DNA of 44,125 nucleotides, from positions 1-44,125 of the IMG/VR virus record IMGVR_UViG_3300008255_000198; one strand, written 5' to 3'. The position numbers and the translations under genes are program-made. This document shows, piece after piece, positions 1 to 44,125 of this stretch. Below the pieces are notes generated by a model. The model was not told the DNA's origin. It ran no database searches and saw only the letters and a program-made list of their open reading frames with translations. The stretch's first letter is position 1. Every line of letters begins with the position of its first letter. This DNA comes from a virus. Taxonomy: Duplodnaviria > Caudoviricetes.

Positions 1-123
1 AAACATATTTGGATAAATATCTTTTTCCCATGTTACCCAACATTTTCTTTGTAGGACGGCAGCTATTGTGGATAACCCTGCCCATAACTTGTATAACTCC
101 GGCGGCTCCGTATTATCCATATA
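1..123. repeat. Terminal direct repeat, identical to 44003-44125 (circular assembly overlap)
   Basis: Exact 123-nt match between the two window ends; it lies inside a CDS that reads through the junction. Confidence 0.97.
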
Positions 124-168
124 ACGAAGAAAGCCGGATAGCCAATCATCCAACTTTCTTGAGTGCAT
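1..168 (-). CDS. 5' part of the DUF3987-like NTPase gene (continues across the origin into 42980-44125)
   Basis: ATG at 168 with GGAG upstream gives MHSRKLDDWLSGFLRY, in frame with MDNTEPPELY; overlaps the polymerase stop. Confidence 0.85.
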   Translation of the reverse strand, partial: MHSRKLDDWLSGFLRYMDNTEPPELYKLWAGLSTIAAVLQRKCWVTWEKDIYPNMF

Positions 169-2599
169 TCTTTAGCTCTCCTGCGGATAAGTTCTTTAGT
201 ACCGTAGTATGTAGCATGTTATAGCCTATTTTAATTTCAATTGGTATTTTAATATCACGGGCACGCCATTGGATAGGAGATTCTAAGTTTGTTTTTAACT
301 GTTGAAGGACCTTTATTACATAGTCAGATTCATCAATGTTGAAGGATATGGCCACGCTATCGTATATGCAGGTTGTTAAGAGCACTTTGTGGTATAATGG
401 GTCATTGTATAGTGGTAGTATAGCATTATACCACATCTTGTATGCTACTATAGATTGTGGAATCCATGAATACGCTTCACGAAATAGGTCGTCACCCCAC
501 CTATCAAGAAACACGCGGCGACGTCCATATGGATTTACAAGTGTGCGGTTCTCTGCCAACTGTCTTTTTATCCAAGTTTGATAACCCTGTTCTACTCCAG
601 GATAAGCTTTATGATAGGCTTGAACTATCTGCAAAGCCTCACTTTCTGGCATCTCATATCTCAAGGCGAAACTTCTGTATCCTAAACCATAGTTTAGGGA
701 GTGATTGCACTTTTTTCCCCACTGCCGCCACGGGTCATCGTTACGGCCTAACGGAGCACAGCACTCTTCTGGGGGTATGAGGCTTTTGGCCTTGTATTCC
801 TTATACGCATTATATTGGGCCAGTACAATATCATAGGTTAATCCACTAATTAAGGCACCTGTTAGACAATGTACGTCCTTTCCTGCCTCAAAAGCCTCTA
901 TCATTTCCGCTTCTGGTGCTAAATAGGCTACTATCCTATTCTCTGCTTGGGATAGGTCAATAATAGCGAAGGCCATTCCCTCATCAGCCACAAAAAACTT
1001 ATCCATTTCTCCTGGCTGGTTGAACATGTTACCGCCGGTTCCGCGGATAGACTTAGAGCTAGATGGGCGACCACTCTTTGTGCCTACTACGTTAATACTA
1101 CCTCGAAAGCGGTTATCATTATCAAGGGTCATATCAAAATAAGTGCCCTTCAACTTCTGCCAGAAGCGTAGATCAAGGAGAACCTGAGCCTCCTTAAAGC
1201 CCCGTCTAGCTAGTCGTATTAGGGCTGTCTCATTGGTGGTTATACCACCACCTTTGCCCCTGTATGGAGTTATACCCTTTTCTATGTAGAAATAGTTAGC
1301 TATCTGTTTTGGGCTGGCGGGGTTTATATCATGCTTGACTAACTTAATAAGTTCGGCTGTCTTGATGTTTATAGTATAGTTAGCCTCTTCCCTAGCTTTC
1401 CTTAAACCCACCATATCTACGTTAATACCGTGGGCTTGTATAAACAGGAAGGGTTGCATTAGGTCTATATGGCACTTGTAGGTATCTAATAGGCATTGCT
1501 GGCGTAGTTCTTCCAGCATTACCGGCATAACTTCTAAGCAGACTATAGCATCCTTGGCATTGTATTGCCAGAAGGTAGGTTCATCAAAGTATAGTTTTTT
1601 CCAAACCTTACCCTCTCCTTTATAATAGGGATAATCTGTATAGGTGCTTGCTATAAAGTCAAGCCCCTTTGGATAATCCGGTAGTAATAGGGCATGAGCC
1701 ACCATAGTATCATCTAGATTGGCTGTTCTAATACCATACTCATTCCATAAGTAACTACAATCGAATATACCATTTTGCATTACCTTCCGGATTGTTGAGG
1801 ACTCTAATATTTGGGTTATCTTTTGCCATATCACACATTCCTCTTCTAGGCTAAACTTATTTTCTTGGTCCCTCATTAGATTTATACAAATAGCTCTGGT
1901 GCCTTCAGGTTTCTTGTAGGATATACCTACACAGTAGGTGTGCCCATACATTACCTCAATATCAAAACCTACTATTACCCTTGGTGCTAGAAGGATTTCG
2001 TGGTCTAGAATATTTATCACTTCTGTGTAGCTAGGGTCTATCAGTATGTTGGGGCTAGGTATTTGTATGTCCGGAAATTCGCTTTGCACTTTAGCTTTAT
2101 CTAGGTCCTTAGCAATTAACCTTTCATCCAAGTATGTACGAAGAGCAGCGCTGGGGTGGATAGTGGCCACTACTTTTCTACCCGCTACTAGCTTACAAGG
2201 TAGAATGGAACCTCGGTACTTAGTTATTCCAGTTAGTCCGGTTAGTACATATAGGGCGGTTCCACCTAGTGCTACAATTACGCTGGCAGTGGATTGCTCT
2301 ATCTCCCGCCTCAAAATATCTATGCAGGCTTGTGCTTCTGGTGATATTTGGGGTGGATTTTTAGTTATGTTTATGTAAGGCTTAATATCGTTTGCGGCGT
2401 TGGGCCTAAACTTTAGTATGTTGGTTATGTAACAATCGTGCCGTCTTATTTTCACACTGGTTAGAATACGGTCCAACAGTTGTCCGGCGCGGCCCACGAA
2501 GGGCCGACCTACACGCTCCTCATCGGCACCTGGAGCTTCACCTACTAGCATAATTGGGGCATCTAGGTTACCCTCAGGTTCTATTATTCGTGGCGGCAT
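146..2599 (-). CDS. polA: Family A DNA polymerase with N-terminal family-4-type uracil-DNA glycosylase domain and 3'-5' exonuclease
   Basis: UDG motifs VGEAPG..GRPFVG and HPSAALR; Exo I FDIE, Exo II NGIFD, Exo III YNAKD; Pol motif A DLSQAENR, B RQWGKKCNHSLNYG, C IYDS. Confidence 0.95.
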   Translation of the reverse strand: MPPRIIEPEGNLDAPIMLVGEAPGADEERVGRPFVGRAGQLLDRILTSVKIRRHDCYITNILKFRPNAANDIKPYINITKNPPQISPEAQACIDILRREIEQSTASVIVALGGTALYVLTGLTGITKYRGSILPCKLVAGRKVVATIHPSAALRTYLDERLIAKDLDKAKVQSEFPDIQIPSPNILIDPSYTEVINILDHEILLAPRVIVGFDIEVMYGHTYCVGISYKKPEGTRAICINLMRDQENKFSLEEECVIWQKITQILESSTIRKVMQNGIFDCSYLWNEYGIRTANLDDTMVAHALLLPDYPKGLDFIASTYTDYPYYKGEGKVWKKLYFDEPTFWQYNAKDAIVCLEVMPVMLEELRQQCLLDTYKCHIDLMQPFLFIQAHGINVDMVGLRKAREEANYTINIKTAELIKLVKHDINPASPKQIANYFYIEKGITPYRGKGGGITTNETALIRLARRGFKEAQVLLDLRFWQKLKGTYFDMTLDNDNRFRGSINVVGTKSGRPSSSKSIRGTGGNMFNQPGEMDKFFVADEGMAFAIIDLSQAENRIVAYLAPEAEMIEAFEAGKDVHCLTGALISGLTYDIVLAQYNAYKEYKAKSLIPPEECCAPLGRNDDPWRQWGKKCNHSLNYGLGYRSFALRYEMPESEALQIVQAYHKAYPGVEQGYQTWIKRQLAENRTLVNPYGRRRVFLDRWGDDLFREAYSWIPQSIVAYKMWYNAILPLYNDPLYHKVLLTTCIYDSVAISFNIDESDYVIKVLQQLKTNLESPIQWRARDIKIPIEIKIGYNMLHTTVLKNLSAGELKNALKKVG

Positions 2600-2646
2600 A
2601 TTGCGGTCTCCTATTTAAATTTATTAACCTTTTTTAGCCCCTCTCC

Positions 2647-3990
2647 TTAAAAGGAGTGAAACTTTTCACCTATCCCTTGTTGCACTCTTAAGATGTAGGT
2701 ATTTCTATAATCCTTATTAATATCAAAGCCAATAGTGTGCATATTTTGGTTATGCGCTGCCAACATTGTGTTACCACTACCAGCAAATGGAACCAACACG
2801 TTACTACCAGGATAGGCGAAGGTGGCTAATACTTCCTCTATCATTTCCACTGGACGCTCCGTTGGGTGGATCTTGTTCCCTGGTAAGACTTGTGGGAATT
2901 TAAAGTAGCTGGAGCGGCCGGCCTTAACAATTCCAGGGTCACCCTTTCTGGCATAGTAAAAGGATTCTATATCGCTGGCTAGTTGTGTAGTAGGACTAGC
3001 ACACATTCCGATTGGCTTGATCCAAAGAGCGGGTCTACGGCTGCACCTAAAGCCAGCTTTTATAATTTCTTCGTAAACAATGTTTGCCCAAGGATCAAAT
3101 GAGAACCAAACTATCATCCAACTATTATTAGCGGCTAGCTTGTAGCATAGTCGGAATAGGTTACTTAAGAATAATTGATACTCATCCTCGTCTATTTCAT
3201 TGTAGCCTAAGACGGCAGACTTCTTGTAGGTACTATCATTCCTAGCTTTCTTAAAGTTTACACCATATGGTGGGTCAATTTCTATTAGGTCGTAACTACC
3301 TATTTGTAATGTCTTACCGCTAGAGAAGAAGTCGGCTACTTTATAAGAAGCAATAAGTTCATCCCGCACTTTATCCGGCCGTTCGGACCGTTCCCTTTCA
3401 GCGCGCTTGGTTATTTCACTAATAAGGATAGTCTCCTGCATCTTGTCTAAAAGGGTCATTGCCTCTTTTTGATTTTTACATTCGGCTAACTGCGGGATAC
3501 TTTTGATGGCCTCAGCCAACTTTAGGTTATTTGAAACTGTCATGGGGCTAACACCTAGCAATTTTGCAGTGTCACGCATAGAGTGGCCTTCTGCACCGGC
3601 CTTGCCAATGTTAGCCTTCTCACCAAACTTAGTAATGTATAAGTTGTGTATTTCTTCCATAGCCGCCACTTCTTCGGAATAGTTCATTTGCTTTCGCTGG
3701 ATATTTTCAGCAAGCTCAACGGTCCTTATAGTAAGTTCATCGGTTTCTTTGGGGTATATCCGTACACTGACACTGGTCCAACCTAACTTATCGATAGCCT
3801 GTATTCGACGACCTCCAGCAGCTAGTTCATAATGATCACCGAAGTTTCGTACGGCTAGTGGACTAATTAAACCCTCTGGACCACCTATGGATTCGGCTAG
3901 TTCCGTTATGCCGGTGTATTCTTTACGAAAACGATCACCTATAATAATCTGGTTGCGAGGTACTATACAAAGCTCACCTAACTTATCCAT
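2647..3990 (-). CDS. ParB/Srx-like domain + HTH fused to beta-class N6/N4 DNA methyltransferase
   Basis: ParB motifs AAGGRRIQA and ELAENIQR; HTH-like SMRDTAKLLGVSPMTVSNNL; MTase DPPYG, HPTERP, PFAGSG in beta-class order. Confidence 0.9.
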   Translation of the reverse strand: MDKLGELCIVPRNQIIIGDRFRKEYTGITELAESIGGPEGLISPLAVRNFGDHYELAAGGRRIQAIDKLGWTSVSVRIYPKETDELTIRTVELAENIQRKQMNYSEEVAAMEEIHNLYITKFGEKANIGKAGAEGHSMRDTAKLLGVSPMTVSNNLKLAEAIKSIPQLAECKNQKEAMTLLDKMQETILISEITKRAERERSERPDKVRDELIASYKVADFFSSGKTLQIGSYDLIEIDPPYGVNFKKARNDSTYKKSAVLGYNEIDEDEYQLFLSNLFRLCYKLAANNSWMIVWFSFDPWANIVYEEIIKAGFRCSRRPALWIKPIGMCASPTTQLASDIESFYYARKGDPGIVKAGRSSYFKFPQVLPGNKIHPTERPVEMIEEVLATFAYPGSNVLVPFAGSGNTMLAAHNQNMHTIGFDINKDYRNTYILRVQQGIGEKFHSF

Positions 3991-4204
3991 TTTGTAACAT
4001 CTCCAGCATTTTGGCCGCTTCTTCTGATGATAGGCTAGACATAAAATCTGCCATTGTTTTTTTTGTTTTGGTTTTAGCGGCTCTAATAGGATTCATTGCA
4101 TTTCTTCGACGAGAACCTCGAATCATTTCTAGGTCCGCTTGGAGTTCGGAGAGGGATTTCTCTGAGATGGACTTCTTAAGATCGCTTAGTTTCATGGTGG
4201 TCAC
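3983..4204 (-). CDS. Hypothetical small protein
   Basis: 73-aa ORF packed between neighbours and overlapping the next start. Confidence 0.7.
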   Translation of the reverse strand: MTTMKLSDLKKSISEKSLSELQADLEMIRGSRRRNAMNPIRAAKTKTKKTMADFMSSLSSEEAAKMLEMLQNG

Positions 4205-4207
4205 CTT

Positions 4208-4429
4208 CTATTCGGCTCTTTTATTCGGCTCTTCTATTCGGCTGTAATGTTGCAAACCTATTTGACGGCTAATTACTCCGGCGACTACCATATTTGGGTC
4301 CCGGCTGCATTCACAGGCCTCAATCAAATCATCAAGGATGGCACCTATTAGAATTCTACGGGTACCATAAGGTAGTTTGTCTAGGAAGGAACGCTGCTGG
4401 TCGGTTATTTCTACACCGAATTTGCTCAT
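4208..4429 (-). CDS. Hypothetical small protein
   Basis: 73-aa ORF with AGGA upstream. Confidence 0.7.
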   Translation of the reverse strand: MSKFGVEITDQQRSFLDKLPYGTRRILIGAILDDLIEACECSRDPNMVVAGVISRQIGLQHYSRIEEPNKRAE

Positions 4430-4439
4430 AGTTTGGTCC

Positions 4440-4481
4440 TAAAATAGTAGGGCATGGCTACCTGCCACCATGCCCTACTAT
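4440..4481 (-). terminator. Intrinsic terminator-like hairpin after the SSB-like gene
   Basis: 14-bp stem ATAGTAGGGCATGG/CCATGCCCTACTAT with a short U-run on the minus strand. Confidence 0.65.
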
Positions 4482-4492
4482 CTATTGCTAGT

Positions 4493-4882
4493 TTAGTTTA
4501 CAAGGAATCGTCGGATTCGATTCTGCTCACCATACTCCTCATCATCCTCTTGACTGAGTACACCGACACCAACGGCATCAGTCATGGTATCGGTATCTAA
4601 TGGTATTTGGAGGCCAAAGGCCATAACAAACTCCTTTAAGCGACGTAGCCGGCTGTTGTTCTCCCTCTCATCCTTGTTATCATCCGGTAACATGATAACA
4701 TGCCCGATGTCCTTTGCATTTGGATCTTCTGTTGGTACTAGCCGTAAATATAGGAATGAAGAGGTGCCCTTTTCCGGCTTTTGCTGCCGTATTTCAGCGG
4801 ATACAATTTTTACTTGGTGTGCTCCGGCAGCCATTGTGGTTAGCTCTGGCACACTGTCTACATCATAATCAAGTAGGGACAT
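4493..4882 (-). CDS. Putative single-stranded DNA-binding protein (DUF669-like)
   Basis: G.HQVKIVSAE pattern, acidic C-terminus EDDEEYGEQNRIRRF, same arm as the Sak4-like ATPase and nuclease; AAGGAG SD. Confidence 0.7.
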   Translation of the reverse strand: MSLLDYDVDSVPELTTMAAGAHQVKIVSAEIRQQKPEKGTSSFLYLRLVPTEDPNAKDIGHVIMLPDDNKDERENNSRLRRLKEFVMAFGLQIPLDTDTMTDAVGVGVLSQEDDEEYGEQNRIRRFLVN

Positions 4883-4934
4883 ATCTATTCTCCTTTTGTT
4901 GGCCCCAAGTTATTTGGGGCCTGCCTTAAACCAA

Positions 4935-4959
4935 ACCGTGTACAATTATTGTACACGGT
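4935..4959. promoter_or_regulatory. Dispersed palindrome copy 1 (ACCGTGTACAATTATTGTACACGGT)
   Basis: Perfect 12+1+12 inverted repeat, intergenic. Confidence 0.9.
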
Positions 4960-4962
4960 ATT

Positions 4963-5487
4963 TTAGGCTAAACCATGTAGAATAATTGTATCATATTGTG
5001 TTTCAACTGTTTGGCCATCAATCGTAATTCGTACGGTGGCATAGCAATTTTTACACCACGCAGAGAAGGTGTCGATAACTACCTCCTTAAGCTCCGGCGT
5101 ATAATCCAGGGACAAACACGCCCGTGGAAATTTTTCATCATGCTGCTGGAAAAAGCCACCGGTGAACCCTTTGTCTCGGTAGTGATCGAGGGTGAACTGC
5201 GCACGCCATTTGAAAATGTCATTCTGTGGCTGGAATAACACGTCATGGAAGTGGACCAGTCGTTGCAAAACGGCATAGGTTTCCATGCTTTTTTGGGCCC
5301 ATCCAATATACTCACACGAACCACGCCCAAAGACCTTACTTTTATCTTGGGTTACAATATCCCAGGCCACCCGATTAACGTCGGCCCAGGCGATAACGTC
5401 TGCAACCTCCGGATCGTCGGTATAGGTATAGGGTCTAATCTCAGAATAGTAGGTAGTTTTGGTTATTTGTTTGGTTTCGCTGCGCAT
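4963..5487 (-). CDS. Hypothetical protein
   Basis: 174-aa ORF with AGGAG SD. Confidence 0.8.
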   Translation of the reverse strand: MRSETKQITKTTYYSEIRPYTYTDDPEVADVIAWADVNRVAWDIVTQDKSKVFGRGSCEYIGWAQKSMETYAVLQRLVHFHDVLFQPQNDIFKWRAQFTLDHYRDKGFTGGFFQQHDEKFPRACLSLDYTPELKEVVIDTFSAWCKNCYATVRITIDGQTVETQYDTIILHGLA

Positions 5488-5723
5488 TGGTGTTCTCCTG
5501 TTGTTTTAAGTATTTCCGCCATTATTGGCGGTTTTGGCGGTAACGTGGGAGCCGGGCCTTTCGGAAAATCGTAGTCTACCGGCAGACCCTTAATCGCAGC
5601 ATAGAAGGTGCCTCCGGTCATGTCATTCACAATCCGAATAACCTCAGATACTTGTGCTACCGGCAGGCTCTTTTTCTTACCTTCACGCATTGTTACTTCG
5701 CGTACGAACTGGCGAATTTCCAT
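5463..5723 (-). CDS. Small hypothetical protein, possibly DNA-binding
   Basis: 86 aa, GAGGGG SD, basic helical N-terminus. Confidence 0.7.
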   Translation of the reverse strand: MEIRQFVREVTMREGKKKSLPVAQVSEVIRIVNDMTGGTFYAAIKGLPVDYDFPKGPAPTLPPKPPIMAEILKTTGEHQCAAKPNK

Positions 5724-5974
5724 GTCAACCCCCTCATTCTGGCAATAGCCTGCCGTAATCGAATTTTGGATGCTAAACCGGTTTTGGGGTCAATGTAACT
5801 CTGCTCGTGGTCGCATGCTTCAAGAAACCTGTATGTATACTCCATCGCGGCCAGCGATTCTAACGCGATAGGATTCGCGTGTTCCCGGCATCGGCCTAGA
5901 CATACCGCATCGCGCGTGCATTGCCTGTAACTGACCCCATCACCCCAAGGCTCGGAAAACGTGCATTGCATCAT
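5693..5974 (-). CDS. Cys-containing hypothetical protein (start MMQCTF)
   Basis: AAGGAG upstream of ATG 5974; the upstream part of the 208-aa ORF is a shadow of the repeat region. Confidence 0.65.
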   Translation of the reverse strand: MMQCTFSEPWGDGVSYRQCTRDAVCLGRCREHANPIALESLAAMEYTYRFLEACDHEQSYIDPKTGLASKIRLRQAIARMRGLTWKFASSYAK

Positions 5975-6347
5975 GATCGCTCCTTCTAACAGGAACTTCA
6001 TGTGGTTTTGTATCCGGGTACAGACCTGTCCTGGACGTGGACCCTGACCTGCACCTAGACCAGGTCCTGGACTTAAACCAGGACGAGGATCTATATCCAG
6101 ACCTAGACCAGGACGTAGACCCAGACCAGGACGTGGACCAGGACATAGACCAGGACTTAGACTTAGACTTAGACGTCGACCAAGATGTAGATCTGTACCA
6201 AGACCTGGATATGGGTCCAGACCCGGATGTAGATCTACCCCAAGGCATAGACTTGTACCAGGATCTGGAGCTGGACCCAAACCTGCATCCAGACCTGGAA
6301 TAATGCCACAATATCCCAAACCGGCTATGAAGTATTGAGATATTCAT
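5940..6347 (-). CDS. Basic Ser/Arg/Trp/Gly low-complexity protein (SRSW/SWS repeats)
   Basis: ATG 6347 overlaps the upstream TGA (ATGA) with GAGGG SD; repeats SWSTSWSGSTSWSRSG. Confidence 0.7.
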   Translation of the reverse strand: MNISILHSRFGILWHYSRSGCRFGSSSRSWYKSMPWGRSTSGSGPISRSWYRSTSWSTSKSKSKSWSMSWSTSWSGSTSWSRSGYRSSSWFKSRTWSRCRSGSTSRTGLYPDTKPHEVPVRRSDHDAMHVFRALG

Positions 6348-6664
6348 TTCTGGTCCCTCGGTAGGGCATGTCTCCATTCTGTTGTATCCACGAGTGCTCC
6401 ACGACCAATGATCACTAGCCCATCAACGGGTTCGACCTCGTTCAGGGATCCAGTTATCAGCGCATCGTGGAACCTGCCGGTGTCGGCGATCCATGCCGCA
6501 TCCTCGATCACGATTTCGTGTTCTCCGACCGAAACGACGCGCCCCGTCCAATAGTTCGTCACGAGACGAAACAGGTACGTACCCCCGATCTTAAATGGTT
6601 GCGAAATTGATGGCTGGACATTGTGAAGCATCGCTTCTAATTCACACGCCTTATCGATGTTCAT
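6344..6664 (-). CDS. Small beta-rich protein (possible Sm/SH3-like barrel), same architecture as 7179-7496
   Basis: IGGTYLFRLVTNYWTGRVV..IEDAAWI resembles IGKYCIVRTYSAGVFAGVV..VTDARRL; AGGAG SD favours ATG 6664. Confidence 0.8.
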   Translation of the reverse strand: MNIDKACELEAMLHNVQPSISQPFKIGGTYLFRLVTNYWTGRVVSVGEHEIVIEDAAWIADTGRFHDALITGSLNEVEPVDGLVIIGRGALVDTTEWRHALPRDQK

Positions 6665-6688
6665 TTTGATCACTCCTGTTATTTTTAT

Positions 6689-6784
6689 GGGACGGCCTCG
6701 TAGACACGTTCGAGGCCGTCCCGCGATCTCGGCCCGAGGAGATTGGCTAACCTCGGGCCGCTCATTCCCGGCGACAGGCCGAGA
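6689..6784. other. Intergenic GC-rich hairpin cluster
   Basis: Stems 6689-6700/6711-6722 and 6731-6739/6751-6759, plus alternative pairing 6727-6734/6777-6784. Confidence 0.65.
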
Positions 6785-6795
6785 AAACTGATTAT

Positions 6796-7194
6796 TTAAC
6801 CGTAACCATAGCCATCGTCATGGTCGTCATAATACCCGTTACCATTAGCATAGTCTTTGCCTGAATCTGATCCATCGCCATAATCATCGCCATAGCCATC
6901 ATTATAGTTTCTGCCGGAACCATTGCCATCTCCGTCACCGTAACCAGAATCTGAGCTATTACCTGAACCTGATCCCGAGCCTGATCCATCACCGTAACTA
7001 TAGACATCGCCTGAGCCAGTATAATTATCGCCGGAACCGTCACCGGAGGCACCGGAGTCACTGTAGTCATAGTTGTTGCCGAAACCGTCACCGGAACCAT
7101 TACCATAACCATAACCAGAGGCATCACTATCGTCGTCATCGCCGTAGTTGTAGCCGGAACCATCACCGTAATTATTACTTACGTTGCACGCCAT
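6796..7194 (-). CDS. Acidic Gly/Asp/Tyr/Ser low-complexity protein (GDGSG/GYG repeats)
   Basis: Strong GGAGGT SD about 6 nt before the ATG, which overlaps the upstream gene end. Confidence 0.8.
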   Translation of the reverse strand: MACNVSNNYGDGSGYNYGDDDDSDASGYGYGNGSGDGFGNNYDYSDSGASGDGSGDNYTGSGDVYSYGDGSGSGSGSGNSSDSGYGDGDGNGSGRNYNDGYGDDYGDGSDSGKDYANGNGYYDDHDDGYGYG

Positions 7195-7496
7195 TCGGGC
7201 ACCTCCTCTATACTGGTCTTAGCGTCTAATGTACAGGGGATAATTTCTATGACGTTGGTTAGACACACCATCGGAACCACACACGGGAATTTGCATTCGT
7301 TAGGATATTTTACTCCGCGCTGGGATAGTTCACTTAGTGTGGCTGCGCCTTTCCAATACCATAGCCGCCGTGCATCAGTGACACGACATTCCGATCTGTT
7401 GAGGAACTGCACGACTCCGGCAAATACGCCAGCCGAATACGTGCGGACTATGCAATATTTTCCAATTACAGAATCCACGTCATTAGGAAGTTCCAT
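7179..7496 (-). CDS. DUF6948-like small protein
   Basis: IVRTYSAGVFAG and RRLWYWKGAATLSELS pattern recognised from phage proteins; AAGGAG SD. Confidence 0.8.
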   Translation of the reverse strand: MELPNDVDSVIGKYCIVRTYSAGVFAGVVQFLNRSECRVTDARRLWYWKGAATLSELSQRGVKYPNECKFPCVVPMVCLTNVIEIIPCTLDAKTSIEEVPEWRAT

Positions 7497-7553
7497 TTCC
7501 GTCTCCTTTACTTGGTCATTAAACCATTGTTACGACGTTCAACAAGCCGGTCT

Positions 7554-7775
7554 TCACACGAATTTCTCCCAATTCCGGATCGCCAGTACGCGCCGGTGTT
7601 GTTTGTCTGCGTCATCGCCCGGTATCACAGCATCCGGCGTCACGTATTCCACATGCTTAGGCGTCGTGTCCTGTGGCCGCAATAACGCATCGAGCAACCC
7701 AACCAACAGGCACGCGACGATGCAGCCCAACGAGACTGCAACGATTAACACGAATAATCCGATTTCAGTTATCAT
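7554..7775 (-). CDS. Small membrane protein
   Basis: GGAGG SD, ATGA overlap, N-terminal hydrophobic helix. Confidence 0.7.
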   Translation of the reverse strand: MITEIGLFVLIVAVSLGCIVACLLVGLLDALLRPQDTTPKHVEYVTPDAVIPGDDADKQHRRVLAIRNWEKFV

Positions 7776-8566
7776 TCTACGGCCTCCTGAAATGTTAGGT
7801 AAAAATGGATCCCATGGGTACATTCTGTCCGGATATTATCATCCCACGAATCGGCATAAACGTGTTTGCCGATCCTATACTCAATTTTGTTGTCACGATA
7901 CATCCTATTATAGAAACGTACTTCCGGACTAGGTGAGTGATCTATGTTCCATGCACTATTGACCAGCACATAATCCGCCCGGCATTTCCGGCCAATCAGC
8001 GACGACGTGCGTTTGGCATCGGACGGAATCAATAATTCGATGATCTGTTTTTCGCAATTGTAGCAACTTTGCACCTGCTTAAATCCAAAAAAACATCCCA
8101 CCTCCGGCACGATCTGAAAATTAGGTAATATCGCACCCTCAAGATCAGCGGCGACTATGTAGAGGTAAGCATTCTGGAGGTAAGTACCTTGAAGGTTAGC
8201 GTTATGGAGAGTAGCATCCTGAAGGTTAACCTTCCGAAGATCCGCACCCTGGAGATTCGCACCATAGAGGTCCGCACTATAAAGGTCCGCGCCCCGAAGG
8301 TTAGCATATCGGAGGTCAGCGCCATAGAGGTTGGCACCCCGGAGCGAAGCTCCTTGGAGGTTAGCACTCCGAAGATCAGCATTATAGAGGTTAGCACCCT
8401 GAAGGTCCGCACCTTGAAGGTTTGCACCTCGAAGATCAGCCTTCCAGAGGTCAGCATCTTGAAGGAGAGCATCTTGGAGTGAGACTAAATTTGCCTCACA
8501 TATCTTACGAATACTACCACCAGTACCAATTATGGTCCCATCAACATCACACCGTTTTAGTTCCAT
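7772..8566 (-). CDS. Pentapeptide-repeat protein with C-terminal DUF5758-like domain
   Basis: A(D/N)Lxx repeats; C-terminal RKCRA...ECTHGIHFYLT. Confidence 0.88.
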   Translation of the reverse strand: MELKRCDVDGTIIGTGGSIRKICEANLVSLQDALLQDADLWKADLRGANLQGADLQGANLYNADLRSANLQGASLRGANLYGADLRYANLRGADLYSADLYGANLQGADLRKVNLQDATLHNANLQGTYLQNAYLYIVAADLEGAILPNFQIVPEVGCFFGFKQVQSCYNCEKQIIELLIPSDAKRTSSLIGRKCRADYVLVNSAWNIDHSPSPEVRFYNRMYRDNKIEYRIGKHVYADSWDDNIRTECTHGIHFYLTFQEAVE

Positions 8567-8582
8567 ATCACGCTACTCCTAT

Positions 8583-8867
8583 TTAATTAAAATGTGGCCT
8601 AAAAATATGCCAAACAGACTCTCCATCCATAACTGAAGTTAGGTAGTCTTGTGGTAGCACCTCCCCAAAATCTGTGGCTCTAGCAGGATCTCCTGTGCCT
8701 ATAATAATAAACCTCACAGTACATAAAAATTCCTCAGTATTCACATAAGCCCAAATGCAAAGCTTATGGTTTGGATCAAACCCAATATGTAGTATCTTGG
8801 CAGGTTTTTTCATTTCCACATCTTGAATTTTAATTATACTTAGTGGATATTTGTATATAGTTCGCAT
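8583..8867 (-). CDS. Conserved phage hypothetical protein (DUF7352-like)
   Basis: MRTIYKYPL...IWAYV...IIGTG...VWHIF pattern. Confidence 0.75.
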   Translation of the reverse strand: MRTIYKYPLSIIKIQDVEMKKPAKILHIGFDPNHKLCIWAYVNTEEFLCTVRFIIIGTGDPARATDFGEVLPQDYLTSVMDGESVWHIFRPHFN

Positions 8868-9124
8868 TAGTTATCCTTATAATATGGCAGGTTATCTACC
8901 TCAATTTGCGTTATTACAACGTAAACTTTTTCCACACCTATACTAATAAACTTAAGGAATTCATCCCATAAGTAGTAGTGACCACCTACATACCATTTAT
9001 CACCTATCTTAATCGCAGCGTAACTATAAGGAGCAGCACCAACCCTAAAAGTTTTGGTGAAAGTTAATATATCACCATTCTTATAGACATCAGTTGGTTT
9101 GTTAGGCATGGTTATTTTCACCAT
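8867..9124 (-). CDS. Hypothetical protein
   Basis: 85-aa ORF coupled to both neighbours. Confidence 0.7.
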   Translation of the reverse strand: MVKITMPNKPTDVYKNGDILTFTKTFRVGAAPYSYAAIKIGDKWYVGGHYYLWDEFLKFISIGVEKVYVVITQIEVDNLPYYKDN

Positions 9125-9938
9125 TTTCCAGTTTAAACTCCAGTCCTGCTTTCTTCATGAGTGTGGATATATCCGGCTCCTCAAGTAGCAGGAATTTGCC
9201 GGCACCGATTCTAGTCCGGGCAGAATATTGTCCCTCTGTTCCTGTTTGTAGTTTATATTGGGTACTAGGTGTTCCATCCTGATGGCGGGCGCCAGGAATT
9301 GCCTTCGCTATGTACACCTCATCAAATAGTAAGGGCACCTTGGTCTTAGACCTACCTACAATCATTAGCCCAATGTAGGTCTTGCCAGAATCCTCATCCT
9401 GTCTATAGTCTAGGTGGCCAGTTACTATTACATTGCAAGGTAGGTTAGTCCACTCTCGGCATAAGTTGCTTATTAGACCTTGTAGTACAAGATAATCTTG
9501 TAATTGTGGATTAGTACCTAACCGGCCACCTTTATCTAATATATAATTCATAGCGGTGTCGGAAAGAGAAGTCATGCTATCTACAAAGTAGGTGCCCATA
9601 TGGCTAAAATAGCCCCCGCTCTTCAATTGGTCGAATCTAGCAGCATACCTCTTATATTCAATCTTACCTTTCTTATCCGCACCATTAAATTCCTCAACCA
9701 ATATCTGACCATTATCAATATAAGGTTTAAGAAAGGCTACTCGGGATCCGCCAGGATCAAAGCTATGCATGGTTACAGGAAAGGGGCAAGTTCTAGCCAA
9801 AGTTGTTTTGCCAGTACCAAAATCACCAATTACTAAAGCATTAAGCTTTTGGCGGCCTTGACCTTCTGAGTAATTCTTACGGATTTCAGCTATGGTAGCC
9901 TCAATATTTAGTTTAGGTTTAGTTGTTGGTGTTAGCAT
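9102..9938 (-). CDS. AAA_24/Sak4-like ATPase (recombination)
   Basis: Walker A GDFGTGKT, Walker B FVDS, IVTGH, FDEV. Confidence 0.85.
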   Translation of the reverse strand: MLTPTTKPKLNIEATIAEIRKNYSEGQGRQKLNALVIGDFGTGKTTLARTCPFPVTMHSFDPGGSRVAFLKPYIDNGQILVEEFNGADKKGKIEYKRYAARFDQLKSGGYFSHMGTYFVDSMTSLSDTAMNYILDKGGRLGTNPQLQDYLVLQGLISNLCREWTNLPCNVIVTGHLDYRQDEDSGKTYIGLMIVGRSKTKVPLLFDEVYIAKAIPGARHQDGTPSTQYKLQTGTEGQYSARTRIGAGKFLLLEEPDISTLMKKAGLEFKLENGENNHA

Positions 9939-9949
9939 AAATAACGCTC

Positions 9950-10936
9950 CTAATTATCGGTTTTATCAACTTCACCAATTCTTACAATTTTCTTGGCAGT
10001 TTTCTTATACTCTGCCATCGGATCCCAGTACTCTAACCGAAAGCCAACTTGTGGCTCCTGACTTGCAATGTGAAGAGGGTTATGCTTGGCTACACAAAAG
10101 TCATGGTAGGGGCACACCCCATACCTAATGCAGGACTCAGTGTTCATTGGAAAAGCATCTAATATAGGGTTATCCTCATCGGATGAGAGTAGGCGTTTAT
10201 ACTCCTCATCAATCATGTCGGCGTAGTGATTTACCATATTTAACCACATCTGCATATCTAGGGGCCCTTTTTTCACAGGAACCCGCATGAATTCGATTCC
10301 CTTTTTTCGGAAGAATGCACCATTCACCCTAGCCCCATAAACCTGATTAGGGTCCTGTAGACACATTAGGGCGTGGATATAGGTACTAACCTGAACGGAA
10401 AGTGTCCACTCTTCGGCCCATGTGGCGGCTAATCTACTAGATGTTTTATGCTCCAGCACAAATAGTTTACCTTGTTTGTCTTGGCAGAGTGCATCTATCT
10501 TGAAGTGGATACGGCGTCCATCTGCTATTGGCACAGTGCCAGCAATTTCTGTGGCTATCACTTTAAACCGGTCCGTTTCGTACCGCTGGGTATACATAGC
10601 GAGGGCTTCAAGAGCATAGCTAGGGTTTTTCGGCTCCATCAATGCATCTTGGTCTTTGGTGAAATATTGGCGATAATAGGAAGTAAATAAGTCTAAGGCT
10701 GTTGGTATGGCTGCATTATCGTATCGGCCAGTTTTCTGAAACTCCAACAACATATGCTCCATGGCTATATGCCACGCAGCACCAAATACTAGGTCAATGG
10801 ATTCTCCTTCGGGGCGCCAGCCAGCTACGTAGGCCCAAAAGTATCGACGGGGACAAGACATGAAGGTCTTTAGTTTTGTGGAGTCTAAGATATTCCAAGT
10901 TGCGTGGGGTTGTAGCGGCTGCATAGCTAGTCCCAT
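9950..10936 (-). CDS. PD-(D/E)XK RecB/Cas4-like exonuclease
   Basis: CPRRY, FGAAWH, KIDAL..EHKT, QVSTY, C-terminal C..YGVCPYHDFC. Confidence 0.88.
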   Translation of the reverse strand: MGLAMQPLQPHATWNILDSTKLKTFMSCPRRYFWAYVAGWRPEGESIDLVFGAAWHIAMEHMLLEFQKTGRYDNAAIPTALDLFTSYYRQYFTKDQDALMEPKNPSYALEALAMYTQRYETDRFKVIATEIAGTVPIADGRRIHFKIDALCQDKQGKLFVLEHKTSSRLAATWAEEWTLSVQVSTYIHALMCLQDPNQVYGARVNGAFFRKKGIEFMRVPVKKGPLDMQMWLNMVNHYADMIDEEYKRLLSSDEDNPILDAFPMNTESCIRYGVCPYHDFCVAKHNPLHIASQEPQVGFRLEYWDPMAEYKKTAKKIVRIGEVDKTDN

Positions 10937-11226
10937 CCTTTACAACCGCAATAATATCGGTCTTCTTCCTGATTTATGCGGGATTGAAAATAGGCTAAGC
11001 TCAATTTACTGGTTACTTTTTTGCCACAATATACACATTTAGCGGACCTTCCAGTTAAGCTGGGAGGGTTTTCATCTATTTGTCTGGCCCCAGGATAGAT
11101 ACCAATACAGGCTACACAGACAGGGCTACCTTGGCTGTCCTTCCCAGATGCGGTATGGCCACATTTCATTAATGGCATTAACGGAGCCTCCGTCCCTATC
11201 AAAGTCTCATTTATACCAAGTTCCAT
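10927..11226 (-). CDS. Cys-rich putative zinc-binding protein
   Basis: KCGH, CVAC, CVYC, YYCGC; GGAGG SDs before in-frame ATGs at 11226 and 11178. Confidence 0.75.
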   Translation of the reverse strand: MELGINETLIGTEAPLMPLMKCGHTASGKDSQGSPVCVACIGIYPGARQIDENPPSLTGRSAKCVYCGKKVTSKLSLAYFQSRINQEEDRYYCGCKGWD

Positions 11227-11278
11227 TATTAGTTCCTCCAGTAAAGTTGAAAACTTTCTCCACCCTAGCCCTTTAAAA

Positions 11279-11303
11279 ACCGTGTACAATAATTATACAC
11301 GGT
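11279..11303. promoter_or_regulatory. Dispersed palindrome copy 2
   Basis: ACCGTGTACAATAATTATACACGGT. Confidence 0.9.
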
Positions 11304-11308
11304 CTTGT

Positions 11309-11347
11309 GGGGAGGAGTTAACTAAGTAGCCACGTTAACTCCTCCCC
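11309..11347 (-). terminator. Hairpin after the 11367-11753 gene
   Basis: GGGGAGGAGTTAAC/GTTAACTCCTCCCC 14-bp stem, no clear U-tract. Confidence 0.5.
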
Positions 11348-11366
11348 TTAGCTAAGCTGGAGGATC

Positions 11367-11753
11367 TTAGCTAGATGCATCGGCGCCATATGCTTGATTA
11401 GCCGCACGAGCACGGAGTGTTTCGAGAAATTCTGCCTTCTCCTCGTCGTTCATGGAGATGAACTTTTCGATCATGGCCGCTTTCGTGTCTACTGGTCCAC
11501 GAGGAGTCCTAACACCAGGCTTCCACTTAAGGCTGCGGAGTTTTTCGGTGATCTGGTCCTGCGATAGACCTTTCTTTTGCAAAGACCGTAAGGCGGCCTG
11601 GAGAGAAATTATGGCCTTCTGCCGGTAATTGCTAAATACGACAGCCTCACCGAAGAGGCTACGAGCGTGGTCCAAATTATCACCAAAGTCAAACTCGTAG
11701 GTAACCTCGGCTTTCGTTTCAGGATCAGTTGCGGTTATTGCTTGAAGAGCCAT
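11367..11753 (-). CDS. Hypothetical protein
   Basis: 128 aa, AAGGAG SD. Confidence 0.85.
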   Translation of the reverse strand: MALQAITATDPETKAEVTYEFDFGDNLDHARSLFGEAVVFSNYRQKAIISLQAALRSLQKKGLSQDQITEKLRSLKWKPGVRTPRGPVDTKAAMIEKFISMNDEEKAEFLETLRARAANQAYGADASS

Positions 11754-11822
11754 TTCTTTGTCTCCTTTGCCACTTAAATTTGAGTGGCGGTTCTTAACGT
11801 TCTTTTCCTCAATAACAAAGGT

Positions 11823-12224
11823 TTACTCATCCTCTTCTTCGTCCTCGTCTTCCTCTTCCTCTTCCTCTTCTTCCTCCTCTTCTTCAATCTTTTCCTCAAT
11901 CTCATCCTCTTCCTTTTCTTCTTCCTCAATTTTATGTACTATTTTTTCAGTATCGGCCAACTCTATATCGGCGTCTTCCTTAGGAGTTAGCTCTAAGATG
12001 GGTACTACTTTCGCTGGCGTTTCCGTGTCCGCTGGTTCATCAATTACCGGATAGCGATATCCACCATTTAGCTCCTGTTTTACATACACAGTTACTAGGT
12101 TAGGCCCAAGGTATCGGATGGCCTCTACTATGTAGATAGTTGTTATTTCTTCATCCATATCATAGACGTGGAGAAGTAAACGGAATTCTGATAGTCGTAC
12201 CTCACCCTCAATTTGGCCACTCAT
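11823..12224 (-). CDS. Protein with a very acidic poly-Glu/Asp tail
   Basis: GGAGG SD before ATG 12224; ends EEEEEEEEEEEEDEDEEEDE. Confidence 0.75.
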   Translation of the reverse strand: MSGQIEGEVRLSEFRLLLHVYDMDEEITTIYIVEAIRYLGPNLVTVYVKQELNGGYRYPVIDEPADTETPAKVVPILELTPKEDADIELADTEKIVHKIEEEEKEEDEIEEKIEEEEEEEEEEEEDEDEEEDE

Positions 12225-12246
12225 GTCATGATCCTCCAGTTTGTTT

Positions 12247-12271
12247 GGCGTGTACAATTATTATACACGCC
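12247..12271. promoter_or_regulatory. Dispersed palindrome copy 3
   Basis: GGCGTGTACAATTATTATACACGCC. Confidence 0.9.
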
Positions 12272-12286
12272 ATTCTGAATAGTTGG

Positions 12287-12625
12287 TTAAGCTACTTTCC
12301 TACTCTCTTCTATCCAAGCTACTTTTTCTTCTATCCAAGCCACACTTATGCCATTAGCCGTTTCATTGATGGCGGCTTCTGCAAAGGTTATAAACTCGGA
12401 CCATGGATCCGGTCCATAAAACAGCTTAGTTAATGCGGGTATATAAATAACGGAGAAGTGGTGGTCCTCACTTAGTATGTACCAATATCGAAGCCGGCAA
12501 CTAGGAAAGAATAGCCAATATTTATAACTGGAGTTGTTGTACTTGGCTCGTTCTATGCCTCGCCTTATAACAGCTTCTACTAGGTTTGATGATCCGTCCT
12601 TGCTAAGGGGTTCTTTATTTAACAT
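12287..12625 (-). CDS. Hypothetical protein
   Basis: 112-aa ORF overlapping the upstream stop. Confidence 0.6.
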   Translation of the reverse strand: MLNKEPLSKDGSSNLVEAVIRRGIERAKYNNSSYKYWLFFPSCRLRYWYILSEDHHFSVIYIPALTKLFYGPDPWSEFITFAEAAINETANGISVAWIEEKVAWIEESRKVA

Positions 12626-13004
12626 TGGCAGAATCCGCAGTTATATTACTATGTTCTTGTAAAGCCTTTGTTAACATATCGCTGTTAACCACCTTATTCA
12701 TAGCCGCTAAGGATTCAGTCAGTGTCTCTTCAGCTAATTCCCTGGCTACCTTCGACTTTGGTGACATAATTTGTTTGGCGGAGATACCTAGCCTTGTTAG
12801 TTGTTCTATTCCTTCCTCAACGGTCTCGGGACGGTTAGCACCACACTTTTGAAATAGCCCGGAAGCTATTTCCAGGTGTAGCTTTAACGCACTGCCAATA
12901 CTAAGTTCTACAATTCCTGCCGCTTTGGCTGCCATTATTAGCACAACTAAGTCTCGAATATCAAGGCGAAGCTGGCAGTTCATCGTTGCTTTTTCTACTT
13001 TCAT
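12615..13004 (-). CDS. Hypothetical protein, probably on a leaderless mRNA
   Basis: ATG lies 5 nt after TATAAT; no SD. Confidence 0.75.
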   Translation of the reverse strand: MKVEKATMNCQLRLDIRDLVVLIMAAKAAGIVELSIGSALKLHLEIASGLFQKCGANRPETVEEGIEQLTRLGISAKQIMSPKSKVARELAEETLTESLAAMNKVVNSDMLTKALQEHSNITADSANVK

Positions 13005-13009
13005 AATGT

Positions 13010-13039
13010 ATTATATCACATACACTCGCTGGTTGTCAA
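13010..13039 (-). promoter_or_regulatory. Sigma70-type promoter (leftward)
   Basis: TTGACA-18 nt-TATAAT with extended -10 TG. Confidence 0.85.
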
Positions 13040-13094
13040 GCTATTTTTTAGCCTCACTAGCAAAACTGATATTATCAGGGCTATTTTAGATTAA

Positions 13095-13110
13095 ACCGTG
13101 TACAATTATT
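13095..13110. promoter_or_regulatory. Dispersed palindrome, truncated copy
   Basis: ACCGTGTACAATTATT; the right arm is replaced by the end of the 13106 gene. Confidence 0.75.
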
Positions 13111-13669
13111 CGTAGTCCGCGCATTCTGCACTTTCCACCTCATTAAGATGGGCGAGAAATTGATCGAGTGATCCGCTCCAGCTACCACGCACTATTCGGA
13201 CGCCGATTTCTAGGTCCCGATGGATAGTGATAAACTCACCGCTATTAAGTGTCCAACCAGAAAAATCCTGCCCGGACTTTATTAAGCCGTAGCCTGTGAT
13301 ATGGGTTTTTCCGTCAACTATCGCCGTGTCTGTGATATGTGCTTGGCCATCAATTATCGTATGTCCACAAATTAGCGCTTGGCTGTCAATCCGCGCTTGG
13401 CCAGCGATTATTGCATGGCCAGCGACCACCGCATATCCTGTGATACGCGCCTGGCCGGTTATTAGCGCCTGGCCACTGATCACAGCTAGGCCACCTATAC
13501 GTGCCTGACCACTGATAAGCGCCTGCTCTTCTACTAACGCGGAGCCACTGACCCGCGCCTGGCCTAGCACCCGTGCCTCATCATCAATTAACGCTTGGTC
13601 ATTGACCAGCGCCTGGCCGCCCACGCGCGCATGGCCCTCAATCCGCGCCTGGCCTAATACGTTCCTCAT
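13106..13669 (-). CDS. Hexapeptide-repeat (left-handed beta-helix-like) protein
   Basis: GQARV/GQALI six-residue repeats. Confidence 0.85.
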   Translation of the reverse strand: MRNVLGQARIEGHARVGGQALVNDQALIDDEARVLGQARVSGSALVEEQALISGQARIGGLAVISGQALITGQARITGYAVVAGHAIIAGQARIDSQALICGHTIIDGQAHITDTAIVDGKTHITGYGLIKSGQDFSGWTLNSGEFITIHRDLEIGVRIVRGSWSGSLDQFLAHLNEVESAECADYE

Positions 13670-13739
13670 CTCCCTACCCTCCCTTAAGTCACCTGAGCCG
13701 CTTCCTCTAAGTTCTCCTCTAAGTTCTCCTCTACCTGAC

Positions 13740-13961
13740 TCATTTCATATCTCTCCAGTCATCACCCTCACCCTTCGCCCGAATCCACGTCATCCACGCC
13801 GCTTGAAGTTGGACACGCGCCACCTCCGCCGCTTGCGCGGCGACTTCGGACTCTTGCTCTGCGGCTATGAGCTTTTCAAACGCCACTTGAGTGACCTCAT
13901 CAAGCTCCACCTGCCGGTTCCGCCGCAATCCCGGAATCCTTGCCAATTCTATGTAGCTCAT
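13740..13961 (-). CDS. Ala-rich helical hypothetical protein
   Basis: AGGAGG SD. Confidence 0.75.
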   Translation of the reverse strand: MSYIELARIPGLRRNRQVELDEVTQVAFEKLIAAEQESEVAAQAAEVARVQLQAAWMTWIRAKGEGDDWRDMK

Positions 13962-13993
13962 TTTTATTCCCTCCTATTTATGTTGTCCGGCCG

Positions 13994-14200
13994 CTATTTT
14001 ACTAACGGTTCCGACATTTCCCATCCATAGCTGGTAGTTATTAGGTAGGACCACCTTAATTTAGCCTCCATCCCTAACAAATCAGGACGGTTAGTTACCT
14101 TTATATACTTCACTCTGATAAAGGGATCTTCGGTGTTATCCGGATTTCGTTCTACACCTAATACTTCAAGAGTGGTAGTTTTATTTTGTAGTAGTAACAT
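13994..14200 (-). CDS. Hypothetical protein
   Basis: AGGAG SD before ATG 14200. Confidence 0.65.
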   Translation of the reverse strand: MLLLQNKTTTLEVLGVERNPDNTEDPFIRVKYIKVTNRPDLLGMEAKLRWSYLITTSYGWEMSEPLVK

Positions 14201-14531
14201 GGTTATTTCTCCTAGTAGTTTCGCCACTTCTTATAAGCTCAACAAGCTTATTATCCTCATATAAAGCTACCTCGTCTAGCTCTATTTGGACGAGAGTATC
14301 CCCCTCTACTATAACATGAAGGTGGATAGTAAGCTTATCCGCTTTTATATCCACATAGGCACCTACTCCCTCATGAAATTCAAATTGCTGGGCAACTATA
14401 GTGCTGCCCATAATTGAGAGATGAATACCTCGACAGGCAAATTCTGCTGCGAGGACCCAGCCCGTCATTGACGGACCGGTGACGGCGAAATGTACCATCG
14501 GTTCGCCCTTGTAAATAATTAGCCGTTTCAT
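14181..14531 (-). CDS. Hypothetical protein
   Basis: AAGGAG SD, 116 aa. Confidence 0.7.
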   Translation of the reverse strand: MKRLIIYKGEPMVHFAVTGPSMTGWVLAAEFACRGIHLSIMGSTIVAQQFEFHEGVGAYVDIKADKLTIHLHVIVEGDTLVQIELDEVALYEDNKLVELIRSGETTRRNNHVTTTK

Positions 14532-14578
14532 TAGTTAGCTCCTTCACATCCTAGCAAGCTAGTCCTGTATTCTCCTGG

Positions 14579-14923
14579 TTAGTCTTTCACCCAATGTGGC
14601 GCAATAATCTGCGCCAGGTTTCGCGCATAACGCGCCTCGCGTGAGGCCATCCACGCCTGACGCCGCCGAAGGTTCGCCACCCGCGCCGCTTCTGTGGCTT
14701 TGTCTGCGGCTCGCGCCGCCGCTTGTGCCGCATCAGCGGCCTCAATCGCCGCATGGTCGGCGGCCTGAAAGTCTTCCCAGGCCGTCTCAACATCCAAGCC
14801 GTCACGCCAAGCACGCGCCAATTCGGCGCGGATGGTTCGGAATGGAGTATTCCCGAGCTCTACCCACGCTCTGGCAACCATTTCGCCAACCTCTCGATCC
14901 GTTACATTCGTCGTGCGTTTCAT
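14579..14923 (-). CDS. Ala/Arg-rich helical hypothetical protein
   Basis: GGAGGT SD before ATG 14923. Confidence 0.75.
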   Translation of the reverse strand: MKRTTNVTDREVGEMVARAWVELGNTPFRTIRAELARAWRDGLDVETAWEDFQAADHAAIEAADAAQAAARAADKATEAARVANLRRRQAWMASREARYARNLAQIIAPHWVKD

Positions 14924-15010
14924 CTGTCCTACCTCCATTGTTGTCCGGCCCCAGGCCGGAACGTTTTTTATTTTTTACCAATTTTGTTGATTCTGGCGAT
15001 TCTGGCGATT

Positions 15011-15196
15011 CTATAACTGTTTGCCACCTTCCGCCTGCAATCTATTAGTTATGGATTCTATAAACTCCCTTGTTGCTATTTGTATGAGTTTATTCTGTTC
15101 TTTTGGACTAAGGGAGTCATATAGCTCACCTACTGTCAACTCATGCCGGAGATAGCCACTCCCCTTACATTTTGGGCAAAGTTCCTTCTTATACAT
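15011..15196 (-). CDS. Small protein with a CxxCxGxG zinc-knuckle-like motif
   Basis: CPKCKGSG; AAGGAG SD. Confidence 0.7.
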   Translation of the reverse strand: MYKKELCPKCKGSGYLRHELTVGELYDSLSPKEQNKLIQIATREFIESITNRLQAEGGKQL

Positions 15197-15304
15197 AATT
15201 TTAACTCCTTCTACCGGCAAAGCCGGTCTTTTGACTAGGCTGCTAATCTTGTAAGATTATCCGACTAGCACCTAGCTAATTAATATTTCACCTTATGTTA
15301 TCTT

Positions 15305-15329
15305 GGCGTGTACAATTATTATACACGCC
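15305..15329. promoter_or_regulatory. Dispersed palindrome copy 4
   Basis: GGCGTGTACAATTATTATACACGCC. Confidence 0.9.
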
Positions 15330-15545
15330 TGCTAACTTCGTTAGCGGCTTTATTAGCACCGTCGTTAGCACCTTTATTTAGCGCCTTTATTAGCTGCTTC
15401 GTTAACAGCCAACTTCGTTAGCGGCTTCGTTATCGGTGTCGGTGTTTCTGCTATTTTAATTCGGCTAATTAGTATCCTGCTAAGCTAGGGCTAACGAAGT
15501 TAGCGGCGAAGTTAGCGCACGCCGGCGAACGAAGTTCGCTAAGTT

Positions 15546-15822
15546 TGCAAGTGAAAGTTGAAAGTGAATGTATATGTTGTAACCCGCCCGTACTCTTCGA
15601 TAAACGAGAAAAGCTAGGTTAGCGCCAGTCTAAAGAAGGCACTAAGGAAGCTAGGTTAGTTGAACTACTCTTCTTTGATCATTTTTTTTTTTAATACATA
15701 TATTTCCTTTTCTAGCCTACTAACCTACTAACCTACTAACCTGTTAAGGTGTGTGAAGCGCTCTTTTTAAAGAGCACCCCCGGGTTACAACATTCGCATA
15801 CATTTTCAACTTACAACTTACA
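15546..15822. repeat. About 42-bp imperfect inverted repeat enclosing a T11 tract and CCTACTAA repeats; candidate origin region
   Basis: 15546-15586 pairs with 15781-15822 (perfect core ATGTTGTAACCCG/CGGGTTACAACAT); non-coding. Confidence 0.7.
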
Positions 15823-15969
15823 CTATTAACCTACTAACCTAATCCCGCTATTAGCTTAATAACCTAGTTAACCTACTAACCTAATCCCGCTATTAGACTA
15901 GTTAGCCTACTAATCTAACGTTAGGTTAGCGTAATAGCCAAGCTAATAGCCACGCTATGCTAGATCGTC

Positions 15970-15994
15970 GGCGTGTACAATAATTATACACGCC
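15970..15994. promoter_or_regulatory. Dispersed palindrome copy 5
   Basis: GGCGTGTACAATAATTATACACGCC. Confidence 0.9.
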
Positions 15995-16028
15995 TATTAA
16001 ACTATTTCTCCGCCGTCGTTACTAATAC

Positions 16029-16613
16029 TGCTAATACTGTGATAGGGCCACAGCAGTTTAGGACGCATCGCGCTAAATCTATCCGTTTATCTGGAATTTT
16101 CTATCTCGTTCGCCTTCTAGGAAGGCGATCGTATCATCTAATTCTTTCAGGCTTTTGCAAGCCCGGGCTGTCCTACTGGCCGCTTCTGCGGCCGTCATGG
16201 GCGGTCTTATTCCCTGCCGCCGCATACCGATAGATGCCACTTTCAGACCCGTCTCTCTCAGGCTACTAATAGCCTGCGTTGCAACAGCATCTCCACGGTA
16301 TGTGCCGTCCGCGTCTATGCTCATGGCCTTTATCAAGGCCTGAGTTTTTCGGACAATTATGAACTCAACTGCGTGCCGGACAACTTGTCCAACCGTTGCA
16401 CCCTCAAATAATATCGGGATGCCCCCGATATTATGTTTGTGGGTTCCCTGAATAGTCACGGTTCTATCATCGTCCGTCTTGACGATAACTGTCCCGTCAA
16501 AGGTCACATTGTCAAGTTGGTCTTTACTCAGTGTGATAGGGTTATCCATATCTATTCTCCAGCTACCTTGTTGTTTAGCTTTGTTTAGCTGTGACCCTAT
16601 CACAGTACTAGCA
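16029..16613 (-). repeat. 26-bp inverted repeat (16029-16054 / 16588-16613) bracketing the first early gene
   Basis: 24/26 identity; both mismatches are G-U pairs in minus-strand RNA. Confidence 0.85.
16079..16549 (-). CDS. First early-arm hypothetical protein (start MDNPIT)
   Basis: GGAG SD before ATG 16549. Confidence 0.8.
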   Translation of the reverse strand: MDNPITLSKDQLDNVTFDGTVIVKTDDDRTVTIQGTHKHNIGGIPILFEGATVGQVVRHAVEFIIVRKTQALIKAMSIDADGTYRGDAVATQAISSLRETGLKVASIGMRRQGIRPPMTAAEAASRTARACKSLKELDDTIAFLEGERDRKFQING

Positions 16614-16622
16614 GGATTCAAC

Positions 16623-16659
16623 TTTCAAAGAACTTCCGCTCACTAGGCCTTCCAGTGAG
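16623..16659 (-). promoter_or_regulatory. boxB-like hairpin plus boxA-like antitermination element
   Basis: Minus strand: hairpin CTCACTGG-AAGGC-CTAGTGAG followed by AGTTCTTTGAAA. Confidence 0.6.
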
Positions 16660-16734
16660 TGCTTTTGGGTTTTATTTAATTGTTCTTTCGACCCCTTTGC
16701 TGTTTGCTTCTGTTGTCAAGCTTGCCCTATAGAC

Positions 16735-16751
16735 AGCAAGAGCCATGCCAA
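16735..16751 (-). promoter_or_regulatory. Sigma54 (-24/-12) promoter
   Basis: TTGGCATGGCTCTTGCT matches TGGCA-N6-TTGC with GG-N10-GC spacing. Confidence 0.8.
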
Positions 16752-16817
16752 GTTCGTAAGTCGTTGCGGTGTAAGGACTTACGAAGAAGCACTGAAAGAG
16801 TATTCAGTGCTATTTCT

Positions 16818-16853
16818 GGGAAAACTTTGCCCAGTACAGGGAAAACTTTGCCC
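16818..16853. promoter_or_regulatory. Tandem enhancer-like sites GGGAAAACTTTGCCC x2
   Basis: Identical quasi-palindromic 15-mers 21 bp apart, about 100-120 bp upstream of the predicted sigma54 start. Confidence 0.7.
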
Positions 16854-17178
16854 TACTAGTAACTACTCTTTATTAGTACGATAGTATGTTAGAGTACTAG
16901 TATGCCTTAGCATAGCGAAGGCCAATACGTTGTCATGGCACTAGCCGCCGTCTTAATAGCACTCCTTAGTAGTCAAGGCCAATAATAGCTATGTTAGTGT
17001 GCTAGCCTAACACTTATCTAGTGCTTCACTCTACCCTTCTGTGCTACCCAGCAACTTAGCATGGCCGGGCGGCCCCGGGGATCGCCGTCTTCGTATTTAA
17101 TAATGGAGACAGGATTCTATTTCCTATATCCATATCAATTCCTCATCTTTTCTCTCTTCGACCCTTCGGGCCGAAGCA

Positions 17179-17248
17179 GGGCTTGGATAATTATTCGGGC
17201 TTGGATAATTATTCGGTCCGAGTAATTATCCGGGCCGGATAATTATTC
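17179..17248. repeat. Array of four 17-18-bp units with a GGATAATTAYTCGG core
   Basis: GGGCTTGGATAATTATTC x2, one inverted unit, then GGGCCGGATAATTATTC. Confidence 0.85.
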
Positions 17249-17273
17249 GGCGTGTATAATTATTTTACACGGT
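17249..17273. promoter_or_regulatory. Dispersed palindrome copy 6
   Basis: GGCGTGTATAATTATTTTACACGGT. Confidence 0.88.
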
Positions 17274-17366
17274 CGTAGATCTTGGCCGAACTTGGCAGGC
17301 AAGCTAGATTTTGGCCGCAAGGGAGTGAGGTCGATTTTTGGTAGCAAGAGTGAGCAAAAATAATAC

Positions 17367-17396
17367 TTGACAACCGGCCATCATATGTGATATAAT
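17367..17396 (+). promoter_or_regulatory. Sigma70-type promoter (rightward, structural arm)
   Basis: TTGACA-18 nt-TATAAT with extended -10 TG. Confidence 0.85.
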
Positions 17397-17401
17397 ATAT
17401 A

Positions 17402-18193
17402 GTGAAAGGGATTATTAGCATGAACGGCAACTCTAGCTCCAGGATAACGCCCACGACGACGACGACGACTGGAACGGCTTTGCCGACGATGGTGACAGTA
17501 AGTCCCATTACTGGAATTGATTACCTAGCTGCTGCCCGTGCTCCGCGTGATAATAGGCGGCGTCCAGTAGGTAAGCGTCGCTATGAGATTAAGGATATCC
17601 AGCACCGCCATCGTGAGATTATTCGGATGAGCCTAGCTGGAATGAAGAATGTGGCCATTGCAGCCACTTTAGGTATTACTCCACAAAATGTTTGTGATGC
17701 ACTTCGTAGTCAACCTATCGTAGAGGAGATGGCAAAACTACAAGAGAAGGCAGATGAAAGGGCCATTGACTTCCATAAAGAGATCAAGAGGTTAGTGCCG
17801 AAGGCACTGGAGACACATGAGGAGATATTAACGGAACGGCGTATTACTGATAAGGGAAACGAAGTATACCGATATGATGCTCCAGTCCGGCAACGTAGCG
17901 CAGACCGTATTTTAGACAGCGCGGGGCTAGGTCGGATTCAACGAATTCAAGGTGAGGTTGTTCATGGTTTCCTAAGTCATGATGATATTGAGGTTATTAA
18001 AAAGCGTGCTATTAGCCGTGTGATTGATATTACGCCGTCTCCGCCGTCTTCCGAGACGGGGAAGGCGGAGCCTTTGCCAGCTCCAGCGGAGTATTCCGCC
18101 GAGACGGAGCCTGAGACGGCGGAGCCCTCGCCAACTCCGGCGGATTCTGAGACGGCGAAGTGTTACGGAACGGCGGTAGCGAACCGTGTATAA
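17402..18193 (+). CDS. terS: Probable terminase small subunit (HTH)
   Basis: HTH-like RHREIIRMSLAGMKNVAIAATLGITPQNV; SADRILDSAG; first gene of the structural arm. Confidence 0.7.
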   Translation: MKGIISMNGNSSSRITPTTTTTTGTALPTMVTVSPITGIDYLAAARAPRDNRRRPVGKRRYEIKDIQHRHREIIRMSLAGMKNVAIAATLGITPQNVCDALRSQPIVEEMAKLQEKADERAIDFHKEIKRLVPKALETHEEILTERRITDKGNEVYRYDAPVRQRSADRILDSAGLGRIQRIQGEVVHGFLSHDDIEVIKKRAISRVIDITPSPPSSETGKAEPLPAPAEYSAETEPETAEPSPTPADSETAKCYGTAVANRV

Positions 18194-18207
18194 TTATTGT
18201 ACACGCC
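18183..18207. promoter_or_regulatory. Dispersed palindrome copy 7 (contains the terS stop)
   Basis: ACCGTGTATAATTATTGTACACGCC. Confidence 0.9.
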
Positions 18208-18281
18208 TAGAAAGAATTAGCGCGTGCTAATACTAACAAACCAATTTAGCGGCAGCTGCCGGCGCTAGGAGGTAATTCGGA

Positions 18282-19337
18282 ATGGCCTTCCCGACTGGCT
18301 GGGCTTATTACGAAGTAATCACTTTACCCGCCGTCTCAGGGATGTCGGTGGATGCCGTTCTGTCGAATTTCCCTTTCCCGATTACCAACTTATCGGCAGC
18401 GGTCTATGCGAATGCGCGGAGCGATGGGGGCGATATCCGCTTTACCACGGCAGATGGAGTGACGGAAATTCCGGTGGAGATCGTCAGTTTTGACGCGGTT
18501 GGGAACACTGCCGAAATCTGGATTAAGGCTCCGACTGTAAGTCAGGCCACGACCAACGATGTCCGTGTGTATTACGGGGCACCCAGCGAAACCATGCCTC
18601 CTGCAAACAGCACCTACGGTAGCCAGAATGTGTGGGATGCTAATTTTAAGGGTGTCTATCACCTCGGTGAGGCGGTCAATAATGTTGCCGATGGGTATAA
18701 AGATAGCACTGCGAACGCTAACCACATGACGGGTTATAGTATGTCAATTGCCGCTTCGGTAGGTAAAATTGGGTATGCACAGAATTTCGATGGGGTTTCA
18801 AGTTACTTAGAGCGTTTAACACCACTAGTCACCGCAGCGCCGCTGACGTTTTCCGCGTGGTCACTTGTTCATTTAGCTGGACTTGGAGCTATAGTTGCAA
18901 CTACTGCTACGGATGGTGGTGAGAGTTTTCTGCTTTATACTGATACTGATAATATATATAGGTATCTAACACGTGCAGTAGACATTTCTACGTCCGCTGT
19001 TTGTAGTTCCGCTTTTACTATCGATACTTGGCATCATGTAGCAGGTAAATCTGAAGCTGCTAATTCCCGTTCTGTGCTAATGGATGGTGCAAACAAAGGC
19101 CTTGATACTGTAAGTAAAGTACCTGGAGCGATGGATAGTACTCACATTGGAAGGTGGAGTAGTGCTGATAGTTATCCGTTTAATGGTAGTATTGATGAAG
19201 TCCGAATTTCCAATATTGCTCGTTCCGACGACTGGCTCTACGCTGAATATTGGACCGCTGCGAACCAGACCGCGATAACTCCCGGCCGTGTATCGTTGTT
19301 GTCTGGGTTACTAACACGTAGAAAGTTGGTGGCATAA
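18282..19337 (+). CDS. DUF2341 + LamG/ConA-like lectin domain protein (putative receptor-binding)
   Basis: DGGDIRFT..EI..IWIK..VYYG; WHHVA..FNGSIDEVRISNIARS. Confidence 0.85.
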   Translation: MAFPTGWAYYEVITLPAVSGMSVDAVLSNFPFPITNLSAAVYANARSDGGDIRFTTADGVTEIPVEIVSFDAVGNTAEIWIKAPTVSQATTNDVRVYYGAPSETMPPANSTYGSQNVWDANFKGVYHLGEAVNNVADGYKDSTANANHMTGYSMSIAASVGKIGYAQNFDGVSSYLERLTPLVTAAPLTFSAWSLVHLAGLGAIVATTATDGGESFLLYTDTDNIYRYLTRAVDISTSAVCSSAFTIDTWHHVAGKSEAANSRSVLMDGANKGLDTVSKVPGAMDSTHIGRWSSADSYPFNGSIDEVRISNIARSDDWLYAEYWTAANQTAITPGRVSLLSGLLTRRKLVA

Positions 19338-20746
19338 TGTATCCTATCTATTATCCGGTGGAAGGCGACACGTTACCGATTCTATTTTCAACCTATGCCG
19401 CGGCGACCGGTGCATCGATCACCATGACCGGACTCGCCGTGACGGACATTGAAATCTATAAAGATGGTGACGTTGTACAACGGGCATCCGATGCGGGGTA
19501 TACGCTGCTCGATACTGATGGAATTGATATTGATGGAATCACTGGTATTCACGGATTCAGTATCAATCTGGCCGACAACACGGATGCAGGTTTTTTCACG
19601 GTGGGTCCGTGGTATCACGTGGTCGTATCGGCAATTACCGTTGATAGTCAAACCGTGAATTTCATTGCTGCGGCATTCCGTATCTTGGCTGCAACTCGCG
19701 GTATGGCTGGCACGGCATTACCTGATGCGGCGGCGAACGCGGCAGGTGGACTGCCTATTAGTACTGCGGGTGGTCTAAATCTAGATGCTCAAATTGGAGC
19801 GGATATCGATGCGATTCTTGTAGATACCGCCGAGATTGGCGTAGCCGGTGCCGGGTTGACCAATATCAATCTTCCCGACCAGACGATGAATATCACCGGA
19901 AACATTATCGGAAGCGTTTCTAAAGTTTTGTCACAGTATATCCTGGAAACAACGGTAGTTACCCGAACTACGAACGCCATTTTTACTATAGCTGACGGAA
20001 TGTTGATAGATAATATCTATACGGATTGCGTTATAGCTATACAGGATGTAACCGATTCCCATTGGGAAATGAAACGCATAAATTCCTATGTAGGCGCAAC
20101 AAGGACGATCTATTTACAATTCAGCGTTGGGTTTACCATAGCTACCGGCGATGTGGTGCGAATACTACAAACTAGCTATAACCGGGTAATGGTAACTACT
20201 TTGAGAGCAGATGTTATCACCGCCGCGGCATTCGACGAGTCCACGGCGTTCCCGTTGAAGTCGGCTGATACTGGGGCCACACAGATAGCGAGAGTCGGCG
20301 CGGATGCGGATACGCTCAAAACACTGAGCGATCAGTTGGACACCGTTAAAACCGATACCGCCGCCGTTCTCGTGGATACCGCCGAGTTGCAGACAGACTT
20401 GACCGACGGCGGCAGACTCGATTTGCTTATTGACGCGATCAAAGTCATTACCGATGCGCTGGGTGCTACCGCAGCCGCACGGTTGGCATTGTCGGCAGGT
20501 ACGATGGTGCCGGGGACCAACGACAATACGGCGTTCACGGCTACGCCTACGGCTTTTGAGGCGGACGATATCACGGAAGCGACCCCCAATCATTTCCTCG
20601 GACGCACCGTGATTTGGACTTCGGGCGCATTGAAGGACCAGAAAGCCGAGATTACAGCTTACTCGAAAGTGGGCGCTAATGGACATTTTGTGGTGGAAAG
20701 CATGACCGAAAGTCCCGCCGATAACGACACGTTTATCATCGTATAG
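19337..20746 (+). CDS. Putative tail fibre/virion structural protein
   Basis: 469 aa, Thr/Ala/Asp-rich, coupled to the LamG gene. Confidence 0.7.
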   Translation: MYPIYYPVEGDTLPILFSTYAAATGASITMTGLAVTDIEIYKDGDVVQRASDAGYTLLDTDGIDIDGITGIHGFSINLADNTDAGFFTVGPWYHVVVSAITVDSQTVNFIAAAFRILAATRGMAGTALPDAAANAAGGLPISTAGGLNLDAQIGADIDAILVDTAEIGVAGAGLTNINLPDQTMNITGNIIGSVSKVLSQYILETTVVTRTTNAIFTIADGMLIDNIYTDCVIAIQDVTDSHWEMKRINSYVGATRTIYLQFSVGFTIATGDVVRILQTSYNRVMVTTLRADVITAAAFDESTAFPLKSADTGATQIARVGADADTLKTLSDQLDTVKTDTAAVLVDTAELQTDLTDGGRLDLLIDAIKVITDALGATAAARLALSAGTMVPGTNDNTAFTATPTAFEADDITEATPNHFLGRTVIWTSGALKDQKAEITAYSKVGANGHFVVESMTESPADNDTFIIV

Positions 20747-20754
20747 GGAATTGT

Positions 20755-20919
20755 ATGGCTAAGGTATCGACCAGAGCGACGACGTTAGGACTTTCGGGCA
20801 CACCCAGAACTCAGTGGCCGGCAGCTACTGGGCGTGTGCCAGTCGATGCTGGTAAGATAATTATCCAAGGTAGAATTGGTGATGTTCTACCCCAAGGTAT
20901 AGTATATGGGAGGATATAA
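20755..20919 (+). CDS. Small protein, 54 aa (MAKVSTRATTLGLSG...), below the ORF-track cutoff
   Basis: Manual translation; fills the gap exactly. Confidence 0.6.
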   Translation: MAKVSTRATTLGLSGTPRTQWPAATGRVPVDAGKIIIQGRIGDVLPQGIVYGRI

Positions 20920-20922
20920 GTT

Positions 20923-21243
20923 ATGAATAATGCAATTTATCCTGGTGTTACAGGAATTACCTTTACACAGACCGGTACTGATGTAGCACAAGCTGTTCCG
21001 GCGGCTAACCTAATAAGCGCTGCTGGTGCGCATTGTCTTGGTGCTTACATCAGCGTGGTGGGTAATGACCTTAACGTTGCTTTTGGTGGTGCTGTTCCAA
21101 CACAGGCAGATACCGGTCCGCATCATACGCTTTCTGCTGGTAGTAGCCTCTTTATATCTAGTTGGGGTTCTATTAAAGGTATGCAATTTATTAACGCCGC
21201 TAATACTTTAGTGGGTTACTTAAAGGTAACCCCTGTATTTTAG
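20923..21243 (+). CDS. Small beta-rich putative virion protein
   Basis: GGAGG SD, 106 aa. Confidence 0.75.
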   Translation: MNNAIYPGVTGITFTQTGTDVAQAVPAANLISAAGAHCLGAYISVVGNDLNVAFGGAVPTQADTGPHHTLSAGSSLFISSWGSIKGMQFINAANTLVGYLKVTPVF

Positions 21244-21261
21244 GTTGTGATTGAGGTGACT

Positions 21262-21789
21262 ATGTCTATTTATAGTGCCTATTTCAACTACGCTGTTGAG
21301 AGAACTCTTGGGATTGAGGGTGGCTATGTTGATGATGGCGTAGACCGTGGCGGACCTACTAATCTAGGTATTACGCAAGCCGAGGCACTACGCCATGGTA
21401 TAGCTGATGTGAGGGCTATAACTAGAGATCAGGCTATTCAAATATATTATCAGGACTATTGGCTCGTATGTAACCTCGATGAGATAGGGTCACGGTCTGT
21501 AACGGCGGAGTTGTTTGACACCGCAGTCAATTGTGGTATCGTTATCACCGGTAAGAATTTGCAAGAAGCCTTCAATGTACTGTTTAGCCCTCCTGAGCCA
21601 GCACTAAAGATTGATGGTAAGATCGGTCCTAAGACTATAACTGCCACTAATTTCCAACTTCCACGCTATGAGATGGCATTATGGAAGGCCTGTAATGGTG
21701 AGCAATACATCCATTATAAAAACCTAAAGATAAGCAATCCAGGCTATGCCAGCCGTTATATTAGAGGCTGGTCAGCAAATAGGCTTTGA
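21262..21789 (+). CDS. Endolysin, glycoside hydrolase family 108
   Basis: EGGYVDD..DRGGPTNLGIT, FDTAVNCG, DGKIGPKT, C-terminal GW..RL. Confidence 0.92.
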   Translation: MSIYSAYFNYAVERTLGIEGGYVDDGVDRGGPTNLGITQAEALRHGIADVRAITRDQAIQIYYQDYWLVCNLDEIGSRSVTAELFDTAVNCGIVITGKNLQEAFNVLFSPPEPALKIDGKIGPKTITATNFQLPRYEMALWKACNGEQYIHYKNLKISNPGYASRYIRGWSANRL

Positions 21790-21957
21790 TATGAGAAAAC
21801 TACAAAGACTGAGTTCCACGATGACGGTGAGTCTGATTGGCAGGTAGCTATGCCACTCTCTAAGACATGGCATTTTCCGATCTACGAGATGACAATCCGT
21901 GTGTTGCGAGACCTATTCGAGTGGTTGATAAATTGGCGATTTGCTAAGGAGTGAAAG

Positions 21958-22662
21958 ATGAGTGCGAGACCGCCTAAATTCAAACCAGGAGAATCGGCCC
22001 GTGATTATCTTCGGAAGAAACAAGATGCCTCCAACCCATTGCCCCGACCCGGAGGCGCAGTGGAAACGGGAACGGCAGGAAGCGGACCAGGAGCGAGTAG
22101 CGTTGAACCAGCCGGGAGCGGGACTCCGCTGGTGGACCATACCGTTCCTGCGCCTCCCTATCCCAGTAGGGTTCCGGCTAGGAGCGGGGTGGACAATACC
22201 ACTGCCCGTGAGGAAAATGCCATTCAAGCTGCCGCCACGGCCGGGGACACGGCGATGGGACTCGGAGTCCGGGACGTTCCAGGACCGGGATTGACGCGGA
22301 AACAGCAATTCATCCGGTTCGCTTCGTCTATTGCGGGACGGGTATTGGCAAAGCGGATGACGAAGACGGCGGACGCGGAGAAAAAGATTGCGGTTACGAC
22401 CGCGACAGGGAAGGGCGTCAAACAATCGATAGTCAGCACGGGTGTGTTGGTGGCGGTATTGGGAGCAGTGCGGGGGTTTGCGCCGGATTATCTGTGGGAC
22501 CCGGAAATGGACGCGGAGATGGTCAACCGCCTCAGCGATGCGCTGGACGCGATTGTGGGCGCGGTGGCGGCGGTGTCGTTTCTATGGGGTGTGGCCAGCA
22601 ACATCTGGAAACATCGGGCGATGGTGAAGAACGGGGTGAGTTTGAAGGAGCAGCGTAAATGA
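21958..22662 (+). CDS. Membrane protein, possible holin
   Basis: Two C-terminal hydrophobic helices; follows the endolysin. Confidence 0.55.
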   Translation: MSARPPKFKPGESARDYLRKKQDASNPLPRPGGAVETGTAGSGPGASSVEPAGSGTPLVDHTVPAPPYPSRVPARSGVDNTTAREENAIQAAATAGDTAMGLGVRDVPGPGLTRKQQFIRFASSIAGRVLAKRMTKTADAEKKIAVTTATGKGVKQSIVSTGVLVAVLGAVRGFAPDYLWDPEMDAEMVNRLSDALDAIVGAVAAVSFLWGVASNIWKHRAMVKNGVSLKEQRK

Positions 22663-22693
22663 GTTGGTTTACTAACAACGGAGGACCACTAAA

Positions 22694-23047
22694 ATGAAGC
22701 TGATAGTAACCGTCGTAACTGTGATTGCCGTCATGCTCATGGCGGGGCTCACAGCGGGGTGTACCATCACTGGACCAAAAGGGACTTACTCACTGGGGAT
22801 CAATGGGGAGCAGATAGGGTTTGCACGCGATCTGTTTGCACAACTTGGTAATATCTACCAAGAAATCGAAACTCAGAAGGCTGCACTTGAAGAGGCTAAT
22901 AAACAAGGTAAAACTGACCGAGTAGCTTCTATCCTTGATAAGCTAAACAACTTATACAAGAAGAAAAGCGCACTAGCTGGTAAGGTACAGGAAAAGGTTG
23001 ATATTGCAGAAGAGGTACTTGTACCTGAGGAGCCACATAGTGAGTAG
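22694..23047 (+). CDS. Lipoprotein with coiled coil (possible spanin component)
   Basis: Signal peptide with lipobox LTAGC; GGAGG SD. Confidence 0.65.
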   Translation: MKLIVTVVTVIAVMLMAGLTAGCTITGPKGTYSLGINGEQIGFARDLFAQLGNIYQEIETQKAALEEANKQGKTDRVASILDKLNNLYKKKSALAGKVQEKVDIAEEVLVPEEPHSE

Positions 23048-23282
23048 TACTGGGCTAAAAATATTTTTTAGCGTGTGGTATAGTAAGGTTATATTACCAG
23101 TAATAGCTGCTATACTTATTGCTGGTACATTATTTCTTATGTCTATGCCCTACCGTGCCCAAACTAATACTATTACTAGGATTGAAAAGTTAGAGAATAG
23201 TGTCCAAGCCACCGAGATTCGTTTAAAGGGTATTGAGACAAATGTGGAGTGGATGGTCCGCCAAATGGGTGGCAATCCGTAG
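23040..23282 (+). CDS. Small single-TM coiled-coil protein
   Basis: GTG start with GAGGAG SD; hydrophobic helix. Confidence 0.65.
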   Translation: MSSTGLKIFFSVWYSKVILPVIAAILIAGTLFLMSMPYRAQTNTITRIEKLENSVQATEIRLKGIETNVEWMVRQMGGNP

Positions 23283-23283
23283 T

Positions 23284-23610
23284 ATGCTAGAGCGTAAACT
23301 ATACACTGAACCGGAGTCTAAGTCAATCCTTAGTGCTTTGTCTGTTATCCAGGCTGAGGTCGAAAGGGCCACTCTAGTTGTTGCCCCCCCTTCAACAAAT
23401 ACACAACTTAGCCCCACCCAACAAATGCTAAGTGGTGTAACGGCTGACTTTCGACCTCAGCCTTATCAAGAAGATGAGGTGTTGGCTCTGATTGTTAGGA
23501 TGAAGAAATATGCGGACCGGGAATCTAGGATGCAAAAGTTAAGTGAGCGTACTAACAGTGTTATTGCTAGGTTGACCCAACTTGTTAGCATAATGTTTGG
23601 AGGCGTGTAA
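23284..23610 (+). CDS. Hypothetical protein
   Basis: ATG immediately after the upstream stop. Confidence 0.65.
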   Translation: MLERKLYTEPESKSILSALSVIQAEVERATLVVAPPSTNTQLSPTQQMLSGVTADFRPQPYQEDEVLALIVRMKKYADRESRMQKLSERTNSVIARLTQLVSIMFGGV

Positions 23611-23626
23611 AATAATTGTACACGGT
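23602..23626. promoter_or_regulatory. Dispersed palindrome copy 8 (contains a stop codon; just before terL)
   Basis: GGCGTGTAAAATAATTGTACACGGT. Confidence 0.9.
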
Positions 23627-23634
23627 AGCGACGG

Positions 23635-25149
23635 ATGAATGAGATAGCCATAAGAGAAGCGGTCCAGGAAGACCCAGAGCTACAAGCAACGCTTGAAAAT
23701 TTTTACCTAAAAAGCGGTGTCTGGTGTAGCAGCGTATTCCCTGAGCGGTTCTATAGGCCATTTTCTCCTAAACACCAAGAACTATTTGATGTGTTGGATA
23801 ATCGCTCTATCCAGAAGGTTCTAGTGGTGTGCTTCCGTGGTTTTGGTAAAAGCTCTATTGTACAACTAGGTCTACCTAGTCGTGGTATCTGCTTTCAAGA
23901 GAATAAATTTATTATGCCTGTAAGTGCTAGTAATACTTCCGCTGTAATGCAGGGGGAGAACCTAAAAAGCAAGTTAACAAATAATAAAACTATCCGCGAA
24001 TTTTTTGGCCCTATGCGTAGTGATGTATTTGCTAAGGATATGTGGATTACTAATAATGGAACTGTTGTATTTCCGCGGGGTGCGCAGCAGCAGGTACGTT
24101 CGAGTTTAGTAGGTGATTCCCGTCCAGACCTTATTATTGTAGACGACCTTGAAGATAAAGAGGGTGTTCGTAATGAGGAGCAACGTGCTAAGCTAAAGGA
24201 GTGGTTCTTTTCTGATTTAGTTGGCTGTGTAGATGCGGGGCTTTCAAACTGGCGTATTATAATGATTGGTACATTGCTACATGAGGATTCTCTACTGGCT
24301 AATCTTTATGAGGATCCAGAATGGGTTAAGGTTAATATTCCCCTCTGTGATGATAATTATAATAGCTATTGGCCTGAATTTATGACCACTGAGCAGGTTA
24401 AAAAGATGGTAGAGAGTTTCCGCCATCAGAATGTGATAGATGAGTTTTACCGTGAGTATTTAAATAAGTGTACTGGTCTAGAAACCCAGTGTTTTAGCTC
24501 CGCTATGTTCAAGTATTACGATGAGGCCCATGAGAATCTAGGCCGCCAGCAATATGTAGTTAATATGGTACTTGTAGATCCTGCTAAGACTACTAGTCCT
24601 ACTGCCGATGATAGTGCTATAGTTGGTATAGCATTCAATTCGATGCAGCAGAAGTTGTTTGTCCGCGATGTTATAGCTGGCCATTTCACTCAGGATCAGT
24701 TATATGACCAAGTATTTGCTATGTGCCATCGTCTTGGGGCCACTACGATTGGTGTAGAAGTTACTACTTTACATGACTTTATTATTTATCCATTAAAGAA
24801 TGAGATAAGCCGCCGTGGTCTTAACATTTCTATAGAGGAACTTAAAGCAAAAGGGCATAAGTCTGACCGTATTAGGTCCCTTATCCCATTCTATCGTCGT
24901 GGTCTAATTTATCATAATAAAGGAGTCAGTGGTGCCTTAGAGGCCCAGCTTGTTACTTTTCCTTATAGTAAGCATGATGATATTATGGATGCTTTGGCTT
25001 ATGCCGTTCCTTTGTTAGATGCTGGTGATATGACCATGCTACCAACAAGTACGGAGTATGATTATATGCACGGTGATGCTGTTGAGGATGAGTACCGTGA
25101 GCTTGATGATGAGGATGAATTAGATTTACGGCTATATAGCCGGGTATAG
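23635..25149 (+). CDS. terL: Terminase large subunit
   Basis: Walker A FRGFGKS, Walker B IIVDDLE, IGT, nuclease VDPA...HDDIMDA. Confidence 0.93.
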   Translation: MNEIAIREAVQEDPELQATLENFYLKSGVWCSSVFPERFYRPFSPKHQELFDVLDNRSIQKVLVVCFRGFGKSSIVQLGLPSRGICFQENKFIMPVSASNTSAVMQGENLKSKLTNNKTIREFFGPMRSDVFAKDMWITNNGTVVFPRGAQQQVRSSLVGDSRPDLIIVDDLEDKEGVRNEEQRAKLKEWFFSDLVGCVDAGLSNWRIIMIGTLLHEDSLLANLYEDPEWVKVNIPLCDDNYNSYWPEFMTTEQVKKMVESFRHQNVIDEFYREYLNKCTGLETQCFSSAMFKYYDEAHENLGRQQYVVNMVLVDPAKTTSPTADDSAIVGIAFNSMQQKLFVRDVIAGHFTQDQLYDQVFAMCHRLGATTIGVEVTTLHDFIIYPLKNEISRRGLNISIEELKAKGHKSDRIRSLIPFYRRGLIYHNKGVSGALEAQLVTFPYSKHDDIMDALAYAVPLLDAGDMTMLPTSTEYDYMHGDAVEDEYRELDDEDELDLRLYSRV

Positions 25150-25157
25150 GAACTAAT

Positions 25158-25685
25158 ATGGCTATTGTTTATACATTTGCGGAACGTGATATTATACTAT
25201 TAGAACTGGCTAAAACTATAAACCACCTACGGTTATCTAATCGCAGCTTGGAAAAGTACCGTAAGGTGCTAGCCGAATCCGTAGCACCTGAGGAACCTTG
25301 GGTTGGTGTTGAGCTTAACATGGTAGCACAACTCGCTCCGATGGATTATGCTCGGGATAGGCTAGTAGAAATATTAACAGATATAACCTTTACCTATGAT
25401 AATGAGCTTTATCCTTTAAGTATTCGTGACTTTAGTAGTGTTGCGGTGGATGTGGATGACGGTACTGGTAAGGCTGTTTTGACCGCTAATGGCGGTACTC
25501 CGTTTGAGGTCTTTGATGCTGCGGATGTTATAGAAATAAGTAATGCAGAGTCTAGTCTACATAACGGCACCTATACTGTTTTTAGTACCGCAGATCTTGG
25601 TGCTATTATGACCCTAACTACGGTATTACCTGGTAGCGATAATGCCGCTGATACTAGAATGCATATAACCTTAAAGGCTAGATGA
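25158..25685 (+). CDS. Putative virion protein
   Basis: 175 aa with HNGTYTV beta-rich C-terminus. Confidence 0.75.
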   Translation: MAIVYTFAERDIILLELAKTINHLRLSNRSLEKYRKVLAESVAPEEPWVGVELNMVAQLAPMDYARDRLVEILTDITFTYDNELYPLSIRDFSSVAVDVDDGTGKAVLTANGGTPFEVFDAADVIEISNAESSLHNGTYTVFSTADLGAIMTLTTVLPGSDNAADTRMHITLKAR

Positions 25686-25686
25686 G

Positions 25687-26304
25687 ATGGCCGAAGTAAG
25701 AATTTCTATAGGTGGTCTTGAAGACATTGTGGTCTATGACGATGCTGATACCTATTCTGATGGTGTTACTCTTGTAAAAGCCTTCCGTATTTTAGGTGGT
25801 GGTGGTGCTGGCTTTGATAATGAAGGTGGTTTCATCCGAGGTCCAGTAAAGTTTGATAATAATGTACCTATTCAGTGGGACACGGTGGCGGGTGGTTATG
25901 CCACAATGATATTGTTGGATGCTACCGATGACCTTATAATTGGTAATAGTAATGCCTCTATCGGTGCTGATGTTATCCGGTTTGATGTAAAGAACTCTGC
26001 TAATGTGTTGGTGTTAGATTCTGGAGGTATGACTATATTAGATGGTAAGAGTATAGTCCTTGGCACCTCCATCGGTGCAAAGATTGGCACCGCCACTACA
26101 CAGAAGTTAGGCTTTTGGAACGCCACACCGGTTATTCAACCCGCTAGTGCCAATCAGGTTGCAGTTACCCTAGATGTTGATGTGACGGGAACCGATACAG
26201 TAGATAAGGTAGCCATTGATGCTAACTTTTCTAGCGTTCAAACCTTATTAAATCAGCTTCGGGCTGACCTTGTCGCTACTGGTATAATAAAAGGAGCCGC
26301 ATAA
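25687..26304 (+). CDS. Putative head/tail fibre-like protein
   Basis: KLGFWNATPVIQP...LVATGII C-terminus typical of fibre/decoration proteins. Confidence 0.7.
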   Translation: MAEVRISIGGLEDIVVYDDADTYSDGVTLVKAFRILGGGGAGFDNEGGFIRGPVKFDNNVPIQWDTVAGGYATMILLDATDDLIIGNSNASIGADVIRFDVKNSANVLVLDSGGMTILDGKSIVLGTSIGAKIGTATTQKLGFWNATPVIQPASANQVAVTLDVDVTGTDTVDKVAIDANFSSVQTLLNQLRADLVATGIIKGAA

Positions 26305-26483
26305 TGGGTGGTAACGGAACTGTAGGTACTATCAGTATTGACACTGCTTGGCGTAATATAGTTAACATTATTAGTATGGCTCAACTTAACCGCCAGACTT
26401 GGCAGACTATAGAAACCTCCCTATCTATAGTAGAGGCTGCACTGTTCGGAGATAAGAATGCCTCCACATCTACCACAAAATAG
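26304..26483 (+). CDS. Small protein, 59 aa (MGGNGTVG...)
   Basis: Manual translation; AAGGAG SD and TAATG coupling. Confidence 0.6.
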   Translation: MGGNGTVGTISIDTAWRNIVNIISMAQLNRQTWQTIETSLSIVEAALFGDKNASTSTTK

Positions 26484-28422
26484 AACTAGTAGCCGTCAAT
26501 TGTCCTCTGACATTATTGATAAGGACCTCGGTTATGAATATCCAGAAGGATTAGACCTTCGTCCTAGCTCTAAGTTGCATTCTTTTATTCTAAACGAGGT
26601 AATGCGCCGCTCCCGTGAGAGCTATGATGTTATGAGTACTAGGCATGAGAGTTGGAATAAGATTGATAAAAAGCTAACTGCTTTTATTGACCTAACTGAT
26701 AACGAGAAGGTTATTAAAGCGGCTGATACGACCCGTCCTGTTTCTATTGTGGTTCCACTTAGCTATGCTACATTGCAAACATTGTTAACTTACTGGACTA
26801 GCGCCTTTGGTGGTGATAATACCATTTTTAAGTATGAGGGTACTGGTCCTGAAGATACACTTGGTGCTATTCTCCTTGAGCTTGTTATATCTTATCAGGC
26901 TAGAAAACGCAAGTTTATTTTGGCCTTACATACAATGTGGCGGGATAGTCTAGCTTATGGCATTGGTGTGTGTGTACCAAAGTGGTCTCGTATAGTTGGC
27001 CGTAAGACATTACCTGAGGCACAAGGCTTTATAAGTCGCACTCTTGGTATGTTTGTACCTAGTGCTTATAGCCGGCGAAGTGTCAATACTATTGTGTATG
27101 AGGGTAATGAGCTAGAAAACATTGATCCTTATTTTTACCTGCCGGATCCTACTATGCCTGTTCATCGTGTGCAGGATATGGAGTATGTTGGTTGGCTTAG
27201 CCGCACCAATATTATGAATATTCTTAACGAAGAGAGGTATGGTAAAAGTACATTGTTTAATGGCCGCTACTTAAAGTCTGTGAAGGATGGCCGTAGTTGG
27301 TTGTATAATGAAGGTAGCTACAAACGCCATGAGTTTAGCCAGGAAGCGCAAACTACTTCCGTTCAGGTGATGGACCGTATTCATCAATATATTAAGTTGA
27401 TACCTAAAGATTGGGGTATAGGCTCTAGCAAGTATCCGGAAACTTGGATATTCACTATTGCCGCTGACCAAGTTGTGATACAAGCTAATCCTGTTAATCT
27501 CGACCACAATATGTTTCCTGTGGCTGTATGTGCACCAGAGTTTGATGGGCATAGTGCTGTTCCTATTAGTTCTATTGAGGTTACATATGGCTTACAGGAG
27601 ATAGTGGACTTTCTATTTAATAGCCACATTGCTAATGTAAAGAAGGCTATTAACGACGTTCTTATAATTGACCCTTTCAAACTTAACATGAACGACCTGA
27701 AAAATCCGGGTGCTGGTGGCTTAGTACGCTTACGCCGGAGTGCTTGGGGTAAGGGTGTTGATGGTAGCTATGCGCAGCTTAGGATTACGGATATAACCCA
27801 AAGTAATATAGCCGATGTGAAGTTCATAAGTGATATGGTACAAAATGCTACTGGTGCCACTGATATACTACAAGGTGTGCTCCGTCGTACCCGTGATCGA
27901 GTAACTGCGCAAGAGATTAGGGATAGCAAAATGGCTGCTCTTAGCCGTGTTGAGCATGGTGCTAAGATAGGCAGTGTCCAAGCTCATCAGGATCTAGCCT
28001 ATATGTGTGCTAGCCATACCCAACAATTTATGGAACAAGACACCTATGTTAAAATAGTAGGTGAATGGGAGTCTAGGCTTCGTACTGAATATAATATTCA
28101 AAGCCCTGAGTACAGAGTCAGTCCTATAGACTTAATGGTTGACTTTGATGTATTGCCAGTAGATGGTTCTAGCCAGGATTCTGAATTTGCGGATGTTTGG
28201 GCTCAGTTATTTCAAACTATTGTACAGGCACCGCCGGAAATATCTACGCAATTTGATATAGTTCGTATCCTAGAACATATTGCCCGCCTAAGTGGTGCTA
28301 AGAATTTCCGTGAGTTTATGGCTAAGGGCCAGCCAATCCGTGCTCAGATTATGCCTGATGAACTTATCCAGAATCGTGTAGACTCTGGTAAGATAGTTCC
28401 AATACAGGAGTTTATGCAATGA
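26458..28422 (+). CDS. Portal protein
   Basis: 654 aa between terL and scaffold/capsid; YGIG, TGATDILQG, VTAQEI patterns of podoviral portals. Confidence 0.88.
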   Translation: MPPHLPQNRTSSRQLSSDIIDKDLGYEYPEGLDLRPSSKLHSFILNEVMRRSRESYDVMSTRHESWNKIDKKLTAFIDLTDNEKVIKAADTTRPVSIVVPLSYATLQTLLTYWTSAFGGDNTIFKYEGTGPEDTLGAILLELVISYQARKRKFILALHTMWRDSLAYGIGVCVPKWSRIVGRKTLPEAQGFISRTLGMFVPSAYSRRSVNTIVYEGNELENIDPYFYLPDPTMPVHRVQDMEYVGWLSRTNIMNILNEERYGKSTLFNGRYLKSVKDGRSWLYNEGSYKRHEFSQEAQTTSVQVMDRIHQYIKLIPKDWGIGSSKYPETWIFTIAADQVVIQANPVNLDHNMFPVAVCAPEFDGHSAVPISSIEVTYGLQEIVDFLFNSHIANVKKAINDVLIIDPFKLNMNDLKNPGAGGLVRLRRSAWGKGVDGSYAQLRITDITQSNIADVKFISDMVQNATGATDILQGVLRRTRDRVTAQEIRDSKMAALSRVEHGAKIGSVQAHQDLAYMCASHTQQFMEQDTYVKIVGEWESRLRTEYNIQSPEYRVSPIDLMVDFDVLPVDGSSQDSEFADVWAQLFQTIVQAPPEISTQFDIVRILEHIARLSGAKNFREFMAKGQPIRAQIMPDELIQNRVDSGKIVPIQEFMQ

Positions 28423-28754
28423 AAGAGCCGCTACCTTTTGCAGTTGATATGGCAGAATTTTTGCCGGATGAGGCAGCTAAGGAGTCTACATGTCAAGATT
28501 GGCTTGACTACCTTGACTCTAACGTGTGCCGTGATACTAAAGTGTATATGCAACACTACCTTGCGCGTATGCGAGATGAGCTAGAAAATACGGAACTAGC
28601 AGTAGAAGCCACAGCATCTGTTAGGGGCGGATGTGCTATCCTACGTTTGCTGCTTGATTTGCCACAGGTATTTGTAGAGAGTTTTTCAGAGGCCGCTCCA
28701 GTAGATGTACTGGAAGAGCAACCAAAGGAAGATGAGGAGAGCCAAGATGAGTGA
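28419..28754 (+). CDS. Small protein following portal
   Basis: ATGA coupling; VRGG..LRLLLDLP. Confidence 0.75.
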   Translation: MKEPLPFAVDMAEFLPDEAAKESTCQDWLDYLDSNVCRDTKVYMQHYLARMRDELENTELAVEATASVRGGCAILRLLLDLPQVFVESFSEAAPVDVLEEQPKEDEESQDE

Positions 28755-29676
28755 GCAGGATAAAATGCCAGAACAGCTTGCAGTTGAGGAAGCTAACCGC
28801 ACTTCTGTGTCTAAGATGTTGGACCAGATGATTAAAGGTGTTGGAGATTCAGGCAAGACAATTGACCTTACGGATGATAACCTTCCCACGGAAGTGGAAG
28901 GTGATCACGAGCAAGAGGCTATTGTTAAGGCTGGCGAAGAAGAGCCGGAAGTGAGAGATGAAGAGGGTGAAGAGGAGCTTTCTGGTGAGGAGAGTGAAGA
29001 GGGTGAAGAAGAGGAAGTTAAGGAAGTTGAAGAAGTTGAGGAGAAAGAAGCTAGACCCCTAAAAGGTAAAGAGAGTGAGGTTGAGTTACTCCGCCGTGAA
29101 GTTATAGAAACCCGGCGGCAGATGGATCAGATGCTCCAGAGTGGTCGTTTTGTGAAGGCACCGGATGATAGTATAGGTGGAGATAGGGACCAACGTAAAG
29201 AATTACAGGTCCTTGATTTTATAAGAAACGACGAGGAATATGAGTCCGCTATTAGTAGCCGCGACTCCCTCAACCGTCTTATGAACCGTGTATACTACAC
29301 CGCGCTCCAAGAGACCCAACGGGCTGTTCCAATAGTAGCTCAAGCTGTGGTAGAGCAAACTTTTCAACTACAGGCTATGGCTAAGGACTTCTTCGAGAAG
29401 AATAGAGACCTTCTTCCTTATCGCCGCTTTGTTGGCTCTGTTGTAAATGAGGTATATGCAGAGAATCCATCTAAAGACCCAGTTAAGGTCTTGGATGAAG
29501 CTGCGACACGTGCTAGGAAATCGTTACGGTTGAAGGTACAGCAAAAAAAGGAAATGCGCCGTAGTAAGGGCGCTAAGGTTTCTGCTGGGGCTAATTTTAC
29601 ACCTACGCAGGGAAGTCGGCCTCCAATTAAGTCTGATACTCGCACCAAGTTACAAATAGAACTTGATGAGATGTAA
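28747..29676 (+). CDS. Capsid scaffolding protein
   Basis: Acidic, coiled-coil, upstream of the capsid gene; GAGGAG SD. Confidence 0.8.
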   Translation: MSEQDKMPEQLAVEEANRTSVSKMLDQMIKGVGDSGKTIDLTDDNLPTEVEGDHEQEAIVKAGEEEPEVRDEEGEEELSGEESEEGEEEEVKEVEEVEEKEARPLKGKESEVELLRREVIETRRQMDQMLQSGRFVKAPDDSIGGDRDQRKELQVLDFIRNDEEYESAISSRDSLNRLMNRVYYTALQETQRAVPIVAQAVVEQTFQLQAMAKDFFEKNRDLLPYRRFVGSVVNEVYAENPSKDPVKVLDEAATRARKSLRLKVQQKKEMRRSKGAKVSAGANFTPTQGSRPPIKSDTRTKLQIELDEM

Positions 29677-29687
29677 GGAGATAAATT

Positions 29688-30014
29688 ATGATTCCAAGAG
29701 ATTTTCTTGAGGTTAGGGCTGGTAACGCACCGGTTAAGATAGTAACAGCTGCTGAAACCCTCGATGTAGAGGACCAGCTTGTGCTGGCTGTTGGTGGTAA
29801 CTATGCTATCACGTTACCGAACTGCTGGAAAGCTCGTGGCAAAGATTACTTAATCTATCGCCATGAGGGTACTGTAGGTAGTATAACTGTGCAGGACCAG
29901 GATGAGACTGCTAACCCCTATACGAGTGCAGCCACAACTGTCCGGGATGATTTTGTCCTGGTTAGAAGTTTTGGCTATGTTTGGATCGAGTTGAGAGAGC
30001 AAACCACTATCTAA
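29688..30014 (+). CDS. Putative capsid decoration protein
   Basis: ITLP...GKDYLI beta-rich pattern; next to MCP. Confidence 0.65.
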   Translation: MIPRDFLEVRAGNAPVKIVTAAETLDVEDQLVLAVGGNYAITLPNCWKARGKDYLIYRHEGTVGSITVQDQDETANPYTSAATTVRDDFVLVRSFGYVWIELREQTTI

Positions 30015-30033
30015 CAATTGAAAGGTTTGAAAT

Positions 30034-31350
30034 ATGAGTTCTATAACGGCTTTCCCAGGTATGAGAGGTAGCGGTGACTTTACCGTTACTGGCCAGCGGC
30101 CTGAAAGTTGGCGCCAGAAAATCCTTGAACTTGACATCAATGGTATGACCCCTTTAACGGGTATACTATCCATGATGGATGAGAAGAGGGTAACTGATCC
30201 ACACTTCCATTGGTATACTCGCAAGATGAGTAGCCAAGCAGTGTCGGGTACAGCTGGGGCCTTCATCTACAAAAACGCGGACCTTGCTACAGCCTATATT
30301 GCTGGTGATGACTTCGCAGAGGGCCTTACGGTTTATGCGAAGATGAGTGCGGCTAATAGCAAGATGTTCCGTGTTGGTCATCAGGTTGGTATGCTTGATG
30401 AGAGTGACTATACCAATACTCTCAATGGTGAAGTTACTGCTGTAGTTCAAAACGGTGCAAGTAGCTATGTGGCAATTGAGCTACTTGAGGCAGATGGTAC
30501 AGGTAATGGTGACCTAAGCAATTGCGATTACCTAATCGTTATTGGTAATGCTAATAGTGAAGGTGCTAGCATTCCTGATTCGATTGCCTATGATCCAACT
30601 GAGAACTACAACTACACCCAGATTTTCCAGACCTCACTAGACCTAACGCGTACGGCTCTGCAAACCGAGTTACGCACTGGTGATCCTTACAAGGATGCTA
30701 AGATACAGGCTTTGCTGTATCATGGTGTTGAGATGGAGAAGGCGTTTATTTGGGGTGTTCGTAAGCTTAAGTATGGCCCGAATGGTAAACCTAAGCGATA
30801 CACCATGGGGCTGTACCACTTTATCAAGGGTGAAGCTGATGCAGTGAAGTATGACTACCGCCTTGAGACCGATGCGGCTTTTTTGCACAAAACGTGGACT
30901 CAGGCTGGTGAGACTTGGCTTAACACACGTCTTGAAGAGGCATTTCGTTTCGGTAGCCAAGAGAAGTTAGGCTTGTGTGGTAGTGCAGCTTTACTTGGTA
31001 TTAACCAGCTAGTACAGGCTGGTACTAACTATGATATTACCCAAAGTGACCGTAGTTATGGCATTAAGGTGCTAAATTGGGTTACACCATTTGGTACTCT
31101 AATGCTCAAAACGCATCCGTTGTTCAACTATGTTCCACCTTTCCGGAACACTATTTTCATTCTTGAGGCTAGTAACCTGAAATATCGTTATATCCAGGAT
31201 ACGATCTTTAAGGCTGATAAGAAGTGGCGTGAAGGTGGGCAGACCTCCATCGACGGTTTGAAAGAATCCTATCTGACTGAGTGTGGGCTTGAATTCCGTT
31301 ACCCAGAAACCATGGGTTATTTCAACGGCGTTGGTAAAGATAATCCTTAA
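30034..31350 (+). CDS. Major capsid protein (SU10/DUF5309-like)
   Basis: NYTQIF, EMEKAFIWG, TPFGTL..HP, E.YLTECGL. Confidence 0.9.
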   Translation: MSSITAFPGMRGSGDFTVTGQRPESWRQKILELDINGMTPLTGILSMMDEKRVTDPHFHWYTRKMSSQAVSGTAGAFIYKNADLATAYIAGDDFAEGLTVYAKMSAANSKMFRVGHQVGMLDESDYTNTLNGEVTAVVQNGASSYVAIELLEADGTGNGDLSNCDYLIVIGNANSEGASIPDSIAYDPTENYNYTQIFQTSLDLTRTALQTELRTGDPYKDAKIQALLYHGVEMEKAFIWGVRKLKYGPNGKPKRYTMGLYHFIKGEADAVKYDYRLETDAAFLHKTWTQAGETWLNTRLEEAFRFGSQEKLGLCGSAALLGINQLVQAGTNYDITQSDRSYGIKVLNWVTPFGTLMLKTHPLFNYVPPFRNTIFILEASNLKYRYIQDTIFKADKKWREGGQTSIDGLKESYLTECGLEFRYPETMGYFNGVGKDNP

Positions 31351-31392
31351 TAAGGAGGTTAGAATATCTACCTTACTTACGAATACAGCGTA

Positions 31393-31417
31393 GGCGTGTA
31401 AAATAATTGTACACGGT
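31393..31417. promoter_or_regulatory. Dispersed palindrome copy 9
   Basis: GGCGTGTAAAATAATTGTACACGGT, followed by a GC hairpin at 31421-31442. Confidence 0.9.
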
Positions 31418-31455
31418 ATGGGGGCCTCCATGAGGGGGCCCCTTAGGAGAATTAT

Positions 31456-32196
31456 ATGGCCCTGCTAAGTACTGTAAAGCTCCTAATTGAAATGACAGGT
31501 AGAAATGACCTAGTAGTTGACCTAACTAACTACGCAGAGCCAACAAGTGGTCTAGGTGCTCGTTATTGGCTGAATCGTGCTCAGCGATTATTAGATCGTG
31601 TGCAGGTTACTCCTCAAAGTGATGCTTGGTATATTACTAAGCCTGTAGCTGGTACTTATACTATCCAGATGGCTCAATGTCGGGCTATTACAGAGTTCTG
31701 GTATACAAATAGCGATGGGGAACGAGCTAAGATAGAGCGTGTTCAGTTGGATAACTTTAGGTCCTATTATTACAAAGATGTGTCCGAGTACGATCAGGGT
31801 GTACCTGAGTTTTATGCTATCCAACAATTCCGCCAGGCACCTAGTCAGCAAGGTATAGTACCAGACGCTGGGACAGATGACTACCAAGACCTGATTATTG
31901 GTGCTGCTGATACCTATCAAGGTATCATATTTATGCCACCTAGTGATGGTACGGTGTCTTATCGTATTAAAGGTAAGTTTTACTGTAAGGTACTAACTGC
32001 CGATGTGGATACTAGTTATTGGACCGAAGAGTGCCCAGAGGCGCTTGTCCTTGCAGCTAAGTGGTTTCTTGAAGGTATGTATAAAAATGAGAGTGGTCTA
32101 AACTCCCTAATGGCAGCATTACAGCCTATACTTGATAGTATTGAGATGGATAATATTGAGACTGAGAGTGCTGGTGTTATACAAATGGAGGGCTAG
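31456..32196 (+). CDS. Head-tail adaptor (tail tubular A-like)
   Basis: Position after MCP; WLNRAQR, G.PEFY, PPSD..Y patterns. Confidence 0.7.
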   Translation: MALLSTVKLLIEMTGRNDLVVDLTNYAEPTSGLGARYWLNRAQRLLDRVQVTPQSDAWYITKPVAGTYTIQMAQCRAITEFWYTNSDGERAKIERVQLDNFRSYYYKDVSEYDQGVPEFYAIQQFRQAPSQQGIVPDAGTDDYQDLIIGAADTYQGIIFMPPSDGTVSYRIKGKFYCKVLTADVDTSYWTEECPEALVLAAKWFLEGMYKNESGLNSLMAALQPILDSIEMDNIETESAGVIQMEG

Positions 32197-32198
32197 AA

Positions 32199-32609
32199 AT
32201 GGTCCGGAAGATTGTGGTTAGTCCTAGCATTTTATCTCACCATACAACAGTGGTGGGTCCAGAGGGCACCATAGCTTACTTTATATTTCCATATAGTGGT
32301 AGAATTGGTAAGGGCCGAATTAGGATTAAGCAGAAGGAAGGCAACAAGACTATAGTTGCCCTTGTAGCTTATACCAGTATTAAGGGTGTGGTTACCAATT
32401 ATAAAGATGCATTTGATAAGAATGGAGAGGCCACCTTCCCAGATTACTATGAGGTAGAAGAGGGAGGCTGCCTTCGTATTAGCTTGTTATTTGAAATGGG
32501 TGGATTTGTAGATGAGGGTATTATCGAGGCCGCTGTGAGTTGTGGTTTCTTACCAACCCCGGTGCCGGAGATGGTGTTAGTTATAGGACAAGAAGATGCC
32601 TCGGGATGA
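32199..32609 (+). CDS. Hypothetical virion protein
   Basis: 136 aa, GGAGG SD. Confidence 0.7.
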   Translation: MVRKIVVSPSILSHHTTVVGPEGTIAYFIFPYSGRIGKGRIRIKQKEGNKTIVALVAYTSIKGVVTNYKDAFDKNGEATFPDYYEVEEGGCLRISLLFEMGGFVDEGIIEAAVSCGFLPTPVPEMVLVIGQEDASG

Positions 32610-34161
32610 ACACTTTGAAATAGAGCCAAAGCAGCTAAGACTACGGCCTAGCTTACGAATGCCTCGTAATAGCATATTATTGACTGACTGTAAGGCTTGT
32701 AAGAGTAAACCGGAAGCATTAGTAGGATACAAAGTACTAGATGTACCTATTAGTGCTGCTAAGTTGGCTGCCGCAGTACCGGCTATTGTATTTAGTTGGC
32801 CATTTCCACAACTAATTAGAGGCTCTGCGGTAACCTTGCTTTGTACTAGCACTAATGTTTACTTGGTAGATGAGAGTAATTGGACCATAACTACTATAAC
32901 CACCTACGACTATTACAATCCTGCTATTTCACAGGCGATAGTGGCGGGTGGATATTGGCATTTTGCGGATTTCTTTAATACTTGGTTTTTGTATAACGGT
33001 AGCTGTTCTGTTATGAAGTTTGGTGATGACATTAAGTATTATACCCAAGACGAAGTAACAATCAAGTCTGGTTGTGCTATGCGAGGCCGGTTAATTCTCT
33101 ATGGTTTCAACGCCTCTGATTATTGGAGTAACACCTGGGACACTATTCTGACTAGCCTAATGACCAGCGAAGAGCCTCCACATAGTAGTCTACCAACCAC
33201 CATGACCGATGTTGGGCCGAATTGGCTCTGGTATAGCACTATTGGTGGTGGGGATATTAAGTTTATCCACAACCCGACGCTTGCTCAGGTAGGTAGTTTA
33301 GGACTTACTGATGGGCACACCGCTACAAATCCGTTATTCCTTGATTATCTAAAACGCAATGAATGTGGGTTGATTCCAACCCGTGCTCAAGACTCTGGCT
33401 TGGTGATTAAACCGCTGGGGACCCTACTGATAGCTTTTGGTTTTGATGCTATTTCCGTATATCAGCAGTTTTCTGAACCTGTTCCTAGCTTCGGATTGCT
33501 TCGTACTTTTCCATATGGTATAGCTAGCCGTGGGGCAGTAGGGGGTAATGAGGATGCTGGTTACATTTTTGTGGATGATCGTGCTTATCTGCGTAGTGTG
33601 GATAGAGAAGGAAACATATCCAAATTAGACTACCAAGAATTTATGGATGGCATGACATTAGCTAACATAGTAGTATCTTATGATCCGGCGGAGGGTGAGT
33701 TTTTTATCTCGGATGGAATATCCACCTTTGTCTATGTTCTTGATTCACAGGGTCTAACGAAAGCCCCAGAGGCAGTAACAGGTATAGTCACAGCCGAAGG
33801 TAACACCTATGCTATGACTAAAGCCTACACCGACGATGACTTTTTGCTGGTAACTGATACGTTCGATATGGGAGTACGTGGCCTCAAGCAAATAAAGGGT
33901 ATCGAGGTTGGCGGCTCTCCCGATACTACTCTTGAGGCCGCGTTTGATTATAGGAATGATGGAAGCGCCTCGTTCACGCGAACAGCCTATCGTAACTGTA
34001 ATTCGATGGGTTGGGTGGAAATGAACCTAACTGCTGTTGAATTTCGCCTGGTACTTCGTGTGAGTACCAGGACCGGTAATGAGAAGATTGATTATATCAA
34101 GGTAAAATGGCAACCAATTGACTTCCGAAGCACTAGATATTCAGTCCGAGCCGGAGGGTGA
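32596..34161 (+). CDS. Tail nozzle/stabilisation protein (beta-propeller-like)
   Basis: 521 aa, beta-rich, podoviral synteny. Confidence 0.7.
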   Translation: MPRDEHFEIEPKQLRLRPSLRMPRNSILLTDCKACKSKPEALVGYKVLDVPISAAKLAAAVPAIVFSWPFPQLIRGSAVTLLCTSTNVYLVDESNWTITTITTYDYYNPAISQAIVAGGYWHFADFFNTWFLYNGSCSVMKFGDDIKYYTQDEVTIKSGCAMRGRLILYGFNASDYWSNTWDTILTSLMTSEEPPHSSLPTTMTDVGPNWLWYSTIGGGDIKFIHNPTLAQVGSLGLTDGHTATNPLFLDYLKRNECGLIPTRAQDSGLVIKPLGTLLIAFGFDAISVYQQFSEPVPSFGLLRTFPYGIASRGAVGGNEDAGYIFVDDRAYLRSVDREGNISKLDYQEFMDGMTLANIVVSYDPAEGEFFISDGISTFVYVLDSQGLTKAPEAVTGIVTAEGNTYAMTKAYTDDDFLLVTDTFDMGVRGLKQIKGIEVGGSPDTTLEAAFDYRNDGSASFTRTAYRNCNSMGWVEMNLTAVEFRLVLRVSTRTGNEKIDYIKVKWQPIDFRSTRYSVRAGG

Positions 34162-34615
34162 TATAGCTGAGCCTATTCTAGTTAGGCTTACTGCTACTCA
34201 AATATCGCTACATTGGGAAGCTATATCTATTGGTATACTTAATGGCTTACGGGTTGGTCCAATAGACGATATGGAGGTTGTAAAAGCGCGTTTGTTGCAG
34301 GCTATACTACGCAGGTATTTAGAGTGTTGGGTAATAGTTCCAATTACAAAACAACGGCAGATTCTAGGTGTAATAACTACACTATTCTCCGGTGATATGT
34401 ATGCGGGGGAGAAAACCCTGATTATATACTCCTTATACCGTTATGAAAAAATGGAGCAACACCTTTGGCCTTCATTACTTAAGACACTTTTAACTTATGC
34501 AAAGGCTAATAATTGTCATAGGTTAATAGCATACACTGAATTTGATCGGGTTGTAGAACTTGCTACCTCACTTGGCGCCAAAACGAGTGTGAGGTTACTG
34601 GAGTGGGAGGTGTGA
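34118..34615 (+). CDS. GNAT-like virion morphogenesis protein
   Basis: LLTYAKANNCHRL...LG pattern; position after nozzle; start uncertain. Confidence 0.6.
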   Translation: MTSEALDIQSEPEGDIAEPILVRLTATQISLHWEAISIGILNGLRVGPIDDMEVVKARLLQAILRRYLECWVIVPITKQRQILGVITTLFSGDMYAGEKTLIIYSLYRYEKMEQHLWPSLLKTLLTYAKANNCHRLIAYTEFDRVVELATSLGAKTSVRLLEWEV

Positions 34616-34616
34616 T

Positions 34617-35438
34617 ATGAGAGGTGGAGGATCGTCTGGGAAGGTTGGGTATCCGGCTTATATGGAAACTAAGCATACTGCTTGGTTAGATAGTATTGCT
34701 ACACTTATAACGGCAGATACAGCAGGTGCTGGACCTTATAATACTGCTTTCTCTTATGATCCAGATTATGATTTATCCAATTTTCAGGACAAGATCGATT
34801 CTTTTATTGATACGATAGATGTTGTTGAACCAATACTGGATTATGAAACTTTCCTTGCCGCCGCAGCCTCGGCTGTAGATGCTAGTTTAGAGCCTGATAC
34901 CTACATAGATGAAGCAACAGTGGCCTATGAGAGTGCCCAGCTACCCCCTTATTTCCGCTCTATTAACCGTTTTACTGGGCCTATGAGTGATCTAAATGCG
35001 GTCCATACCTCCGCTTTTGTTATTGGTATGGCTATTATGGAGCAGAGTTTCCAAAATAATGTGGATGGCTTTGCGGCTCAACTTAAGGTGCAACGGAGCC
35101 AAATTAGGGCTACAGCTATCCTTGATGGTGTTCGCTCTATTATGCAATTGTTCAATTTTGAGTTACAGGGTGACTTAAATATAGCACAGTTACAAGGTGA
35201 TTTTGCCTATAAGGCTATTGGTTTTAAAACAAACCAATATGAACAAGACTTAGCCATCGACGTACATGATATAATGTGGGATTACGATGTATTTATGCGA
35301 GGTGGTGAAATGCTTGGCTCAATTAGCGGTGCGGCTGCTGGTCCGCTTAAAACACCTAGAGGCCAACAGATGCTTAGTGGCGGCCTTAGTGGCATAGCCA
35401 GCCTTGCTACGACACTTGGTACTTTGGGAGTGCTATAG
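34617..35438 (+). CDS. Internal virion/ejection protein
   Basis: MRGGGSSG start, Gly-rich hydrophobic C-terminus. Confidence 0.7.
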   Translation: MRGGGSSGKVGYPAYMETKHTAWLDSIATLITADTAGAGPYNTAFSYDPDYDLSNFQDKIDSFIDTIDVVEPILDYETFLAAAASAVDASLEPDTYIDEATVAYESAQLPPYFRSINRFTGPMSDLNAVHTSAFVIGMAIMEQSFQNNVDGFAAQLKVQRSQIRATAILDGVRSIMQLFNFELQGDLNIAQLQGDFAYKAIGFKTNQYEQDLAIDVHDIMWDYDVFMRGGEMLGSISGAAAGPLKTPRGQQMLSGGLSGIASLATTLGTLGVL

Positions 35439-35462
35439 GCGTGTACAATTATTTTACACGGT
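35438..35462. promoter_or_regulatory. Dispersed palindrome copy 10
   Basis: GGCGTGTACAATTATTTTACACGGT, directly at a TAG stop. Confidence 0.9.
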
Positions 35463-35481
35463 ATAGTTGGAGGTTATTCAA

Positions 35482-37185
35482 ATGGGTATGAATGAAGAAC
35501 AAGCCCTAACACTTGTCAAAACACTATCACAGTGGGGACAGTCATTAGGCCAGCCAGGTGATTTTGGTTATGACCTTGGTGCTTCTACGGAACAAACAGC
35601 TGACCAGATGCTTTCACAGGTTAAGTATGATAAGTATAAGAAGGAACAAGAAAAGCAAAAGAAGTCCGGCCAGTATGGTAAAATTGGTAGTGTTGTTGGT
35701 AGCATTATAGGTAGTACTATTGCCCCCGGTGTAGGTACAGTAATAGGTAGTACTTTAGGTGAAACTATTGGTAGTACTGCAGGTGGTGGTGATGCTTGGG
35801 AGAGTTTTAAAGGTTCGGCCATAAATGCTGGTACTAACCTTGCTGTTAGTAAGTTAACTAACACGGGGGCAAATAAGGCCGCTGAGGTTGCCGACAAGGG
35901 AACTGAAAAGCCCGACGTTGAGCCGATTAAGATTAAGGCTGGTGAAGACATAGCCGCTGATACGGCCGATAGACTTACCATACCTAGTAGAGCTAATACT
36001 AGCCCTACAGGCGCTGGTGATATTGCACCCATAAATACTAAAGGTGAGCAACCAGGATTTCTTGGTCGACTTAAACAGAGTGCAGGTACTTACCTCTCAG
36101 ATCCTCAGAATGTATCCAACCTCATATCGCTGGTGGAACAAGCCACAACTAAATCTGAGCCTGCAATTGACACCAGAGGTCTAAGCCCCGAAGCGGCGGA
36201 CCGTCTTACTACTAGGGTGGCTCAAGAGCGCCAGTTGCAAATGCAAGGTTTACAAACCGAGCAGGAAAATAAGTTCCGTAGTGAGTCAGGAGCTAGAGAG
36301 GAGAAACAGTTAGGATTAGAGGAGAGGCGACTAAACTTAGCGGAGAGGCCACAACCCCACTATGCTGATGTACCTATACTAGATGCTGCGGGAGTTAAAA
36401 TAGGTAGTAGACCTGCTATAGTAACTACTGACACTACAGGTGCAATTAATATGATACCTATACCTGGTGTTGAAGGTGTAGCTGAACCAGAGGTACTTCC
36501 ATTTGGTGGTGTATTTATACCTAAAACAGAGGTTGCTAAGATGCCTTTAGAGACTCAGTATAGGATACAAAGAGAAGCTGCTACTGCTGAAGCTGCGGCT
36601 GTTTCAGAGGCTAGATTACCTGCTCAGCTTGAGGCAATACAAGCCAGAGGTGCTATTAGAGGTGGTGGGGCTGCTGGAGCAAGGCCAGTTATGGTACAGA
36701 CTAATCAAGGTCTTGTACCAATGGATCCTCGGCAACTTCCATTAAATGCTCCTATTCCCGGAACAGCCCTGACTCTAGGTGAACAAGCCCAAGATACTGC
36801 AAACTTAGGTGAGCCACAAAAGGTTATTAACGGGTTTGTTAGTGAAGCATTGTTACAAGGTGGATACGCAAAAGTGGATCCTAATGGTATGCTTTCTATA
36901 CTTAGTGGCACCGAGAGCCAACAGACCCAAGTAGCTTATATAGCCGCAGTAACTAAAGAGAAGATGCGGACAGGATTAGAAATGTACCATACTTATGGTA
37001 TTCCTACTATTCGTCCTGATAGGATGATGGTGATTATTTGGCGACCTAAGGTAGACAGGGTGGATACAGAAATAGGAATGATGCCTAGCCTAAACCCACT
37101 AGCAGCTAGTGGGCAGGTAACTGGTGGTGGTACTCCAGGATTGACCATACCAGATGAAGGAGGATTACACTTTGGGAACGAGTAG
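35482..37185 (+). CDS. Internal virion/ejection protein with glycine zipper
   Basis: GSVVGSIIGSTIAPGVGTVIGSTLG; GGAGG SD. Confidence 0.75.
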   Translation: MGMNEEQALTLVKTLSQWGQSLGQPGDFGYDLGASTEQTADQMLSQVKYDKYKKEQEKQKKSGQYGKIGSVVGSIIGSTIAPGVGTVIGSTLGETIGSTAGGGDAWESFKGSAINAGTNLAVSKLTNTGANKAAEVADKGTEKPDVEPIKIKAGEDIAADTADRLTIPSRANTSPTGAGDIAPINTKGEQPGFLGRLKQSAGTYLSDPQNVSNLISLVEQATTKSEPAIDTRGLSPEAADRLTTRVAQERQLQMQGLQTEQENKFRSESGAREEKQLGLEERRLNLAERPQPHYADVPILDAAGVKIGSRPAIVTTDTTGAINMIPIPGVEGVAEPEVLPFGGVFIPKTEVAKMPLETQYRIQREAATAEAAAVSEARLPAQLEAIQARGAIRGGGAAGARPVMVQTNQGLVPMDPRQLPLNAPIPGTALTLGEQAQDTANLGEPQKVINGFVSEALLQGGYAKVDPNGMLSILSGTESQQTQVAYIAAVTKEKMRTGLEMYHTYGIPTIRPDRMMVIIWRPKVDRVDTEIGMMPSLNPLAASGQVTGGGTPGLTIPDEGGLHFGNE

Positions 37186-40100
37186 CATAGCCGTGCCAGA
37201 GCCTATACCCCTACTGCCAGGTGAGGTATTGGGTAAGCCGATAATAGAGGTAGGCCAACAACAACAGCCTACTGCTAGTAGTGTTCCTTTACTTCCAGGT
37301 GAGGTGTTAGGTAAGCCGATGGTGAATATGGAAGCTATTACACCTAGCCCTACTGCTGCTGCGGCTGCTGTTACTGCTCCAACACCAGCATCCATAGCAC
37401 AAGTCAAACCTACAACACCTATGTTTCCATCGGCACAACGGGCTGGAGAGCTGGCTAAGTCTGGCTTAGCTTCTAGCGTACTTGCGATTGGCATACAAGA
37501 TGAAGAAAATTTTCTTCGCGGGTTAGAAAAAGATAGAGCAGCCAGAATGGGTATTAGCTCTGATCCTATGAGTCTTGTTGAGCCTTACAGGCCTTACCAA
37601 GTTCCAACGGTTGAGATGCCTTCACCAAATTATCCTGGGCCACCTTATGTTAATGAGTTATCAAACGTAGGTGTAGAACTATTAAGAAATGCAATAGAAA
37701 CACCTACTCAAGGTGCTATTACAGTTCCTTCTATACCAGAGTTTGCACAGCGGCCTATTGCAGAGGCACGTAAGAAAGCCCTTAATATAAAACCTCCATC
37801 TGGTATAGCTGAAAGAGTAATCCAGAATGTTCCTGCAATGGCCGCTGACTTACCAACTATGTTTGGGGCTGGTGCAGCCACACCTGGCCCTCCACCTGTG
37901 AAGGTAGCGGCTGCTTTAGCCGCCCCAACTTTGATTAAATATCTAAATGGTGAGGCTACCCTAAATGACGTAGCTTGGTCCGCTAGTACTGGTGCTGCAA
38001 TAGGCAGCTTCGGTATGGTGCCAGCATATGGTATAATAGAAAAGACAGTTAAGGCACTTGGTGATATTTTATTATATAGCGAATCCGCTGCATTACAAGA
38101 GGGTAAATATGCTCCCTCACTAGAAGACCTAGCTGTGACGGCTATAACCCTTGCACCGATAGCTCTAGCCCATGTGGTGGCCGGACCAAGAGGTAGAGGT
38201 ACAGAGCCTGTAGGTGCAGAGCCAAAACCAAAGCCTTCTGAGACTCCTCCTCAGGTTGAACCTGCTATTATAGAGATTCCTACAAAATCTAAAACCGAGA
38301 TACCTAAGGTTGTAGAGAGAGTACCGCAGCCTCGTAATACTAAGGCCGCTAAGGATTTCTATGAAAATGTAATGAGGCCTGTTAGACCAGCTGAACCTAT
38401 TGAAGTTCCTAGACCCTCATTGAGGGGGGAGGTAAATAGGCTAAGTAGTGAGTATAGAAATATAATCAAACCAACACAAGGAGAACCTAGCCATGCCAAA
38501 GAAACTAGAGCACCAATTGAAACGGAAAGCCAGCAAGAAGCACCTAAAGGGCAAACGGAAGAACGCCTACGTATACGGAACACTCCGGAAGACAGGGTGG
38601 AAGCCGAACAAGTAGCACCAATAAAAACTCCTCCTTCACGTCTGCCGGCTGAGTTTGCGGCACCTTTGGTTCAGCCCGCTCCGTTAGTGCCAAAAGAAAC
38701 TCCTCCCCCACAACCTTTGGCTCAACCCACTCCGCCGCGGGAAATAGTTGAGCTACAACAGAGCGTGGTGGGGGAGGAGCCTAAACTTGAGCCATCTGAA
38801 TTAGTTCCTGGCAAGGCTGCCGCTACTCCGCAAGAGGTAGCAAATCGACTGGGCCTTAGATTTGATGCTGAGGTTGACTACCCCGATGCTAAGTACCGAT
38901 GGATCGTAACTGACCCGGATAGTCCTGCTAATAAGGCCACCTTCTACACAGAAAAAGCTGACCTTGAAAGTGTGATGGGTAGGCTAGAGGAGAAAGAGGC
39001 TGAGTTTTCTGAGCAACCTGAGATTAAGCAACCTGAGATTAAGACTGAGATTAAGCCTGAACTTAAGTCTATGACCAATACCGAGTTTAATGCTAAGTTT
39101 GAGGCTCTGAATAAAGCGTATAGGGATGCAAGGGCCAAATTTGTTGCCCTGTATGAGGATGGTGGTAAGATTGCTCTTATAAGGTATAGAAATAATAGAG
39201 GTATTCCTAGTACAGAGGAAGCTAAGGCAGAGGACCTTATCCACGGTCTAATAACTCTGGAGGCTAATGAGGCCTTCTTGGGTAACAAGCCTCCAACCGT
39301 TGAAGAGGTTCTTGGAAAACAGACACCGAAACCTAAGGCAAAGGGGCCGAAACCTAAGAAGCCTCCGCAAGGTCCTGCTCCTGCTTCTTATTTTCACTTT
39401 GCCCCCGATGAGATATTTAGTGGTTTCAAGCGTGTACATGGAGCGGTAAAAAAAGCTGCACAGCGGATGGAACGGGTTGTAGATATGGGTAGATCCTTAA
39501 ATCATGAGCGGCAGAAGGCAATAGCTAGGGAGGCAGCTAAGAGCCTAAATAGAGGTATATTCTCACCTAGTGTTAATATAGAAAATATCTTAGATCGCTC
39601 TCCTGTCACAAACCGTATATTGTGGAGTTTTGAACTAACTAGAGGTAGCTCTCCTATAGTGGACCATTTAGTTAAGGATGTATATAATGAGTCCTATAAA
39701 GACTTATCATGGAAAGAAGGTGACGCATTAAATATCTTTGCCTCTATGAAGCGTACATCTGAGTTAGAGAAGCAAGGTAGACTAAAAATACCTGAGAAGG
39801 GTGCTAAGGTAGGTGATGCTTCTAGTTGGTTGGAGGCCCTAAATAAAGCTAATCCTTCGTTGTACACTAAGTTAGAGGAGCACTATCAGCCTATTAAAGC
39901 TGCTAATAGATACCTATTAGATTTTAGTAATAAACATGGTTTACTAATGCCTGAAGAATACAATGCCCTTAAGAGACTAGGTGGTAATTATTCCGTCCGG
40001 CAGTTTTTGAAATATATAGATGGTAAGGTGGTCTCTTATAGTAGGCAAATACCTAGGCTGGGGGCAAAAATCAGTATAGGCGAAAGTGGCTTTAAACACC

Positions 40101-42211
40101 TAAACGCTGGTGATATGTCATACCTAGAGAGAGACCAACTTAGGCTACTTAATGAGGCTGGTAGGCGTATTGTTGGTCGTGCGCTTAAGAATAGGGCATC
40201 AATGGCATTATGGGAATTTACTAGAGATAATCCTAAAATGGCACTAAAGCAGTTTGGTTTTAGGATTGTAAAGCCTATACGTGCTATTAAGGGTAAAGCT
40301 GGCCGATATATTTGGCCTACACCAAAGAGTGGAGAGGCGCTTATAGAGGCATTAGATAAGGGTGACCAGCGTGGAGTGATGGTGCCTGCCAGCTTTGCGG
40401 ATGAATGGCATGTAGTTGACCCTAATCTTAACAAACAGGCGCTTAACCTTATTGGTTGGTTATCCGGTGCAAAGGAATTTAAAGTTGGTGCAACAGGAGT
40501 GTTGACTCCTTTCTTCTTTCTTGGTAACTTGCCGAGAGACTACCAATTTACTGTTATTAGGAATCCTGACTTAGTAGGTGTTAATCCTATAACCGGAACC
40601 GGGCGCATGATAGCTAGTTATATAAACACCTTTTCTGATGCTGCCCGGGAAAAGGGCCTATATGATATAATGAGAGAAGAAGGTGGGTCTTTGGAGTTTC
40701 TAGCCACCCAAGGCCACATGACCACTAAAGCATTTGGTGCTTTTAGGGATATTGAGGGTGTGATAGGTAAAATTAACAGGGCCTCAGAAATATGGACCCG
40801 TCTTGTTGTGATGGATAGGGTAATAAAGGCTCGTGCTGAAGAGAGGGGAATTAGCTATGATGATGCCGCAAAGGATCCAGATATACAAATGGAGGCTGCA
40901 TATAGGGCTAGAACTAATATAGACTTTGGTCGTTCTGGTAGTGTAGGCCGTACAGTTGAGGCATTTTCACCTTATACAACTGCTGGCCTAGCCGCTGTAG
41001 ACGGAATGCGTAGAGGTATACGTAGTGATGCGTATCGTAGGGCAAGGGAAAGAGGAGGAGCTAAGCCTGATATAGGTGATTACACTTACCGTAATCGGGT
41101 ACTTTGGAATTTAGCCTCCGTTACTGCATTAATGGTTTCAGCTGGGCTGGTTTCTAGGCTTAGACACCCACGGGCTTACGAGGAAACCAGTATGTATGAT
41201 AAGGTGAATTACTTACCTATTTATACAGGTTTGTGGTATAAAGATGAAAATGGAGATAAGAGGTATATATATTTTCGTCTAGCCAAAGATCAAAGTGTAC
41301 GAGCTACATCGGTGTTAGCGGATGCTATGATAGACCATTTCCTAGGCTATGAAATAGACACTGATGCTATTAAGGAAGGATTAGCTAATATCTGGGTAGT
41401 ATCTCCTACCTCTATAATGCCCCCAATGGCTAAGTCTTTGTATGGACTAAATAAGGATTGGGATTTAAACAAGGGTAAATCTATCGGCCTGTCTAATGTA
41501 TATGGTAAAGAGGACTGGGATGAGAAGACTAAGGAGATGTACAAGGAGTTAGGAAAGCACCTTGATATTAGTCCTAATAAGGTACAGGCAGCAGTTGAGT
41601 CCCTTATTACCAACAATGATGTACTAAAGTCGGTAAATATGCTAACGGAGATGTGGAATAAACCTATTAGTGATGAAGAGATGGAGAAATTTGGTAAGAA
41701 ATGGTACGAGGAGATTCAGAATATTCCTGGTTTAAGTCGCCTTGTAGGTGTAACTGATCCCAATACACCGGAGTATGAGACTACATATAAGGCTAGGGAG
41801 GCTTTATCCACTAAAAGAATAGCTATAGGTAGAGACGTAGATGCCTTGGTAGATTCACTCGTGGCAAAAGACAAACGGGGGATTAATATTAGAGGTTTAG
41901 ATGAGAAGGATACTCCGTTCTCTTATATAAAGAAGCTAGAAAATAAGAATGACCAATCCTTCGCACAAGAACGTGCAGTAGCCTACTGGCGGGCTAAGGT
42001 GCTAAATTTAGGTGAATATTGGGAAACACTTAGAGACCTGCCACCAGATATTAGGGAGGCTAACTACCTCAGCAAAGCAGCCCGCCTAAAGAAGTCAGAC
42101 CCGAAGGGTTATAAAGACTTTATGTTTAAGTTGACTTTATACCTACAACCAACAGAGAATCCAGAAGTGCTAGAAAATGTCCGTCAGTGGCTTAAGGATA
42201 GAGGTAAATAA
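37154..42211 (+). CDS. Large internal virion/ejection (polyvalent-type) protein, 1685 aa
   Basis: Duplicated N-terminal PLLPGEVLGKP, Pro/Glu-rich linker, helical C-terminal region (NLPRD, IDFGRSG, FSPY) like LPD38-type proteins. Confidence 0.8.
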   Translation: MKEDYTLGTSSIAVPEPIPLLPGEVLGKPIIEVGQQQQPTASSVPLLPGEVLGKPMVNMEAITPSPTAAAAAVTAPTPASIAQVKPTTPMFPSAQRAGELAKSGLASSVLAIGIQDEENFLRGLEKDRAARMGISSDPMSLVEPYRPYQVPTVEMPSPNYPGPPYVNELSNVGVELLRNAIETPTQGAITVPSIPEFAQRPIAEARKKALNIKPPSGIAERVIQNVPAMAADLPTMFGAGAATPGPPPVKVAAALAAPTLIKYLNGEATLNDVAWSASTGAAIGSFGMVPAYGIIEKTVKALGDILLYSESAALQEGKYAPSLEDLAVTAITLAPIALAHVVAGPRGRGTEPVGAEPKPKPSETPPQVEPAIIEIPTKSKTEIPKVVERVPQPRNTKAAKDFYENVMRPVRPAEPIEVPRPSLRGEVNRLSSEYRNIIKPTQGEPSHAKETRAPIETESQQEAPKGQTEERLRIRNTPEDRVEAEQVAPIKTPPSRLPAEFAAPLVQPAPLVPKETPPPQPLAQPTPPREIVELQQSVVGEEPKLEPSELVPGKAAATPQEVANRLGLRFDAEVDYPDAKYRWIVTDPDSPANKATFYTEKADLESVMGRLEEKEAEFSEQPEIKQPEIKTEIKPELKSMTNTEFNAKFEALNKAYRDARAKFVALYEDGGKIALIRYRNNRGIPSTEEAKAEDLIHGLITLEANEAFLGNKPPTVEEVLGKQTPKPKAKGPKPKKPPQGPAPASYFHFAPDEIFSGFKRVHGAVKKAAQRMERVVDMGRSLNHERQKAIAREAAKSLNRGIFSPSVNIENILDRSPVTNRILWSFELTRGSSPIVDHLVKDVYNESYKDLSWKEGDALNIFASMKRTSELEKQGRLKIPEKGAKVGDASSWLEALNKANPSLYTKLEEHYQPIKAANRYLLDFSNKHGLLMPEEYNALKRLGGNYSVRQFLKYIDGKVVSYSRQIPRLGAKISIGESGFKHLNAGDMSYLERDQLRLLNEAGRRIVGRALKNRASMALWEFTRDNPKMALKQFGFRIVKPIRAIKGKAGRYIWPTPKSGEALIEALDKGDQRGVMVPASFADEWHVVDPNLNKQALNLIGWLSGAKEFKVGATGVLTPFFFLGNLPRDYQFTVIRNPDLVGVNPITGTGRMIASYINTFSDAAREKGLYDIMREEGGSLEFLATQGHMTTKAFGAFRDIEGVIGKINRASEIWTRLVVMDRVIKARAEERGISYDDAAKDPDIQMEAAYRARTNIDFGRSGSVGRTVEAFSPYTTAGLAAVDGMRRGIRSDAYRRARERGGAKPDIGDYTYRNRVLWNLASVTALMVSAGLVSRLRHPRAYEETSMYDKVNYLPIYTGLWYKDENGDKRYIYFRLAKDQSVRATSVLADAMIDHFLGYEIDTDAIKEGLANIWVVSPTSIMPPMAKSLYGLNKDWDLNKGKSIGLSNVYGKEDWDEKTKEMYKELGKHLDISPNKVQAAVESLITNNDVLKSVNMLTEMWNKPISDEEMEKFGKKWYEEIQNIPGLSRLVGVTDPNTPEYETTYKAREALSTKRIAIGRDVDALVDSLVAKDKRGINIRGLDEKDTPFSYIKKLENKNDQSFAQERAVAYWRAKVLNLGEYWETLRDLPPDIREANYLSKAARLKKSDPKGYKDFMFKLTLYLQPTENPEVLENVRQWLKDRGK
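38493..38615 (+). CDS. Nested +1-frame small basic protein MPKKLEHQLKRKASKKHLKGKRKNAYVYGTLRKTGWKPNK
   Basis: AAGGAG SD 9 nt upstream; 40 aa, very Lys/Arg-rich. Confidence 0.7.
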   Translation: MPKKLEHQLKRKASKKHLKGKRKNAYVYGTLRKTGWKPNK

Positions 42212-42212
42212 T

Positions 42213-42962
42213 ATGGTTACTAATAAAAATGAGGAGTTGCGTGGTAGTGGTAATGTACCTAGAGAACCAGGACCTGGGTCTAATTTTGGTCCTAACTTAG
42301 CACAGGCGCTAGCTAACTTTATAGGGGCCAGGACCTCTAATCGTGCTGTTGGAAATAATAAGCAACCAACACAAATTACTGGAACTACAACGGGTACACC
42401 AGCTGTAAGTGGATCTCAGTATTGGGATGGATCTCAGTACCAAGCGAACACACCAGGTATTGGCTCAACAATACCTCAGTGGCATGGACGCCTTAATAGC
42501 ATGGTTCAAGGTAATATTAATAGGGGTGGCTTATCTCCAGAACAAATGATAGGAGTGTTACAACCATTTATTAGTGGTGGCCAACAAAGCCGGGGTGGCA
42601 GTAGCGGAATTAGTGGCTTATTTATGAATGCCCTTGGTAGTCTATTTAGTGGGCTTAGTGGCTCAACAGGAACACCTAATAGAGGTAGCACTGGTTTTGG
42701 CGGTGGTTTTGGCGGTGGTATATATCCACAAACTGTAGACCAGCCAAATGAGACCGGCCTTGGGCCAAGTGGACCCGGAAATATTGGTGGTGGATATAAT
42801 GCCTATACTGGACAGTATGGTTACGGATTGAATTATGGTCCAATACTTGGCGCTATGGTTGCAGGAGAAGGTCCGGTTAATAGTAGAGTCCGTGACTACT
42901 ATCGTGGTCCTAGTCGGGCTCCGTTTGCTCAGACTCATGGAGCACAGGAACGTCAATACTAG
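42213..42962 (+). CDS. Gly/Asn/Gln-rich low-complexity protein (possibly ejected)
   Basis: GAGGT SD before ATG 42213. Confidence 0.75.
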   Translation: MVTNKNEELRGSGNVPREPGPGSNFGPNLAQALANFIGARTSNRAVGNNKQPTQITGTTTGTPAVSGSQYWDGSQYQANTPGIGSTIPQWHGRLNSMVQGNINRGGLSPEQMIGVLQPFISGGQQSRGGSSGISGLFMNALGSLFSGLSGSTGTPNRGSTGFGGGFGGGIYPQTVDQPNETGLGPSGPGNIGGGYNAYTGQYGYGLNYGPILGAMVAGEGPVNSRVRDYYRGPSRAPFAQTHGAQERQY

Positions 42963-42963
42963 A

Positions 42964-42988
42964 ACCGTGTACAATTATTTTACACGGT
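42964..42988. promoter_or_regulatory. Dispersed palindrome copy 11, at the convergence of the two arms
   Basis: ACCGTGTACAATTATTTTACACGGT; contains the minus-strand stop and lies 1 nt from the plus-strand stop. Confidence 0.9.
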
Positions 42989-44125
42989 TTCATTACCCTC
43001 ATTCTCTATATGCCTAACCACTGTAACACCACTAGACAACTCCATTTTGCAAAATCCTATTTTCTCAAACGTTTGCATGATACCAAGTAGGTCATCCCTA
43101 GATACGTCAGTTAGGTAACGTTTTTGCAGCACGCTTAATGGCATCACACCTGCTGATGCTATATCTGCCATAAGTTGTGGAAACAGAACTGCATTATTTA
43201 TCATACCATAACCTCTATATACCTTCTCCATATATCTCTCAGTCCATTCTAGTATCTTGAGTGCCCTATCATGTATGTCTCCATCCAATATCATGGAGTC
43301 ATCCCGGCTAGCACTTATAGCCATTCCTATTTTAAGTAGATGAGTAGCTCTTCTGCCAATGTAACCAAGGAATCGATAATCCATATCTGGTGGGTGTATA
43401 TCTTGTTGGCGCCGCCAAGCTATGCGCTTTTCTAGGTAGCTGGCATCCATACTAAATGCACCACTTAATTGAGCTATGATGCTAAGATCATAGGACAAGT
43501 CCTCAAATAGGGCTAGTTCTTTCGGTGTTCGTATGGGTACATCTACAATCTTACCCTTTCTTTCTGCATGGACGAATATAATACGGCTAGTCAATCCACC
43601 ACCTACAGCTAAGTCTGGTAGAGAAATTTGCAGGGCAGATGGAGTTGTAGCACCAATCAAATTAACACATACACCATGTACAATATCCTCACCACGGCTT
43701 ATAGTTTCATAACTCCAGGGGTCCCTACAATCATACCAGTCTGTGAGGGCACTTAGGAACTGTGGATTGTTATGACCTAAAAATACCGAGAGCTCCTGGC
43801 TCCAAACAGTTATGGAGGCGTGTCTATGTGGTATACCATCCTTAGATATATCCACCGTATTACATTGTTTCATCTTTCGGATTAGCGCCTCCCTAGTAAT
43901 AGACTCGGCTGCTAATCTAACGGAACGTTCACCTAATAATAACTCTAAGCAAGGACCCATAGCTGTACCTTTTCGACAGCTACTAGGTCCTACTAATACA
44001 ACAAACATATTTGGATAAATATCTTTTTCCCATGTTACCCAACATTTTCTTTGTAGGACGGCAGCTATTGTGGATAACCCTGCCCATAACTTGTATAACT
44101 CCGGCGGCTCCGTATTATCCATATA
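42980..44125 (-). CDS. DUF3987-like P-loop NTPase (putative replicative helicase-like); starts at 168 across the origin
   Basis: YPNMFVVLVGPSSCRKGT, TREAL, ELSVFL, NLIGATTP, GGLTSRIIFV. Confidence 0.8.
   Translation of the reverse strand, partial: YMDNTEPPELYKLWAGLSTIAAVLQRKCWVTWEKDIYPNMFVVLVGPSSCRKGTAMGPCLELLLGERSVRLAAESITREALIRKMKQCNTVDISKDGIPHRHASITVWSQELSVFLGHNNPQFLSALTDWYDCRDPWSYETISRGEDIVHGVCVNLIGATTPSALQISLPDLAVGGGLTSRIIFVHAERKGKIVDVPIRTPKELALFEDLSYDLSIIAQLSGAFSMDASYLEKRIAWRRQQDIHPPDMDYRFLGYIGRRATHLLKIGMAISASRDDSMILDGDIHDRALKILEWTERYMEKVYRGYGMINNAVLFPQLMADIASAGVMPLSVLQKRYLTDVSRDDLLGIMQTFEKIGFCKMELSSGVTVVRHIENEGNETV
44003..44125. repeat. Terminal direct repeat (copy of 1-123)
   Basis: Exact match. 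Confidence 0.97.

Follow-up and report, generated by a model that had tools for sequence, protein, structure and literature searches.

The phage genome and its ParB-HTH-methyltransferase gene

The window, by which we mean the whole 44,125-nucleotide stretch of DNA analysed here, is a complete phage record whose terminal overlap of 123 bases gives a circle of 44,002 bases. Phage genes were matched for an SU10-type portal and capsid, a large terminase, DNA polymerase A, a primase, Sak4 and an exonuclease, and a scan of 65 ORFs returned no match to an integrase, repressor, recombinase or ParA. The phage is present in aquifer and groundwater sequencing runs, and no match was obtained when bases 1-25000 were searched as nucleotides against GenBank phages. 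The DNA polymerase A (146-2599) carries an N-terminal uracil-DNA-glycosylase domain, and the early arm encodes a pentapeptide-repeat protein and a hexapeptide-like repeat protein (7772-8566 and 13106-13669).

The minus strand at 2647..3990 encodes a 447-aa ParB-HTH-DNA methyltransferase (MTase) fusion, the putative reader of the DNA sites described below. Its ParB N-terminal nucleotide-binding domain (approximately residues 15-112; 3655..3948, minus strand) scored above the cut-off for PF02195, the helix-turn-helix (HTH; residues 137-164; 3499..3582, minus strand) was found in both the model and Pfam, and the beta-class N6/N4 amino-MTase domain (2665..3315, minus strand) matched PF01555, with fold matches to CcrM, RsrI and MboIIA and with DPPY preceding FxGxG as in that class. 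The closest solved relatives of the fusion protein are Noc, ParB and beta-class MTases. Across 68 sequences, R22, R62, N96 and DPPY were invariant (68/68), as were G59, R61, R62, E95, N96 and R99, which make up ParB Boxes I-III, and both SAM-binding glycines of FxGxG were kept in 68/68. Residue roles in the ParB domain were taken from PMC13229309 and bioRxiv 2021.05.05.442810 and mapped by motif register; R22, R62 and N96 correspond to phosphate-binding residues of M. xanthus ParB as described in PMC13229309. The positions of the hydrolytic Gln and Glu, mapped in the same way, are R20 and G60 in this phage, and among the 68 sequences the first is R in 68/68 while the second is G in 49, E in 18 and H in 1, so that the catalytic Gln and Glu of ParB-family CTP clamps never occurred as a pair in this set. 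In M. xanthus ParB, loss of Q52 or E93 is described as leaving CTP binding in place and extending spreading to 125-175 kb, compared with 33 kb (bioRxiv 2021.05.05.442810), and the nucleotide preference of ParB-type proteins is described as not predictable from sequence (PMC12704722).

Eleven dispersed near-palindromic sites

Eleven 25-base near-palindromes are distributed over both arms of the genome, at exactly the starts listed in the original prediction, and every one matches the pattern proposed there. With a 19-bp core as query and a tolerance of 2 mismatches, 11 matches were obtained, compared with 0.01 expected from 100 shuffles; the count was still 11 at 3 mismatches, and at 4 it was joined by one degenerate copy (4972..4996, 4 mismatches in the core). 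Site 1 (4935..4959), the sole perfect palindrome of the 11, is flanked by ORF 4493-4882 on one side and by the stop of ORF 4963-5487 on the other; site 2 (11279..11303) lies upstream of the exonuclease operon, and site 3 is at 12247..12271. Sites 4 (15305..15329) and 5 (15970..15994) stand on either side of a non-coding stretch, with site 4 at its edge. Site 6 (17249..17273) precedes a TerS-like HTH protein gene (17402..18193, plus strand; the TerS label derives from position and HTH), whose stop is overlapped by site 7 (18183..18207). In the remaining part of the genome, site 8 (23602..23626) stands immediately ahead of the large terminase, overlapping the stop of ORF 23233-23610, site 9 (31393..31417) follows the major capsid gene, site 10 (35438..35462) falls between two virion-region genes, and site 11 (42964..42988) overlaps the primase stop where the two arms converge.

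Several further details of the prediction held up on inspection: the truncated copy at 13095 is a real half-site (13095..13110) comprising a 16-base left half plus the centre, at the stop of ORF 13106-13669; TGTACA is present in 10 of the 11 full copies; mixed outer arm types occur in 5 of 11; and the copies, said to lie less than about 8 kb apart on the circle, leave a largest gap of 7,791 bases. The claim that copies are intergenic or at stop codons was likewise borne out, with 0/11 deep inside an ORF though ORF interior makes up 81% of the genome, so that the equally good copies deep within coding sequences that would have counted against the idea were not seen in this genome. The same placement was found in 17 near-complete genomes of the family, where 22 of 208 sites lay deep in ORFs compared with 158 expected.

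Other repeats occur in the same region. The non-coding stretch between sites 4 and 5 (15331-15955) contains 8-base tandem repeats and a 46-base inverted pair (15552-15597 and 15770-15815) and is a candidate origin. Four or five short direct and inverted repeats with an AATTAT centre (17180-17263) immediately precede site 6 and the TerS-like promoter and are a candidate packaging or origin signal. ORF 16079-16621 is bracketed by a 31-base inverted repeat, 90% complementary (16024-16054 and 16588-16618).

Relatives carry private palindrome families that accompany the gene

Relatives identified through the capsid gene (43-51% identity) also contained dispersed palindromes of the same build and different sequence, about 21-27 bases long with an AT-rich centre and present in 5-25 copies compared with 1-5 in shuffles; the feature is thus family-wide yet phage-specific, each relative having its own version, a point that the original prediction had missed. 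These family scans covered the best 80 of 253-453 relatives. Among 38 whole records examined, 30 carried the ParB-HTH-MTase gene, 4 lacked it, and 4 were fragments without that region. A single de novo rule was passed by 26 of the 30 gene-bearing records, rising to a palindrome family in 29/30 after seeding with relatives' motifs, compared with none above shuffle level in the 4 records that cover the slot and lack the gene (G025, G031, G044 and G045). Since G031 and G045 are 99.9% alike, these four negatives represent three phages, two of them related. In loci chosen through the primase alone (n = 55, after 25 of 80 were dropped as too short), 38 of the 51 gene-bearing loci passed the rule, compared with 0 of the 4 others. 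The motif and the ParB-MTase gene therefore co-occur among relatives, as the original prediction had proposed should be checked. One 25-kb fragment (G036) has the gene and no palindrome family, and in another record (G048) the family is weakly separated from background. Three distant ParB-MTase phages (22-26% identity) contained no palindrome family, which indicates that the site rule is not general to all such fusions.

The family also shows variation in its parts. Even-centred palindromes, whose centre differs in length by one base, in either direction, from the usual odd one, occur in G005, G014, L247, L249, L296 and G046, and an SPAS/SPSS helix start is common to several of them. One genome (G011) mixes two half-site types, and another encodes a second ParB-HTH protein of 254 aa with a different recognition helix and no MTase (G022:C1:36881-37402). 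In the Gordonia phages Love, Ailee, Stultus, McKinley and Sitar, a separate HTH gene adjoins a related MTase gene, and this pair is possibly a split form in cultured phages.

The recognition helix covaries with the motif

For covariation, 120 sequences with the gene were reduced to 85 that passed the motif filters (35 failed them or, as with G036, were set aside), then to 68 at 90% identity (17 redundant), and finally to 63 with odd-centred motifs (5 even-centred). In these 63 proteins, motif distance followed protein distance with a partial rho of 0.45-0.56 over residues 120-140 and 148-168, up to 0.38 in parts of the ParB N-terminal domain, and approximately zero over most of the MTase domain. 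The top-ranked of all 447 positions for half-site bases 4-8 were 139, 139, 149, 150 and 154, all of them in the HTH; bases 1-2 pointed to the loop before the HTH, and bases 3 and 9-11 were without such a signal. At residue level, His149 accompanied G6 in 12/13 proteins compared with 6/50 without His149, and Asp148 accompanied G8 in 6/6 compared with 2/57 without Asp148. The window phage and G016, whose proteins are about 41% identical, share SPMTV-x-N and the TGTA core. Mapped by eye through a G-x-S-R motif, position 149 is in register with ParB R173, a known specificity residue described as among the first residues of the recognition helix (PMC7383237).

In a tree built without the DNA-binding domain, His149 changes 9 times. 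Among tree-independent pairs, the His149 changes gave 3.9 in the same direction, 0 opposite and 2.1 unchanged of 6 (P = 0.125, not significant), and the Asp148 changes gave 2.8, 0 and 0.2 of 3, respectively (P = 0.25, not significant); shared ancestry gives comparable Fisher values at positions 403 and 423 in the MTase domain. A further 22 phages were held out; among them, Asp148 predicted G8 in 2/2 compared with 0/20 without it, while His149 was absent and G6 was present without it in 2. With nearest neighbours chosen by recognition helix, 3.27 of 5 core bases were matched in these held-out phages, compared with 2.68 for neighbours by MTase domain (P = 0.003) and 2.82 for neighbours by the rest of the protein; the comparison of HTH surface residues with the rest of the protein gave P = 0.11. 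Judged by these sequence comparisons, motif differences track the ParB HTH, and not the MTase domain or the TerS helix (rho of -0.05, compared with 0.68 for the ParB helix, in 15 genomes), so the covariation that the original prediction proposed as a check was seen in the 63 proteins, and the helix also predicted motifs in the 22 phages held out.

These results bear on whether another protein, such as TerS, a small early protein, a recombinase or a host regulator, reads the sites. Many small ORFs are without a family match, and one window of the small conserved protein of ORF 11367 reached a rho of 0.54 (15 genomes). Against such a reader, the motif varies with the ParB helix and is absent from phages that lack the ParB-MTase gene, no tracking of the motif was seen for the TerS helix, G025 has retained TerS but not the sites, no recombinase was found among the 65 ORFs, and in IMG/VR the exact core occurred as single copies in 38 other viral contigs and in no contig more than once. 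We therefore regard a different reader as very improbable, and the host-regulator version is not supported. Candidate readers tried and rejected were the TerS-like protein (best-window rho 0.31), ORF 4208 (0.14) and ORF 4493 (0.34). The ParB-HTH-MTase itself very probably binds the sites physically as their reader, as the co-occurrence and helix covariation suggest.

Symmetry, spacing and position of the sites

The near-palindromes stand where genes end and have folding energies of -5 to -14 kcal/mol, and where both halves depart from the consensus 31 of 59 changes still pair, which would suit RNA or single-stranded DNA hairpins acting as terminators or processing sites. Perfect palindromes, however, numbered only 7 of 226 sites compared with 30 expected from shuffling halves within genomes, the count fell below expectation in 18/19 genomes, and a T-rich flank adjoined just 26/226 sites. 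The deficit of perfect palindromes together with the even spread of the sites argues against hairpins, and we consider that reading extremely improbable. The earlier proposal of a protein dimer on double-stranded DNA in place of an RNA hairpin gains support from this deficit, from co-occurrence and from residue-level covariation. The avoidance of symmetry (19 genomes, 226 sites) may reflect selection against hairpins or directional loading.

Spacing was compared with a null of random gene junctions after merging sites less than 400 bases apart. The sites were more evenly spaced than this null in 17/17 genomes (combined P about 1e-15); for the genome of the window alone, P was 0.045 for the largest gap and 0.12 for spacing variation. 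Such even spacing suits whole-genome coverage better than control of single promoters.

The position of the sites relative to promoters and genes leaves room for a second use of the same protein, in which the ParB fusion, bound to the sites, acts chiefly on transcription, as a KorB/BisD-like long-range regulator or an elongation roadblock, and methylation is secondary. A sigma-70 scan of positions 1-19000 returned 41 matches, near the shuffle mean of 33. Two of the 7 full copies in this range overlapped weak sigma-70-like matches running through the sites' TAHAAT, namely those at 11279 (10/12, a weak -10 match on the minus strand) and 15305 (9/12); the statement that most copies are not at promoters needs qualifying for these two. 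Each of the two 12/12 matches is preceded at 56-94 bases by a site or half-site: the half-site at 13095 lies 56 bases upstream of one on the minus strand, and site 6 lies about 94 bases upstream of the one preceding the TerS-like gene. In addition, 147 of 187 sites lie between co-directional genes, the better half is downstream in 87 sites and upstream in 61 (P = 0.04), and BisD, a ParB-like clamp, is described as activating promoters at a distance (PMC12409273). A mainly transcriptional role is nevertheless unlikely in our judgement, since the sites are more evenly spread than gene junctions and also occur at convergent ends such as 42964, the -10-like hexamer is lost in many relatives' motifs, and the sole extra domain of the protein is a fully conserved MTase.

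Comparison with known systems

Mycobacteriophage stoperators occur in many copies at gene boundaries across the phage genome; they are asymmetric 13-mers that follow the direction of transcription and serve as binding sites for an immunity repressor. The sites described here are instead near-palindromes that track the ParB helix, their orientation bias is weak (87 vs 61), and the 65 ORFs gave no match to the repressor or integrase of a temperate phage. The stoperator option of the original prediction accordingly fails on the form of the site and the type of protein, and what survives of it is the possibility, considered above, that the same ParB protein acts as a roadblock or regulator. Its module-exchange option is not supported: no recombinase was found among the 65 ORFs, and in four contig sets there was no rearrangement at the sites beyond repeat artefacts, one joint between two sites and a loose end being explained by the repeat itself (the comparison used contigs, where rare forms may escape notice).

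Noc sites lie scattered along the chromosome. The phage system resembles ParB-parS and Noc-NBS in its ParB N-terminal domain and HTH, its palindromic site and the placement of specificity in the first recognition-helix residues, and differs in the length of the site (21-25 bases, compared with 16 in those systems), in its AT-rich and mostly odd centre, in a motif that changes from phage to phage, in having no ParA, in its C-terminal MTase and in the replaced hydrolysis positions. Of the features that define ParABS, a ParB nucleotide-binding domain with Boxes I-III and a predicted palindrome-recognising HTH were found, whereas a cognate ParA (65 ORFs), a ParA-binding motif (N-terminus) and clustered centromere sites (17 genomes) were not. 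The absence of ParA and the dispersed sites place the phage system outside ParABS, and by analogy we infer that it works like ParB, Noc, KorB and BisD without being a ParABS member. The same observations bear on the idea that the sites are partition or localisation centromeres of a plasmid-like prophage that recruit host ParA or Smc. A ParB-type domain and palindromic sites would fit such a role, which is quite improbable given that no ParA match was found in the 65 ORFs, that the N-terminus is without the LG-R/K-GL ParA-binding motif (as given in PMC12704722), that the sites are dispersed where M. xanthus parS is described as clustered (bioRxiv 2021.05.05.442810), and that 13 matches in bacterial genome bins fell on contigs of at most 48.5 kb, none of them chromosome-sized.

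KorB-OB and BisD-bisS also involve ParB-like clamps that load at sites of their own on a mobile element and serve purposes other than partition; their output is transcription control, whereas the extra domain here is a DNA-modifying enzyme. BisD is described as sliding about 50 kb (PMC12409273), and KorB is cited as a clamp in PMC13229309. The ParB-dependent phage T-dioxygenases, as presented in PMC13229309, likewise couple a phage ParB-fold protein to DNA modification; there the ParB is a separate activator with no DNA-binding domain, whereas here HTH and enzyme share one chain and the sites are identifiable. M.BceSVII (BCE_0392), from a prophage of Bacillus cereus ATCC 10987 and the one characterised ParB-MTase that we came across, is described as similar in its ParB domain fused to an adenine MTase and its phage context. 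The cloned BCE_0392 is described as a promiscuous m6A MTase (PMC3526280) and as weak or inactive in other assays (PMC3459991), and the available text of PMC5512222, PMC3592412 and PMC3459991 reports nicking activity and no DNA loading site. The nearest named relative is Desulfofustis phage LS06-2018-MD01 (OP947158.1; 40.7% identity over 96% of the protein), which has a similar gene order and its own 9-copy palindrome family and differs in the motif core. That phage was metagenome-assembled, with its host assigned through CRISPR spacers and its ParB unmentioned in the available text (bioRxiv 2023.02.06.527410), and the accessible part of the pink-berry methylome paper (PMC9296519) contains nothing on this phage group.

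Proposed function of the sites and the fusion protein

Collectively, the sites are real and family-wide, and most likely the address sites of the phage ParB-MTase. Co-occurrence and covariation give good support to the first option of the original prediction, that the phage's ParB-HTH protein loads at them, and we consider it probable that the 11 palindromes are parS-like docking sites at which the ParB-HTH-MTase loads before sliding and methylating the phage genome. A putative dimer of the protein would dock on the palindrome; a nucleotide-closed clamp would then form and slide along the surrounding phage DNA, two steps suggested by the conserved ParB nucleotide-binding residues; and the sliding MTase would methylate the phage genome broadly, at adenine or cytosine, while largely sparing host DNA. 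The broad methylation and its anti-restriction purpose are suggested by BCE_0392 and by general knowledge of phage orphan MTases. Load-and-spread self-methylation of the phage genome is on balance the likelier course, taken by itself. Against a clamp role, nucleotide-site mutations are described as leaving function intact in the phage ParB that activates T-dioxygenase (PMC13229309).

A static version, in which the protein binds the sites without sliding and local methylation marks time packaging or replication, could draw on the three sites that flank the non-coding region and the TerS-like gene, on the one that precedes the large terminase, on the phage replication or packaging role suggested for BCE_0392 (PMC3459991) and on the departure of both hydrolysis positions from canonical ParB. 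Most sites are far from the non-coding and TerS-like region, however, even genome-wide spacing would not be needed for such marks, and the nucleotide-binding residues are invariant, so we hold this version to be improbable.

Returning to loading followed by sliding, a bolder form of it, which we offer tentatively as somewhat short of probable, is that a hydrolysis-poor ParB clamp with a broad MTase loads only at private palindromes and sweeps the genome, giving protection from restriction while host and competitor DNA stay unmethylated, with a few helix residues serving as a retargetable code. Six-base palindromes are still avoided by gene-bearing phages, with a difference from gene-less phages of P = 0.064 (pooled; 3 negatives), and those with one A/T per half are more avoided in the 3 gene-less phages, a split made post hoc.

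In the available text of a 2025 survey (PMC12704722), phage ParB-N6N4-MTase fusions are described as common, an anti-defence role is put forward as a suggestion and the word "palindrome" is never used; in PMC13229309, the direction of DNA modification to loci by ParB is called unconfirmed. Our literature search, which lay outside most subscription journals and supplements, found no paper describing cognate sites. One clade of ParB-MTase fusions thereby gains a predicted cognate DNA site and with it a direct assay. The family further provides dozens of naturally occurring pairings of protein and site, with rules for individual residues; for work on shifts in HTH specificity, this natural set is larger than that of ParB/Noc. 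The proposed loading at private sites, if true, would explain how a phage uses a broad MTase selectively.
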